From: Parvibaculum sp.
GTDB taxonomy: Bacteria; Pseudomonadota; Alphaproteobacteria; Parvibaculales; Parvibaculaceae
DNA length: 52,434 nucleotides
Assembly (NCBI GenBank): GCA_020062605.1
Contig: JAGUWA010000058.1
Coordinates: 1 to 52,434, forward strand
Direction of reading: 5' to 3'
Below, piece after piece: positions 1-52,434 of the stretch; positions within the stretch are counted from its first letter, which is position 1; each line of letters starts with the position of its first letter. Made by a program: the position numbers and the translations under genes. The notes under the pieces were generated by a model. It worked only from the letters and a program-made list of their open reading frames with translations. It was not told the origin of the DNA and ran no database searches.

Positions 1-186
1 CTGCTGGCCGCCCAGCGCAGCCTGCACGAGGCCGAAACCGCAGCCGCACGCGCGCATACCAACGCCGCCGTGCAATTGGTGGCGCTGTACAAGGCCCTTG
101 GTGGCGGCTGGGACGTATCCACAACGGCATCGACCGCAGGTCAATCGCCCCGGGGCGCTGCTCCCTTTGCATTTTCAAGCCGCTGA
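1..186 (+). CDS. 3' end of NodT/OprM-family efflux outer-membrane lipoprotein (partial)
   Basis: Frame 1 translates LLAAQRSLHEAE...VALYKALGGGWDV...*; LYKALGGGW is the family C-terminal signature. Not in the ORF track. Confidence 0.85.
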   Translation: MLAAQRSLHEAETAAARAHTNAAVQLVALYKALGGGWDVSTTASTAGQSPRGAAPFAFSSR

Positions 187-206
187 CTCAATATCAGGAG
201 ACCGTC

Positions 207-287
207 ATGCAAATGAGCATAGGAAGCATCAACAGAATGGTCCGCATGTTGTCATTCTCTTTCTGCTCAGCCTCCCACGATGGCTGA
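207..287 (+). pseudogene. Truncated small membrane protein remnant (DUF2892/YgaP-like N-terminus)
   Basis: AGGAG RBS then MQMSIGSINRMVR, resembling the M-x-x-NIGxxDRxxR start of DUF2892 proteins; stops after 26 codons. Confidence 0.35.
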
Positions 288-728
288 CCTCATCCAAGCC
301 TTCGTCGAGACTTAGTGACTTCACGCCTCTCGTTACCGATCTGGGTCGCCGCTGCACAAGATGCTACTGGGCTGCGACCGGTTTCACGGACACAAAAATC
401 AGGCGTCATGATCGATCCGAAGGTCAGCGCTGGTACGAATGTATTTGACTATTGGCCCGAGACTGGCAGTTCTAAATTGTTGAGGCTAGTGCCCGATTCT
501 GGCGCAAAGCGGATGTTCCACCCCTCCCCCCGCCGACAATCCCAATAACACAGATTTAGTCGCCGCGAGCCAACGGCAACGGTGTTTGGCCAACACTCCC
601 ATAGAGACTGGCCTGACGAATGTTTAGTTCCATCAAGGCTTATCCCCTTGTCCCAGCCAATCAATATATTGAATTGACCAGCTGATAACGGACAAGTTGA
701 GGCTAACGGCAAGCTTTGGCTCAAATTT

Positions 729-845
729 TGAGCCATATTCGTCTCAATTAACGGCTTCATGGCCTGGCAGATAGTTTTGAGCCGTATTCGTCTCATTTTC
801 CTTGATTTTCGACCTGCATCTGTTATATGAGCCGTATTCGTCTCA
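729..845. promoter_or_regulatory. Three 18-bp operators TGAGCCRTATTCGTCTCA (729-746, 778-795, 828-845) overlapping the hipBA promoter
   Basis: Near-identical imperfect palindromes spaced 49/50 bp; TTGATT (802-807) and TGnTATATG (821-829) lie between or over copies 2 and 3. Confidence 0.8.
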
Positions 846-849
846 TTTC

Positions 850-1086
850 ATGGTAACGGCAATGGCTATTCCAGTTTTTGTGACATCGCCTAAGGAATTC
901 GGCGCCGAGATTCGGCGGCGTCGCAAGGCCGGGAAGCTTACTCAGGCTGAGCTCGCCTCAGCCACCGGCGCATCTCGCCGCTTGATCTCGGCTCTCGAGA
1001 ACGGTGAGCGCGGGGTCTCGATCGAAATGGCGTTGGCAGCTGCCGTAGAGCTCGGTCTCGATGTGCGGCTGGAGCCCAGAACATGA
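850..1086 (+). CDS. hipB: HipB-like XRE HTH antitoxin
   Basis: HTH LTQAELASATGASRRLISALENG; stop overlaps the hipA start (ATGA). Start at ATG 850 or 862 because TTG 802 lies in the promoter. Confidence 0.85.
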   Translation: MVTAMAIPVFVTSPKEFGAEIRRRRKAGKLTQAELASATGASRRLISALENGERGVSIEMALAAAVELGLDVRLEPRT

Positions 1087-2411
1087 CACGAGAGATTGAT
1101 GTCTTCTTCGAGGGCGAGGATGAGCCGGTCGGACGCCTCTCCGCCGACGAACAAGGCGCGCTCGCATTTCGCTACGGCTCCGGAGCGAAATGCCCGCTCT
1201 CGCTCGCCTTACCCCTCGAGCGCGAGATTTTCAGAGATAACGAGGCCCGCGCGTTTTTCGACAACCTGCTTCAGGAGAATTCCTCACTCGAAGCGGTGAT
1301 GGCCAAGCACGACATCGATCGTTCCGATATCGCCGGACTTCTTTATTATCTCGGACGGGACTGTCCCGGAGCGATCTCATGCGTGCCCGCCGGCGAGGGC
1401 CCCGGCAAGAAGCCGGGGAGGCTCGATAGGGACTACGAAATTCTGAGCGCAAAGGATCTCGCCGGCATCATGCGCTCGCTGCGCGATGAACGGCGCTTGC
1501 CGCCCGATACCAAAGACCCGTCGCCGCTGGCGGGTGTTCAGGGAAAAATTGCGCTTGCCAGGCTCCCCGATGGCAGCTTTGCGCTCCCGTCGCGTGAAAG
1601 CGGCGCGCCAACCACGCATATTCTGAAGGTCCCTCGCCGCGGCGAAGAAGTACTCGTCGATTATGAGTATCGGCTGATGTCGCTTGCGGAGAAGATTTAT
1701 GCGGACCAGGTTGCTCAAGTAGAGCCGCTGGAAATCGACGATGCGCGCGGCCTTCTCATTACACGGTTTGACCGTAACGTGACGAATGGCGTCGTGAGTC
1801 GAATTCATCAAGAAGATTTTTGCCAGGCACTGGGTCTGCCGAAGGGCCTGAAATACGAGCGATACGGAAAAGGCGAACGTATTTTCAATGCTGCCGCTGT
1901 TGGCAAACTGCTCGGACAAACGCGCCTGCCGGCGAGAGCCCGCCGGCTCTTTCTTCAAATGACGGTTCTGAATCTTGCTGTCGGCAACACCGACAACCAT
2001 GCCAAGAACCACGCTCTCATTTATCGTGGAAACACGCCCGAGCTCGCGCCGCTTTATGACGTCGTGCCCGTGCTTCTGGATCGAAGCGCCAATCACGACT
2101 TCTCCCTGCATGTCGGCGCCGCCGGCCAGATGGAGGCACTTACGCGAGACGCATTCTTCGAGTTTGTGCGGGCGGTAGGCATAAGATCCCGCGGCAAATC
2201 CGCCGAAGAAGAAGTCCTGAACAGCGTTCGGGATACTCTGACCGCCATCGCCGGCAATGTCGATACGTTCCAGGGTGGTCAGATGAAGATTCTCGGCGAC
2301 ATGATCGCCCATCAGATCGCGCTCGTTGCCGACGCGCTCGCCATATCCGTAGAAATACCCGAGCGCGACGCGTTTCTCAGGCGAGGCGGTGCATTTCGTT
2401 TGCAGTGCTAA
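1083..2411 (+). CDS. hipA: HipA-family Ser/Thr kinase toxin
   Basis: Motifs FFDNLLxE, GRDCPGA, LAGVQGK, THILK, RFDR, HQEDFCQ, GNTDNHAKN, LAPLYD. Confidence 0.95.
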   Translation: MTREIDVFFEGEDEPVGRLSADEQGALAFRYGSGAKCPLSLALPLEREIFRDNEARAFFDNLLQENSSLEAVMAKHDIDRSDIAGLLYYLGRDCPGAISCVPAGEGPGKKPGRLDRDYEILSAKDLAGIMRSLRDERRLPPDTKDPSPLAGVQGKIALARLPDGSFALPSRESGAPTTHILKVPRRGEEVLVDYEYRLMSLAEKIYADQVAQVEPLEIDDARGLLITRFDRNVTNGVVSRIHQEDFCQALGLPKGLKYERYGKGERIFNAAAVGKLLGQTRLPARARRLFLQMTVLNLAVGNTDNHAKNHALIYRGNTPELAPLYDVVPVLLDRSANHDFSLHVGAAGQMEALTRDAFFEFVRAVGIRSRGKSAEEEVLNSVRDTLTAIAGNVDTFQGGQMKILGDMIAHQIALVADALAISVEIPERDAFLRRGGAFRLQC

Positions 2412-2871
2412 GCGAACCAGACTTTGGAACTGCAAGCTTGGTCCGGAAAATCTGATCAAGTCCCACTACCTGCAGTAGAGAGATGGGACAACGGGATAAA
2501 CCTCGTTCCATCCATCGCCTCCGATACCTCTAAGCCTGCTATCCCGCTCATATATCGAACTACGGGGTCCGCTGCCGAAAGATTGGTGGCGGTCCAGCAT
2601 CTTGGACGAGGGTCTCGAGGTACAGGTATCTGTCGGTAGGCCCCTCCCTCCCCTCAGTTAACAACCGGCGCTCGCTCACGACCCGAGGCTACGCCCAGTC
2701 CGCCCTGCAGCGCTGGCGCATGCCCCACATCTTTCGAAATCGTTTCGGCAGATTTCAAAAACGCGCCCTGCCCTTTTTTTCTTCTGTAGTCGGTTCATAT
2801 CACCGCGACAACCAACTCGCTTGGCTTCGCTGGTCGTCACACCATAAAGAATTAGGGCCGGATATATCGTG

Positions 2872-2946
2872 TTTTCCGTTTTCTATTTTTCCGTTTTTCT
2901 ATTTTCCGGCTTTCTATTTTTCCGTTTTTCTATTTTTCGTTTTTTT
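2872..2946. repeat. Tandem 15-16-bp pyrimidine-rich repeat (TTTTCCGTTTTTCTAT, ~4.5 copies) upstream of tnsA
   Basis: Directly visible: TTTTCCGTTTTCTAT / TTTTCCGTTTTTCTAT / TTTCCGGCTTTCTAT / TTTTCCGTTTTTCTAT / TTTTCGTTTT. Confidence 0.85.
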
Positions 2947-3037
2947 ACTTACGATCACGGTGTTTTGACTCAACATCGACTCATGTGATTGAATTTTTGC
3001 TTGATTTTTACTTACACGGGATACCGCGGAGAACCCT

Positions 3038-3718
3038 ATGTTTGATGTCCATGAAACACGATACGCAGCACGTATCGATGAGTTTGGCCCCGGTGGCGCT
3101 CGGCCAGTCGTCACGGGGCGCCGGGATATCCCGACCTCCAAGGTGCTAACGCGGTCTGGTGAATACGTCGATTGTGAGCACAATGTAGAGCGCGATTTTG
3201 TAACGATCGTCGACCTCGACCCACGTGTCACCCGCATCCGCCATCAACCACATCGATTATCATATCTGTGGTCGGGCCAACGCGTGTCATACGTACCCGA
3301 CTTCGAACTCGAGACGGTGAGCGGTACCTACATCGTCGAGGTAAAGACCAGACGTGAATACGAGCGTAAGGAAGCCCTAAGAGAACGTCTCTCTCAGATT
3401 CGACAGGTCTATGAGAGCATCGGACTATCCTTCTTCATTTCATTCGATGATGTCATTCGAATCGAGCCTCGCTTTTCAAACCTATGCGAGATGAGGCGGT
3501 ACCGCTCCACGGCAGTGTCATCGCGTGATCGAGCTGCCATTCGCGATCATTTGGCACGTTGCAGTTCCGACACTCTTTCTAACTGCGCCGCTCTCGTGAT
3601 CGATTCACACGGGAACTCCGCAGTCCTTTCACTTGCTGCAAACCATCTCATTGACCTGGATATGTCGGAGCGGATCTCGGGGAACACCCTCTGCCGCCTG
3701 CCCCACCCTACCGTTTGA
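3038..3718 (+). CDS. tnsA: TnsA-like PD-(D/E)xK endonuclease
   Basis: ERDF...LDPRV..IRHQP...YVPDF...IVEVK, plus a C-terminal wHTH-like segment (IDLDM). Confidence 0.88.
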   Translation: MFDVHETRYAARIDEFGPGGARPVVTGRRDIPTSKVLTRSGEYVDCEHNVERDFVTIVDLDPRVTRIRHQPHRLSYLWSGQRVSYVPDFELETVSGTYIVEVKTRREYERKEALRERLSQIRQVYESIGLSFFISFDDVIRIEPRFSNLCEMRRYRSTAVSSRDRAAIRDHLARCSSDTLSNCAALVIDSHGNSAVLSLAANHLIDLDMSERISGNTLCRLPHPTV

Positions 3719-3726
3719 TTTCCCAG

Positions 3727-6024
3727 ATGAACAAAAATCTCCCCCCTTCACACCGCCCGTCGGACGTCACGTTTCATATTCCCAAAGGCGAAATCGTTAT
3801 GCTCGAAGGCACTCGCCTTCAGTTCAAGAAACGATACCCTTCCGGCAACTATGAGTTTGTGAATCCGGAAGATGGTGAACCTTTTATCATTGAGGTCACA
3901 GCCCTTCTTAAAAAGTGGCTCGAAAACAAGCTTGTCTTGCAAGGCAACAGCGATCTACATCCGCTCGAACAGAAGCGGCTCGAAATTCCTCTGGATCAGT
4001 TGACGGAAAAAGAGTCAGCCGAACTTGAGTTTTGGCTTGCCTGTGTGACAGCTTTCTATGCGGTGCATCCACGCCCCAAGAAAACCAAAAAGGGTCTCAC
4101 CCCAATCCTCGAACGCATCAGAAGGGAAACCGGCGACAAGAGGCCGCGATCATGGCAGGTCTTCCAGAGCAAGATCCGCAAATTCGAAATGGGAGGACGA
4201 GATCCGCGCGCCCTGATCAGTCTCAATCGATACAAGGGAAACCCGCATCAGTCTCGGCTTCTACCTATCGTAGATCAAATTATCGATAACGCGATTTCAG
4301 AAGTTTATCTGACTCCTGATAACTACAATCGCAAGGTATTCTGCGGGAGGGTTTTAGCCGACATCTACAAGTACAATCAAAACGTCGGTTTTGGTGGACC
4401 GCATATTCCTGTTCCTGACCGCTCCACCCTCTATCGACGTCTCCACTGGATAGACGGCTATCTAGAATTATACGCGAGAGAAGGAAAAGAGGCTGCCGAT
4501 CAGAAGTATCGGCCTGCCTATGCTGGGAAGCCAGCTACACGCATCGGCGAGGTCTATGAGATAGACCACCACAAATGCGATACCCATCTTTGCGACGCTG
4601 AAACCGGATTGATGCTCGGCCGGCCGTGGTTGACATTGGTTGTCGACAGATTCAGTCGTGCGATTGTCGGCTTCTACCTCTCATTCGCCACGCCATCCTG
4701 GCATTCAATCGCACAAGCTCTTCGCATGGCGATCATGCCGAAAGAACCGTTCCTCGCGTCCGATGGTCAAACGAGGCTTGTATGGTTCGCACATGGTGTA
4801 TGCGAATGGATCGTTACCGACAATGCGCTCGAATTAAAGTCTTCCGATCTCGTAAGTGCTGCCAAAAAGGTTCAAATCGGCGGGATAACCTGGGCACCAC
4901 GGTATAAGCCAAATTACAAGGGCATCGTTGAACGCTTCTTTGGTTCAATGGAAGAAGACTTCGGCCAAAGCTTGCCCAATGCAGCAAAGCAACCAAACAG
5001 AAAAGCTTCTCCCCGGAAAAAGACAGACCCCAAACACGCCATAACGCTGGACGAATATCGCGCGAAATTCATTGAGTGGGTGCTGCAGGTCTACAACCGC
5101 AGCCTACACACAAAACTGCATTGTTCCCCGGAAATGATGTGGCGGGAGGGCGCTAAACTTCATCCGCCGAGATTGCCCAGATCTGCCCGGGATCTGAATG
5201 TGCTAATGATGTATGTGAAAGAGCGGACGCTGCATCAATACGGAATTGAGCTGAATAATCTGAGATACAACAGCCCCGACGTTGCGAGACTACGTTCAGA
5301 TTTCGGAGGCTCACTGAAACTCCCGGTGCGTTTCGATCGATCGGAACTGGGATATATCTACATCCAACATCCGACATCAGGCGAACTCTACAAGATACCC
5401 TGCACAACTCCGATGTATGCTGATGGCTTGTCTCTTGATGTACACCTAGCGGTTTGGGAGACGATGCGTGAGAAAGGCATTTCTTCTACGAAAGATGCGG
5501 ATCTCGTAATTTATCGCGATAACATCATTCGGGAGGCGCAGAAGGCGCGCGGCCACAAGAAGCTTACAATACGGAAGCAGAGCGAAATTCTTCTGTCTGG
5601 CTTCGACGACTTTACGCCAGGAAAGGTGATTGTTAATCGAGCCGAAAGTCAGTCGAATGCTTTCGACCAGATGTTGGGTGACAAGGATAATGCAGCACCT
5701 TCTCCATCTCATACTGTGGAATTTCCATCATCTCTTGAACCGGACGCCTTGCCCCGAACAGTGGGGAAACTGAACGTCGTTAGCGTACAGAAACCAAAAC
5801 CCAAGGATCGCTCCGAGATTCCACGCCCCAAGAAGATCTCGATCGTCGAGGATGAATTTGATGAAAATTCTTTTCACTCCCCAAAGATCGAACCCATATC
5901 TCCGCTCAAGCAGAGCTATTCGCCGCGTGTAACGACCGGACTCTCCGGTATCCCGATGACGCGGCTTGATGCTCATCCTCGTAACGCATCATCCGACACG
6001 GACAGCGAAGATGACACCAATTGA
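3727..6024 (+). CDS. tnsB: TnsB/TniA-like DDE transposase with Mu-type C-terminal domain
   Basis: EIDHH (D), VTDNA (D), KGIVERFF (E), GRPWLT..VD.FSR, YN...H, GI....LRY; long low-complexity C-tail. Confidence 0.92.
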   Translation: MNKNLPPSHRPSDVTFHIPKGEIVMLEGTRLQFKKRYPSGNYEFVNPEDGEPFIIEVTALLKKWLENKLVLQGNSDLHPLEQKRLEIPLDQLTEKESAELEFWLACVTAFYAVHPRPKKTKKGLTPILERIRRETGDKRPRSWQVFQSKIRKFEMGGRDPRALISLNRYKGNPHQSRLLPIVDQIIDNAISEVYLTPDNYNRKVFCGRVLADIYKYNQNVGFGGPHIPVPDRSTLYRRLHWIDGYLELYAREGKEAADQKYRPAYAGKPATRIGEVYEIDHHKCDTHLCDAETGLMLGRPWLTLVVDRFSRAIVGFYLSFATPSWHSIAQALRMAIMPKEPFLASDGQTRLVWFAHGVCEWIVTDNALELKSSDLVSAAKKVQIGGITWAPRYKPNYKGIVERFFGSMEEDFGQSLPNAAKQPNRKASPRKKTDPKHAITLDEYRAKFIEWVLQVYNRSLHTKLHCSPEMMWREGAKLHPPRLPRSARDLNVLMMYVKERTLHQYGIELNNLRYNSPDVARLRSDFGGSLKLPVRFDRSELGYIYIQHPTSGELYKIPCTTPMYADGLSLDVHLAVWETMREKGISSTKDADLVIYRDNIIREAQKARGHKKLTIRKQSEILLSGFDDFTPGKVIVNRAESQSNAFDQMLGDKDNAAPSPSHTVEFPSSLEPDALPRTVGKLNVVSVQKPKPKDRSEIPRPKKISIVEDEFDENSFHSPKIEPISPLKQSYSPRVTTGLSGIPMTRLDAHPRNASSDTDSEDDTN

Positions 6025-6982
6025 GCACGCAGAAGCCATTGAGCACAAATCCCGTGAACGCGCGGCCGCCCTGAAGAACGCATTCCTCATGTTTCCCCGG
6101 GTAGAGCACGCATACACTGAAATCCGCAATCTCCATCGCATGGGGGTTCCGGGCCCGAGAGCCGAATGCATCGTCCTATATGGCCAATCTGGTGCGGGGA
6201 AATCTCACATCCTGAAATTCTATCTTGGAGAACATCCCACCCGGAGGGTTCCAATAACCGATGGCAGGGATCCCACAAAGAGTGGCACGCGTCTTCAGGA
6301 TGAAGTCGTGATGGTCGAGGCGCCTTCGCCCGCTTCGCGGAGGGCTTTGATCGATCGGATTCAACGCGCTATGCAGCCGGAACCACTGCCCATTCGTCTC
6401 ACGCTTGGTGAGCGCCGCGAGCGTTTGGTCGAGATGCTTCAAAAGGCGGGTACACGGTTGCTCATCATAGATGAGTTTCAACATCTAATCGACCATAGAA
6501 GCAAACGGGTGATCCTGGAGGCGAGCGATCTTGTGAAGTCTCTTCTGAACGCCGCAGTTTGCCCGATCGTGCTCTCTGGAACACCGGAAATACTCAAGAT
6601 CCTCGAAGCGGACAGCCAGCTCCGGAGCCGCGTTTACTCCATTCCTTCAATCACTCCCTTCGATTGGGATGACCCGTCTGATCAGGAGCAGTTTCTTGGC
6701 TATCTTGTTGAGGCAGAAGCTTGCCTGAAATTTGAGAAGACTTCGAGCCTCTCAGAGCCCGACTGCGCGAGGCGCATTCACATGGTCTCCGGTGGTCTCA
6801 TCGGAGAAACGCAGCGTCTCGTTTCCGCTGCTGCGGAAATTGCCACACGGGCGGATCTTCCATGTATTTCCAACGAATGTCTGGCTTTGGCCGTCGACAG
6901 AGCCTGGCTGCAGCACAAAGGAAAGCAGGGTAACCCATTCCGGCAGGTCAGCGTCCCCGCGCGCCAGGTCGAGTACAGGTGA
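6011..6982 (+). CDS. tnsC: TnsC/TniB AAA+ ATPase
   Basis: Walker A GQSGAGKS, Walker B LLIIDEFQHL, QLRSR, C-terminal NPF. Confidence 0.92.
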   Translation: MTPIEHAEAIEHKSRERAAALKNAFLMFPRVEHAYTEIRNLHRMGVPGPRAECIVLYGQSGAGKSHILKFYLGEHPTRRVPITDGRDPTKSGTRLQDEVVMVEAPSPASRRALIDRIQRAMQPEPLPIRLTLGERRERLVEMLQKAGTRLLIIDEFQHLIDHRSKRVILEASDLVKSLLNAAVCPIVLSGTPEILKILEADSQLRSRVYSIPSITPFDWDDPSDQEQFLGYLVEAEACLKFEKTSSLSEPDCARRIHMVSGGLIGETQRLVSAAAEIATRADLPCISNECLALAVDRAWLQHKGKQGNPFRQVSVPARQVEYR

Positions 6983-6986
6983 CATC

Positions 6987-8018
6987 ATGTACAAGCTGCG
7001 ATCGCTACTGGACCCCATCGCGGATGAGAGCCTGCTCAGCCATATCGTCCGTACCGCGGAGGAGAACTGCCTGAAGCCTGACAATATGGCCGAGCTTGTT
7101 GGAACGAAAACCGGAGGCATCGTTCCACTACTCTTTGACCGAAGCTTGGCTGAAAAGCTCGCGCCCCTGCTGGGCTTACCTCTCGACGAAGTCCAGCTAA
7201 AGATGTACCTGCCGCTCTCAGGCGAAGCACCACAGCAGGCACCAAGGACCTCACGCATTGGCGCACGTTTCACAAATACGGGCGTCCTGAACCTACCTCG
7301 ACAATCCACCATGCATTCGTTCTTCGGAACGCCGGTAAACCGTGAGGATTTCCATTTCTCCAGCCGCCGTTTTGCACCCGGCGCCTTGGCTGAAGGCGGT
7401 TATCACCGGGCGTCGTGGGACATCGATTTTATCTTCGCCAACCGGGAAACCGGCGAGATGCTTCAAACTACGTGCGGCTATTGCAACAAGAAGCCTAACT
7501 GGCGGACGAAAGGCGTGACGAGCTGCACATGCAAGGAAGATCTTCGACATGAGAAAGCAATTCCGATTCCGGAGGAGCTTCGGGATTTATCTTCCTTTCT
7601 CCACGATCTGATCGATCCGTGCTCCGAGGTGCGGGCACGATGCCGTTCAAATCTTCCCCTCCCCCTCCGGGATCTCAGTGTATCCACCTTGGTCGACCTG
7701 ATGGCCACGGTCGGTCATTTAGCCAGCCGATGTTCTGCCGAAGCGAAAGTGGTTCTGAAAGATCTGGCGGCGGATCGCAGGTTCGGGCTGATGCTTTTGG
7801 GATATCAGCACTTGTCTGAATGGCCTGGCCAGATTCTTCCGCTAATCGAGCAAGCCCTAAACGAAGGAGTTTCAGGCTCCTTCCGGCAGCACCTTGCGCT
7901 TGGTCGCATCTTTCCCATTGCGGAGCGTGCGGAATATCCAGAGACCAAATCCATCCTGCTTTCCACAGCAATGGAGGTCTGGGCAGGCTCGCTCGAACCT
8001 TCAGCTATGGCGAGTTAG
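6987..8018 (+). CDS. tniQ: TniQ/TnsD-family target selector (343 aa)
   Basis: N-terminal PIADESLLSHIVR.AEEN, YHRASW, CGYC...CTC; ATG 4 nt after the tnsC stop. Confidence 0.82.
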   Translation: MYKLRSLLDPIADESLLSHIVRTAEENCLKPDNMAELVGTKTGGIVPLLFDRSLAEKLAPLLGLPLDEVQLKMYLPLSGEAPQQAPRTSRIGARFTNTGVLNLPRQSTMHSFFGTPVNREDFHFSSRRFAPGALAEGGYHRASWDIDFIFANRETGEMLQTTCGYCNKKPNWRTKGVTSCTCKEDLRHEKAIPIPEELRDLSSFLHDLIDPCSEVRARCRSNLPLPLRDLSVSTLVDLMATVGHLASRCSAEAKVVLKDLAADRRFGLMLLGYQHLSEWPGQILPLIEQALNEGVSGSFRQHLALGRIFPIAERAEYPETKSILLSTAMEVWAGSLEPSAMAS

Positions 8019-8115
8019 GAGGACCGCGGCACTTTCCTCTTTGTCTCCAGAATGCCGCGAAAACGGGATGCGGATGTGCCGTCCGATTGTCTTATCCCGT
8101 CTCGCCTTCGTTCCG

Positions 8116-8345
8116 ATGCCCTTCGACAAATCCAGCCTGACGGCCCCCTTACATCAACGAGGGACCGCGTCTCGAACGCTACCTCGTGAAGCGCTGGCGG
8201 CTGTCTGCCGCTGCCGCGGCCGATGTAGTGCAGGAGGCCTTCATCCGGCTGATGCGCGTACCGCAGCAGCAGGACATCCGGGATGTGCCGCGCCATCTGC
8301 GGCGACTATCGAGACCGCAGCCATCGACGATCGCCGCACGGCGCG
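8116..8345 (+). pseudogene. FecI-like ECF sigma factor remnant (frameshifted, truncated)
   Basis: Fragments in shifting frames: MPFDKSSL.. / RLERYLVKRW...AADVVQEAFIRL / AIDDRR (sigma region 2). Right boundary approximate. Confidence 0.6.
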
Positions 8346-8522
8346 AGGAGGCAATGCGCGCCGCTTCATAGGACGCCTCTGGCGAAGGATTGCGCAGTTC
8401 GTTGCGCTGGATGATGTCGGCGTTGATGAACGGACCGCGAAGCCGGGAGCGACGCTGGTCACATAGAGCGTAGATTTGCCGGCATCGTTCGACCTGGGAA
8501 GGACAATCATTGTCGGTTTCAA
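8330..8522 (-). pseudogene. Zeta-toxin-like/AAA ATPase remnant
   Basis: MIVLPRSNDAGKSTLY (degenerate AGPNGAGKST), frameshift, then PFINADIIQRNEL...YEAARIA; truncated; coupled to the upstream ParD-like gene. Confidence 0.7.
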
Positions 8523-8875
8523 GTCTCGCCGGCGGTCTTCTCGCGCACGAAGTTGCCGTTGGTATCCAGACCGACACCGAGGCCAAGCTGCCGTCGCCGG
8601 GCAAACCAGGCCTCCTCATCGGATCCGGTCTGTCCCATTTTCTCGACGAAGCTGTTGAGCCAGACGTCCTTTTCCTCGCCGGTGAGCTCCGCAGTCCCGA
8701 TTTCCCCCGAAAGGGCCGCCGTTATCCGGGCGTAATCGAAATTACCCGACTTCTCGATCGCGCGACCGATATGCACCCAATGTGCAACCTGTCCCGAGAC
8801 CGATCGGCTCTGCAGTTCGGACTCGCGCCGCATGATCTTCATGATGTCATCGGCAAGCTTGATGGATCGGGTCAT
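8519..8875 (-). CDS. ParD-like RHH antitoxin
   Basis: SIKLADD...RESELQSRSVSGQVAHWVHIGRAIE pattern typical of the ParD-like family. Confidence 0.8.
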   Translation of the reverse strand: MTRSIKLADDIMKIMRRESELQSRSVSGQVAHWVHIGRAIEKSGNFDYARITAALSGEIGTAELTGEEKDVWLNSFVEKMGQTGSDEEAWFARRRQLGLGVGLDTNGNFVREKTAGET

Positions 8876-8971
8876 GTGCAACCTCTGCACCAAAGGTGGC
8901 ATTTTGCTACCTCTCTTTTCAAGTCTGCGGAGGGAGGCACGAACCCGAATCCGATGTGCCGTTCAGCATAG

Positions 8972-9000
8972 TTGCGATTTGTCCATATATGGACTATATC
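8972..9000 (+). promoter_or_regulatory. xre-res promoter with palindromic operator GTCCATATATGGAC (8981-8994) in the spacer
   Basis: TTGCGA-17 nt-TATATC with a perfect 14-bp palindrome between the boxes. Confidence 0.65.
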
Positions 9001-9022
9001 TATATCCGGATTGGAGGCGAAG

Positions 9023-9547
9023 ATGGCTAATCAGAAGAAGCGGCCCCTTGGTGAAGGAGATGGCCTTCAGCGGTTCGACGTGTCCCGGTTCGCACCGGCC
9101 AACCGCCGCCGTCTCAGCGCGCCCGCTCTGCGGGCCTTCCTGACGATCGCGGACCTCTGGGGCCTGACGGAAGAACAGCGCCTCCTGGTCCTGGGCCTTC
9201 CGGCCAGATCCACCTATCACAACTGGTGCAAGCGGGTGCGCGAGCATGAGGCCATAACACTCGACGTGGACGTGCTCTTGCGGATTTCTGCGGTTCTGGG
9301 CATCCACCAGGCGCTCGGCATTCTTTTTCCCGATGAGCGCTCCGGCGTCGAGTGGCTGACGACGCCGCATGGCGCCCTTCCGTTCGGCGGCAGACCACCG
9401 CTCGATCTCCTCACAAGCGGCTCTCAGGACGGATTGCTGAGCGTGCGACGTTTTCTCGATGGCGCCCGCGGCGGCCTCTATATGCCGCCGGGCAGTATCG
9501 ACGAAGCGTTCGAGCCCTACACCGACGATGAGCTCGTTTTCCAGTGA
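9023..9547 (+). CDS. Xre/MbcA/ParS-family antitoxin
   Basis: LLRISAVLGIHQAL.ILF...WL..P...FGG.PPL...VRRFLD; GGAGG RBS; overlaps the RES gene. Confidence 0.88.
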   Translation: MANQKKRPLGEGDGLQRFDVSRFAPANRRRLSAPALRAFLTIADLWGLTEEQRLLVLGLPARSTYHNWCKRVREHEAITLDVDVLLRISAVLGIHQALGILFPDERSGVEWLTTPHGALPFGGRPPLDLLTSGSQDGLLSVRRFLDGARGGLYMPPGSIDEAFEPYTDDELVFQ

Positions 9548-10215
9548 CGGATGCCTACGCTGCCGCGCCGCAACCCTCGCATCGGCTGATCCCTTCGAGA
9601 TTTCCGCCCGTGGGGCTGTTCGACACGGTTGCAACCGCGGCCGACCTCGAAGCCGTGATGGAACTTGCCGGCTGGACCAATGACCGGCTTGTCGCCGAAC
9701 GCATCGATCGCCTGCCCAGGGACGAATGGGTCTATGGCGTGCCGAATGCGAGTGTGGTCATGGCCGCCTTTCTTCATGCCGCCCCCGGCGGAATGCGGTT
9801 CAACGGCCCGGAGCTCGGCGCATGGTATGCCGCCGGCGATATCCGCACCGCGGCCGCGGAAGTCGGGCATCATCTGCGCCGTGAAGCGGCTGCCCGCGGC
9901 GTGCCGGGAATGACCCGGATTTACCGCGCCTACACGGCGACGCTTCAAGGCGAGTATCTCGATATCAGGGGACACCAGTCGACCCGTCCCGAGCTTTATA
10001 TGAGCGACAGCTATACCGAGGCGCAGAAATTCGGCGAGGCGGTTCGCGCGTTGGGCGGCGCGGGCATTCTCTACGACAGCCTGCGACGGCGCTCAGGCCT
10101 CAATGTCGTCGCGCATCGGCCGCGCAACATTGCCGACATTGCGCAGACGGATCATTTTGAAATTGCCGTGTTCTCGACGGGACGAAATATCGAAGTCCGC
10201 AAATTGAAGACTTGA
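9544..10215 (+). CDS. RES-family NAD+ phosphorylase toxin
   Basis: RLIPSRFPP, RF....G.WYA, TA.AE, GILYDS.R. Confidence 0.9.
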   Translation: MTDAYAAAPQPSHRLIPSRFPPVGLFDTVATAADLEAVMELAGWTNDRLVAERIDRLPRDEWVYGVPNASVVMAAFLHAAPGGMRFNGPELGAWYAAGDIRTAAAEVGHHLRREAAARGVPGMTRIYRAYTATLQGEYLDIRGHQSTRPELYMSDSYTEAQKFGEAVRALGGAGILYDSLRRRSGLNVVAHRPRNIADIAQTDHFEIAVFSTGRNIEVRKLKT

Positions 10216-10408
10216 CCCGCATAAAGCTCGAAGCATTCGGTTGCCTTGGGCGCGAACGCTACTTCAAGCAAAGGGCCAATGGTGCGCCGGGGACATCAAA
10301 TAGGCAAAATCGATTCCGCAGGAAACAGCCATCAATCGCGATTATTGCGCTCTGAAACAAGCCAAATTGCGTCTCTATTCAATCGTGCAATCTTTCGTAG
10401 CTCCGCGA

Positions 10409-10445
10409 CAGCCCTTGCCACACAAAAATAATTTTGTGTGGCAAA
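10409..10445. repeat. Left copy of 37-bp palindromic site (TTGCCACACAAAA-ATAA-TTTTGTGTGGCAA core)
   Basis: Perfect 13-bp arms; 32/37 identical to the reverse complement of 38429-38465. Confidence 0.85.
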
Positions 10446-10732
10446 TTGAGTGAAGTGGACGTGTCAAGGAAGAAAGCCCAGCAAATTGATTACGGGATTT
10501 GACCGGATTATCTTTTTCTACTTTTCCTTCAAACCTTCGTGTCGCGTTGAATGACGGACGCCACTCCGCACATCGAGCGAGTTCCCTTATGGCTGGCTTG
10601 ATTCCTTTAGGGTCGCGGGTATGCTTGTCAGCGACCCCATAAGCGAGGTCACTTTGATGTGGAGATTTCACTCCCCTGCAATTTTTTGTCCAGTACCCTG
10701 CGACAAACAAGCTTATTGGTTGTGCATTCAAT

Positions 10733-10755
10733 AAGATATATAGAAAATATATCTT
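10733..10755. promoter_or_regulatory. NsrR-type box upstream of ccoN
   Basis: AAGATATATAGAAAATATATCTT, 11-1-11 palindrome resembling the AAGATGCATTTnAAATACATCTT NsrR consensus. Confidence 0.75.
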
Positions 10756-10825
10756 ATTTCTGCCGCATCCGGATTCAGTACGTCTGAATCGTGCGCGCAC
10801 TTAGCCTAACCAACGCAAGAAACCG

Positions 10826-12475
10826 GTGCCGATGATTGCAACATTGACATCTACCGAGCGTCAAATCGCAATTGCCATTTCCATTCTTGTGTCCGTCTGC
10901 GGAATCGCACTTGCAGCCGCGGGACGACATGACCCATTGGAAATTCATGGATTTATTATTCTGGTGGCGGGACTTCTTTGCGCCATTGTCGTCATTCACA
11001 GCTATTACGAACCGGAGCCAACGCCCGACCGCTTGTCGAGTTACTACGATCCGCCTATCAAGGCGGGCATTGCCATGTCTATGGCTTGGGCAGTGTTCGC
11101 CATGTTCGTTGGCGTGTGGGTGGCATTGCTGCTCGCCTGGCCGGAACTGACATTTGATCAGCCTTGGGCCGGCTTCGGACGATTGCGGCCGGTTCACACT
11201 ACAGGCGTCATTTTCGGCTTCGGCGGGAATGCACTCATCGCGACGTCCTTTCACGTCATGCAGCGTACTTCACGCGCGCGTATGCCTGACCAGATCTCTC
11301 CCTGGTTTGTCCTTGCCGGCTACAATCTCTTCTGCATTCTTTCGGTCAGCGGCTACTTCATCGGTATTACCCAGTCGAAAGAGTACGCAGAAGCGGAATG
11401 GTATGCGGATATCTGGCTCGTTATCGTATGGGTGACCTACTTCGTACTTTACATACGAACGATAGCGCGTCGGAAGGAACCGCACATCTATGTAGCCAAC
11501 TGGTATTTTCTGGCGTTCATCCTCGTCGTCGCGATCCTGCATATCGTCAACAACATCGCCGTTCCGGTCTCGATCGGCCATGCCAAGAGCTACACTGTGT
11601 GGGCCGGCGTGCAGGATGCCATGGTGCAGTGGTGGTATGGCCACAATGCCGTTGCCTTCTTTCTGACGGCTGGCTTTCTCGGGATGCTCTACTATTACCT
11701 CCCCGTGAGAGCGCAACGCCCGATCTTCTCCTACCGGCTTTCGATCCTCAGCTTCTGGGGCATCACATTCTTCTACATGTGGGCCGGCTCTCACCACTTA
11801 CATTACACCGCCTTGCCCCACTGGGTGCAGACGCTAGGCATGACCTTCTCGGTAATGCTTCTGGTGCCGTCATGGGCGTCGGCTGGTAACGCGCTGCTAA
11901 CACTTAACGGCGCTTGGCACCGCGTGCGTGACGACGCAACGCTTCGTTTCATGATGGTCGCCGCGGTGTTCTACGGATTGTCCACGTTTGAAGGATCGTT
12001 CATGGCCATTCGGCCGGTGAACTCGCTCTCGCACTACACTGACTGGACGGTTGGGCACGTTCACGCCGGAGCACTCGGATGGGTTGCGCTGATTACCTTC
12101 GGTTCTTTTTATACGCTTGTGCCGAGTCTCTGGAAGCGCGAGCGCATGTACTCAGCCGGCCTTGTGGAAGTCCACTTCTGGCTCGCTCTGGCAGGCACGC
12201 TCGTCTACGTCTTCGCAATGTGGAACTCCGGCGTCATCCAAGGGCTTATGTGGCGGACATACACAAAGGAAGGAACCCTCGCCTATTCCTTCCTCGACTC
12301 ACTTGTGGCGATGCGCCCCTACTATGTTGCCCGGGCTTTCGGCGGCATTCTCTTTCTGGCCGGCGCAATCGTGGGCTCCTACAACATCTGGATGACAGTG
12401 CGAGCAGTTCCCCAAGCTGCCGACACCGGCAAGGACGCGCCCCAGCCCGAAAAAGTTGCGGTCGCGGGAGAATAA
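10826..12475 (+). CDS. ccoN: cbb3-type cytochrome c oxidase subunit I
   Basis: GRLRPVHT, QSKEYAE, QWWYGHNAV, HHLH, GHVH ligand motifs. Confidence 0.98.
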   Translation: MPMIATLTSTERQIAIAISILVSVCGIALAAAGRHDPLEIHGFIILVAGLLCAIVVIHSYYEPEPTPDRLSSYYDPPIKAGIAMSMAWAVFAMFVGVWVALLLAWPELTFDQPWAGFGRLRPVHTTGVIFGFGGNALIATSFHVMQRTSRARMPDQISPWFVLAGYNLFCILSVSGYFIGITQSKEYAEAEWYADIWLVIVWVTYFVLYIRTIARRKEPHIYVANWYFLAFILVVAILHIVNNIAVPVSIGHAKSYTVWAGVQDAMVQWWYGHNAVAFFLTAGFLGMLYYYLPVRAQRPIFSYRLSILSFWGITFFYMWAGSHHLHYTALPHWVQTLGMTFSVMLLVPSWASAGNALLTLNGAWHRVRDDATLRFMMVAAVFYGLSTFEGSFMAIRPVNSLSHYTDWTVGHVHAGALGWVALITFGSFYTLVPSLWKRERMYSAGLVEVHFWLALAGTLVYVFAMWNSGVIQGLMWRTYTKEGTLAYSFLDSLVAMRPYYVARAFGGILFLAGAIVGSYNIWMTVRAVPQAADTGKDAPQPEKVAVAGE

Positions 12476-12479
12476 TGCG

Positions 12480-13232
12480 ATGCCCGAACTCTTCCACCGT
12501 AAACTAGAGCGCTCCACCATCGGCTTCGTTCTGGCCGTCATAGCCGTCGCAAGCGTGGGCGGAATCGTGGAAATCGCGCCGCTCTTCACCATCGACGAAA
12601 CGGTCGAGGAAGCCCCCGACATGCGGCTGTATACGCCGCTCGAGCTGGCAGGCCGCAATATCTACATCCGCGAAGGTTGCTACGCATGCCACAGCCAGAT
12701 GATCCGCACTCTTCGCGACGAAGTCGAACGCTATGGCCCATATTCGCTTGCCGTTGAATCCCGTTATGATCACCCCATGCTGTGGGGCTCGAAAAGAACG
12801 GGTCCGGATCTGGCTCGCGTTGGCGACAAATATTCCGATCTTTGGCACGTTTCCCATCTAACAAACCCTCGCGATGTCGTTCCGGAGTCGAATATGCCCG
12901 CCTATCGATGGCTGGCGCGGAACCCGCTGCAGATGGAAGATCTTCCATTACATCTCGCGGCACAGCGCGCGGTCGGCGTACCCTATACTGACGACATGAT
13001 CGAAAATGCCGCGAAGGACGCATACGGGCAGGCGACTCCCGATAGCGATGCCGCATCGGGGGTTGCCGAGCGATACGGGGAAGAGACGCAGATTCGAGCT
13101 TTCGACGGCGTTGCCACGCGCGTCACGGAAATGGATGCTCTGGTGGCATATCTTCAGATCCTCGGGCGCATGACCGACGCGGCCTTCGAACACACAGCGG
13201 CACCCCAGGAGCCGCCAGAACCAGTCAAATGA
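12480..13232 (+). CDS. ccoO: cbb3-type cytochrome c oxidase subunit II
   Basis: EGCYACHSQMIR, WGSKRTGPDL, SNMP. Confidence 0.98.
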   Translation: MPELFHRKLERSTIGFVLAVIAVASVGGIVEIAPLFTIDETVEEAPDMRLYTPLELAGRNIYIREGCYACHSQMIRTLRDEVERYGPYSLAVESRYDHPMLWGSKRTGPDLARVGDKYSDLWHVSHLTNPRDVVPESNMPAYRWLARNPLQMEDLPLHLAAQRAVGVPYTDDMIENAAKDAYGQATPDSDAASGVAERYGEETQIRAFDGVATRVTEMDALVAYLQILGRMTDAAFEHTAAPQEPPEPVK

Positions 13233-13251
13233 TGAACAAGGAGCTCACGTG

Positions 13252-13422
13252 ATGGAGATCGATCACAATGCTCTCGTTTTCTTTTCCAAAAGCTGGGGCC
13301 TTCTCTACTTGGGCGGGTTCGCGGTTTGCGTTGTCGTCTATACCTTCTGGCCTTCTAACAAGAAGCGCTTCGTAAGGGCGAAAGAGAGCATTCTCGACCC
13401 GGTGGATAAGCCATGGCAGTAG
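13252..13422 (+). CDS. ccoQ: cbb3-type cytochrome c oxidase subunit CcoQ (56 aa)
   Basis: Manually translated MEIDHNALVFFSKSWGLLYL...YTFWPSNKKRF..AKESIL; AAGGAG RBS; lies between ccoO and ccoP. Missed by the ORF track. Confidence 0.92.
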   Translation: MEIDHNALVFFSKSWGLLYLGGFAVCVVVYTFWPSNKKRFVRAKESILDPVDKPWQ

Positions 13423-14294
13423 AAGAACGCGATCCGGTCAGCGGTCGGAAAACAACCGGACATGAATGGAACGGGATAACGGAGTTGGACACTCCCGTTC
13501 CGAAGGGTGTTCTAATTTTTCTGATCGTCACCCATGTGTTCGCGGTCCTCTGGTGGTTCCTGATGCCAACATGGCCGCTTGGGACCAGCTATACAAAAGG
13601 ATTTCTGGGGGTCAATCAACACAGCACCGTTGAAGAAAAGCTCGTGACCGCACAGGCAGGACGCGCTTCCTGGATGAATAGAATTGAAGCCGAGAGCTTC
13701 GAGCAGGTTCTGGCCGACCCGCAGCTCATGTCGATTGTCGAGAGCACTGGCCATCGTCTGTTCGGTGACAATTGCGCCGCCTGTCATGGCGTCGACGGAA
13801 AGGGCCGCGCGAACTACCCAAACCTGACAGATGACGATTGGTTGTGGGGTGGCTCAGTGGAAACCATCGCCGAGACGATGCGTGTAGGGATCAACACTGA
13901 ACATCCGGAAAGCCGTTTTGCGCAAATGCCCTCCTTCGGCGTCGACGGAACACTCAACCGCGAAGAGATAAGCAAAGCCGCAACTTACGTCTATTCTCTG
14001 AGTCATCCAGAGTTTTCGACGGAAGAGGTCAAGAAAAAGATCGAAAGCGGAAAAGAGGTTTTTCAGGCCAATTGTGCTTTTTGTCATGGCGAGGATGCGC
14101 GAGGAAATCAGGAGATTGGCGCGCCCAATCTGGCCGACGCGCGTTGGCTCTATGGCGGTGATCTGCAAACCATCGTGGATACTATTCATGGCGGACGGCA
14201 GGGGCACATGCCCACTTGGGACGAACGGCTGACAGAGGGAGAGATCAAGATACTCGCTCTCTATGTTCACTCGCTGTCGAAGGAAATGCGATGA
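13413..14294 (+). CDS. ccoP: cbb3-type cytochrome c oxidase subunit III
   Basis: TTGHEWNGITELD.P.P; two heme motifs CAACH and CAFCH. Confidence 0.97.
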   Translation: MAVEERDPVSGRKTTGHEWNGITELDTPVPKGVLIFLIVTHVFAVLWWFLMPTWPLGTSYTKGFLGVNQHSTVEEKLVTAQAGRASWMNRIEAESFEQVLADPQLMSIVESTGHRLFGDNCAACHGVDGKGRANYPNLTDDDWLWGGSVETIAETMRVGINTEHPESRFAQMPSFGVDGTLNREEISKAATYVYSLSHPEFSTEEVKKKIESGKEVFQANCAFCHGEDARGNQEIGAPNLADARWLYGGDLQTIVDTIHGGRQGHMPTWDERLTEGEIKILALYVHSLSKEMR

Positions 14295-14488
14295 TCCACA
14301 GCCAGGCAAAGGCCAGCATCAAGACAAGGCTTTTCATCTGGAGCATCGTTTCAGCGGCACTTTTGCTGTTCTTCGTCGCCAATGCGCACCTCGTATACGT
14401 TGCGTACGACTCCCAGCCGGATTGTATGCCGCATCTCAAGGAAGCAGGTAACAACGGAAACTTCAGAGCAGCGAAGTCTGCCTGCTGA
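14291..14488 (+). CDS. Small single-TM protein of alternative cco/fix operons
   Basis: TM helix then ANAHLVYVA..SQPDC..H...AAKSAC; ATGA overlap with ccoP. Confidence 0.75.
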   Translation: MIHSQAKASIKTRLFIWSIVSAALLLFFVANAHLVYVAYDSQPDCMPHLKEAGNNGNFRAAKSAC

Positions 14489-14501
14489 GGAGGAAAGACC
14501 T

Positions 14502-15320
14502 ATGAACGAAGTCGACAGCTCCTACGGCTTACTGAGCGAGACCTCCAGCATTGCCGAAACAAGAAACAAGAGTCTGCAGAGACATCTTCCCTTCACTATC
14601 GGCTTCAAATGGCTCCGCGCGGGGTGGCATGACCTAATCATTCATCCTGGACAAAGTTTGGCTTATGGTTTCGGCGTTTTTCTTGTTTCCCTGCTCGTTG
14701 TTATGTTGCTGGCTCAGCTCGACCTGGACTACATCCTTTTTCCTGCACTAGCCGGCTTCATGATCGTGGCTCCCATTTTGGCTGTCGGACTTTACGAGAA
14801 AAGCCGGACGTTGGAGAGCGGGGAACGCATAACTCTCCGGCGGATGTTCAGAGCCAAACCAAAAGCCGGTGCGCAGATCTATTTTGCCGGCGTGATGCTT
14901 TGCCTCCTCATGCTTCTCTGGATGCGCGCCGCCGTTCTTCTCTATGCCCTCTTTTTCGGCGTCAGGCCATTTCCGGGGCTCGATCACATCCTGGGGTTAC
15001 TCGTTACGCAGCCACTTGGGTGGTCAATGCTCATTGTGGGCACGGCGATCGGCAGTCTCTTTGCTTCATTCGCTTTTGCGATCAGCATTTTTTCCATTCC
15101 CATGCTGCTCGACCGCTCTACCGATGCGATGACGGCCATGGGCACAAGCATGGCGCTCGTCTGGAACAATTTCATTCCAATGGTGGTTTGGGGAATGATC
15201 GTCGTGGTTCTTTTCGCAATATGCGTTCTTACGGCGCTCACCGGGTTGATCGTGATTTTTCCTCTGCTGGGGCACGCCACTTGGCACGCCTACCGAATGG
15301 TCGCCCAATCGGACCAATAG
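14502..15320 (+). CDS. DUF2189-like integral membrane protein
   Basis: WLRAGW.D, AGFM.VAP.LA.GLYE.SR, P.LGHATWHAY; GAGGAGG RBS. Confidence 0.85.
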   Translation: MNEVDSSYGLLSETSSIAETRNKSLQRHLPFTIGFKWLRAGWHDLIIHPGQSLAYGFGVFLVSLLVVMLLAQLDLDYILFPALAGFMIVAPILAVGLYEKSRTLESGERITLRRMFRAKPKAGAQIYFAGVMLCLLMLLWMRAAVLLYALFFGVRPFPGLDHILGLLVTQPLGWSMLIVGTAIGSLFASFAFAISIFSIPMLLDRSTDAMTAMGTSMALVWNNFIPMVVWGMIVVVLFAICVLTALTGLIVIFPLLGHATWHAYRMVAQSDQ

Positions 15321-15411
15321 AGGTCATGTAAGAAGTGGTGTTCTTCTTACTTGGACCATCTAGCCGGTTCGTCAGGGAGGTCGCGATTTCTCGATCGCAG
15401 AAAGCGATTCA

Positions 15412-15633
15412 ATGACTGTCCTTGTATGGCTGATTCCAATAGCGCTGGTAATGGGTTTGGTCGCTTTGTGGGCGTTTATGTGGTCGATAGAAAGCGGCCA
15501 ATATGATGACCTTGAAGGCGCGGCGGAACGAGTTCTGCTCCATCCACAGGAGGACCACCCGCTACCAGATGAAAAAAGATGCAGTTCACGCGAAGAAGGA
15601 AGTAATGTTGAAGGTAATGGTTATGAGAAATGA
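15412..15633 (+). CDS. ccoS: cbb3 assembly protein CcoS/FixS
   Basis: LIPIAL.MG...F.WS..SGQYDDLEGAAERVL. Confidence 0.92.
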   Translation: MTVLVWLIPIALVMGLVALWAFMWSIESGQYDDLEGAAERVLLHPQEDHPLPDEKRCSSREEGSNVEGNGYEK

Positions 15634-15852
15634 CCTTTTCGGCGCGCGCCGCCTTGACCATTAGAATGGATGTGGTTCATGTCCGAGCTACTAAAGCACA
15701 AGATCGATCCGGTTGGAGCGGTGGCATTCATATTCGGATGCGCCGTTGTCGTCCCCAGCATAGCCGCCCTTGGGATCACCCTCTTGGCTGTCGTTCGCGT
15801 CGTCTTTTCTACCTGAAGGATGACGCGTTCAGGTCGGGCCTAAAATCGGTGA

Positions 15853-17595
15853 TCATTCGCGTTTCGTCTCCGCCAAACGGAAGGCGTTGCGGGCTTTCAA
15901 TAAATCCTGCCGCGACAGAATACCCACCACATGGCGGCTCGAAGGATCGATGATCGGAATGCGTCCTATTCCAGTCTCGATGATGATATCCGCTACCAAG
16001 CCGCTCGGGCTATTGGGGTAGGCAAAGGGTTGAGAAGCATCAGCGAGCGCATCAGCAATCGTGGTGCTGTCGGCGCTGCTGGCACTTTGCCAACGGAGCG
16101 CATCGGTTCGCGACACCAAGCCGAGAAGTCGCCTTTCGGAATCGACAACAGGATAGCTGCGATGTTTTGCTTTCTCACGAAAGAAGGCAAGTGCCTCCGC
16201 AACTGTGGTCGTCCCGGGAAGGGTTTTTGGATCTCGCGTCATGAGCTCTCCGGCTTGCATCAAGTCCAGCGAGTCAACCGAGTATTCCTGCAGTACATGA
16301 CGCCCGCGCCGCGCGATCTTCTCCGTCAAAATGGACCTGCGCATCAGCAATACGCTCACCGCATATGCACAACCCGCCGCAGCGATCGTACAAGGAAGCA
16401 TCTCGTAATGTCCGGTAAGCTCCACGGCGAACAATGCACCCGTGATGGGCGCTCTCATAGCACCGCTCATGATGCCGGCCATCCCCACCATTGCCCACCC
16501 TCCCGCCTCGCCCGGCAGAAGAAGACCCATGAGCGATCCGGCTGCTCCTCCCAGAATCAGAAGTGGTGCCAGCACGCCACCCGACGTGCCCGAACCCAGC
16601 GCAATAAGCCAAACGCAGGCCTTTACGATAAGCAGAGCCGTTACCACCTGCACCGCCAGGGAATTGTCGAGCAAAGATTGGATGCTGGTATATCCTGCCC
16701 CCAAAACATGCAGGTCGATGAGCCCGCCTATTCCGACCCCAACGCCACCTATAGCAGGCCACCACATCCAGTGGACAGGCAATCTGTGAAACAGGTCTTC
16801 TATCCAATATAGCGCCGTGGAAAGCAGCGTCGCCTCAAGGCCAGTAACAATGCCGATGCAAGCCGCAGCCGCAATTGATGCAGGCTCCACCACCATCGTC
16901 GTCAAAAAGGAAAACATCGGTCCGCCGTCGATCATCACCGGACGCCACAACCAGGCGACGAGTGCTGCGACGACCACAGGAACAAAACTTCGTGGTTTCC
17001 ACTCGAATAGTAGAACTTCGACCGCCAGCAAGATGGCGGCAAGCGGAGTGTTGAAAATTGCCGTCATGCCGGCAGCGGCGCCGGCAACCAGCAATGTCTT
17101 GCGCTCAGCCGCACTAAGATGGAAGCACTGAGCAAAAAGCGAACCGATTGCACCTCCGGTCATTATTATCGGGCCTTCTGCCCCAAACGGGCCACCACTG
17201 CCAATGGAGACTGCGGAAGATAGGGGCTTTAGAATGGCGACTTTCAACGAAAGCCTGCTCTCGCCGTATAGGATGGCTTCTATCGCCTCAGGAATTCCGT
17301 GACCGCGAATTTTTTCTGATCCGAATCGGGCCATCAATCCCACGATCAAGCTGCCCATCGCAGGTACCACGAGAACACCGAAGCCGATTGACGTTTCGGT
17401 GATCGATGCGGGAGCTACCGATACCCTGCCGAACCAAAAAAGGTTAGTCGCAAAAGCGATTAGCTGGAGTAAAATCCAAGCTCCGCAGGCCCCGCCTGTG
17501 CCAACCACCAGCGCCATTCCAGCTAACAAGATCATCCGCCAATCGGCGCTGTGATCAGCGAGCTGGTGATAATCAGCGATACGTCGGGACTTCAT
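15853..17595 (-). CDS. ClC chloride channel/antiporter with CBS domains
   Basis: GHGIPE, GAEGP, GTSGG motifs; C-terminal CBS pair. Confidence 0.92.
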   Translation of the reverse strand: MKSRRIADYHQLADHSADWRMILLAGMALVVGTGGACGAWILLQLIAFATNLFWFGRVSVAPASITETSIGFGVLVVPAMGSLIVGLMARFGSEKIRGHGIPEAIEAILYGESRLSLKVAILKPLSSAVSIGSGGPFGAEGPIIMTGGAIGSLFAQCFHLSAAERKTLLVAGAAAGMTAIFNTPLAAILLAVEVLLFEWKPRSFVPVVVAALVAWLWRPVMIDGGPMFSFLTTMVVEPASIAAAACIGIVTGLEATLLSTALYWIEDLFHRLPVHWMWWPAIGGVGVGIGGLIDLHVLGAGYTSIQSLLDNSLAVQVVTALLIVKACVWLIALGSGTSGGVLAPLLILGGAAGSLMGLLLPGEAGGWAMVGMAGIMSGAMRAPITGALFAVELTGHYEMLPCTIAAAGCAYAVSVLLMRRSILTEKIARRGRHVLQEYSVDSLDLMQAGELMTRDPKTLPGTTTVAEALAFFREKAKHRSYPVVDSERRLLGLVSRTDALRWQSASSADSTTIADALADASQPFAYPNSPSGLVADIIIETGIGRIPIIDPSSRHVVGILSRQDLLKARNAFRLAETKRE

Positions 17596-17671
17596 TCAGG
17601 ACCTTTATGCCTCGCTCACCTTTTTGGTTTATTATATCGTATTACGATATTTCTCAATACGAGCTTTTCCC

Positions 17672-18079
17672 TTGACCGAACGCCCTCTACGAGACCTCGA
17701 CTATGTGTTGCTGGCAGACTTTCGAGCAGCACTGCGCTCATTTGCAGCCTTCAGCGAAGCGAAGGCGGCAGAAGTCGGGCTTTCACCTCAGCAACATCAG
17801 GCGTTGCTTGCCATCCGCGGTTCTGCGCCGGAACAGGCTACCGTTGGCCACCTCGCCGAACGGCTGATGCTTAAACCTCACAGCGCTTCTGAATTGGTGA
17901 GCAGACTCGAAGCATTGGGTTTGGTCCAACGCGAGACAGCAGAAAATGACAGACGAATGTCGATTCTCCTCCTCACAGATCGAGCAAGAGAATTGCTTAC
18001 TCAGCTGTCTAAGCATCATCGCGACGAAATCCGTCGACTTAAGCCGCTTCTGCTCGACCTCCTCGAGCGCTTCAACTGA
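17672..18079 (+). CDS. MarR-family regulator divergent from clc
   Basis: GLSPQQHQALLAI, LAERL...HSASELVSRLE..GLV.R...DRR; start uncertain (17624 or TTG 17672). Confidence 0.85.
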   Translation: MTERPLRDLDYVLLADFRAALRSFAAFSEAKAAEVGLSPQQHQALLAIRGSAPEQATVGHLAERLMLKPHSASELVSRLEALGLVQRETAENDRRMSILLLTDRARELLTQLSKHHRDEIRRLKPLLLDLLERFN

Positions 18080-18313
18080 CAAGCTCACGGACAGGTAATT
18101 TTCCTGTTGCCAGATGTATGCGAATTTTCGACGCTGCATTACTGATCTGAAAGGGCATGCATCTCTTAGCGGAGATCCAGATTCTAATAGACAGTGCTAG
18201 TCTCCACATTGTTGGGTCGAAACCTACGTTTCCCCCGGGTAATGATGCTTTGTGACAGCCTTCCCGACGAGGGTGGTGACGCGATGCGGTCGTATCACCG
18301 CGCCACCAGCTTC

Positions 18314-18733
18314 TTATCTGTTCCGCTGCACACCGATTACCTTCAACGAGCGCTGATCGCCATATCGAGTGTTCCAGGAAATTGTGTTTCCGATCTTCAT
18401 TCCAAGAAGTGCAACACCCACGGGAGAAGCAAGTGAAACGACCCCTTCTCTCGACACGGCATTCTCGGGAAGCGCCAATGCGAGACGTTCTACGCGACCC
18501 GTGGCGCCGAAAATAAATTCGGCGGTCGAACCCACGGTGACCACGTCGAGCGGCACACGAAACAATGGTACCAGCCGAGCTCGCTCCAGTTCCCGCTCGA
18601 GGAAACGTCCGACTTCGGGAATTGCGTCAATCAGCAGTTCCGAAACTTCGCAAATCTCATCGAACTGTTCTTCGGCCACGACAATCGGTGGAAGGTCGGC
18701 GAAGGCCTCCGTCATTCTCTCTATGATTGCCAT
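18314..18733 (-). CDS. Rnk-like (GreA/GreB C-terminal domain) protein
   Basis: LERELERA, DVVTVGS, VSLASPVGVALLG...G.TISW. Confidence 0.85.
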   Translation of the reverse strand: MAIIERMTEAFADLPPIVVAEEQFDEICEVSELLIDAIPEVGRFLERELERARLVPLFRVPLDVVTVGSTAEFIFGATGRVERLALALPENAVSREGVVSLASPVGVALLGMKIGNTISWNTRYGDQRSLKVIGVQRNR

Positions 18734-19239
18734 TACGCAGCCTCCGGTCCGTCGTCTGTGCGACCTTGAGTCATCCGCGCTCGAGCCTCCGCTTCCGGCT
18801 GATTTTCAAGCGCCGATATTTCAATGCGGAGCTTCCTTCCATCGAATACCTCCGCCTCCACCGTCTCTCCCGGCTTCCTGCCGATAAGAGCAAGGCCCAC
18901 TGGGGTCAAAACGCTTACGTATTGCCCGTTTGGCACTTGTTGGTGACCAAGAGTCAGCAATCGACGTTGTTGAACGTCGCCATCGATGCGGTATCGCACA
19001 GTTGTACCGAGCGTGATTACATCCTCGGGCATTTCATCAGAGGGCAGGATCTGAGCTACGGACAAGAGGTGTGCGATCCATTGACGCATCGGGTTCAGCA
19101 TGTCGATTTCTTCGAATGCCGTTATTTCGAGGCGTCCATAGTCATGGGAGCTAAGCACCCGCCGGGGGTGTCTCGGTTCGTTGATTCTATTAGCTTTATA
19201 TGAAGGCAAGCGCGTTGCGCCGTTGTCCTTGTTCGACAT
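18733..19239 (-). CDS. Second Rnk/GreA-family protein
   Basis: MPEDVITLG, VSVLTPVGLALIGRKPGE, QPEA. Confidence 0.82.
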   Translation of the reverse strand: MSNKDNGATRLPSYKANRINEPRHPRRVLSSHDYGRLEITAFEEIDMLNPMRQWIAHLLSVAQILPSDEMPEDVITLGTTVRYRIDGDVQQRRLLTLGHQQVPNGQYVSVLTPVGLALIGRKPGETVEAEVFDGRKLRIEISALENQPEAEARARMTQGRTDDGPEAA

Positions 19240-19477
19240 AGCGGAATCCTCACAGCGGAACGGCGTTGCAGCCGCCCGTCTATCTAGTTCAAATTTGGTG
19301 TGAGAACGATGTCCCCGGACTTCGCGCGCGCATGCGCCGCGTCGGCCCGGGGCTAAACTCCCGCGAGCAACGTACCAGGCGCAAGAAACTGAAATTCGTT
19401 CGCGAATTGCATAAAATAAGTCTACTGCATTTCAAAAAGTTGTCAAAGTACACGGATCCTGGATCCTTTTGCGCAAA

Positions 19478-20191
19478 TCAGCGATCGATCAGCAGTTTTT
19501 GCTTCGACAGCCTCGCAATGACTTTTTGGTTGATCCGCTCGCAGCGTTCGCCGAGGAAAGGAAACGCGTCCTGCATGGTGGAGCTGAAAACTTCGTTCAG
19601 CTGAACGCGCAACTGACGGCGTGCCCGGTGTAGACGCGTCTTGACCGTCTCTGCCCTGATCCCCAGTGATGCTGCCGTCTCGTCCACAGAACAGTCCTGA
19701 ATGTCCCGAAGGACGAAGACGAGACGAAACGGCTCGGGTAGCTCGTCGACGGCATTCTCTATGAGGGTCCGTATCTGGGTGCGGGCGACCTCGGCTTCGG
19801 GATTTTCCATCACATGCGCTCCCCGAAACGGAATGACCAGCGAACCGTCCTTCTGTGCAATTTCGACCTCCGCGAGATCCACCGTTTTCTTCCGGCTCCT
19901 CAAACGTCCCCGAGCTTCGTTGATCGTGATCCTAGTCAGCCATGTCAGGAGGCTCGAGTCGCCGCGGAACGTCGAGAGCGCCTTGAATGCCTTGAAATAG
20001 CTTTCCTGCACGACATCTTCAGCTTCTGAGTCGTCCGACATTATGGCCCGGGCGACACGGAACAAGGGCTGGTTGTATCGCTGCATGATCGCGCCGAACG
20101 CGCCGCTCTCCCCCCGGCGCGCATGGGCGAGCAGATCATGCTCCTCCATGTCGGTATAGACGGGTGCAGCTTCCGCTCGGGCAGTCGGCAT
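19478..20191 (-). CDS. ECF RNA polymerase sigma factor with AFPFLGERCE C-terminal extension
   Basis: Region 2 AEDVVQE, TWLTRITINE; region 4 ETVKTRLHRAR; GGAGG RBS before ATG 20191. Confidence 0.92.
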   Translation of the reverse strand: MPTARAEAAPVYTDMEEHDLLAHARRGESGAFGAIMQRYNQPLFRVARAIMSDDSEAEDVVQESYFKAFKALSTFRGDSSLLTWLTRITINEARGRLRSRKKTVDLAEVEIAQKDGSLVIPFRGAHVMENPEAEVARTQIRTLIENAVDELPEPFRLVFVLRDIQDCSVDETAASLGIRAETVKTRLHRARRQLRVQLNEVFSSTMQDAFPFLGERCERINQKVIARLSKQKLLIDR

Positions 20192-20345
20192 AGCGTGATC
20201 CTCCCAAATAGAGATTAGATGAAAAAGAAGCGCAAAGGTTCCCGGCATCGATCCTTTTTGTGCATCGGCCGGAAAGGGATTTCGGGAACCTTGCCGTCCC
20301 TTCTCCATCAAATGGGCATTCCCATTCCCAAGAACGAGACAAGAC

Positions 20346-20993
20346 ATGCCCCTGCGCCCTCTTCTATCGACGGGCGACACCCCTGCCCTCGAAACCGCTC
20401 CCGGCAAGCGCAAATGCTTTGCGCGCCACGAACGTGTCAGCCGTGAAGAAGCCGAAGCCGCCGTGCGTACGCTGATCAACTGGGCCGGAGACGACCCCTC
20501 CCGCGAAGGTCTTGCAGATACGCCGGCCCGCGTGGTCCGCGCCTACGAAGAGTGGTTTTCCGGTTACGCACAGATGCCGGATGCCATCCTCCAGCGCACG
20601 TTCGGCGAGGTCGCCGACTACGACGAAATGATCGTGTTGCGGGACATCCCTTTCGAATCCACCTGCGAACATCACATGGCGTCCATCCGCGGCGTTGCCC
20701 ATGTCGCCTATCTGCCGAGAGAACGCGTTGTCGGCATCTCGAAGCTCGCACGCCTGGTCGATGCCTATGCGCGCCGGCTCCAGATACAGGAGCGTCTGAC
20801 GGCCGAAATTGCGGGCACGATAGACAAGGTGCTCAAACCTCGCGGCGTAGCGGTGATCATCGAAGCCGATCACGCATGCATGACCTCTCGCGGCGTTCGA
20901 AAACATGATGGCTCTCTCGTCACCCGGTCGTTCAAGGGCGCTTACAAGAATGAACTCGCCCGCCGCGAGGTGCTGAAAGCCCTGGGTGTTTGA
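20346..20993 (+). CDS. folE: GTP cyclohydrolase I
   Basis: [32 protein letters not shown]. Confidence 0.95.
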
Positions 20994-21078
20994 CAGCACC
21001 CGATACGGGAACCTTTTCCGCAATGCCCCATCAAATGAATATGCCCGCAACCGGGCAATATTCATCGGGAGACGAACC

Positions 21079-21600
21079 ATGCTTAAACAAACGGCAATTG
21101 CCTTCATCTTTTCACTCGTGAGCACGATATCCCTGGCGCAGGAAGCACCGCAGCTGAATGACGCGCAGATCGCGCATATCGCCTATACCGCCGGACAAAT
21201 CGATGTGTCCGCCGCGAAACTCGCGCTCGAAAAAAGCGAAGACCCGAAAGTGCGTTCCTTCGCCGAGCTGATGGAGAGCGATCACAGCGCCGTCAACGAG
21301 GAAGCGCTCGCGCTTATGAGCCGCCTGAACGTCACGCCGGAGGAAAATGCGGTCAGCTCTTCGCTCGCCAGTCAGGCCCTTGAAGCCGAACAGCGCCTCC
21401 GCTCGCTGTCGGGCGGTGAATTCGACCGGGCCTATGTCGAAAACGAAGTCGCATATCACCAAGCCGTGAACGACGCGCTCAAAAGCGTTCTCATCCCCAA
21501 TGCGCAGAACAGCGAGCTGAAGTCGCTTCTCGAGACGGGACTTGCCCTGTTTCAGGAGCATCAGAGCCATGCGGAACACCTGCTTCACGAGATGAAGTAA
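21079..21600 (+). CDS. DUF4142-like periplasmic ferritin-like protein
   Basis: Signal peptide; VRSFAELM..DH, FDRAYVENEVAYH, H..HA. Confidence 0.85.
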   Translation: MLKQTAIAFIFSLVSTISLAQEAPQLNDAQIAHIAYTAGQIDVSAAKLALEKSEDPKVRSFAELMESDHSAVNEEALALMSRLNVTPEENAVSSSLASQALEAEQRLRSLSGGEFDRAYVENEVAYHQAVNDALKSVLIPNAQNSELKSLLETGLALFQEHQSHAEHLLHEMK

Positions 21601-21602
21601 CC

Positions 21603-21935
21603 GTGCGCCTCATTTCTCGTCGAACGATGCTGGCGATATTGGCAGGAGTGACCTTCACTCCCGCCGTCGCCGCGCGTGCCGACGCACAGCTTCATGTGAT
21701 CGAGATCGACAAGATGAAATTCGGCGCCGCGCCTGCCGAGATTCATGTCGGAGATACGATTGTCTGGAAGAACATCGATCTCGTGAAACATACCGCGACG
21801 GCGCGCGACGGATCGTTCGACATCGATCTTCCGCGCAAGTCGCAGGACAGCATGATCGTCAAAACGCCGGGTACGGTGGAAGTCTATTGCCGGTACCATC
21901 CGGGCATGGTCATGACGCTTGTGGTCACGGCGTGA
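21603..21935 (+). CDS. Cupredoxin (amicyanin/plastocyanin-like)
   Basis: RR signal peptide, W.N.D...HTAT, YCRYHPGM type-1 Cu ligands. Confidence 0.88.
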   Translation: MRLISRRTMLAILAGVTFTPAVAARADAQLHVIEIDKMKFGAAPAEIHVGDTIVWKNIDLVKHTATARDGSFDIDLPRKSQDSMIVKTPGTVEVYCRYHPGMVMTLVVTA

Positions 21936-21946
21936 CAAGCGCCCTG

Positions 21947-21976
21947 TCGCCCGGAGGAACAGTCTCCTCCGGGCGA
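21947..21976. terminator. Hairpin between convergent cupredoxin and metB genes
   Basis: TCGCCCGGAGGA-6 nt-TCCTCCGGGCGA perfect 12-bp stem. Confidence 0.7.
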
Positions 21977-21994
21977 ACAATGCTTTCTTGCAGA

Positions 21995-23161
21995 TCAGCA
22001 GGCAGCGAGACCGCATTGCAATCCTGCAATGAGGTCGCTCTCCGCTTCTAGGCCGACCGACAACCTCAAGAGCGTTTCCTTTATGCCTGCCCTGCCCCGG
22101 GCTTCCTCCCCCATATCGGCGTGGGTCATTGTCGCGGGGTGCGAGACGAGGCTTTCGACACCGCCAAGCGATTCCGCGAGCGTGAAGAATTTGACCGCTT
22201 CGATGAACCGCCGGACCTTGTCCACGCCGCCTTCAAGCTCGAAGCTCAGCATCGCGCCGAACCCCTTTTGCTGGCGACGCGCGATGCCGTGCGTGTCGTG
22301 GCTCTCAAGGCCCGGGTAATAGACTTTCGAAACGGCGGGGTGATCCGCCAGATAGCGCGCAATGGACATGGCGTTCGCCTGCTGCTGACGCATCCGCGGA
22401 TAGAGCGTTCTCAGGCCCCGCAGCGTCAGCCACGCATCGAAAGGCGCGCCGCAGCTTCCAACGGCATTAGACCAGTATGCCAATTCTTCGGCCTGCCCGG
22501 GATCGGCGGCGATCACGGCGCCACCAACAATGTCGGAATGGCCATTCAGATATTTTGTGGTCGAATGGATGGCGAGATCCGCACCGAGTTCTAGCGGACG
22601 CTGGCAAGCGGGCGACAGGAAGGTGTTGTCGACGGCAACCTTCGCCTCCGCCTCATGCGCAAGCGCCGCGAGCGCGGCAATGTCAACGACCCGCATCATC
22701 GGGTTGCTTGGTGTTTCCACGATCATCAGAGCCGGACGGTCCTCCAGTGCGCGCCCGACTTCGCGCATATCGCCCTGATCGACGAAGCATACCCGAAGCT
22801 GACCGAGCCCGGCGCGGGCCTTCAAAAGGCGCATGGTGCCGCCATAGCAATCGTGAGGCGCCAGAACCAGGTCGTTCGGACGGAGACGGCCGACCAGAAG
22901 ATCGATCGCAGCCATGCCGCTCGAAGTGATGACGGCGCCGGCACCGCCTTCAAGAGCGGCCAGGGCCTTCGCGAGCATGTCGCGGGTAGGATTTCCAGCA
23001 CGCCCGTAATCATAGGGGCCCTGCTGCTCATATCCCGCGAAGGCGTAGGTGCTGGATAGATAGAGCGGCGGCACAACGGCGGCGTAGGAAGGATCGCTCG
23101 CAACGCCATAGGACGACGCGATCGTTTCCGGTTCGGGACCGTCGGCGTCTCCGTCAGTCAT
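21995..23161 (-). CDS. metB: Cystathionine gamma-synthase
   Basis: NPTR, SSGMAAI, DCYGGT, ETPSNP, VDNTF, HSTTKYLNGHSD, LAESLGGVESL. Confidence 0.92.
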   Translation of the reverse strand: MTDGDADGPEPETIASSYGVASDPSYAAVVPPLYLSSTYAFAGYEQQGPYDYGRAGNPTRDMLAKALAALEGGAGAVITSSGMAAIDLLVGRLRPNDLVLAPHDCYGGTMRLLKARAGLGQLRVCFVDQGDMREVGRALEDRPALMIVETPSNPMMRVVDIAALAALAHEAEAKVAVDNTFLSPACQRPLELGADLAIHSTTKYLNGHSDIVGGAVIAADPGQAEELAYWSNAVGSCGAPFDAWLTLRGLRTLYPRMRQQQANAMSIARYLADHPAVSKVYYPGLESHDTHGIARRQQKGFGAMLSFELEGGVDKVRRFIEAVKFFTLAESLGGVESLVSHPATMTHADMGEEARGRAGIKETLLRLSVGLEAESDLIAGLQCGLAAC

Positions 23162-24869
23162 TGAAGAACCGCCCCTCGGTTACTTCGCGAACGATTCCGG
23201 CGTGGATACAGAAATCGCCGAACCGTTCGCCCACCTTGCGTTCGCGCGCATAGCGGCCGATGGCATCGTCCAGCACTTCCAGAATGGCGGGCTCGGCGAC
23301 ATTCTCCCGGATCATCCGGTTCAGGCGCTCGCCGTGAAAACCGCCCCCGAGATAGAGATTGTATTTTCCCGGCGCGCGTCCCGTGAGCGCGATCTCGGCG
23401 ATGTAGGGCCGCGAGCAGCCATTGGGGCAGCCGCTCGTCCTGATTGTTATCGCCTCATCGCCCAGACCATGCCGCGCGACGATCTCCTCGATCTTCGTCA
23501 GAAGCTCGGGCAGATAGCGCTCGCTTTCCGCCATGGCAAGGCCGCAGGTCGGCAGGGCAACACAGGCTATGGCATTCTTGCGAAGTGTCGAAATGCCCCT
23601 TTCGGACAGGCCATGCGCGTGAAGCAGCGATTCAATGCTTTCCTTTTCGCCCTCCTCCACTCCCGCGATCACGAGGTTCTGGTTCGGCGTCAGACGGAAG
23701 GTACCCTTGTGTACGTGTGCAATATCCCGAAAGGCATCGAGCAGACGAAGGGTCAGGCGGCCGCTCTGCACGAAAACGGTTCGGTGATGGCGTCCGTCGG
23801 GCGTCGTGTTCCAGCCGAAGCTGTCTCCGTTGGTAGTGAATTCAAACGGGCGCGCTTCCTCAAACGCGGCGCCCATGTTCTTTTCGATCTCGGCCTTGAT
23901 CCAGTCCAGCCCCTTGTCGTCGATCGTGTATTTGAAGCGGGCGTGCAGACGGTCTTTCCGGTCGCCATAGTCGCGCTGAACCGCCATCACCGCATCCGAA
24001 CAGGCGACGACACGCTCGACGGGCACAAAGCCGATCAGACTTGCAAGGCGCGGATAGGTATGTGGCGCTTGATCGGTTCGTCCCATGCCGCCGCCGATGA
24101 CCACGTTGAAGCCTTCGAGGCCGTCGGGGCCGCCAATGGCAATGAAGCCGAGATCCTGCGCATAGACATCGATGTCGTTGGACGGAGGAAGCGCAAAGCC
24201 GATCTTGAACTTTCGCGGCATATAGGTCCGGCCATAGAAGGGCTCTTCCGGTTCGGACGAGGCGACCCGTTCATCTCCGTACCAGATTTCATGATAGGCG
24301 CGCGTCTTGGGGATGACGTGATCGCTTACGCGCTTCGCCATCGCCGCAACTTCGGCGTGAAAGAGCGAACTTTGGGGGTCGACGGTGCACATCACGCCGC
24401 GGCTGTCGTCGCCGCAAGCGGCAACCGTGTCCAGCAGGGTCTCGTGCAGACCGCAAATGATGGGGCGCAGGCTGTCTTTCAGAACCCAGTGAAACTGAAA
24501 GGTCTGCCGCGTCGTCAGCCTCAATGTCTCACCGCCATGCGCGCGCGCAAGCTCATCCATTTTCAGCCATTGCGCTGAAGTGCAGACGCCTCCCGGAAGC
24601 CGGACGCGGATCATGAACTGATAGGCCGGTTCGAGCTTCTGCCGCCGCCGTTCGTCTCTCAGATCGCGGTCGTCCTGCTGATAGATTCCGTGAAACTTCA
24701 TCAGCTTCACGTCGTCCGGCGAGGGAACGGCCCCCGTTATCCTGTCCAGAAGTCCTTCGGCAATCGTACCCCGGAGATAGTCGCTCGCAGCCTTCATCCG
24801 CTCGTCGGCGCTCAAGCGGTCGAGAGATTGAGAAAGGTCGTGGCTGCGATCGACGGAGTTTGTGGTCAT
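23154..24869 (-). CDS. cysI: NADPH sulfite reductase hemoprotein
   Basis: KFHGIYQQDDRD, TTRQ, PRKFK, CVALPTC, SGCPNGC. Confidence 0.96.
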   Translation of the reverse strand: MTTNSVDRSHDLSQSLDRLSADERMKAASDYLRGTIAEGLLDRITGAVPSPDDVKLMKFHGIYQQDDRDLRDERRRQKLEPAYQFMIRVRLPGGVCTSAQWLKMDELARAHGGETLRLTTRQTFQFHWVLKDSLRPIICGLHETLLDTVAACGDDSRGVMCTVDPQSSLFHAEVAAMAKRVSDHVIPKTRAYHEIWYGDERVASSEPEEPFYGRTYMPRKFKIGFALPPSNDIDVYAQDLGFIAIGGPDGLEGFNVVIGGGMGRTDQAPHTYPRLASLIGFVPVERVVACSDAVMAVQRDYGDRKDRLHARFKYTIDDKGLDWIKAEIEKNMGAAFEEARPFEFTTNGDSFGWNTTPDGRHHRTVFVQSGRLTLRLLDAFRDIAHVHKGTFRLTPNQNLVIAGVEEGEKESIESLLHAHGLSERGISTLRKNAIACVALPTCGLAMAESERYLPELLTKIEEIVARHGLGDEAITIRTSGCPNGCSRPYIAEIALTGRAPGKYNLYLGGGFHGERLNRMIRENVAEPAILEVLDDAIGRYARERKVGERFGDFCIHAGIVREVTEGRFFND

Positions 24870-24878
24870 TATATTGCC

Positions 24879-26681
24879 TCAATAGACGTCGCGCTGATAG
24901 CGGTGATCCGATTGCAGGGAGCGGACATAATCTTCGGCGGCATCGCGGCCGCTATGTCCCTCGGAAGCGACGATATCGATCAGCGCCTGGTGCACATCGG
25001 GTGCGAGATTGGCCGCATCGCCGCACACATAGACATGAGCCCCCTCCTCCAGCCAGGAGAACACTTCGCGGGAGCGCTCCTTGAGCCGATGCTGAACATA
25101 GGTTTTTTCGCTGCGATCGCGCGAAAACGCCACATCCATGCGCGTGAGCGTTCCGTCTTTCAGCCAGCCTTGCCATTCCGTCTGATAAAGGAAATCGGTG
25201 CGGAAATTTCGCTCGCCGAAGAACAGCCAGCTCCGGCCCGTGGCGCCGCGGGCTTCCCGCTCTTGAAGAAAGGCGCGATAGGGAGCAACGCCCGTGCCCG
25301 CGCCAATCATAATCGCGGGAACATCGTCGGCCGGCAGCCGGAAATGGGCGTTGCCCTGGATATAGACGGGCAAGAGATCGTCGGCTGCGACACGATCTGC
25401 AAGCAGGCTGGAGGCAACGCCTCCCCTCGGCTCTCCATGCAACTCGTAGCGCACGGGAGCGACCGTCAGATGAGCTTCGTCCGGCGCGGCAGCAAGGCTC
25501 GACGCCAGCGAATAGAGGCGAGGCTGGAGCGGGCGTAGTGCGCTCAACAGCCCTTGCGGCATGACATCGGAAACCGGAAAGCGGCGCACGATGTCGACGA
25601 TATGATGGGTATGAAGAAAGACGGAACGTTCTCCGGCGCGGTCTTCGTTCTGAAGCGATTTGAGTTCCGCCGAGTTACTCAACATGGCCCAGTAGTCGAG
25701 GAAACGAGGTGTCGCGGCCGTTACCTCGAAACGATGCGTCAGCGCTTCGCCGAGGGTCGTGTGCGCCCCTTTGAACTCGACCGTCTCTTCGGGGGCGAGC
25801 GACAAGGCCTGAAGCAATGTTTCGACGACGGCCGGATCGTTCGACGCGGCAATGCCCAGCGCATCTCCCGGTTCGTAAGCGAGCCCCGAACCTTCGAGAG
25901 AGAATTCGATATGCCGCGTTTCCTTCGTCGATCCCCGGCCGACGATGACAATGTTTTCAAGCACCCTGGCCTGAAACGGATTTTTCTTGCTGTAGCTCGC
26001 GGCGGGAGATGCGGCAGGTGTTTCCGGTCGCGCGGTGGAAACGGAAACCGTACTCGCTTCCGCTGCCAGAAATTCGACTATCCTGTCCGTCCAGCTGGCG
26101 GCGGGCTCCTCGTAATCGACATCGCAATCGACGCGGGGCTCGATCCTAGTCGCGCCAAGCTCCTCGAAGCGGGCATCGAGCCGCTTTCCCGCCTGGCAGT
26201 AGAATTCGTAGGTGGAGTCGCCGAGCGCGAGGACCGCAAACCGGGCACCATTGAGTTTCGGCGCCTTGCGGCTCTCCACAAACTCAAAAAATCCCACGGC
26301 AGGTTGTGGCGGGTCTCCTTCGCCATATGTGCTGACGATAATCAGGATATCCTCTTCCTGACCGAGTTGCCGAACCTTGTATTCGGCCATGTCGGTCAGT
26401 GTGTTCGCGACCCCTTTCGCCTGCAGAGCTTCGGAAAGGGCTTTTGCAATGTCGGCGGCATTTCCGGTTTCCGTTCCATAGAGGATGGAAAGCTTGCGCG
26501 CCGATGCGGCCACAGGCTCCGTCGTACCGGCTTGCCTGGACGAAGCGAGGCCCGCCTCCAGTCCCGCGAAGTATCCGCTGAGCCAGCGGGCTTCTTCAGG
26601 CCCGATTGTCTGGAGCAATTCCTGAACAAGGAGCGATTGTTCAGGGGTCAGCATCTTTCCCGGGGACTCGGATCGGGTCAC
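24879..26681 (-). CDS. cysJ: NADPH sulfite reductase flavoprotein
   Basis: WLSGY, YGTETGNA, STYGEG, RLYS, GAGTGVAP, YVCG, terminal RYQRDVY. Confidence 0.96.
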   Translation of the reverse strand: MTRSESPGKMLTPEQSLLVQELLQTIGPEEARWLSGYFAGLEAGLASSRQAGTTEPVAASARKLSILYGTETGNAADIAKALSEALQAKGVANTLTDMAEYKVRQLGQEEDILIIVSTYGEGDPPQPAVGFFEFVESRKAPKLNGARFAVLALGDSTYEFYCQAGKRLDARFEELGATRIEPRVDCDVDYEEPAASWTDRIVEFLAAEASTVSVSTARPETPAASPAASYSKKNPFQARVLENIVIVGRGSTKETRHIEFSLEGSGLAYEPGDALGIAASNDPAVVETLLQALSLAPEETVEFKGAHTTLGEALTHRFEVTAATPRFLDYWAMLSNSAELKSLQNEDRAGERSVFLHTHHIVDIVRRFPVSDVMPQGLLSALRPLQPRLYSLASSLAAAPDEAHLTVAPVRYELHGEPRGGVASSLLADRVAADDLLPVYIQGNAHFRLPADDVPAIMIGAGTGVAPYRAFLQEREARGATGRSWLFFGERNFRTDFLYQTEWQGWLKDGTLTRMDVAFSRDRSEKTYVQHRLKERSREVFSWLEEGAHVYVCGDAANLAPDVHQALIDIVASEGHSGRDAAEDYVRSLQSDHRYQRDVY

Positions 26682-26883
26682 GTTGCATCTACCTCAGCAG
26701 TTGGCTCCCCCTCCCCTGCGCCTCTGCCCGCTCATTCGGGCAGACCGGGTGCTGTTTTCGTGAAGCCGTTTCGCTAGGCGCAGATGTGCGTGGTTTGCTT
26801 TCACAAGACAAACGCATATTGTTTTTGTTTCTAAGCAATTTCTTGAATACCAACGGCGTTCCGCTTCGGAAGCGGAGCCGGAT

Positions 26884-27396
26884 TCAGCCGTTGGACGGCG
26901 TATCACCACCGGCATTCGGCCCGTTCTTCAGAAAGCTGTCCGTCAGGCCAATGTTGACTTCATGGCTCTCGAGCATGGCTTTCAAATCCCGATGCAGTTC
27001 GTCGCTCCGAACCCGGGGCATCAGTTCCCGCAGCTTTCGCACCACCCAAGATTGTCCGCGGTTCAGAAAATGCAGCCGGTCGTGGAGATCGCCGATCGCC
27101 ATGGCCTTTCCGAAAAACGCACCGCATTTCAGCGACGGCGAACCGCCAGCCTTGCGGATGTGCCGGAAAAGCATGGCGCACCACCGGACTTCATCGTCAC
27201 GAACGGCCCTCAGCAATGCAAGCTCGTCTTCATTCGCCAGTCCCTTTGCGCTTGCAAGCGCAACGCGCGCACCCGCACGTTCCGCTTCCAGCAATTCATT
27301 CAGGGCATCAACTATTTCCTCGCGCGGCGCGAAGCCCATATAGGCGTCATCGGCCTCCGCCGCATAACAGGCCGGGGAAGAAGGTTCATCCGTCAT
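26884..27396 (-). CDS. Ferritin-like protein (DUF6306-like)
   Basis: LNELLEAERAG, DEVRWC, FLNRGQ.WV, M..SH..N; overlaps the LysR gene. Confidence 0.7.
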   Translation of the reverse strand: MTDEPSSPACYAAEADDAYMGFAPREEIVDALNELLEAERAGARVALASAKGLANEDELALLRAVRDDEVRWCAMLFRHIRKAGGSPSLKCGAFFGKAMAIGDLHDRLHFLNRGQSWVVRKLRELMPRVRSDELHRDLKAMLESHEVNIGLTDSFLKNGPNAGGDTPSNG

Positions 27397-28241
27397 ACCG
27401 CGATCTCCGCCGCCGCGCGCAGGCCGCTGCGAATGCGCGCCATCACGCCAGGATCAGCTTTTGTCGAATGCACCACATAGGCCGAGTACGAGAATTCGGG
27501 ACTGTCCGGCACGAGCGCGAGGCGGCCCTCCTCCAGATAGGACCGGATAAACCCCTTGCGGAAATAGCCGCTTCCTCCCGTGGCCAGAATATATTCAAGC
27601 GCCAGCGGTCCGTAGCTGATCGAGACAACGGGGTTCGGCTGGTCGGGAAAGGCGGCCTGATAGCTCGCGGCAAACTCCTCCCCCCAGTCGATCCGGACAT
27701 GGTCTTCCGGCGCGAGAGGCCTGTTCGCCGGTGTTGTCCGCACGAAGACGAGCTTCTCCTCGAACAGAAGTTCGGCGATCACGCCGGGCCTGCTCTGCGC
27801 GGCATAGATCACCGCAACGTCGAGCGAGCCGTCCTGAACCTGCTCCATCAGGCGCTCGGACATATCGATCTGTGTACTAACGGCAATCTCCGGGCACTCC
27901 CTGCGCATCCATAGCAGCCAGTGACGCAGCAGCGGGCTCCACAGGCTGAGCTCAGCCCCGATGGTAACTACTGTATCCCTACCTGGTGGCAGGGCGACGG
28001 CATGGCGTGCGCGGTCCCATACTTGAACAAGCGTGGTGGCAAAACGCAGAAACTGTTCTCCGGCAGGTGTCAACTTCGCGCCCGCCTTATTGCGCACGAA
28101 AACCGGACGGTCGAGCCGGTCCTCCAGAACGCGTATGCGCGCGCTCACGGCCGTCTGCGTTAGATTCAGGTTGTTCGCAGCACCAACAAAACTGCCAGTC
28201 TTCACGACTTCGAGAAAGGTCCGCGCGACATCGATATCCAT
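27393..28241 (-). CDS. LysR-family regulator
   Basis: GSF..AA..L.LTQTAVS.RIR.LE..L...FVR...G..LTPAG. Confidence 0.95.
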   Translation of the reverse strand: MDIDVARTFLEVVKTGSFVGAANNLNLTQTAVSARIRVLEDRLDRPVFVRNKAGAKLTPAGEQFLRFATTLVQVWDRARHAVALPPGRDTVVTIGAELSLWSPLLRHWLLWMRRECPEIAVSTQIDMSERLMEQVQDGSLDVAVIYAAQSRPGVIAELLFEEKLVFVRTTPANRPLAPEDHVRIDWGEEFAASYQAAFPDQPNPVVSISYGPLALEYILATGGSGYFRKGFIRSYLEEGRLALVPDSPEFSYSAYVVHSTKADPGVMARIRSGLRAAAEIAV

Positions 28242-28308
28242 CCCTCAACATCTTTCATTTTATTTCATAATTATATTCATTTGCTTGCTCTTCTTTCGCA
28301 AGTGAATA

Positions 28309-28578
28309 GTGGAGACAGATGGTCATGTGAAGCGAAGCAATCTGATGACGAAACGGAATCCAAGATCGCCTACCGACCATTTTCCTTGGCGGTTTGTCAT
28401 CTATTGGATTGCGGCATCGGCTGTTACAACTATCTCCGTTCGCGCCATGGTCCGCATTTTTGTAGCCACTGGGGCCATCCAAGAAGCTGATGCCAACTTT
28501 GCTACGCTCATGGCTCTTCCCGTCGCATTCTTGGTTGTTGTGCTATTGCGCCCGAGAAGCACCGATCCTGACACATAA
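28309..28578 (+). CDS. Small two-TM hypothetical protein
   Basis: Two hydrophobic stretches; fills the gap before prx; start uncertain. Confidence 0.4.
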   Translation: METDGHVKRSNLMTKRNPRSPTDHFPWRFVIYWIAASAVTTISVRAMVRIFVATGAIQEADANFATLMALPVAFLVVVLLRPRSTDPDT

Positions 28579-28666
28579 AATATATTGTTCTTATACCGTA
28601 ATAACATTCTCTTGTTTGCGGCTTAGTACGGCTGCATTTTAACCGCGTCGCCCAAAGGAGTTTCCC

Positions 28667-29293
28667 ATGACAATTCAGCTCGGACAGATCGCGCCAGACT
28701 TCGAACAAGACAGCACCCATGGCCGGATCAACTTCCACGACTGGAAAGGGTCCAGTTGGTGCGTTTTTTTCAGCCACCCCAAGAATTTCACGCCTGTCTG
28801 CACGACCGAGCTCGGTGAAGTAGCGCGTCTACGTCCCGAGTGGGACAAGCGCAATGTGAAGCCAATCGGGCTGTCGGTGGACCCGGTCGAGGCCCATCAC
28901 AAATGGGAAGATGACATTGCGGAAACGCAGGGACACGCGCTCGACTTTCCGATGATCGCAGATCCAGACGGGCGCGTATCGAAGCTCTACGACATGATCC
29001 ATCCCGAAAGCGACCCTACGGTGACCGTTCGCTCCGTTTTTGTCATCGATCCATCGCGCAAGATTCGACTGATACTGACTTATCCTCCCAGCACCGGACG
29101 AAACTTCGCGGAGATACTTCGCGCCATCGACAGCCTTCAGTTGACAGACTCGCGCAGCATTGCGACGCCGGTAAACTGGGAGCCAGGACGGGCCGTGGTC
29201 ATTTCGCCGAAGCTCTCCGAGGAAGAAGCTACGAGACAGTTTCCGCAGGGCTACAAAACGCTGAAGCCGTATCTGCGCATGGTCGATCTTTAG
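28667..29293 (+). CDS. 1-Cys peroxiredoxin (Prx6/LsfA-like)
   Basis: FSHPKNFTPVCTTE, TGRNF.EI.R, terminal PYLR. Confidence 0.95.
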   Translation: MTIQLGQIAPDFEQDSTHGRINFHDWKGSSWCVFFSHPKNFTPVCTTELGEVARLRPEWDKRNVKPIGLSVDPVEAHHKWEDDIAETQGHALDFPMIADPDGRVSKLYDMIHPESDPTVTVRSVFVIDPSRKIRLILTYPPSTGRNFAEILRAIDSLQLTDSRSIATPVNWEPGRAVVISPKLSEEEATRQFPQGYKTLKPYLRMVDL

Positions 29294-29307
29294 CCGCAGG
29301 AATAGCC

Positions 29308-30018
29308 ATGCATGCGCCTTTCGATTTGACGATGGAGGAAGAGGGAGAGATTGTCGCTGGAGAGGATGGGGACGGCGGTCTTTCCAACTTGTTTGAGCGA
29401 AACAAAGTTTGGGCGGAGCGCAAAACAAGATCCGATCCAAGCTTTTTCAGACGCTTGGTTGGTCAACAAACTCCACGTTACTTTTGGATCGGGTGCTCTG
29501 ATAGCCGCGTACCCGCGACGGAAATTGTCGACCTCGATCCTGGAGAGATGTTCGTTCACCGAAACGTTGCGAACCTGGCAAGCGCTTCAGATCTGAGCTT
29601 TTCTGCGGCTTTGCAGTTCGCCGTCGACGTGCTTCAGGTTCGTCACGTCATTGTAGTCGGACATTATGGTTGTGGTGGCATCTCTGCCGCGATAAGCGGC
29701 CGTGCAAACGGCAAAATTGGCTGCTGGCTCAATCCGGTGCGCAAACTTTGTTGCTCCCTATCGCACAGTTCTTCAAATGATGTTCTGGATCCAAACATAT
29801 TGTGCGAACTCAATGTTGTCGCTCAGGTGGAAGCACTCGTACTCAATCCGACTATAGGCGCTGCCTGGGCACGGCAGGCGGATCTGACTTTGCATGGATG
29901 GGTATACGGAATTGGCGATGGACTTTTAAGAAGCGTATGCGATCCGGTAACGCCGCTGGGGCGCTCCGAGGCGGTGAGCAGCCCAAAAGCACAGACAAAT
30001 GACAGCGCACTCTTCTAA
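29308..30018 (+). CDS. can: Beta-carbonic anhydrase
   Basis: WIGCSDSRVP, FVHRNVAN, GHYGCGG. Confidence 0.93.
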   Translation: MHAPFDLTMEEEGEIVAGEDGDGGLSNLFERNKVWAERKTRSDPSFFRRLVGQQTPRYFWIGCSDSRVPATEIVDLDPGEMFVHRNVANLASASDLSFSAALQFAVDVLQVRHVIVVGHYGCGGISAAISGRANGKIGCWLNPVRKLCCSLSHSSSNDVLDPNILCELNVVAQVEALVLNPTIGAAWARQADLTLHGWVYGIGDGLLRSVCDPVTPLGRSEAVSSPKAQTNDSALF

Positions 30019-30427
30019 CGCTGACCTGATCCAAGCCGCGATAGATGCATGTCGCGCCGGCAAGTCACCAAACAGGCAGTTAGATTCCCAAGTTGCGCGA
30101 GCAATTTTTTCCCATCTCGCAGCCATGCAGGAAATCGAGGTGGGCATCTGGCAGAATGCAGATGGAACTCGGATGACAGCGCCACGATACAGCTCCTCTG
30201 TCGCGGCAGCGATGACGCTAATTCCTTCCGGCTACCGGCTTGAAGATAGCGGATCATATTTCGTCGTGGTCGGCGACTCGGGATCGTCGAGGGGGCGTCA
30301 CAAGTATTTGGCCATCGGACTCTGCATTGCGGCGCTCCGTTGCCGCTTGGTGAATGAGATCACCATACCCCTCAAGCAGGATAAAGATTTGCGGCCAGCC
30401 GTCCATTCCAGCATCTCGCTCGGCTAA
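29999..30427 (+). CDS. Hypothetical protein, phage ABA-sandwich-like pattern
   Basis: RQLD..VARA...PRYSSSVAAA..L...A.GLCIAAL. Confidence 0.55.
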   Translation: MTAHSSNADLIQAAIDACRAGKSPNRQLDSQVARAIFSHLAAMQEIEVGIWQNADGTRMTAPRYSSSVAAAMTLIPSGYRLEDSGSYFVVVGDSGSSRGRHKYLAIGLCIAALRCRLVNEITIPLKQDKDLRPAVHSSISLG

Positions 30428-30453
30428 CGCCGAAAACATGGGAGCTTTATCCG

Positions 30454-31116
30454 ATGACACCTCGAGCAGCAGCTCAGAGAAAATTTTCTCTTCCCCCACT
30501 ACCTTATGATCGCGATGCATTGTCTCCCCATCTATCCGCAGAAGCGATCGACATTCACTACGGCAGACACCATGCCCGCTACATTGAAACCCTCAATCGC
30601 CTTGTTGAAAATCTCAGAACGTCCCCCGCTACACTCGAGGCGCTCATTCACCATTCGCGCGAGTCGGATGCCCCTCTTTTCAACAACGCTGCACAAGCAT
30701 GGAATCATGCATTTTTCTGGGAAAGCATGTCTCCGCAAGCAACCGAGCCCGCGGATGAACTGCGGGAAGCCATCTCCCAGAGGTTCGGAAGTGTTGATAC
30801 TTTGAGGGAACGCTTCATCGCCGAGGGAACTGGACATTTCGGTTCAGGCTGGGTGTGGTTGGTCTCCCACAAAGGCGATCTTTCCGTAACATCCACACAC
30901 GATGCGGGCACGCCGATCACCAACGACGGCGTGACTGCCCTATTAGCGTGCGATGTTTGGGAACACGCTTATTACATTGACTACCGCCAAGATCGGGCCA
31001 CCTGGTTGGCAAAATGGTGGGATCATCTTGCTAACTGGCGCTTTGCTCAAACGCAATACGAAGCTTCGCTGGGCAAGGTCCGTGGCTGGGTATTTCTTGA
31101 CACCGGTGATGCTTAA
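30454..31116 (+). CDS. sodB: Fe/Mn superoxide dismutase (Fe-type)
   Basis: HY.RHH..Y, FNNAAQAWNH.FFW, FGSGW, DVWEHAYY. Confidence 0.93.
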   Translation: MTPRAAAQRKFSLPPLPYDRDALSPHLSAEAIDIHYGRHHARYIETLNRLVENLRTSPATLEALIHHSRESDAPLFNNAAQAWNHAFFWESMSPQATEPADELREAISQRFGSVDTLRERFIAEGTGHFGSGWVWLVSHKGDLSVTSTHDAGTPITNDGVTALLACDVWEHAYYIDYRQDRATWLAKWWDHLANWRFAQTQYEASLGKVRGWVFLDTGDA

Positions 31117-31556
31117 TAAGAAGGGCGAATGAGAGGTGGCAGAAATTTGAATCGGTGCACCCCAATTTCGCTGCGTCCACATGGCGCAATCACCTCGTCA
31201 TCGGCAGACGCATACTTGCTTGGACTGAGTGAGCCTTCATCACAAAATCAGCACGGCCGCTACTGTAACCGGGCGGCCTCACTGTCCGAATCGGAATTTG
31301 GTCGCTCCATTTGTATTCGTTTGGAGGAATTCATGAGAGCCACAGTAGCGATGAGATGGCTTAGTCGCCGCGGTCTGTGGATTACATTTTTGACTGCGGC
31401 TTTGGTGACCATTCTCTTCGTTGTATTCCTTCCCCGCGTCGCACGTGTGGATGGAACTTCCAATCGAGCGTCCATGTCGCAGTTGCGCATCGAAGACAAC
31501 ATTCATCCAGATTGACTCAAACTTCTCTTGCCTTCTGCACTACGTTGAGGTGCCTT

Positions 31557-31895
31557 TTAGTCTCCTTCACCTGCTTTAGGGCTAAACGCCGCCAGCTTCC
31601 CCGAGATTCCATTCAGAGCATCCGCTTCTGGCATAGGCGTCTTTTTCCGCGTCAGATTCGGCCATTTGCCAGCATACTCTGCATTCAATTCTAGCCATTG
31701 CGGTGTGGCCGGTTGGTCTGTATCCGGAAATATCGCTTCAGCCGGGCATTCTGGAACGCAGACTCCACAATCGATGCATTCGTCCGGGTGAATCACCAGC
31801 ATATTTTCGCCTTCGTAGAAGCAATCGACCGGGCACACCTCCACGCAGTCGGTGAACTTGCATTTAATGCAGTTATCCGTAACTACGTGCGTCAT
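31557..31895 (-). CDS. fdxA: 7Fe ferredoxin FdxA
   Basis: [30 protein letters not shown]. Confidence 0.95.
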
Positions 31896-31912
31896 GTCTC
31901 ACCTCTGGGTAA

Positions 31913-31935
31913 TTGATATATTTGATATATATCTT
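31913..31935. promoter_or_regulatory. NsrR-type box upstream of fdxA
   Basis: TTGATATATTTGATATATATCTT. Confidence 0.72.
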
Positions 31936-31986
31936 TTAGGGCATAACAAAGCCGAAAATTCCGCCTTTTTGAGTTGGTCAGCCAGT

Positions 31987-32484
31987 CTAATTGCGACCTT
32001 TTCCCTTCCCCCCTCGCCCTCTCTTCCACCTAAGATCTGGACCGCGGGTTTCATCAACCGGCACTCCCAGGCGGCCGAAATCTTTTCGCTTAAGAGTGAT
32101 ATCGGCGAGAGTATATTTATCTAAAGTCCCGACAAAAGAGAGTAACGCTTCGTTCAACACGTTTGCCAACTCGCATTTTTTGGTCAACACACATTGATTG
32201 CCGGTGGCAAAGCACTCTACCAATGCGAAATCCGGTTCTGTTTCCCGAACTACATTTCCAAGGTTAATTTTCTTGGGAGCTATCGCGAGCATGAATCCCC
32301 CGGAGCGGCCGCGCACGCTCTTCAGGTATCCTGCCCTTGTCAGCATATTCACCACCTTCATCAAGTGCGCCTTTGAGATGTCATAAACCTTCGACGTCTC
32401 ATCGATTGTGATAAGCCGGTCATTCTCAGCCGCTGCATATATAAGGACGCGCAAGGCATAGTCGGAAAGTGTCGTTAAGCGCAT
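31987..32484 (-). CDS. nsrR: Rrf2-family regulator, NsrR type
   Basis: MRLT..SDYALR.L, HLMKVV, RGRSGG, three Cys in ECF...NQC....C; divergent from nnrS. Confidence 0.88.
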   Translation of the reverse strand: MRLTTLSDYALRVLIYAAAENDRLITIDETSKVYDISKAHLMKVVNMLTRAGYLKSVRGRSGGFMLAIAPKKINLGNVVRETEPDFALVECFATGNQCVLTKKCELANVLNEALLSFVGTLDKYTLADITLKRKDFGRLGVPVDETRGPDLRWKRGRGGKGKGRN

Positions 32485-32579
32485 GTCTTATCCACTAGGT
32501 TGGGCACAAGTTCTTAGAGCCGCTCCGGATACAGATCGATCATTCATGCGACAAACGGCGTCATCGTTTTGTCGGGTTT

Positions 32580-32602
32580 ATGATATATTTTATATACATC
32601 TT
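32580..32602. promoter_or_regulatory. NsrR-type box in the nsrR/nnrS intergenic region
   Basis: ATGATATATTTTATATACATCTT. Confidence 0.8.
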
Positions 32603-32657
32603 ATGGACGGATGTACGACATTGCCATTTCCCGTCAAATGTGCGCGGAGGACGCCCG

Positions 32658-33833
32658 ATGAAGAGAGGTGCGGTTCGGACGGATACATTGACGCTGCTCA
32701 CCTACGGTTTCCGGCCATTCTTTCTCGGCGGCGCTATATGGGCTGTGATGGCTATGTTGCTCTGGGTCGGGATAGTCGCTGGGCGAATAAAGATCGACCT
32801 CGGCTTACCTCAGATATCTTGGCACGCTCATGAATTTCTGTTCGGCTATGTAGGAGCGATCATAGCCGGATTTCTGCTGACCGCAGTTCCAAACTGGACC
32901 GGGCGCGCTCCATTGCAAGGTTTCGTGTTGCTCTCCCTTCTAGTTCTCTGGATAGCGGGAAGGGTAGCCCTTCTGGCGGCAGGACTAGTTGACTACTGGG
33001 TAGCTGCATTTGTTGATGTTCTTTTCTTGCCATCCCTTGCCCTATTTCTACTGCGGGAGGTTCGCGCAGCTGGAAGCAATGCCAACATCCTAATAATAGC
33101 TGTTGTTTTGGTACTGGCCCTCGCCAATGTGCTTTTCCACACCGAAATAATCGTCTACGGGTATACGACATTCGCCGGGCGCGGCTCCATTTCGCTGATC
33201 CTTCTTCTCATCGTATTGATCGGTGGACGCATAGTGCCGAACTTCACCAGAAACTGGCTCGCAGGGAGAGGGGAACACCGCCTGCCTGCACCAATGGATG
33301 GATTTGACCACACAGTGATCGCGATAAGCGTGGCCTCATTGATCATGTGGACGTTTTTCCCATCCATGCCTCTTACCCCACTGTTTTTGCTAACCGCCGG
33401 CGTCTTTCACGCGGTTCGCCTTGGACGATGGTCGGGCTGGCGCACTCGATCTGAACCTCTCGTCTTTATTCTTCATGTGGGCTACGCGTTTGTCCCCTTT
33501 GGGTTCCTATTGGCTGGAGTGTCGTTGATCTGGCCGTCCATCGTCATGCCTTCCACCGCTACTCACGCGTGGACAAGTGGAGCTATGGGAACAATGACGC
33601 TCGCCATCATGACACGTGCGACTCGGGGACATTCTGGCCGCTCTCTAACGGCTCCTCGCACAACGCAGATTGCATACTTGTGCATCATTTTGGCGGGCGT
33701 TCTGCGGCTCGGTGAGGCCTGCCTGCCCGACGCATCAATGACACTCTATGTTCTGTCAGCTCTTTCTTGGGTCGCCGCGTTTAGCATCTTTTTGATGATC
33801 TATGGCCCGATGCTTGTACTGCCCCGGCGCTAA
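32658..33833 (+). CDS. nnrS: NnrS heme-Cu membrane protein
   Basis: GFRPFFL, WHAHE.LFGY, GFLLTAVPNWTG, GGRIVP.FT, RAT.GHSGR. Confidence 0.95.
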   Translation: MKRGAVRTDTLTLLTYGFRPFFLGGAIWAVMAMLLWVGIVAGRIKIDLGLPQISWHAHEFLFGYVGAIIAGFLLTAVPNWTGRAPLQGFVLLSLLVLWIAGRVALLAAGLVDYWVAAFVDVLFLPSLALFLLREVRAAGSNANILIIAVVLVLALANVLFHTEIIVYGYTTFAGRGSISLILLLIVLIGGRIVPNFTRNWLAGRGEHRLPAPMDGFDHTVIAISVASLIMWTFFPSMPLTPLFLLTAGVFHAVRLGRWSGWRTRSEPLVFILHVGYAFVPFGFLLAGVSLIWPSIVMPSTATHAWTSGAMGTMTLAIMTRATRGHSGRSLTAPRTTQIAYLCIILAGVLRLGEACLPDASMTLYVLSALSWVAAFSIFLMIYGPMLVLPRR

Positions 33834-33874
33834 ATTTTGCTCAGACGCACAACTGGAGAGTCCCGCCATTAAAA

Positions 33875-35254
<1,380 letters not shown>

Positions 35255-35331
35255 CTATTGGCAGGTCGCAGAGGTTTCAGATGTCGCCCGCCCGGTGGCA
35301 GGCTGAGATATCGCTTGTACTTGCGCAGGTT

Positions 35332-35760
35332 CTAGATGATGTGAATTCGAACGTCCACGTTTCCTCTTGTCGCATGTGAATATGGGCAGATTTTTTGATG
35401 CGCCACCTCGACGATCTCCGATTTCTGCTCGGCTTCGAGACCATCAATCCGGACTTCAAGCTCCACAGAAATTGAGAATCCGCCCTGCGTTCGCGGTCCG
35501 ATTCCAACGTTCGCTGTTACTTGTGTACCAGGTCCCAACGAGAATCCCCGATCTCCGGCCGCAAGCCTTACCGCACCTTCAAAGCAAGCCGCATATCCAG
35601 CCGCGAAAAGCTGCTCGGGATTAGTTTTAGGGCCTCCCGGCCCACCAAGTTCGGCCGGCATGACGAGTTCCAACTCCAGAACACCGTCACTGCTCCGCAC
35701 ATGGCCCTCGCGTCCGCCTTTCGCTGTAACAACCGCGGTATATAGAACACCAGTCGACAT
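35332..35760 (-). CDS. ohr: Organic hydroperoxide resistance protein
   Basis: GGREG, TNPEQLFAAGYAACF, CPYS.ATRGN. Confidence 0.95.
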   Translation of the reverse strand: MSTGVLYTAVVTAKGGREGHVRSSDGVLELELVMPAELGGPGGPKTNPEQLFAAGYAACFEGAVRLAAGDRGFSLGPGTQVTANVGIGPRTQGGFSISVELEVRIDGLEAEQKSEIVEVAHQKICPYSHATRGNVDVRIHII

Positions 35761-35773
35761 AGCTTTCTCCGCT

Positions 35774-35989
35774 CTACTTGGGGTTATTGGTTCGTTTCGC
35801 CGCACCGATCTTCATCCAATCGCGCAGAAGCCCCTTGTCTTCCTTAGAGAAACGCGCACGCGCCTTGAGATTTTCAAAAGTGTCGCCTGGATAGGATCTT
35901 TCGTAGTCACGGCAAATCGCTCTTTCGATCGCCTCCCATTCATCCGGATCTGACGGCCCGATCTTTTGCAAAACTCCGTTTGCTGACAT
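35774..35989 (-). CDS. Small conserved-looking hypothetical protein upstream of ohr
   Basis: DYERSYPGDTFENLKARARFSKEDKGLLRDW; 13 nt from ohr; start uncertain. Confidence 0.6.
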   Translation of the reverse strand: MSANGVLQKIGPSDPDEWEAIERAICRDYERSYPGDTFENLKARARFSKEDKGLLRDWMKIGAAKRTNNPK

Positions 35990-36177
35990 ATAACGTTCGC
36001 CATTCGAACTAGCGTCAGTCACCGTGTGACACATCGTCTCTGAACCTGTATTCACAGACGTCCTTTCGTCCGGCCTTCAGGTGTTGCAAGCGCTCCCATC
36101 AGAAGGGACTGCGGTATTGTTGCGCATGTCAAAACTTGCTACGACGAAAATAACTCTTTGCATTTTATACCCACAAT

Positions 36178-36200
36178 AACATATAATTTATATATATCTT
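36178..36200. promoter_or_regulatory. NsrR-type box upstream of hyp-ohr(-gdhA)
   Basis: AACATATAATTTATATATATCTT. Confidence 0.6.
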
Positions 36201-36520
36201 TTAGCGCAGTGTACCGAATACGCTTCGCTGTTCGTGATCAATCCTTCCTCCTCGGCCACGACCTCGACGTCGCGAAAATGCCAGGTCACTGGCTACTGGC
36301 ACGTTTGGATAAGCGTGTGCGTCGCTCCGGGGCCTAGGAATGACTCAGAAATTTCTTGCCAGCCTTACCATTACAGAGGGGTAACAATGTAGTCGAGTTT
36401 GCTCTCGGGCTCGATGGGACCGCATCTCGCATCATTCCATGCACACCAAGTCGTTACATCGGTATCGAACATGCCAAAGAAGCTGCCACTTGGACGCTGA
36501 TGCATCACCACATCCTTCTT

Positions 36521-36871
36521 CTACATTCTCTCTTTCAGAAATTCGGCAAGAACAACTGCATGATTGTGAGCCTCATCACGCGCGCCATATAGCAGCGTTG
36601 CACAATCATTTCCCATTACCTCCTTTAGCCGTTCCACTTCGTCTTCATTGCTCTCAAGCTCTTGCCGGTATTTCTTCTTGAACTCTGTCCACCGCGACGG
36701 ATCATGTCCGAACCATTTCCGAAGAGATGCGCTAGGCGCAATCTCCTTGTGCCATAACGCAATTCCCGCCGCCTCTTTCTTTACCCCACGCGGCCAAACA
36801 CGATCGACCAATACACGCACCCCATCTTGAGGGGACTTCTTTTCGTATATTCTCTTCACCTGGATTTTCAT
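36521..36871 (-). CDS. DUF488/YeaO-family protein
   Basis: KRIYE...DG.RVLVDRVWPRG, APS..LRKWFGHD, HNHAVVL. Confidence 0.92.
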   Translation of the reverse strand: MKIQVKRIYEKKSPQDGVRVLVDRVWPRGVKKEAAGIALWHKEIAPSASLRKWFGHDPSRWTEFKKKYRQELESNEDEVERLKEVMGNDCATLLYGARDEAHNHAVVLAEFLKERM

Positions 36872-36922
36872 CGACCATCACTCCCTCTGGGGGATACCGG
36901 CAAAATTTTTCAGCCGAATGTT

Positions 36923-36945
36923 AACATGTATCTGATATATTTCTT
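36923..36945. promoter_or_regulatory. NsrR-type box between divergent DUF488 and membrane-protein genes
   Basis: AACATGTATCTGATATATTTCTT. Confidence 0.68.
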
Positions 36946-36984
36946 TAATGCCTTACATCGACTTCTCGGAATTGAGGCGATCAG

Positions 36985-37443
36985 ATGGCTCGCACAAAGA
37001 CAGGGATATACTCACTAGCCGCGATGTCGGTGGCTATAGTTTCTCTCGTGTGGGCAGGAATGATCGTCGGTGTTTCGGGTCTGGCTACACCTGCGAAGTT
37101 CGTCGCACCGTCTCTGAATCTACCAATCGCTCTGGAAGTTGGCCGAGTTACCTTTCAAGTCTTTAGTAAGGTTGAATGGGTTTTTGCGTTTTTTTTGGGC
37201 TTGTCGATCACAAGCGTTGGTTGGCGCTTTCCTGCTTTCTGTTGGACCGTTCTTGCTGTTGTTGTCGTTCTTCTGATCCTTCAAGCAGTGTGGCTTTTGC
37301 CTGTTCTCGATGCTCGCGTGAGTGCCGTCATAGCAGGAGTTCCTCAGCAAACGAGTATTGCACACGTGCTATATGTTGCAGCTGAATCAATAAAGATCGT
37401 CGGCTTGCTTGTCATAGGGGGGACGGCAATTCGGGCGTCTTAG
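36985..37443 (+). CDS. Four-TM membrane protein (DUF4149-like)
   Basis: W.GM..GVS.LATP.KF.AP.L, VGR..F, WLLP.LDAR, H..Y...E..K. Confidence 0.75.
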   Translation: MARTKTGIYSLAAMSVAIVSLVWAGMIVGVSGLATPAKFVAPSLNLPIALEVGRVTFQVFSKVEWVFAFFLGLSITSVGWRFPAFCWTVLAVVVVLLILQAVWLLPVLDARVSAVIAGVPQQTSIAHVLYVAAESIKIVGLLVIGGTAIRAS

Positions 37444-37818
37444 GTGCTCAAGGAAAATGCCTGAGGACCCTCGAACGATGCTAAGCTGAGAGCAAGTTTC
37501 AAAGTGATAGTGCTCGGAATGTTTGCCTGAATCGACGCTACGCAGTCTCAACTCCGTGCACCCTTAAACGTTTAATGGTCACAGCGAATTGATAGGAGCG
37601 TGCTATGCGATTGACACTATTCCAAGGAGTAATGGCACTCTTCTTTTGCCAGTCTGCTTTACTCCGCCCCCGCTCCACGAGGAGCGAGAAGGATTCCCGT
37701 AATGGGTTCACTTCTTCCTCACGTCATACCGATCGCTCGGAACGTTGGAACATTCAGCAACTTGCGAGGCTATTGCAGGGATAGCCGCTGTGCAGGAGTC
37801 AGAGTACGGGCTTGGAAT

Positions 37819-38145
37819 ATGCTTCAGTTGATTTTCATACTTCCCGATGGCACCGAAAAATTGTTCCGCGTCCATTCCGGCGAGAATGTTATGGATGTGG
37901 CGGTATCCAATGAGATTGACGGCATTTCCGCGAATTGCCGCGGTAATTGTGCCTGTTCTACGTGCCACGTTTACGTGGAGCCAGAATGGCTGGAGCGGGT
38001 GGGTACCGCCTCGGGTATGGAAGAAGATATTCTCGATTTCGCACCGGACGCACGATCCGAAAGCAGACTTTGTTGCCAGCTTACTATGTCGAAGAAACTT
38101 GACGGACTGAGGTTGCGCGTTCCTGACTGGCAACGCTGGAATTGA
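37819..38145 (+). CDS. Adrenodoxin/putidaredoxin-type 2Fe-2S ferredoxin
   Basis: CRGNCACSTCHVYV, SRLCCQ. Confidence 0.92.
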   Translation: MLQLIFILPDGTEKLFRVHSGENVMDVAVSNEIDGISANCRGNCACSTCHVYVEPEWLERVGTASGMEEDILDFAPDARSESRLCCQLTMSKKLDGLRLRVPDWQRWN

Positions 38146-38428
38146 CGATACTTTCTATTCTTTCCCGTCACCCGAAACTTAAATATGCGAATGCCCGATA
38201 TCGACGTCTTCTCGCGACGCGCGTCTATCGGAGCAGTTGAACCAGTACGCCAAAAGCCGCTCGTCGCCGCTGTCGCGCCGTCCCAGAAAATGCCCCTGTC
38301 CACGTCGATGCTCGGCTCTACCTCGACCGGAGAAAAACGAGGCGCCCGGCGGGGAGCAATGGGTGAAAACCCCGAACCAAGCCGGAAGATTGCGGCGACC
38401 TTCAAGTTTCATCAGCCTTGTAATGGCC

Positions 38429-38465
38429 TTTACCACACGGAAATATTTTTGTGTGGCAAGAGCTG
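38429..38465. repeat. Right copy of 37-bp palindromic site (TTACCACACGG-AAATATTT-TTGTGTGGCAA core)
   Basis: Reverse complement matches 10409-10445 at 32/37. Confidence 0.85.
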
Positions 38466-38552
38466 GAACGTCTGTGCGTGCCGGAGAAAGCACTTGGTAG
38501 CAGCGATTCATCAGCTCTCGATTCTACCTGCTTCGCCCCAACGGTCTCCATG

Positions 38553-38897
38553 TCAGGAGAACATCCTGGCGACCGTATCGCGGGGAGAGCCGAGCCTGTA
38601 GAAGCGAGACATCGTGCGCGCCCAGCCTAGATCAGGAGCCATGACGCGCAGCTCAGATGTGAGAGCAGTCGTGGTGCCGATAATCGGGTGTGCCACGACC
38701 CTTCCCTTGAGAGCGGGTACGTCCCGCAAGGTGATTTCGTAATTGTCGAGAAGAGGTGCGTCCTCGAGGTCCTCGATCGACGGCAACACACCGGCTCGTA
38801 TCCATTCGAGGTCGAGGCAGAGCGCCTTCAGCCGCTCGATCTCTTCGTTCAGATAGCGGATTTGCAGAACACCTTCACGCGCAACCACGATAAGCAT
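38553..38897 (-). CDS. DUF6634-like protein
   Basis: L.DAPLL, L.G.V.AHP..G, TS.L, GWARTMSRFYRLG; GGAGG RBS. Confidence 0.75.
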   Translation of the reverse strand: MLIVVAREGVLQIRYLNEEIERLKALCLDLEWIRAGVLPSIEDLEDAPLLDNYEITLRDVPALKGRVVAHPIIGTTTALTSELRVMAPDLGWARTMSRFYRLGSPRDTVARMFS

Positions 38898-39169
38898 GCC
38901 AGTCCTCCTTTTGCGGTGCGGAGAAGGCTATGGCGATGCTTGGAACATAACAAGAACGAAGGTGCGGGCGATATCCCGAGTCGAGGTGCTTTCAGTAGCA
39001 TAACACCCGCAATTCCGCGGCTTCAGCGAAGCGCAGATTGCTGCTTTCTTGTGGAAGTGTTGGCTGGCAGCAACAACGACATCTTAACGTCGACGCCGCC
39101 GCCGCTATTGGCTGGGGTGACGTAAACGGATCATTGTGGAACTTTCAGCCCGCGCTCCCGCTCGTTTTG

Positions 39170-39257
39170 GCTAACCTGTTGAAAATAAAGAATTTGCCCC
39201 AGAAAATCCGGTTTCCCGGTGATTTTGGGGCAAACGCTGCAATATCAAAGAGTTAGC
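39170..39257. other. Palindrome (39193-39234) flanked by two inverted IHF-like sites; att-like structure
   Basis: TTTGCCCC..AAAATC..GATTTTGGGGCAAA; TATCAAagagTTA (39243-39255) matches WATCAANNNNTTR; TAAcctgTTGAAA (39172-39184) is a 1-mismatch inverse. Confidence 0.55.
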
Positions 39258-39297
39258 GCTTCTGATGGGCTGAAAATGTCACCGTTGCCCTGCATCC

Positions 39298-41622
39298 CTA
39301 CGAAGCCTCCCATACCTTGTTGAGGACCTGCGCCGCGAGCGCTGCCTTGTCGTGCGGCAGGAACCGGCCGTAGTGCTTCGCCACCATGTCGGGTGTGTCC
39401 TGAATGGCGTAGCTCGCCTGCTCGTAGGAGCCGGTCTTCTTCAGGATATGAGTTGCGAGTACGTCCCGGACGTTATGCGGACCATGGGGCAGCAGGCCTT
39501 CAATAGCGCCTCGTCCGGTATAGGGGTTGTAGATGCCGTATCGCTGGATCGCGAGCCGCCAGGCTTCGTAGAAGGTCGTCTGATTGTAGGCTGCGTTCGC
39601 CGAGGTGGTCTTGACGGTCTTCACGAAGAAAGTTCCCGGATCGGATGCCTGGCGGAGAAGCCGCGACCGGTGCCGGCGCACATAGGCATCTATCGCCTCA
39701 TAAAGGCCGCCGAGGTCCGGAAGCACGAGCTGGAACGGTTTGCTCCCGAAGTAGGAGGAGTTCGCGTTCTTGAAGGCGGCGGACGGAATGAAGAGCTCCC
39801 AGACCGGAGAGCGGTTGTTCCAACGGAGCTGACCCCGCTTTAGTTCTGTCAGGCGCCGTTCCGACAAGGGCACCTCATCGCGGCCGCAGATGAGAAGCTG
39901 GCGCAGGTTCTTCTGACGGAGACCGGAGTGCAGCCCGATCCGCAACATCAGGAATGACCGGACGGCCTCGGATGCCGCAATGGGATACCGCCGCTCGTCA
40001 GGCATGTAGCAGAGAATCTCTTCGGTGATCTTCCGGTACTCGGCGAGGGGGCTGTCCGCCTCCAGGATCGGAAGGATAGGCTCGAACGGATCGCGGTGGA
40101 CGCGTGACACACGCTCGATCTCCTTCGCGCGTGCCGTGGCAAAGCTGTGCAGCCTGTCGCAGGCTGCGTTCCAGTCCGCCCGTGCCTCGGCAATATCCTC
40201 TGCCGACACGAGCCCCTCGACGGGCTCCAACATCTCTGCGAGACGCGGTGTCTGCCGGACCCAGCCTGTATCCTTCCGGGTGAGCGCCAGGGCCGTCCGC
40301 AGCATGTCGACCTCCCAGTTAGTGAAGAAGCCGCGGCGGCGTTCTCTCCATCGGAGGTACCAGTCCCATACCGCCGGAAAGACCAGAAGGCCCAGCGTCA
40401 GGCTCTCGAGCGCAATGCCGTATCCTCTGACTTCGCTGTCGGGCGTGGCTGTGAGCGCACCGAGCATCAGACCGAGGTGCTCCAGTTTCTGGGACGCCGT
40501 CTCCTCGCCCCATTGTCCCTGTCTCTGGAAGCCGATCGCCGTCAGCGTGGCCGTCTTGAAGCCTATAAGCTCAACCATCTCCTGCCTGAGCTGAGCGGGG
40601 GCTTCGACTGACGTTACGAACCCTGTGGTACTTTCGCTCGCGGGGCGACGACGGCGAGCCTTCGTTTTATCGAGCCCCGTAAACTGAACGGAAAACCGCT
40701 GCTTGCACATCGCCGCCTGGTAGCGGCGATAATCCGTCGTCCCTGTGATAATCACCCGCCTTACCCAATCGACGATCTCGTTGCGCTCCTCCTCGGGGCG
40801 GCGGTCGAAGTCGTCAGGCAGATGCCAGGCCATGCGCCGGCGTTCCGACGCCGAGATATCCCGCAAGCGCCGGTGTCCGGAGACGGAGCGTTTCCGGCCC
40901 AGCAGCTTTGCCTGAAAATAGCCGGCGGGCAGCCGATACCGGTGCTCGATCCGCCGCAGCATTTCGAGGCTGTCGACGCTTGCGGGAAGGTTTTCTCCTC
41001 GCGCCCAGGCCAGGATGGTCCTTCTGTCGAAAGCATCCCTGGGCTTCGCGATCGCCTTGTGCAGGTGCCAGGCGCTGTCGCCGTGCCTTCGCATGTGAAG
41101 CTGCAGCGCGGCGCGAAATTCCACCGGATCTTCCCAGTCGCCCGGTTGAGCTTCGGGAAACTCCACGACAGGCCTTGGAGTTGGTCCGGGCTTTCTCCGT
41201 CCATCCTTCCTTTGCCTTGTTCTGACTTGCCGGCGCGGCGCTCGTTTTCCCGGACCTGCCTCCGACGCCTTCTCAACCCGATTGGGTGTTCGCTTTGCGG
41301 CTGACGCGGTGGAATTCGCTTCGGGTATTTGCGGAGGCAGGAATTCTCTCTCCGGCAGCCTCGGTATCTCGCGCGCGAGAGCGTCGAAGCCGTAGGCAAG
41401 GCTTTTAGCCACCGCCCTGAGCCTTTCGGGATCAACCCCGGCAGCAGACGCTATCGACCGCCAATCAAACTTCGCTCCCGTTCTTGGTGGAAGCTGGCGA
41501 TCTTCGATCAGCCTTTGGCAGTACCTGCAGAGGTTCTCGACCTCATCATCTGAAAGTTCAGCCGCCGCACGCTGGCGGCAGAAAGTTTCGATCATCCGCA
41601 CAAGCAATTGATCTGGCCCCAT
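39298..41622 (-). CDS. Large atypical tyrosine recombinase-like protein (~775-814 aa)
   Basis: C-terminal SGLRQKN (R), AFKN (K), HNVR (HxxR), AKHYG (Y); N-terminal HTH-like segments; start between 41595 and 41742. Confidence 0.75.
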   Translation of the reverse strand: MGPDQLLVRMIETFCRQRAAAELSDDEVENLCRYCQRLIEDRQLPPRTGAKFDWRSIASAAGVDPERLRAVAKSLAYGFDALAREIPRLPEREFLPPQIPEANSTASAAKRTPNRVEKASEAGPGKRAPRRQVRTRQRKDGRRKPGPTPRPVVEFPEAQPGDWEDPVEFRAALQLHMRRHGDSAWHLHKAIAKPRDAFDRRTILAWARGENLPASVDSLEMLRRIEHRYRLPAGYFQAKLLGRKRSVSGHRRLRDISASERRRMAWHLPDDFDRRPEEERNEIVDWVRRVIITGTTDYRRYQAAMCKQRFSVQFTGLDKTKARRRRPASESTTGFVTSVEAPAQLRQEMVELIGFKTATLTAIGFQRQGQWGEETASQKLEHLGLMLGALTATPDSEVRGYGIALESLTLGLLVFPAVWDWYLRWRERRRGFFTNWEVDMLRTALALTRKDTGWVRQTPRLAEMLEPVEGLVSAEDIAEARADWNAACDRLHSFATARAKEIERVSRVHRDPFEPILPILEADSPLAEYRKITEEILCYMPDERRYPIAASEAVRSFLMLRIGLHSGLRQKNLRQLLICGRDEVPLSERRLTELKRGQLRWNNRSPVWELFIPSAAFKNANSSYFGSKPFQLVLPDLGGLYEAIDAYVRRHRSRLLRQASDPGTFFVKTVKTTSANAAYNQTTFYEAWRLAIQRYGIYNPYTGRGAIEGLLPHGPHNVRDVLATHILKKTGSYEQASYAIQDTPDMVAKHYGRFLPHDKAALAAQVLNKVWEAS

Positions 41623-41801
41623 CGCAAGCACTCCAGGTTGTGAGTCGATCTTGCGATGATGCCATGCACCACGGCATGCCAGATGGGCGCCGCGATGCTT
41701 GATGATGGGTGAAGACGAGCGAAGGGACCGCTTTCCGTCCAAAGCGACGCCTGCGCAACTTCCCGTTGACTTGTACCCCCGGTGGGCATACGGAGTTGCC
41801 C

Positions 41802-41849
41802 ATGAAAACGGAAACGAACATCGCCAATTTCTGGTGGCTGGCCTGCTGA
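41802..41849 (+). CDS. trpL: Trp leader peptide MKTETNIANFWWLAC
   Basis: 15 codons with tandem TGG TGG; GGAG upstream; TTGACT at 41766. Not in the ORF track. Confidence 0.88.
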   Translation: MKTETNIANFWWLAC

Positions 41850-41907
41850 CAACGCGGCCGGACGTTTCTTTGCATCTTCAGGGCCGCCGTATTGGGCGGC
41901 CTTTTTT
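41832..41907 (+). terminator. Ribosome-dependent attenuator upstream of trpS
   Basis: Terminator GGCCGCC-gtattg-GGCGGCC-T6 (41882-41907); GCGGCC (41854-59) can pair with either CTGGCC..GC in the leader or the terminator 5' arm. Confidence 0.88.
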
Positions 41908-41956
41908 GATGATCCCTCCATGCGGCGTCTCCCTCATCTCGAGAGGACGACTTCCC

Positions 41957-42958
41957 ATGACCAGACCCGTAATCCTCACCGGCGACCGCACAACCGGTCC
42001 TTTGCACATCGGCCACTTCGCGGGATCGCTGCGCAATCGGCTGCGGTTTCAGGACAGCCATGAACAGTTTCTGCTCCTCGCCGACACGCAGGCCCTCACC
42101 GACAATGCCCATGATCCAGGCAAGGTGCGTCGCAACGTAATCGAAGTCGCTCTGGACTACCTTGCAACAGGGATCGATCCGGAAAGGACGACGATCTGTC
42201 TGCAATCGGGTCTTCCTGCCCTGGCCGAGCTCTCGATGCTCTATCTGAACTTCGTGACTGTCTCCCGGCTGGAGCGCAATCCGACGATCAAGGACGAGAT
42301 CAGGGCACGTGGCTTTGGGCGCGACATCCCGGCAGGTTTCCTTTGTTATCCAGCGGCGCAAGCAGCGGATATCACGGCCTTCAAAGCAACGGTGGTGCCG
42401 GTGGGCGAGGACCAGGCTCCGTTGATCGAACAGACCAACGAAATCGTGCGCCGCATCAATGCGACGGCGGGCAAGACGATCCTGCTGGAAGCACAGGCAA
42501 TCATTCCGAAAGCCGGTCGTCTGCCGGGGATCGACGGCAAAGCCAAAATGTCCAAATCGGCGGGCAACGCCATCGCATTGTCGGCTCCGCCCGAGGTCAT
42601 CTCGGCAGCGGTAAAGGCGATGTTCACCGACCCCAATCATCTGAGGATCGAAGATCCGGGACAGGTGGAGGGTAACGTCGTCTTTGCCTTCCTCGACGCC
42701 TTCGACGAGGACCTCGCCACTCTCGAGGAGCTGAAGGCTCAGTATCGGCGCGGTGGATTGGGAGACGGCAAGATCAAACGGCGTCTTGACGAAATTCTGC
42801 AGGCGCTCATCGGACCGATCAGAACGCGGCGCACCGAACTCGCCAAAGGCCTGCCGTACGTGCTCGACGTGATACGCAGCGGGACCGAAAGGGCACGGAG
42901 CCATACCGAGACCACCAAGCACGAAGTGGTCGAGGGCCTCGGTCTGTTTGTGCTGTAG
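41957..42958 (+). CDS. trpS: Tryptophan--tRNA ligase (auxiliary TrpRS II type)
   Basis: LTGDRTTGPLHIGH, YP..QAADI, PVGEDQ, KMSKS; GAGG RBS. Confidence 0.96.
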   Translation: MTRPVILTGDRTTGPLHIGHFAGSLRNRLRFQDSHEQFLLLADTQALTDNAHDPGKVRRNVIEVALDYLATGIDPERTTICLQSGLPALAELSMLYLNFVTVSRLERNPTIKDEIRARGFGRDIPAGFLCYPAAQAADITAFKATVVPVGEDQAPLIEQTNEIVRRINATAGKTILLEAQAIIPKAGRLPGIDGKAKMSKSAGNAIALSAPPEVISAAVKAMFTDPNHLRIEDPGQVEGNVVFAFLDAFDEDLATLEELKAQYRRGGLGDGKIKRRLDEILQALIGPIRTRRTELAKGLPYVLDVIRSGTERARSHTETTKHEVVEGLGLFVL

Positions 42959-43260
42959 TACACCCCAGCACTACTTATCCCGCACTGGCAGGGAGCGCGA
43001 TTTTTTGCTATACTTTTATAGGTATTAGTTCCTGGCACTAGTGGGAGACTCGGTTTCTACGCAGCCGAGCGTTGGGTGATTCATTTTCCCTGCGAATTGA
43101 TTCTTTTCCTACGCGCCTCGCCCTTCAATAAAATCAATCTGTTAGCCGCTCGCCGGATTCGTTTCCTGTGCGATCCTACAAGAGCTTGGTAAGTACTTCT
43201 CCGTTACTTGGCGTCCCCACCCCTGTTACAGCCTGTAAAATACAAAAAACCGTTAGACCC

Positions 43261-43566
43261 AGCCCCGACCTCGCGGACGCCCTCGACGCCGCCGCCGCCC
43301 GCGAACTCACCCGCTGCCGCCTTAATTCAGCCCGCGACATCGCGCATATCCGGCGCGCCGCTCCAAGCCGCGTCGCATGCCGTCATGCACGCGCAAACCG
43401 GCCTGCCGATTGACACCGCCATATGGCTCGCCGCTCAGGAAGCCCGTCCGCTCGATCGCACACAGCGCCAGCGTCGAAACGAGGCCATCATGCGCATGAA
43501 GGCTCAGGGGCTCTCAAACGCGCAAATTGGCGAGAGGATCAACATGCACGCGAAATCAGTTGCGCA
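43261..43566 (+). pseudogene. Degenerate HTH protein remnant
   Basis: RNEAIMRMKAQGLSNAQIGERINMHAKSVA HTH, cut off abruptly; upstream part frame-disrupted. Limits approximate. Confidence 0.45.
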
Positions 43567-43614
43567 GCCAACCTGCTGGTCGCCATTCTCGACTATCTGA
43601 GCAGCGATTGAGAA

Positions 43615-43641
43615 AGGGCCGGGAGAATTAATCCCGGCCCT
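43615..43641. terminator. Hairpin after orphan gene 3' end
   Basis: AGGGCCGGGA-7 nt-TCCCGGCCCT immediately after TGA 43611. Confidence 0.6.
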
Positions 43642-43714
43642 GTCCACATTCTGCCCTGGCGCCGCCTCAGCGCCGCTTGCGCCGCCGCGTGGGTTTGCGC
43701 TTGGGCGCGGCCTT

Positions 43715-44042
43715 CGCCTTGCAGGCGTGCTGGAGGCCGTGGACGCCTCGCCCGCCACCTGGTGCATGCTTGTCGATGCCGAGCCAGGGCGGCCCGCCCG
43801 AGCTCTATGAACGGCTCGACCAGGCCAGGCAGATGACGGAAGAGCATCTTGCGGCCGGACTTGAAAAGGAAGGCTTCGAGGCGTCGCGCCTCGCGAACCC
43901 GGACAAGGAACTGGCGGTACGGATGCTGCTCGCCGTCTCGGAGCAGTTCGTGCATCTGCGGCTCACCGATCCTCGGACCTACACGACCGAACGTCTCGTC
44001 GCACAGGCCGAATGGCTTTTCAGGGCGATGTTTCCACGCTGA
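43715..44042 (+). pseudogene. TetR-family regulator C-terminal remnant
   Basis: LAGVLEAVDASPATWCML frameshifts into MPSQGGPPELYERL...; no N-terminal HTH. Confidence 0.55.
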
Positions 44043-44057
44043 GCGTTCGGTGGCAGA

Positions 44058-44810
44058 TCAGACTTCGCCGTTGGCGGTGTCCTGCAGCAGCCGGATATTC
44101 TTCACGACGATTTCGCGCGGTCCGGGAACGCCCAGGATACCCGCGCGCTTGAAATCGCTGATCGTCCGGCAGACCGTTTCGATCGTCAGTCCGAGATAAT
44201 CGGCGATGTCCTGGCGTCCCATGTGGAGGTCGAGCATGACGCCATCCCTGCGGTCCCGGCCGCGCCGGTCGAGCATCATCAGCAGGAACGAGGCGATGCG
44301 TTCCTTCACCGTCTGGCGGCCGAGCATCAGGAGGTGGTTCTGGGCGAGCGACAGCTCGCCGCAAAGCAGTGCCACGAGATGCGAGCGGAACTCGGCCGAG
44401 CTCCGGTCGAGATCGGCGAGGCAGCTATGCGAGAACCGCACGACCGTAGTGTCGATCATCGCTTCGGCGGTCAGCGCATACTCCTTGCCCTGACAGGCAA
44501 GCCCGAAATATTCACCAGGGAAGCAGAAGCCAGCGATCTGCCGGCGGCCATCGGCGAAGAGCTTGCACAGGCGCACCGATCCATCGATCACCTTGTAGAA
44601 GGAGCGCGCCGATTCACCGTCGGAGAAAATGGCCTGGTTTCTTTCGAACTCGAGCATCGAGCCCGCCGTGGGGAAGCCGGACACCCTGCCCTCATCCCGA
44701 TTTTCCACTTCACCGGAAAATCCGTTCGTCCCGAGAAACGCGACGAGTCCACCCATATCCGGTACACGGCCGGACGCTGCGGGAGTGAAGACTTTCGTGC
44801 CGATGGACAT
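44058..44810 (-). CDS. fixK: FixK-type Crp/Fnr regulator
   Basis: DGRRQI..F..PGE, ERIASFL, RQDIADYLGLTIETVCR; lacks the N-terminal Cys cluster; downstream of fixLJ. Confidence 0.88.
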   Translation of the reverse strand: MSIGTKVFTPAASGRVPDMGGLVAFLGTNGFSGEVENRDEGRVSGFPTAGSMLEFERNQAIFSDGESARSFYKVIDGSVRLCKLFADGRRQIAGFCFPGEYFGLACQGKEYALTAEAMIDTTVVRFSHSCLADLDRSSAEFRSHLVALLCGELSLAQNHLLMLGRQTVKERIASFLLMMLDRRGRDRRDGVMLDLHMGRQDIADYLGLTIETVCRTISDFKRAGILGVPGPREIVVKNIRLLQDTANGEV

Positions 44811-44952
44811 GAGTGACCCCTTCATGTGAGCTGACCGAAAAGACGCCGGTTCGACTGAACGATGAAACGATGCCATGCGGGACTGCGCGCGAGTATTCAG
44901 GAATAACCCGTAGAGACCCTGTTTCGTCGCAGATGAATGCAACGGTTCGGTG

Positions 44953-45360
44953 TCAGTCGCCCGACGAAATGGCGAGCGCGCGCGCGATTTCACGCGAGAG
45001 ATCGCTCTCTTCCGCAGGCTTCTCCATGAGCACGAGCGCGCCGGCACGCTCCACACGCTCACGCAGGGAGGTGCTCGACCGGCCGGTCAGAACGATGGTG
45101 GGAATGGGAATGCCCGACGCCTGCAAATGTTCGAGGAGATCGGCCCCGCTCATGCCCGGCATGTGGAGATCCAGGAGAAGACAGCAATTCCTGCCCTGCA
45201 GATGGCCCGCGGGCTTCTCGGCATCGATGAAGGCCTGGGCATCCGCATAGTCGCGGACCGTCATGCCGAAGGATTCGAGAAGAAACCGCACGGACTCACG
45301 CACGGCGTCATCATCGTCAACGACGTAGATGGTTGGCGAACTTGATGGCGACAGCTGCAT
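44953..45360 (-). CDS. Single-domain response regulator (FixT-like position)
   Basis: VVDDD, LLDLHMPGMSG, LTG, EKP. Confidence 0.88.
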   Translation of the reverse strand: MQLSPSSSPTIYVVDDDDAVRESVRFLLESFGMTVRDYADAQAFIDAEKPAGHLQGRNCCLLLDLHMPGMSGADLLEHLQASGIPIPTIVLTGRSSTSLRERVERAGALVLMEKPAEESDLSREIARALAISSGD

Positions 45361-45455
45361 TAGACAAAAACCCTTGCGGCCGGGTTGCGCCGCAGACGGA
45401 AGATAGCAACAGCCCCTTCGCCGATATATCCGTAGTTTTACGGGGTCGACCTAAC

Positions 45456-46079
45456 CTATTTTTTCTCCGCGGGAGCGACGCCGGCCGCGAGCGCGATCCG
45501 CACGACCTCGGGCAGGCTGCGGACGTTCAGTTTCTCCATCAGATGGGCCCGGTGGACCTCGACCGTCCTGGGCGAGATATCGAGTTCGTAGGCGATGACC
45601 TTGTTCGGGTGACCGGCGACGAGGTGCTCGAGGACCTGCCGCTCCCGCGATGTCAGGCTCTCCACCAGCGCGGCGGCTTCCTGCGCGGGCTGATCCGCCG
45701 GACGGGCCCGCGATATCTCCAGGGCCCGCTCGACGGCGGCCAGCAGGTCGTCGGCGTCGAACGGCTTCTCGATGAAATCGACGGCGCCCTCCTTCATGGC
45801 CCGGACGGCGAGCGGCACGTCGCCATGTCCGGTCATGGCGATGAGCGGCAGGCGGGCGCGGCGGCGCACCAGCTCCTGTTGCAGTTCGAGGCCGTCCATT
45901 TCCGGCATACGGATATCGGCGACGACGCATCCCGCCAGATCCGCCGAATAGTGCCCAAGGAAGGCGACGGCAGAGGCGAAGGCCGCAACGCCGAAGCCTG
46001 CGGCTTCCAGCAAGGCGCAGAGCGACCCCCGAACGGCTTCGTCGTCGTCTATGACGAAAACCTTTTCTGTGGAGTTCAT
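45456..46079 (-). CDS. fixJ: FixJ response regulator
   Basis: DIRMPEMDG, TGHGDVPLAV.AMK.GA.DFIEKPF, ISPRTVEVHRA. Confidence 0.95.
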   Translation of the reverse strand: MNSTEKVFVIDDDEAVRGSLCALLEAAGFGVAAFASAVAFLGHYSADLAGCVVADIRMPEMDGLELQQELVRRRARLPLIAMTGHGDVPLAVRAMKEGAVDFIEKPFDADDLLAAVERALEISRARPADQPAQEAAALVESLTSRERQVLEHLVAGHPNKVIAYELDISPRTVEVHRAHLMEKLNVRSLPEVVRIALAAGVAPAEKK

Positions 46080-47224
46080 TGGCTTGAGAGCGATTGCGGG
46101 GGCAGCGAAAAGTGGAACTCCGTGCCGCCGCCGGGGGCGGGCTCCATCCACAGGCGGCCACCATGCGCTTCAATGATGGAGCGGCATATGGAGAGGCCTA
46201 TACCCATTCCGCTCTCCTTGGTTGTCACGAAAGCCTCGAACAGACGCCGGATCACTTCATCGGGCATGCCGGGTCCGGTGTCGAGGAAACTTGCCTGGAC
46301 ATGCCCTTCCCCGTTCATTCGCGTCACAACCGTCAGTCTACGGATCGATACCTCTTCCATGGCTTCGATGGCATTGCGAACGAGATTGAGAACGACCTGC
46401 TGAATCTGAATCCTGTCGACGAATACGTCCGGAAGTCCCGTCGCGAGCGACTTCTCCACCTTGACGTCGAGCACCGAGGCACCGACAAGCGCAAGTTCGA
46501 TTGCTTCCCCGATCACCCGGTTCAGGGATTCGACCGTCCGGCTGGTCTCCCGTTTTTCGGTGAATTCGCGGAGCCGCTTGATGATCTGCCCAGCCCTGCT
46601 CGTCTGTTCGAGGGCCTTTTCCATCATCTCCCGCGCGCGGACGACAGACGCGTCCTCCACAGCGCCCACCGTTCGCTGCGCGGCGCGCAGATAGTTCATG
46701 ATGGCGGCGAGAGGCTGGTTCAGCTCATGCGCAAGCGCGGACGACATGTGTCCCATCTCGTTGAGGCGCGACACATGCGTCAGCTCCGATTGCAGCTCCT
46801 GAAGCTTGCGGGACACGGATTGACGCTCGCTGATGTCGTGAACGATGCCAACAAAAAGGGACAGGCCGCCGAACATGCCTTCGCCGACCGAAAGATAAAT
46901 GGGAAAGACGGATCCGTCCTTCCGCTGCGCCATGACTTCACGGCCGATGCCGATGATCTTGCGCTCGCCGGTCGTGCGGTAGTTTTTCAGATAGCCGTCA
47001 TGTTCCTGCCGATAAGGCGCAGGCATGAGCATGCTGACATTGCGGCCCAGAACCTCTGCTGGCCCGTATCCGAAAAGCCGCTCGCATGCCTCGTTGTAGA
47101 GCCGTACCGTTCCGGCTTCGTCAATTACCAGAATGCCGTCAACGGCTGTCGAGACGAGCAGCCGGAAAAGCGCCGCGTTCTCCGTTTCCCCGAACGGCAG
47201 GTTCAGGTGCTTATCCATCCCCAT
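46076..47224 (-). CDS. fixL: FixL heme-PAS histidine kinase (soluble)
   Basis: LMPAPYRQEHDGYL..Y..TGERKIIGIGR, AHELNQPL, TTK..GMGIGL. Confidence 0.95.
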   Translation of the reverse strand: MGMDKHLNLPFGETENAALFRLLVSTAVDGILVIDEAGTVRLYNEACERLFGYGPAEVLGRNVSMLMPAPYRQEHDGYLKNYRTTGERKIIGIGREVMAQRKDGSVFPIYLSVGEGMFGGLSLFVGIVHDISERQSVSRKLQELQSELTHVSRLNEMGHMSSALAHELNQPLAAIMNYLRAAQRTVGAVEDASVVRAREMMEKALEQTSRAGQIIKRLREFTEKRETSRTVESLNRVIGEAIELALVGASVLDVKVEKSLATGLPDVFVDRIQIQQVVLNLVRNAIEAMEEVSIRRLTVVTRMNGEGHVQASFLDTGPGMPDEVIRRLFEAFVTTKESGMGIGLSICRSIIEAHGGRLWMEPAPGGGTEFHFSLPPQSLSSQ

Positions 47225-47348
47225 CCCAAATTGGTCATTTCGAGAAGGAAAATAACACTCGGGAGGGTGTGGATACAAGGCACGGTGTCGGCCAACGCGA
47301 TCCCGATACGGGACGTGCAACCGACCGCAAAGCCGATGCGACGGAAAT

Positions 47349-47753
47349 TCAGAGATTGCGGCTTTCAAATTTTTCGCAACTTTCACCAAACGCGGCGAGA
47401 CCCTCCTCCAGGTAGTCGGCGAGCAAGGGCAACTGAAGCAGATACTCCGCGGTTCGCTCGTTGTGCGCGGCTTCCGCCTCCGACAAAGCCTCCTCCCATT
47501 CGCCGAGCGTGTAGGTGGCGCGGCCGAGCCAGCAAAGAGCCACGAGTTCGATCTGTTCGTCGGTATCGAGGCTTCTTATGAACTCAAGCAATTCCTGCCT
47601 CGTCGGATCGTCGGCGAAGTCCTCGAGCACGTCCGCCATCCGGTCATCCGACGGATTGGACCCGGGAGACGGATCGCTGACTTGTTCCTTGGCGTCGAAG
47701 GCCCTCGCCTTCACGACGATGTGGCAGACCTTCTCCGGATTGATCGTGAGCAT
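47349..47753 (-). CDS. DUF3775-like protein
   Basis: EQ.ELVAL.WLGR, YL...PLL.DYLEEGL. Confidence 0.85.
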   Translation of the reverse strand: MLTINPEKVCHIVVKARAFDAKEQVSDPSPGSNPSDDRMADVLEDFADDPTRQELLEFIRSLDTDEQIELVALCWLGRATYTLGEWEEALSEAEAAHNERTAEYLLQLPLLADYLEEGLAAFGESCEKFESRNL

Positions 47754-47801
47754 TTCGGTCTCTCCACCGCATGCGGCACGTTTCCGAAGAAACGCACAGC
47801 G

Positions 47802-48089
47802 TCACGAGCCGGCGTCGATGTCGTCGCCTTCCATCAGAAGAACGCCGGCGACCAGAAGCGGGCAGATGACGAGGAAAACAAGCGCAGGAAGCACTGCTGC
47901 TTCATGGCCATACAAGGGCAACAGCATCGCGCCGCCGGCGATGCCTATGGCAACCCAGAGCGGCACGAGAAAAGGCGCATGGGGTTCCCGCGCCTTCGGT
48001 TCGGCCTCGGGCATCGCCCGGACCGGAGAGGGCCAGATGGCGGCGACGATTGAAACGGGAAGACGTGCCGCTGCGATCCGCATGTTCAT
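47802..48089 (-). CDS. Small membrane hypothetical protein
   Basis: Two TM segments; GGAGG RBS before ATG 48089. Confidence 0.6.
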   Translation of the reverse strand: MNMRIAAARLPVSIVAAIWPSPVRAMPEAEPKAREPHAPFLVPLWVAIGIAGGAMLLPLYGHEAAVLPALVFLVICPLLVAGVLLMEGDDIDAGS

Positions 48090-48164
48090 GACGTTCCTCC
48101 TCTGCATGAAGGCGCTCATGCCTCCAGATGCCGATGAGAATGCGGCATGCGGCAACCTGGCTCC

Positions 48165-48178
48165 TTGATCTCAGTCAT
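48165..48178. promoter_or_regulatory. Possible FixK/FNR box
   Basis: TTGATctcaGTCAT (2 mismatches to TTGAT-N4-ATCAA) upstream of the operon leading into fixL. Confidence 0.35.
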
Positions 48179-48291
48179 ATCCGGAATTTTTGTCTGCCGC
48201 GATCCGGCACCCGTGCGCGCAAGGTCGACAAGCGCCGGGCGAGCCCCTACCTTTCCGCCAGCGACATTCCATAAGCAAACGAGTTTTCGCC

Positions 48292-48942
48292 ATGGGCTTG
48301 AAGGCCGCCATTCTCCCCGTCACACCGTTCCAGCAGAACTGCACGCTTCTGTGGAACGACGAGAACATGCGCGGCGCCGTGAGCGATCCGGGCGGCGACC
48401 TCGAACGGATCAAGCAGGCCGCAGCCGAGATCGGCGTGACGATCGAGAAGGTTCTGCTGACGCATGGCCATCTCGACCACGCCGCGGCGGCCGGGGATCT
48501 CGCCCGCGACCTCGGCGTGCCGATCGAAGGACCGCATGAGGACGACCTCTTTCTGATCGAGACCCTGCCGGAACAGGCCGCGAAATACGGCTTTCCGCCG
48601 GTGGGCGCCTTCCGGCCCGACCGCTGGCTCAAGGATGGCGACAAGGTGGAGTTCGCAGGGCTGACGCTGGACGTGCGTCATTGCCCCGGCCACACGCCGG
48701 GGCATGTCGTCTTCTTCCATGAACCGTCGCGGCTCGCCATTGTCGGCGACGTTCTCTTTCAGGGCTCCATCGGAAGGACGGACTTTCCGAGGGGCGATCA
48801 CGGCGCCCTCGTCAGCTCGATCCGGGAGCGGCTCTGGCCGCTCGGCGACGACGTCACATTCGTTCCCGGCCATGGTCCGCTGTCGACCTTCGGCGTGGAG
48901 CGGCGGACCAATCCCTTCGTCGCGGACGAGAATTTCGCGTGA
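48292..48942 (+). CDS. MBL-fold metallo-hydrolase (YcbL/GloC-like)
   Basis: THGHLDH, PGHTPGH, GDVLF.GSIGRTD, PGHG. Confidence 0.93.
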   Translation: MGLKAAILPVTPFQQNCTLLWNDENMRGAVSDPGGDLERIKQAAAEIGVTIEKVLLTHGHLDHAAAAGDLARDLGVPIEGPHEDDLFLIETLPEQAAKYGFPPVGAFRPDRWLKDGDKVEFAGLTLDVRHCPGHTPGHVVFFHEPSRLAIVGDVLFQGSIGRTDFPRGDHGALVSSIRERLWPLGDDVTFVPGHGPLSTFGVERRTNPFVADENFA

Positions 48943-49089
48943 GAACTTCGCGGGGAGGTTTACCCCGCGGAAAGCTATCGTTGGCCCCATGAAATCCATG
49001 GACATTCGGGACGCAATCGGTTTCCTTAGCGGCACTGACAAATAATCAATAAACCTGCCGCGACGGGCGAGACAGACCCGCCGAAAGGC

Positions 49090-50538
49090 ATGGGTGATCG
49101 TATCCGAGGGAGACTTCGAGTGAACCAACGCCGCGTGACACGTCTTCAGATCGGCGCCTTCGGGCTCCCTTCGATTCCGATATCGGCGCTGGGCCTTCCG
49201 ATCGTCGTCTATCTGCCACCCTTCTATTCGCACGACATGGGATTGAGCCTCTCCGTCGTTGGCACGGTGTTCATGCTGGCGCGGTTCTGGGACGTGTTTA
49301 CGGACCCGGTTCTCGGCATGGTGTCCGACCGGTTTCCGAGCCGTTGGGGACGGCGGCGTCACTGGATCGTGCTCTCGGCCCCAATCCTCATCGGCTCCGC
49401 CTATATGCTGTTCATGCCGAGTCCGCCTGTGACGTGGATGTATCTCGCGGGGTGGATGTTCATTCTCTATATCGGCTGGACGCTCATCACCATTTCGCAC
49501 ATGTCGTGGGGTGCGGAGCTCTCCGAAGACTATGACGAACGCTCCACCATCCAGGGAATGCGCGAATTCCTGCTCATCTTCGGCATGTTCACGGTGCTGG
49601 CGCTGCCCGCGATCATCGAACAGGTGTCGGACGCAGCGGCAGCAGGCCCCGCGAAGATCGCCGCGATGGGCTGGTTCATTATCATCCTGCTGCCGATCAC
49701 CATCGGTCTCGCTGTCTGGTTGACGCCGGAATTTCCGAGTAAGGCGCACCAGCAAATTCCGTGGAAGCGGGCATGGGCGATCATCGCGAAGAACCGGCTT
49801 CTGCAGCGCGTGCTGGCGGCCGATCTTCTCGTGAACATCGCGCCGGCGATCACCGGGTCGCTCTACATCTTCTTCGCCTCCTATGTGATGGAGTTGCCGA
49901 AATCGGCGAGCCTTCTTCTTCTCGTCTATTTCATCGCCGGGTTCGTCGGCATTCCGGGCTGGATCCGGCTGAGCCACATGGCGGGCAAGCACAAGACGCT
50001 TGCCATCGCGATGGTCTATGGCGCGGTCACGCTGCCTCTCGTCGTCTTCTTTCCGCGTGGCGAATTCTGGTGGCTCTTCATCGGCAACTCGCTTTACGGC
50101 GTCGCCTATGGCGCAGGCTCCTTCCTGCTCCGTTCGATCATGGCGGACGTCATCGATACGGACTATCTGGAGACCGGCCAGCGGCGCACCGGCCTCTACT
50201 ATTCGCTGCTGAGCATGACGGCCAAAGTGGGCGCCGCGCTTGCCGTCGGCATCACCTACCCTCTTCTCGACCTTATCGAATTTACGCCTGGCGGCGAAAA
50301 CACGCCCGAAACGCTCAACTTGTTCATGGCGATGTATGTGACACTGCCTGCGATCGTCATGCTGGCGGCGGCCATCGTGATGTGGCGCTTCCCGCTCGAC
50401 CGCAAGGCGCAACTCGATCTGCGCCGGAAGATCGAGGAACGCGACGGCGTTCACGCGCCGCACAATGCGAGCGATGCCGCGGCGGCCATCGCGCAGGTGG
50501 GATCGGCCGGCGGCATTGCCGACCAGCCGGCCGATTGA
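49090..50538 (+). CDS. MFS/GPH-family transporter
   Basis: D..TDP.LG..SDR...RWGRRR, ELSEDYDERS, ~12 TM; start may be GTG 49120. Confidence 0.92.
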   Translation: MGDRIRGRLRVNQRRVTRLQIGAFGLPSIPISALGLPIVVYLPPFYSHDMGLSLSVVGTVFMLARFWDVFTDPVLGMVSDRFPSRWGRRRHWIVLSAPILIGSAYMLFMPSPPVTWMYLAGWMFILYIGWTLITISHMSWGAELSEDYDERSTIQGMREFLLIFGMFTVLALPAIIEQVSDAAAAGPAKIAAMGWFIIILLPITIGLAVWLTPEFPSKAHQQIPWKRAWAIIAKNRLLQRVLAADLLVNIAPAITGSLYIFFASYVMELPKSASLLLLVYFIAGFVGIPGWIRLSHMAGKHKTLAIAMVYGAVTLPLVVFFPRGEFWWLFIGNSLYGVAYGAGSFLLRSIMADVIDTDYLETGQRRTGLYYSLLSMTAKVGAALAVGITYPLLDLIEFTPGGENTPETLNLFMAMYVTLPAIVMLAAAIVMWRFPLDRKAQLDLRRKIEERDGVHAPHNASDAAAAIAQVGSAGGIADQPAD

Positions 50539-50550
50539 GGTTCAGTTCCC

Positions 50551-51357
50551 TTGTCCAATGAATCCGGCCGGATCGAAGCGTTGCTCGACATCATGGCGCG
50601 CTTGCGCGATCCGGACGGGGGCTGCCCGTGGGACCTCGAACAGAATTTCGCGAGCATTGCGCCCTACACGATCGAGGAGGACTATGAGGTTGCCGATGCG
50701 ATCGAACGCGGCGACATGGGCGATCTCAAGGACGAACTCGGCGATCTCCTTTTGCAGGTCGTGTTCCACGCGCAGATGGCGAAGGAGGAAGGCCGTTTCG
50801 ACTTTCCGGACGTCGTGCGCGCGATCTGCGAAAAGATGACACGGCGGCATCCGCATGTTTTCGGCGACGAGGAACAACGCAGCGCGGGCGCCGTCAAAGG
50901 ACGCTGGGAAGAGATCAAGGCGGAAGAGAAAGCGGAAAAGGGCAAGACGCCGACAAGCATTCTCGACGATGTGCCACTTGCCCTGCCTGCGCTTGCCCGC
51001 GCCATCAAGCTCCAGAACCGCGCCGCGCGCGTCGGCTTCGACTGGCCGGATACGACACAAGTGATCGACAAGCTCAATGAGGAAATGCTCGAGCTGTCCG
51101 CGGAGGTCGCGAAGGGCGGCGATCCCGACCGGCTCGAGGATGAGATGGGCGACCTTCTCTTCGTCTATGCCAATCTCGCACGGCACATGAAGGTCGACCC
51201 GGAGGCGGCGCTGCGCCGGGCGAATGCGAAGTTCCGCCGTCGCTTCGGCCGCATCGAGGAAAAGCTCGCGGCGGCGGGAAAGCGTCCCGAAGACTCTTCG
51301 CTGGAAGAAATGGATGCGCTGTGGAACGAGGCGAAGGCGGAAGAACGCGAGAGCTAG
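50551..51357 (+). CDS. mazG: Nucleoside triphosphate pyrophosphohydrolase MazG
   Basis: GCPWD, ELGDLLLQVVFH, RRHPHVF, GFDW, EMGDLLF. Confidence 0.96.
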   Translation: MSNESGRIEALLDIMARLRDPDGGCPWDLEQNFASIAPYTIEEDYEVADAIERGDMGDLKDELGDLLLQVVFHAQMAKEEGRFDFPDVVRAICEKMTRRHPHVFGDEEQRSAGAVKGRWEEIKAEEKAEKGKTPTSILDDVPLALPALARAIKLQNRAARVGFDWPDTTQVIDKLNEEMLELSAEVAKGGDPDRLEDEMGDLLFVYANLARHMKVDPEAALRRANAKFRRRFGRIEEKLAAAGKRPEDSSLEEMDALWNEAKAEERES

Positions 51358-52187
51358 ACGCGCCGCCCGGCACGTATCCGTTCCGCCGTTCTCTGCCAGC
51401 TCTCCTCGTCGCGAGCGACGAGATGCGGACCCATGAGCGTTCGCGGCGCGTAGTCCTGCCCTGTCTCGATGTTTCGCACGACGCCGCCCGCTTCGCGCAG
51501 GATCAACGAGCCCGGCGCGTGGTCCCAGGGCAGCATCCGGTGATAGGTGATGAAGTCATGCCGCCCCCGCGCGACATTGGTGTAATCCCAGGCGGAACAG
51601 AGAAGCGATGTCGTGGCGCCAACCCGCGCTGCATGGGCTTCGATACCGGCTTTCCAGTCATCGGGCATGAAGCGGACATAGAAGCTCGCCGTCTGCCCTG
51701 CGGGGTGGTCGGGCGCTGTACCTGCATCGAGACGCATGCGGCCAGAAGCGTCGTGCCAGAAGGCCCCTCCCCCGCGCTCGCTCACGGCAAGCGCATCGAC
51801 CACCGGCAGGTAGATCCATGCGCGGACGGTCTCGCCGCGTTCGATGAGGGAGACCATGAGGCCGAACGCCTCGCGGCCGGCGGCGAAGTTTGCCGTACCG
51901 TCGACGGGATCCACCGTCCAGAGAGGCGTGTCGTCATCGAGGTGAGACAGGAGTGCGGGGTCCGCCGCCGCGGCCTCTTCGCCCAGCACGCGCGAACCGC
52001 GCACCAGCTCTTCGAGCCTTGGCGCGAGCCAGAGTTCCGCTTCGCGGTCGGCGATGGTCACGAGGTCGCCACGGGATTTTTCCTCGACCTCATGTGCGGC
52101 AAGGGCGCGAAAGCGCGGCATCACGATATCGGCCGACGCTTCCTTTATCAGCGCGGCAACTTTACCGGCGAGATCGTCCATGCTCAT
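51354..52187 (-). CDS. Inositol monophosphatase-family protein
   Basis: DLVT.AD..AE, GEE, W.VDPVDGT.NF, PWDHA.G. Confidence 0.93.
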   Translation of the reverse strand: MSMDDLAGKVAALIKEASADIVMPRFRALAAHEVEEKSRGDLVTIADREAELWLAPRLEELVRGSRVLGEEAAAADPALLSHLDDDTPLWTVDPVDGTANFAAGREAFGLMVSLIERGETVRAWIYLPVVDALAVSERGGGAFWHDASGRMRLDAGTAPDHPAGQTASFYVRFMPDDWKAGIEAHAARVGATTSLLCSAWDYTNVARGRHDFITYHRMLPWDHAPGSLILREAGGVVRNIETGQDYAPRTLMGPHLVARDEESWQRTAERIRAGRRV

Positions 52188-52434
52188 TCGGCGGCATCAT
52201 CGGCGGCCGCGTGAACGGCGGCTTCGCCAAGACGTTTCGACAGGTCGGGGAACCGCTTCTCGAAGCGGCCCGTGGCGAGGGGCGAAAGACCGAGATCGAG
52301 ATGAACGATACCGTCGTCGCCGTCCACGCGGCACCGGACGTGTGCGTTCGCATGCAGCCAGGCGATCGCCTCGCCCTCATCCGACGGCACATCGAAGTGA
52401 ACGTGACGCTCTTCATCGACGATGAGGCTGTCGA
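52184..52434 (-). CDS. hflX: 3' end of GTPase HflX (partial)
   Basis: C-terminal pattern DEG.AIAWLH.NA.V..R.D..G; hflX-mazG proximity is common in alphaproteobacteria. Confidence 0.6.
   Translation of the reverse strand, partial: DSLIVDEERHVHFDVPSDEGEAIAWLHANAHVRCRVDGDDGIVHLDLGLSPLATGRFEKRFPDLSKRLGEAAVHAAADDAAE

Follow-up and report, generated by a model that had tools for sequence, protein, structure and literature searches.

The window analysed here, a stretch of 52,434 nucleotides from Parvibaculum sp. (GCA_020062605.1 JAGUWA010000058.1:1-52434), documents, at base resolution, the presence or absence of a 28-kb cluster of stress and low-oxygen genes at an apparently regulator-derived palindrome. 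With moderate confidence, we propose that presence or absence of this cargo arose by crossover in two directly oriented 30-bp palindromes, likely leftover operators of an NTP_transf_8 gene, through hairpin-stimulated repair by the host and not through the neighbouring recombinase. The same palindrome would be the first candidate DNA site, with a regulatory logic, for the GSU2403/NTP_transf_8 family, and the site makes this family directly testable.

Two palindromic sites and the cargo-free alleles

We found 32/37 identical positions between 10409-10445 and the reverse-complemented 38429-38465, and the pattern TTGCCACAC-N12-GTGTGGCAA, with up to 3 mismatches allowed, matched the window exactly twice, with 0 mismatches at copy B and 1 at copy A (Table 1); in the shuffled-sequence control the mean was 0.01 matches and 0/100 shuffles reached 2. 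In the whole assembly (G000, 79.5% complete), 7 places matched at up to 4 mismatches, and 0-1 mismatches occurred only at sites A and B. A weight matrix trained on 31 sites from outside Parvibaculum likewise scored at least 14 in this assembly only at the A and B sites (53.1 and 47.3). The first-pass annotation was thus right about the 37-bp match, about the lack of a third copy and about the placement of the sites between RES and DUF6634 with the recombinase. Its reading of each site as 11-bp arms around an 8-bp spacer fits copy B and the cargo-free alleles; copy A has 3 arm mismatches; within the spacer, A and B differ at one position and the empty alleles at another. The left half of B and the right half of A pair at 20/21 positions from the centre, which accounts for the apparent inverted match: on alignment, the match pairs the halves of a single longer palindrome. 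The two copies also align in direct orientation, over 34 nt at 85%. A genome-wide transcription-factor regulon is ruled out, as G000 carries just two sites and other genomes have one or two true sites each.

Cargo-free alleles were found in G002, in G031 and in contigs of runs X7, X12 and X3, each with a single motif copy whose left side is that of the left copy and whose right side is that of the right copy; contig 8 of run X7 leads from the RES-side flank through one motif into the right flank. At the diagnostic letters, the empty alleles follow B at motif positions 0, 3, 10 and 11 and A at 17 and 31, and the switch from B to A letters falls between positions 11 and 17, the spacer being 12-19. 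Since the empty alleles hold one hybrid copy, the synteny break lies inside the motif and the copies are direct repeats, which rules out the cassette in inverted orientation that had been favoured earlier; the claim that the sites bracket the cargo stands, related islands breaking exactly at the motif. As aligned, the palindrome is the precise point of presence or absence of the 28-kb block among these islands. A crossover inside the spacer would be expected of a tyrosine-recombinase site, yet it is not specific and would fit other mechanisms too.

G002 and G031 have exactly the same 30-mer, yet the 40 bp to its left agree at just 27/40 positions, and this conservation beside a drifting flank suggests a present function, unlike a dead operator. 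Three diverged empty types have a common centre letter that is found in neither window copy, and the cargo allele is near-identical across samples. From the pairwise identities of the recombining flanks, we judge gain of the cargo at the site more likely than loss. Raw-read run X24 gave 0 reads on the stretch. The contigs of 7 runs showed neither an excision circle nor an inversion joint, and contigs drop rare variants.

The cargo encodes a cbb3 oxidase, a ClC channel, an ECF sigma factor, cysIJ, a peroxiredoxin, SOD, Rrf2, NnrS, GDH, OsmC and ferredoxins. The sites are not transposon terminal inverted repeats: the empty alleles retain one copy, and no transposase or integrase domain was found among the 31 cargo ORFs scanned. 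Kindred blocks in G013, G006 and G031 (72-88% identity) end without the motif. The unique end segments of the cargo had no outside match among the loci compared, and the right-end segment had none in 301 class genomes either. The best 30 of 76 and the best 30 of 57 PLSDB matches to the junctions left the motif uncovered; a metagenome scan returned 1 locus, the cargo allele, and a viral scan 2 loci, both unrelated. Of the short segment next to copy A, the X7 empty allele has a diverged version, the G002/X12 type has 5 bases in its place, and G031 lacks it. The proposed nesting with a Tn7-like element was not borne out: within the 80 kb compared, G002 contains both the site and the recombinase but no tns genes.

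Table 1. Features of the window around the two palindromic sites.
Feature	Coordinates	Strand	Remarks
xre-RES toxin-antitoxin pair	8972..10215	+	left flank common to cargo-free alleles
Left copy (B)	10415..10444	none	9-12-9 palindrome; left half like that of the lone copy in empty alleles
28-kb cargo	10445..38429	none	missing here in the empty alleles of G002, G031 and X7/X12/X3
Right copy (A)	38430..38459	none	palindrome; right half like that of the lone copy in empty alleles
Segment from copy A to DUF6634 stop	38461..38547	none	separate indel
DUF6634 gene	38553..38897	-	recurrent downstream neighbour of the recombinase family; elsewhere without the motif
GAAC-N7-GAAC direct repeat	38943..38957	-	alphaproteobacterial LexA-box type, upstream of DUF6634
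774-aa predicted tyrosine recombinase	39298..41622	-	large unnamed alphaproteobacterial family

The motif before NTP_transf_8 genes

At 15/67 exact-match loci, the motif stood directly before an intact NTP_transf_8 gene, with a tandem pair in 14/15 and a 13-base spacer in one second copy; 39/67 loci, mostly from other phyla and with GC-richer centres, were set aside as likely chance matches or hairpins. In an independent sample of 30 loci picked by protein family, a 9-12-9 palindrome (at least 8/9) was present before the start in 17/30 and a pair in 12/30, compared with 162/3000 and 29/3000 in random windows that were not promoter-matched, and 13/30 loci had no such palindrome. Other spacer lengths scored 8-16/30 in this sample because the sites are long palindromes. 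The arm sequence is GTTATAC(G/T)C in one clade, to which the NTP_transf_8 gene that G000 itself carries on a different contig belongs, and (T/A)T(G/A)CCACAC in a second clade; these clades are labelled GTTATACTC (e.g. C421 of G000) and TTGCCACAC (e.g. L039 and L057), respectively. In a quick tree of 45 rows, the arm types separate into two clades, a descriptive result in which kin share labels. In these comparisons the palindromes are of equal shape, their sequence shifting with the protein clade, and the 12-bp centres vary freely between copies across the motif family. We conclude that the motif is likely the own operator of the NTP_transf_8 gene. The family occurs in 35/401 sampled genomes of the class.

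In S. agalactiae AbiE/AbiEi and in Rv2827c, a product of the nucleotidyltransferase locus binds inverted repeats that lie in tandem across the locus promoter, with two repeat pairs within -1 to -131 at Rv2827c; the repeats are of 23 bp and are bound by a separate antitoxin, the toxin being DUF1814 (PMC7319586). Similarly, the palindromes described here lie, often in tandem, over the promoter or start of a nucleotidyltransferase gene (15/15 motif-found genes; 17/30 independent loci). Unlike AbiE, the locus consists of one PF12281 gene whose product has a fused N-terminal domain, and the candidate operator sites are 9-12-9. An AbiE type IV toxin-antitoxin system was rejected on the single gene, with no separate antitoxin or DUF1814 toxin and no PADLOC match. 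A literature search, with most subscription papers and supplements outside it, found nothing on the function of NTP_transf_8/PF12281, on DUF6788, on DUF6634 or on a Parvibaculum genomic-island recombinase, and for GSU2403 a table-row mention alone.

Loci that lack the gene carry the motif as a single copy. In 5/5 close pairs, the gene-less allele retains one copy, with the break 0-7 bp from the copy end, and 0/14 gene-less loci examined retain both copies, the breaks lying at the copy edge; these loci were located via motif search, and deletions removing the motif are thus invisible. L024 retains a 3′ remnant of the NTP_transf_8 gene and therefore represents a deletion. L030, L047, L057 and L063 carry a single PF12281 gene between nudC and pheA. 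No NTP_transf_8 gene lies alongside copies A and B, and searches of G000, G002, G031 and G037 yielded none of the matching clade. Neither protein nor DNA profiles detected a remnant of such a gene at the window junctions or the empty sites, so its former presence there is our inference.

In the favoured explanation, the NTP_transf_8 protein would bind the sites and repress its own gene. The Parvibaculum island may once have held such a gene, or gained a leftover site, between RES and DUF6634, and the cargo block would have come to bear a second leftover copy and then joined in at the first. The near-perfect, AT-centred palindrome would be fragile and, whichever way round it lies, would supply some 30 bp of homology, which would make a dedicated enzyme unnecessary. 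A doubtful alternative is that the GSU2403-family operator was taken over as a portable site-specific recombination site, via a tyrosine-recombinase lineage or the arm-type domain of the nucleotidyltransferase, and swaps multi-kilobase cargo in alphaproteobacterial islands.

The neighbouring 774-aa recombinase

The neighbour had been annotated as an atypical recombinase acting on the two sites. The first part agrees with our modelling: the protein is predicted to be of the tyrosine-recombinase type with a Lambda-Int/Cre/Xer fold (model pLDDT 80.8), and R569, K618, H716, R719 and Y751 are invariant in 88/88 aligned sequences. The Foldseek top rows were XerH, XerD, XerA and Cre (probability 0.96-1.0, E 0.017 or weaker), and Atlas linked the protein to 'Phage integrase family protein' at 0.99; no Pfam, NCBIfam or PADLOC model matched it, nor did a sequence search of solved structures. 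Like Cre/Xer recombinases (PDB 5jk0, 1a0p, 4a8e, 1crx), it has the predicted catalytic fold and the R-K-H-R-Y residues, located in its C-terminal half, but it differs from them in about 340 extra N-terminal residues and in an atypical H/W position (D742 or H750). The family comprises more than 1,190 sequence clusters.

It seems unlikely to us that this lineage, with or without DUF6634, came to use the palindrome as a core site and inserted the cargo through site-specific recombination of directly oriented copies. The 11-8-11 geometry can be read, the crossover interval (positions 11-17) shares bases with the 8-bp centre, the motif stays constant as its flanks drift, the catalytic residues are invariant, and a 93-100% identical recombinase lies beside the motif in all four true-motif genomes of the genus, being intact and 0.8 kb from the site in G000, G031 and G037. 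However, these four cases represent one element and are not independent, and in G002 the recombinase has an internal stop while the site is intact. Homologues at 78-89% identity (G004, G009, G016, G023) have no motif nearby, and none was found genome-wide in G004 and G016 or in three whole plasmids; G016 joins the recombinase to RES without DUF6634 or the motif. The motif was found at 0/36 homologous loci outside this element, and the recombinase lies beside it in 2/67 exact-match loci, both of which are this element. In a 301-genome family sample, the recombinase was present in 45, the motif at nudC-pheA in 9 and both, unlinked, in 2. No k-mer or palindrome stood out as a conserved site within 1.5 kb of 39 recombinase loci, and DUF6634 was ruled out as the partner of the motif by 3 other recombinase-DUF6634 loci without it.

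We therefore do not follow the first-pass annotation in taking the sites for recombinase substrates, and the adjoining recombinase is probably not the enzyme responsible for the cargo crossover. Of the observations that the annotation itself had set against its proposal, two were made, namely that the motif does not co-occur with recombinase homologues and that it behaves elsewhere like an operator, for NTP_transf_8; the third, islands that do not break at the motif, was not. If the recombinase truly uses the site, this would be the first substrate for its family and an operator turned att site; if it does not, the locus would be a clean example of leftover operators as rearrangement hot spots. 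A related case is Rhizobium etli IntA, the demonstrated cognate enzyme of a 23-bp attA/attD site, which tolerates a one-base difference between partner sites (PMC4928290). Our motif resembles attA/attD as a short alphaproteobacterial palindrome with a divergent centre where large DNA pieces are joined, but the site sequence differs and the recombinase family next door is not associated with the motif at other loci.

Other routes of exchange at the motif

In loxP, FRT and dif, two inverted arms surround a 6-8 bp spacer; the dif or pdif sites of XerC/D have XerC and XerD arm consensus sequences and a 6-bp spacer, and the pdif modules of Acinetobacter are accessory genes bounded by site copies. 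The cargo locus is similar in its inverted arms around a short spacer, in genes bounded by copies and in a hybrid single empty site, but the centres of the motif family vary freely, and we observed one event at one site with no module ladder. We regard it as quite improbable that the motif is itself a recombination or targeting site, whose copies the NTP_transf_8 protein or host XerC/D would pair, the gene cassette homing beside an existing copy and other DNA, such as the cargo, being exchanged there. This would fit the excess of gene-less single copies over full loci at nudC-pheA (6 to 3), the breaks at the copy edge with 0/14 gene-less loci retaining both copies, and the Foldseek top rows for the NTP_transf_8 protein model, which were integrase arm-type binding domains (3rmp/3jtz) at weak E-values of 0.34/0.51. 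That match, which would point to a DNA-binding fold of the N-terminus, was absent from a wide and uninformative fold search. The NTP_transf_8 model was poor (pLDDT 57), and Atlas tied the N-terminal part to DUF6788 at 0.78-0.80, a lead only. Against such homing, the gene never has copies on both flanks, L024 is a deletion, the 12-bp centres are free to vary, the spacer is 8 bp with arms that, compared by eye, are unlike the dif consensus, and neither the Parvibaculum genomes nor four gene-less genomes yielded a matching protein.

Equally improbable in our view, single copies would be 3′-end RNA hairpins between convergent genes, the cargo-flanked state being ancestral and the empty alleles replication-slippage deletions. 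Gene-less copies do lie between convergent genes (RES/DUF6634, nudC/pheA), the predicted hairpins reach -16 to -32 kcal/mol, and deletion between direct repeats can proceed without an enzyme. However, copy B lacks a U-tract terminator, with 0 terminator-like sites in the scanned 10150-10900, and Rfam gave 0 matches in the window. At positions 10-11 vs 20-21 in gene orientation, G:T occurs 7 times and A:C 6 times, indicating no one-strand RNA pairing bias. The centre letter of the three diverged empty types, set against a near-identical cargo allele, also speaks against slippage from an ancestral cargo-flanked state, which moreover leaves the two copies flanking the cargo unexplained. Separately, the GAAC-N7-GAAC repeat is the sole such site in the window.

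Paired palindromes and the cargo breakpoint

The two sites reported in the first-pass annotation at 10409-10445 and 38429-38465 were found where described, 32/37 identical as an inverted match. Each carries a 30-bp palindrome with a 9-12-9 layout (copy B on the left, copy A on the right), and these were the only motif matches in the window at up to 3 mismatches, while two matches were obtained in 0/100 shuffles. A weight-matrix scan found no third copy in the source assembly (G000, 79.5% complete), where the window copies scored 53 and 47 and every other site below 14. The 28 kb enclosed by the copies hold low-oxygen, sulphur and oxidative-stress genes, and the cargo ORFs that were scanned encode neither a transposase nor an integrase domain. 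Beyond copy A follow, in order, the DUF6634 gene, the 774-aa gene and trpS. Aligned in direct orientation, copies A and B also match over 34 nt at 85%, and the left half of B pairs with the right half of A at 20/21 positions from the centre; therefore, the "inverted" 37-bp match represents two halves of one longer palindrome.

Features of the window
Feature	Position	Context
Three 24-bp repeats	726-848	49-50 bp spacing, around the start of the HTH gene preceding hipA
15-16-bp direct-repeat array	2872-2948	ahead of the Tn7-like module
Tn7-like tnsA-tnsB-tniB-tniQ module	3038-8018	
Copy B (left motif copy)	10415-10444	200 bp past the xre-RES pair
Five AT-rich repeats	10729-10758, 31909-31943, 32576-32610, 36174-36208, 36926-36953	in cargo promoters
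Copy A (right motif copy)	38430-38459	93 bp ahead of the DUF6634 stop
GAAC-N7-GAAC	38943-38957	upstream of DUF6634
774-aa recombinase	39298-41622 (-)	
Tryptophanyl-tRNA synthetase gene (trpS)	41699-42958	divergent from the recombinase
Crp/FixK-like regulator, response regulator, PAS kinase	44058-47389	cbb3 oxidase genes lie beyond the recombinase

Two related genomes, G002 (complete, one contig) and G031, carry xre-RES, a single motif copy, DUF6634, the recombinase and trpS, without the cargo and also without the short segment 38461-38547. A contig of sequencing run X7 joins the RES-side flank and one motif to a diverged 38461-38547 segment, which settles the right breakpoint at the motif. The empty site has the letters of B at motif positions 0, 3, 10 and 11 and those of A at 17 and 31. 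This places the switch between 11 and 17, with the copies in direct orientation rather than in the inverted one favoured earlier. A crossover inside the motif separates the cargo-bearing from the cargo-free alleles, and the proposed synteny break at the motif is seen as a single hybrid copy in the cargo-free alleles of G002, G031, X7, X12 and X3, the G002-type empty allele occurring alongside the cargo allele in the last two runs.

The cargo allele recurs nearly unchanged (locus L141, 99.6% identical); its left junction was found in X2, X3 and X4 and its right junction in X2, X4, X5, X7 and X12, with X1, whose contig is almost as long as the window, left out of these counts. In genome G037, copy A is present at a contig edge together with 985 bp from the right end of the cargo; neither copy B nor the remaining cargo was found in its assembly. 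The contigs of 7 runs, which drop rare variants, showed no joint of an inversion or a circle, and the single raw-read run yielded no reads from this stretch. Blocks resembling the cargo (72-88% alike) are present in G013, G006 and G031, and their ends lack the motif. Three diverged types can be told apart among the empty alleles. Because the cargo allele is nearer to one of these types than they are to one another in DUF6634, the recombinase and trpS, we suggest that the cargo was gained rather than lost, with moderate confidence because the flanks recombine; in xre-RES it is about equidistant from the empty types.

The neighbouring recombinase

The 774-aa protein had no match in Pfam, NCBIfam or PADLOC, and its large family has no library model and no known site. 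Its structure model (pLDDT 80.8) best matched XerH, XerD, XerA and Cre, with weak E-values, and R569, K618, H716, R719 and Y751 were unchanged in 88/88 aligned sequences; the predicted fold and these invariant residues agree with the earlier call of a recombinase, of the tyrosine type. Among 7,994 candidates scored, 1,192 were relatives. The family matched 198 PLSDB plasmids, mostly from Rhizobiaceae and mostly annotated as hypothetical. The G002 copy (L086) has one internal TAG, and the G016 copy is in pieces.

The proposal that the sites are substrates of this protein found no backing in co-occurrence. The recombinase lies within 10 kb of the motif at 2/67 exact-match loci (GTDB contigs), both the same element, and the motif was found near 0/36 homologue loci outside this element (highest score 9.1; scanned out to 1.5 kb at 33 loci and to 10-12 kb at 3). 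At up to 2 mismatches it was absent from G004, which has 78% and 63% recombinase copies, from three whole plasmids and from G016, where the recombinase is joined to RES and both DUF6634 and the motif are missing. In another family, 45 of 301 genomes have the recombinase and 13 carry the motif pattern; nine of these 13 do so at nudC-pheA, and 2/9 have the recombinase, unlinked. A recombinase-driven capture system of an undescribed kind is possible, and co-occurrence lends it no support.

NTP_transf_8 genes and a proposed origin of the motif

An intact ~345-aa PF12281 (NTP_transf_8, GSU2403-family) gene was present at 15/67 exact-match loci, with the motif directly ahead of its start and doubled in 14/15, 33-58 bp apart. 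A second sample was picked by protein family to escape circularity (gene in 35/401 class genomes); in its top 30 loci a 9-12-9 palindrome (at least 8/9) lay about 125 bp or less from the start in 17/30, with a pair in 12/30, and none preceded the start in 13/30. Random windows, which were not promoter-matched, gave the palindrome in 162/3000 and a pair in 29/3000. The 12-bp spacer was not uniquely favoured among the 30 loci. Arm sequence tracked the protein in a quick tree, with GTTATAC(G/T)C in one clade and (T/A)T(G/A)CCACAC in the other. The gene of G000 itself (contig C421) belongs to the former, which is not the clade matching the motif, and two GTTATACTC-N12-GAGTATAAC palindromes (L076, about 1315-1405) end at its start codon. 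Motif centres show free variation; G:T and A:C are about equally frequent at positions 10-11/20-21, as would be expected of a double-stranded protein site. The protein is predicted to begin with a helix, followed by three strands and then a long helix; the best Foldseek rows for this N-terminus were integrase arm-binding domains (E 0.34 and 0.51), and a wider fold search gave no confirmation. The nearest known logic is AbiEi/Rv2827c autoregulation via tandem inverted repeats (PMC7319586), where a separate antitoxin is the binder, unlike the single PF12281 gene here. A literature search, outside subscription papers and supplements, found no paper on DUF6634, PF12281 or DUF6788 and only a table mention of GSU2403; neither the operator prediction for this family nor the base-resolved breakpoint of the cargo appears to have been described before.

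One motif copy without the gene was found at 11 further of the 67 loci, with mostly AT-rich centres, and four such genomes examined had no PF12281 match. In 5/5 close allele pairs the gene-less allele retains one copy and is broken 0-7 bp from its end, so breaks recur at this palindrome even where no recombinase copy is near; these cases came from the motif search, with a bias towards intact copies. Gene-less L024 retains the 3′ tail of the gene. In one alphaproteobacterial family the gene has been gained or lost repeatedly in the nudC-pheA gap: it is present in L030, L047, L057 and L063 and missing from L004, L024, L035, L038, L143, L147 and L148.

We give an even chance to the reading that the motif was once the operator of a GSU2403-family gene, and that two leftover copies supplied the homology for the crossover. 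AT-centred palindromes are fragile, and this fragility probably aided recombination. Against the leftover operator, no NTP_transf_8 remnant was found at either junction and no matching-clade gene in G000, G002, G031 or G037. The 30-mer is also identical between G002 and G031 although their left flanks are only 27/40 alike, the crossover falls at the centre of the motif, and the recombinase 0.8 kb off is intact; these points keep rival explanations alive. The last two would suit a co-opted att site (compare R. etli IntA, PMC4928290), which is nevertheless unlikely, with the motif at 0/36 outside recombinase loci. Still less probable are use of the site by the nucleotidyltransferase or a host recombinase and, to the same degree, retention of the motif as a 3′ hairpin with the cargo lost by slippage.

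Other features of the island

GAAC-N7-GAAC is of the alphaproteobacterial LexA-box type (PMC8565304), and DUF6634 may be SOS-induced. The box is retained in G002, G031 and G037; more distant DUF6634-like copies in G013 and G031 also have it upstream, and it was not found in L213, L214 or L217. The 15-16-bp repeats are possible TnsB sites, with no inverted counterpart found in the window, and the 24-bp repeats are likely HipB-type operators. The AT-rich repeats, two of which flank the divergent Rrf2/nnrS region, are candidate Rrf2-family operators. At L107 (G434:C9) an xre-RES pair directly follows an NTP_transf_8 gene, so the two can share an island. The trpS gene accompanies the recombinase in G002, G031 and G037 (92.6-99.8% identity). 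The Crp/FixK-like regulator, response regulator and PAS kinase would normally control cbb3 oxidase genes.

Follow-up and report, generated by a model that had tools for sequence, protein, structure and literature searches.

We analyzed a 52,434-nucleotide stretch of Parvibaculum sp. DNA (hereafter, the window) carrying an accessory cbb3 oxidase operon on what appears to be a mobile cassette, and its sequence makes it likely that an NsrR-type protein represses this ccoNOQP operon together with fdxA, nnrS, a hyp-ohr-gdhA unit, a DUF488 gene and the repressor gene itself, all of which nitric oxide (NO) would release. Genes for cbb3 oxidases belong to the textbook low-oxygen set, and the canonical ccoNOQP-ccoGHIS is under FnrL/FixK control. 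Induction of a cbb3 oxidase by NO would be out of the ordinary, since NO poisons the usual members of this family: PMC6472365 describes strong inhibition of cbb3 oxidases by NO and, in Sphingopyxis TFA, repression of the canonical ccoNOQPG by NO. With its complete cbb3 operon behind a repressor that NO would release, the cassette offers a candidate for an enzyme that may work in NO.

The initial annotation had placed five boxes of the form AAGATATAT-N5-ATATATCTT in the window, and exactly five matches with at most three mismatches are found there (at 10733, 31913, 32580, 36178 and 36923, with 0, 2, 2, 2 and 3 mismatches, respectively), against none in 100 dinucleotide shuffles of the window. 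Genome-wide (2.77 Mb; the assembly is 79.5% complete), there are six matches, five of them the window boxes. For the matrix scan of the genome and orthologous promoters that the annotation had called for, we used 15 distinct boxes from nsrR/trHb promoters of relatives and none from the window; the five window boxes and the box at the host's own core nsrR occupy ranks 1-6 (16-26 bits), ranks 7 and 8 fall within coding sequence, and related genomes have a box at the matching place in the orthologous promoter for each of the five. Chance occurrence in AT-rich intergenic DNA, the annotation's own reservation, is countered by 1,000 shuffles of 40 intergenic stretches (9,839 bases) scored with an independent matrix, which gave a mean of 0.002 matches and a maximum of 1. 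When the 63 bases around each box were shuffled 2,000 times, the threshold was reached in 0, 3, 0, 0 and 0 trials for boxes 1 to 5. A degenerate NsrR pattern finds 5, 4, 5, 5 and 1 sites in the related genomes G006, G044, G001, G456 and G457, and the reversed-pattern control finds none in any of the five; in G457 the one site falls in the gap separating nsrR from the divergent ccoN. The window motif fits the published consensus gATGyAT-N5-ATrCATc (PMC1274295). By these comparisons the boxes are of the ordinary NsrR operator type rather than chance matches, and binding to them is predicted.

Box 1 (10733..10755), a predicted operator 76 bp before the ccoN ATG (10832), is the genome's best site at 26.0 bits; it would cover the -10 element, which follows a conserved TTG at a distance of 17 bp, and is kept at orthologous positions in G001, G006, G044, G010 and L001. 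As had been proposed, ccoNOQP is a likely regulon member. Box 2 (31913..31935; 16.1 bits; kept in G001, G006 and L001) lies 17 bp before the fdxA ATG, and box 3 (32580..32602; 24.2 bits; kept in G001, G006, G044, G062 and L001) in the divergent nsrR/nnrS promoter. Box 4 (36178..36200; 17.8 bits; kept in G001) is upstream of hyp-ohr-gdhA, and box 5 (36923..36945; 22.4 bits; kept in G006 and G044) separates the divergent genes for the DUF488 protein and a 152-aa membrane protein. All five are intergenic and upstream of starts, as originally described, provided that nnrS begins at the ATG at 32658. The longest nnrS reading frame begins at an ATG inside box 3. A conserved TGCGACAAAC element on the forward strand (10699..10708) precedes box 1 by 34 bp and recurs at 32547, ahead of box 3 (two copies in the window, six in the genome); it is possibly an activator half-site, perhaps RegA-like.

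The absence of a TTGAT-N4-ATCAA box before ccoN was also part of the original case, made more telling by fixLJK nearby. The absence stands (none with at most two mismatches in 10445-10831) but is not special, since 0 of 18 canonical ccoN promoters in the genus Parvibaculum have an FNR box, compared with 14 of 14 canonical loci of other genera; fixLJK itself lies in the flank, outside the cassette, and the argument built on it is dropped.

The regulator gene (31987..32484, reverse strand) encodes a PF02082 protein with the three cysteines already noted (C91, C98 and C104), which align with the cluster cysteines of S. coelicolor NsrR; its best PDB match is NsrR (5N07, E 1e-14). A FastTree phylogeny places it with E. 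coli NsrR in a group of 57 rows, apart from IscR and RirA-like rows; local support for the group is 91, short of the 95 star, and a long-branch warning applies. Relatives of the regulator are the first genes of trHb, hmp and nnrS units. The curated NCBIfam profiles for NsrR (NF008240, 119.7 bits, cut-off 182) and RirA (NF008886, 119.7 bits, cut-off 193) tie on it and do not decide. An N8-type regulator and iron-uptake targets are features of the RirA regulon, and five N8, RirA-like rows stand apart in the tree with support 99. D8, a different recognition helix and the lack of any iron-uptake gene behind a box speak against a RirA regulon. Asp8, the fourth cluster ligand, and Arg12, whose roles in NsrR are described in PMC5411485, are both retained. 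Together with the consensus fit of the operators, these residues and the tree grouping bear out the annotation's assignment: the window Rrf2 is, by sequence, an NsrR-type regulator.

The oxidase operon runs on the forward strand through ccoN (10832..12475; TIGR00780 above cut-off), ccoO (12480..13232), ccoQ (13252..13422; PF05545), ccoP (13413..14294; TIGR00782), a 65-aa membrane ORF (14291..14488; also called in related operons, no Pfam match), a DUF2189 membrane protein gene (14502..15320) and ccoS (15412..15615), so that CcoO, CcoQ and CcoP are all encoded beside CcoN. The cassette has no ccoI, ccoG or ccoH, and copper delivery would therefore depend on the core operon on contig C297. DUF2189 marks the accessory operons (63 of 64 accessory loci among the matches listed, 0 of 14 canonical). 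Window CcoN keeps all metal ligands and the cross-link Tyr, with H243 and P256 both replaced by S (3MK7 numbering). In the best 80 of 597 confirmed matches, a set biased to close relatives, the haem b, b3 and CuB histidines and Tyr251 are kept in 80/80, and H243 is replaced by S or G in 80/80. The residues taken as the cbb3 proton channel are T215, Y223, S240, H243, N289 and Y317; the five other than H243 are kept in 80/80 of the same best 80 of 597. A literature search on H243 turned up no paper. The five solved CcoN sequences that were matched all keep H243, P256 and GGMING, which are replaced in the accessory clade, and 48 near-fixed columns, many around active-site helices, separate the clade from canonical CcoN. 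On this evidence, the window ccoN falls in an accessory clade of its own, in which the metal ligands are intact and the helices around the active site are altered.

Behind the remaining boxes lie fdxA (31557..31895, reverse; a 7Fe-type ferredoxin, NF045490 above cut-off, second to a core copy on C167), nnrS (32658..33833, forward; PF05940), and, all on the reverse strand, a small conserved hypothetical protein gene without Pfam match (35774..35989, first behind box 4), ohr (35332..35760; organic hydroperoxide reductase, TIGR03561), gdhA (33875..35224; NADP-glutamate dehydrogenase, NF006929 above cut-off, last behind box 4) and the DUF488 gene (36521..36871). The 152-aa membrane protein (36985..37443, forward) has no Pfam match at E 0.01 to back its earlier label “DUF4149-like”. 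A look-alike of this protein in L250 also has a box upstream. A 2Fe-2S ferredoxin gene (37819..38145, forward) directly follows box 5 in G006. The idea that the whole stretch forms one regulated package is not supported: the 16 kb between ccoS and fdxA (cysJI, metB, prx, can, sodB and an ECF sigma factor) hold no box, the only four-mismatch candidate there (28577) scoring 3.0 bits against 16-26 for the five boxes, and this block is a mosaic piece, 88% identical to G001 versus 72-77% for the boxed parts.

Two 30-bp palindromic sites (10415..10444 and 38430..38459) bound the cassette, and in G006 and G042 the corresponding flanks enclose a single copy of the site without the cassette, an empty site; the right junction has ~80 extra bases relative to these two genomes. 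An 814-aa ORF beside the cassette has no Pfam, NCBIfam or PHROG match and carries tyrosine-recombinase-like motifs. The mobile context claimed at the outset is supported, and the region between the two sites reads as a site-specifically integrated cassette.

Across accessory ccoN loci (64 among the matches listed, whose kinship makes the counts overstate), NO-defence genes lie within ~10 kb of 31, versus 0 of 14 canonical loci. The canonical locus L072 has norQ/norD, markers outside the counted set. Among the same 64, an NsrR box is directly upstream in 6 and within 5 kb in 15, an FNR-type box is found in 13 and an NnrR-like box in 13 (compared with 12 among 556 background promoters and none of the 14 canonical loci), and roughly every second locus lacks all three types immediately upstream. 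Accessory ccoN genes with an NsrR box directly in front occur on five or more separate branches of the tree, whereas 32 of 32 canonical ccoN loci lack one. An even draw across the class gave no NsrR box of 10 bits or more at eight fetched accessory loci, one of which has an adjacent NsrR-type gene and one norB and nnrS. In some loci the operon stands behind hmp and trHb on the same strand, and plasmid NZ_CP023451 brings together Rrf2, trHb, hmpA, ccoNOQP and an NO reductase. The host has a core truncated haemoglobin and, elsewhere in its genome, a quinol NO reductase (qNor) 77% identical to that of the plasmid; hmp was not found in the 79.5% complete assembly.

In the mechanism that we propose, the NsrR-type protein would bind the five boxes and repress the boxed units, covering the -10 element at box 1, and NO, the likely signal, would destroy its iron-sulfur cluster and release them all. 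Once induced, the accessory oxidase would outdo the core cbb3 in sustaining O2 respiration when NO or nitrite is present. Damaged Fe-S carriers would be replaced by FdxA and the 2Fe-2S ferredoxin, NnrS would protect Fe-S enzymes and GdhA would bypass the Fe-S glutamate synthase. NsrR clusters respond to high O2 too (PMC12774639). We extend this tentatively, and without favoring it, to the clade: DUF2189-linked CcoN could be an unrecognized mobile cbb3 subfamily whose remodelled proton-channel helices allow NO to be tolerated or consumed, repeatedly wired in Alphaproteobacteria to NsrR (several branches) or NnrR (others), and, travelling on plasmids and recombinase cassettes, could serve as a respiration module that is proof against NO.

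Elements of this arrangement have been described before. The proteobacterial NsrR regulon of Rodionov et al. 2005 (PMC1274295) shares with ours the consensus, the nnrS member, the divergent autoregulation and a regulator with Asp8 and three Cys. However, “cco” is absent from its main text, and cco, fixN, cbb3 and oxidase from five text supplements; almost no NsrR was found there in alphaproteobacteria, the window half-sites lean to AAGATATAT, and the window adds ccoNOQP, fdxA, ohr, gdhA and DUF488. Vibrio fischeri aox, a terminal oxidase gene released by NsrR under NO, is a direct precedent for the logic (PMC1274295, PMC6472365), although Aox is reported to be NO-insensitive and is not haem-copper, whereas the window target is a complete haem-copper cbb3 of a class reported to be NO-inhibited. 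Pseudomonas aeruginosa has orphan CcoN3 (nitrite) and CcoN4 (cyanide, MpaR), specialized cbb3 catalytic subunits that are inhibitor-induced and said to add resistance to the inhibitor (PMC5697931, PMC10790758). Unlike the window operon, these are NQ pairs that borrow O and P, with ccoN4 under a GntR-family regulator; the cyanide isoform CcoN4 had been offered as the model, and nitrite-induced CcoN3 is the closer functional precedent. The accessory operon on Sinorhizobium meliloti 1021 pSymA is of the same clade (CcoN 77% identical, then DUF2189) but has no NsrR box in the surrounding 30 kb; fixN3/O3/Q3/P3/I2/S2 are reported to be upregulated when the nodules belong to a host mutant with activated defences, in a passage that names no regulator (PMC10671737). 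Canonical ccoNOQP-ccoGHIS has the same subunits and metal ligands, with ccoGH in place of DUF2189; the window operon has DUF2189 and ccoS only, and no FNR box.

NsrR control could be real and the enzyme a spare, host-hopping low-oxygen cbb3 that adopts whichever regulator is nearby (FNR/FixK, NnrR or NsrR) and under NO merely adds capacity. We regard this as rather unlikely: the spread of promoter types in the clade, the empty even draw and the reported inhibition of cbb3 by NO (PMC6472365) speak for it, but NnrR is likewise NO-responsive (PMC1274295) and NnrR-like boxes are enriched in the clade, and many of the 48 near-fixed columns lie around active-site helices. It seems distinctly unlikely that the induced enzyme chiefly disposes of NO or nitrite, as a cbb3 adapted to reducing NO to N2O beside Hmp, trHb and qNor. 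Slow NO and nitrite reduction by cbb3 enzymes (PMC8780969), the loci with the operon behind hmp and trHb and the uniform loss of H243 are consistent with it, whereas Tyr251 and the three CuB histidines are kept as in O2 reductases, and the host already has qNor.

Two further alternatives, both improbable, concern the regulator. It might sense sulfide, cyanide, O2 or Fe-S status, and cysJI, metB, prx and sodB do ride on the same cassette, while neither ohr nor fdxA counts as a classic NO gene; the sulfur/peroxide block, however, has no box, the protein has D8 rather than N8 and clusters with NsrR, and trHb, hmp and nnrS units start with its relatives. Regulator and neighboring genes point to NO, against the sulfide or cyanide sensing suggested initially, for which the sole hint is that the Asp-ligated iron of NsrR can react with CN- and DTT (PMC5411485). 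Equally, the cassette Rrf2 could be a passenger and the boxes read solely by a second, core NsrR (contig C196), whose near-identical box counts against a self-contained island regulator. All five sites get high scores from a matrix that was built on core-type boxes, and box 5 resembles the C196 box. Against this, G006 keeps a box at core trHb, with no nsrR gene called there, and has only the cassette-type NsrR (E 1e-15) among those found, and in G457 the nsrR beside ccoN is the only Rrf2 found above the Pfam cut-off; moreover, half-site position 6 is preferentially A for cassette-type (42/58) and G for core-type (20/26) proteins, and their recognition helices differ. In the reading that we prefer, the boxes are probably recognized by the core NsrR as well, which would connect the cassette to the NO response already present in the host.

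If this reading is true, the third cbb3 operon of S. meliloti gains a candidate role, and fdxA, gdhA, ohr and DUF488 would join the alphaproteobacterial NO response. The clade, which differs from canonical CcoN at fixed positions close to the active site, is carried by named strains and plasmids and so is accessible to direct test. DNA that is nearly identical has been detected in samples from wastewater, bioreactors, groundwater and seawater, places where nitrite and NO meet low oxygen.

The initial annotation placed five NsrR-type operators upstream of ccoN (box 1, 10733), fdxA (box 2, 31913), nsrR/nnrS (box 3, 32580), hyp-ohr-gdhA (box 4, 36178) and a DUF488 gene (box 5, 36923), and we find all five there. 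With up to three mismatches allowed, AAGATATAT-N5-ATATATCTT matches exactly these positions in the window and nothing in 100 shuffles; in the full set of 453 contigs (2.77 Mb, 79.5% complete) there are six matches, five of them on the window's contig. To avoid circularity, we built the scoring matrix from relatives only, using 15 distinct boxes from their nsrR and truncated-haemoglobin promoters and leaving out the window's own. Boxes 1-5 then score 26.0, 16.1, 24.2, 17.8 and 22.4 bits, and together with the box of the host's core nsrR (contig C196, 23.7 bits) they are the six top-ranked sites of the genome. The next two sites (C248, C318) both fall within coding sequence and were not counted, and a candidate sixth box at 28577 was ruled out at 3.0 bits. 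We rejected chance repeats in AT-rich DNA as their source: shuffled intergenic DNA averages 0.002 matches over 1,000 trials. They agree with the NsrR consensus, gATGyAT-N5-ATrCATc (PMC1274295). Neither RNA families nor tRNAs were found in the window.

The boxes recur at orthologous promoters in relatives, as the same annotation had proposed to check. Among 48 further genomes of the genus, five encode orthologues, 75-79% identical, of the island's Rrf2 protein (31987-32484; hereafter cassette NsrR). Among three of the relatives (G001, G006, G044), the boxes before ccoN and at nsrR/nnrS recur in all three, the fdxA box in both genomes that have fdxA, the hyp-ohr-gdhA box in G001 and the DUF488 box in G006 and G044; their substitutions remain compatible with the consensus, and the flanks diverge. 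Genome-wide, the pattern matches five times each in G001, G006 and G456, four times in G044 and once in G457, with none for the reversed control. Microbaculum marinum (L001) carries boxes before ccoN/trHb, fdxA and nsrR/nnrS. Because G001, G006 and G044 have the boxed genes in different surroundings, the regulon is older than the cassette that carries it here. The set of conserved boxes, a predicted NsrR regulon that includes an accessory cbb3 operon, is a real feature.

We infer both the binding and the signal: holo-NsrR would probably repress the boxed promoters, and NO would release them. Cassette NsrR finds its top PDB match in NsrR of S. coelicolor, and Asp8 and all three cysteines align between the two. 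In NsrR, Asp8 supplies the fourth ligand of the cluster and pairs with Arg12 (PMC5411485); cassette NsrR retains both residues. In a 76-row FastTree, cassette NsrR and NsrR of E. coli share a group (local support 91, with a long-branch warning) separate from IscR and the N8-bearing RirA-like rows. The NCBIfam NsrR and RirA models tie on the protein, both under cut-off, and do not separate the two families. It is unlikely that it answers to a signal other than NO. Equally doubtful is that the boxes are read by core NsrR only. That protein, 42% identical to cassette NsrR and divergent from a truncated haemoglobin gene, has a high-scoring box of its own; in G457, however, the single site lies between divergent nsrR and ccoN with one Rrf2 above cut-off, and in G006 (L249, G006:C12:417111) core nsrR was not called between its usual neighbours and the trHb box is retained. 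These two genomes point to a cassette-type protein as the probable binder, and the G006 trHb box suggests takeover by the cassette regulator.

The weakest step of the repression-release model is that the induced accessory oxidase would likely keep respiration going under NO or nitrite. A minority possibility, though the most serious of the alternatives, is that NsrR control is real and the oxidase is a spare without special NO tolerance. The window's CcoN (10832..12475, +) is 57% identical to that of the host's canonical ccoNOQP-GHI (contig C297) and branches within a clade of its own (80 rows, FastTree local support 100), whose operon reads ccoNOQP-small ORF-DUF2189-(ccoI)-ccoS. All 80 accessory sequences retain every haem and CuB histidine together with the cross-link Tyr251, and 48 columns show near-fixed differences from 32 canonical ones, including H243 to S/G, P256 to S/A and GGMING to ASAGNA; all five matched PDB CcoN sequences have the canonical residues at these three places. 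The altered helices presumably line a proton channel; our literature search found no paper on that role. Searches for fixN3 yielded a single remark, on expression. That the oxidase serves mainly as an NO sink seems improbable; the host genome also encodes a quinol-type NO reductase. One query each for NirK and Hmp found neither in this 79.5% complete genome, which holds only one molybdopterin-family match.

At the ccoN promoter, box 1 would cover the -10 element, since in five aligned promoters a TA within the box follows 17 bases after a conserved TTG. A sigma-70 scan of this promoter gave a single weak match far upstream, no better than shuffles, and did not call the proposed -10, so the -10/-35 placement is taken from the alignment only. 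As the initial annotation stated, no FNR box (up to two mismatches) precedes the window's ccoN. We rejected this absence as evidence in this genus, because 0 of 18 of its canonical ccoN promoters (L089, L090, L153-L168) have one within 350 bases, against 14 of 14 in other genera; only 196 bases are assembled upstream of the host's core ccoN. The element TGCGACAAAC, a possible activator site, stands ahead of boxes 1 and 3 (10699-10708 and 32547-32556) and is retained in relatives. One RNA run covers parts of the oxidase operon as contigs, from which level, strand and start are not readable.

A terminal oxidase under NsrR control is known from V. fischeri aox (PMC1274295, PMC6472365), as is a nitrite-induced cbb3 subunit from P. 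aeruginosa (PMC5697931, PMC10790758). What appears new here is a complete cbb3 operon behind a predicted NsrR operator, where V. fischeri has aox. In the literature accessible to us, screened mainly by title and abstract, and in the text and supplements of PMC1274295, we met no description of such an operon under NsrR; RegPrecise or papers outside that set may already list such sites.

Within the genus, 12 of 49 genomes were seen to carry the accessory clade, as were 9 of 400 others drawn evenly across classes (up to three candidates scored per genome); the clade is common on rhizobial and sphingomonad plasmids. Among the best 80 of 597 confirmed CcoN matches, 64 accessory and 14 canonical loci have upstream DNA (L057 and L066 have none and were left out). 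Within this set, 6/64 accessory versus 0/14 canonical loci have a direct NsrR box scoring 10 bits or more, 13/64 versus 14/14 an FNR-type box and 13/64 versus 0/14 an NnrR-like box; the background at 556 unrelated promoters is 4, 24 and 12, respectively. Fifteen of the 64 accessory loci have an NsrR box within 5 kb, 21 encode an Rrf2 (canonical, 0/14) and 31 carry any of nsrR, trHb, nnrS, hmp, nirK, norB or nnrU (canonical, 0/14; one canonical locus carries norQD, outside this marker set). Direct boxes imply at least five changes on the tree and stand at 6 of 12 accessory ccoN within the genus. Speaking against generality, 0/8 accessory loci from the even class draw have a box, and that of S. 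meliloti 1021 has none. Judged from these predicted sites, NsrR control of accessory cbb3 recurs in a minority of loci and is strongest in this genus. A perfect TTGCG-N4-CGCAA lies upstream of accessory ccoN at L021, L025, L033, L035, L045, L052, L061 and L063, in lineages that have no direct NsrR box there; the NnrR-like boxes look like a second way in which this oxidase is placed under an NO regulator. The gene for NADP-glutamate dehydrogenase (window 33875-35224) is again found next to the accessory oxidase in distant families (L022, L047, L053, L054, L084); under NO, the enzyme may offer a route around glutamate synthase that needs no Fe-S cluster.

The suggested mobile context holds. The 28-kb cargo (10445-38429; 55.6% GC versus 62.8% for the genome) is flanked by two 30-bp palindromes (11-8-11; 10415-10444 and 38430-38459), and in G006 and G042 the same flanks join at one palindrome copy, with ~80 bases less on the right. 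The palindrome also occurs at L169:15185, L170:8617 and L140:988, and is single in empty alleles. The cargo's flanks are themselves part of a larger element (~500-43180) with hipBA, tnsA/B/C-tniQ, Xre-RES, an 814-aa ORF (39298-41742, -) and a second trpS (41957-42958). fixLJK, noted as nearby, lies beyond the element next to core genes, also in G007, G009 and G018, and was rejected as cargo. The 814-aa ORF has DNA matches in several genomes of the genus; its protein matches nothing in Pfam, NCBIfam or PHROG, and its C-terminal motifs, as we read them, resemble a tyrosine recombinase. ORF and palindrome, which are neighbours, may form an undescribed site-specific cargo-loading system within a Tn7-like element. 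The second trpS appears to be a recent transfer of a tRNA synthetase, because its protein is 100% identical to the G006 and G007 copies and nearby core DNA is only 79-91% identical.

The middle 16 kb of the cargo (15853-31515) is a mosaic insert without a box, encoding a ClC channel with MarR, two GreA-like genes, an ECF sigma factor, folE, DUF4142, a cupredoxin, metB, cysIJ (no close second copy of cysJI in this 79.5% complete assembly), DUF6306, LysR, 1-Cys peroxiredoxin, carbonic anhydrase and Fe-SOD. Three DNA runs, each from a different study, span the window with few differing letters. In run X10, contig depth falls from ~439 to 125 across 32449-38705 (nsrR 5' end through ferredoxin) with no joint listed, hinting that most of the population lacks this segment or has it rearranged; an opposite-strand joint at 38429 arises because the two palindromes align with one another. 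A T-rich repeat (2872-2948) precedes tnsA, and near the element's left end a 24-nt direct repeat stands three times at intervals of 49-50 bases (726-848), its copies being possible transposase binding sites.
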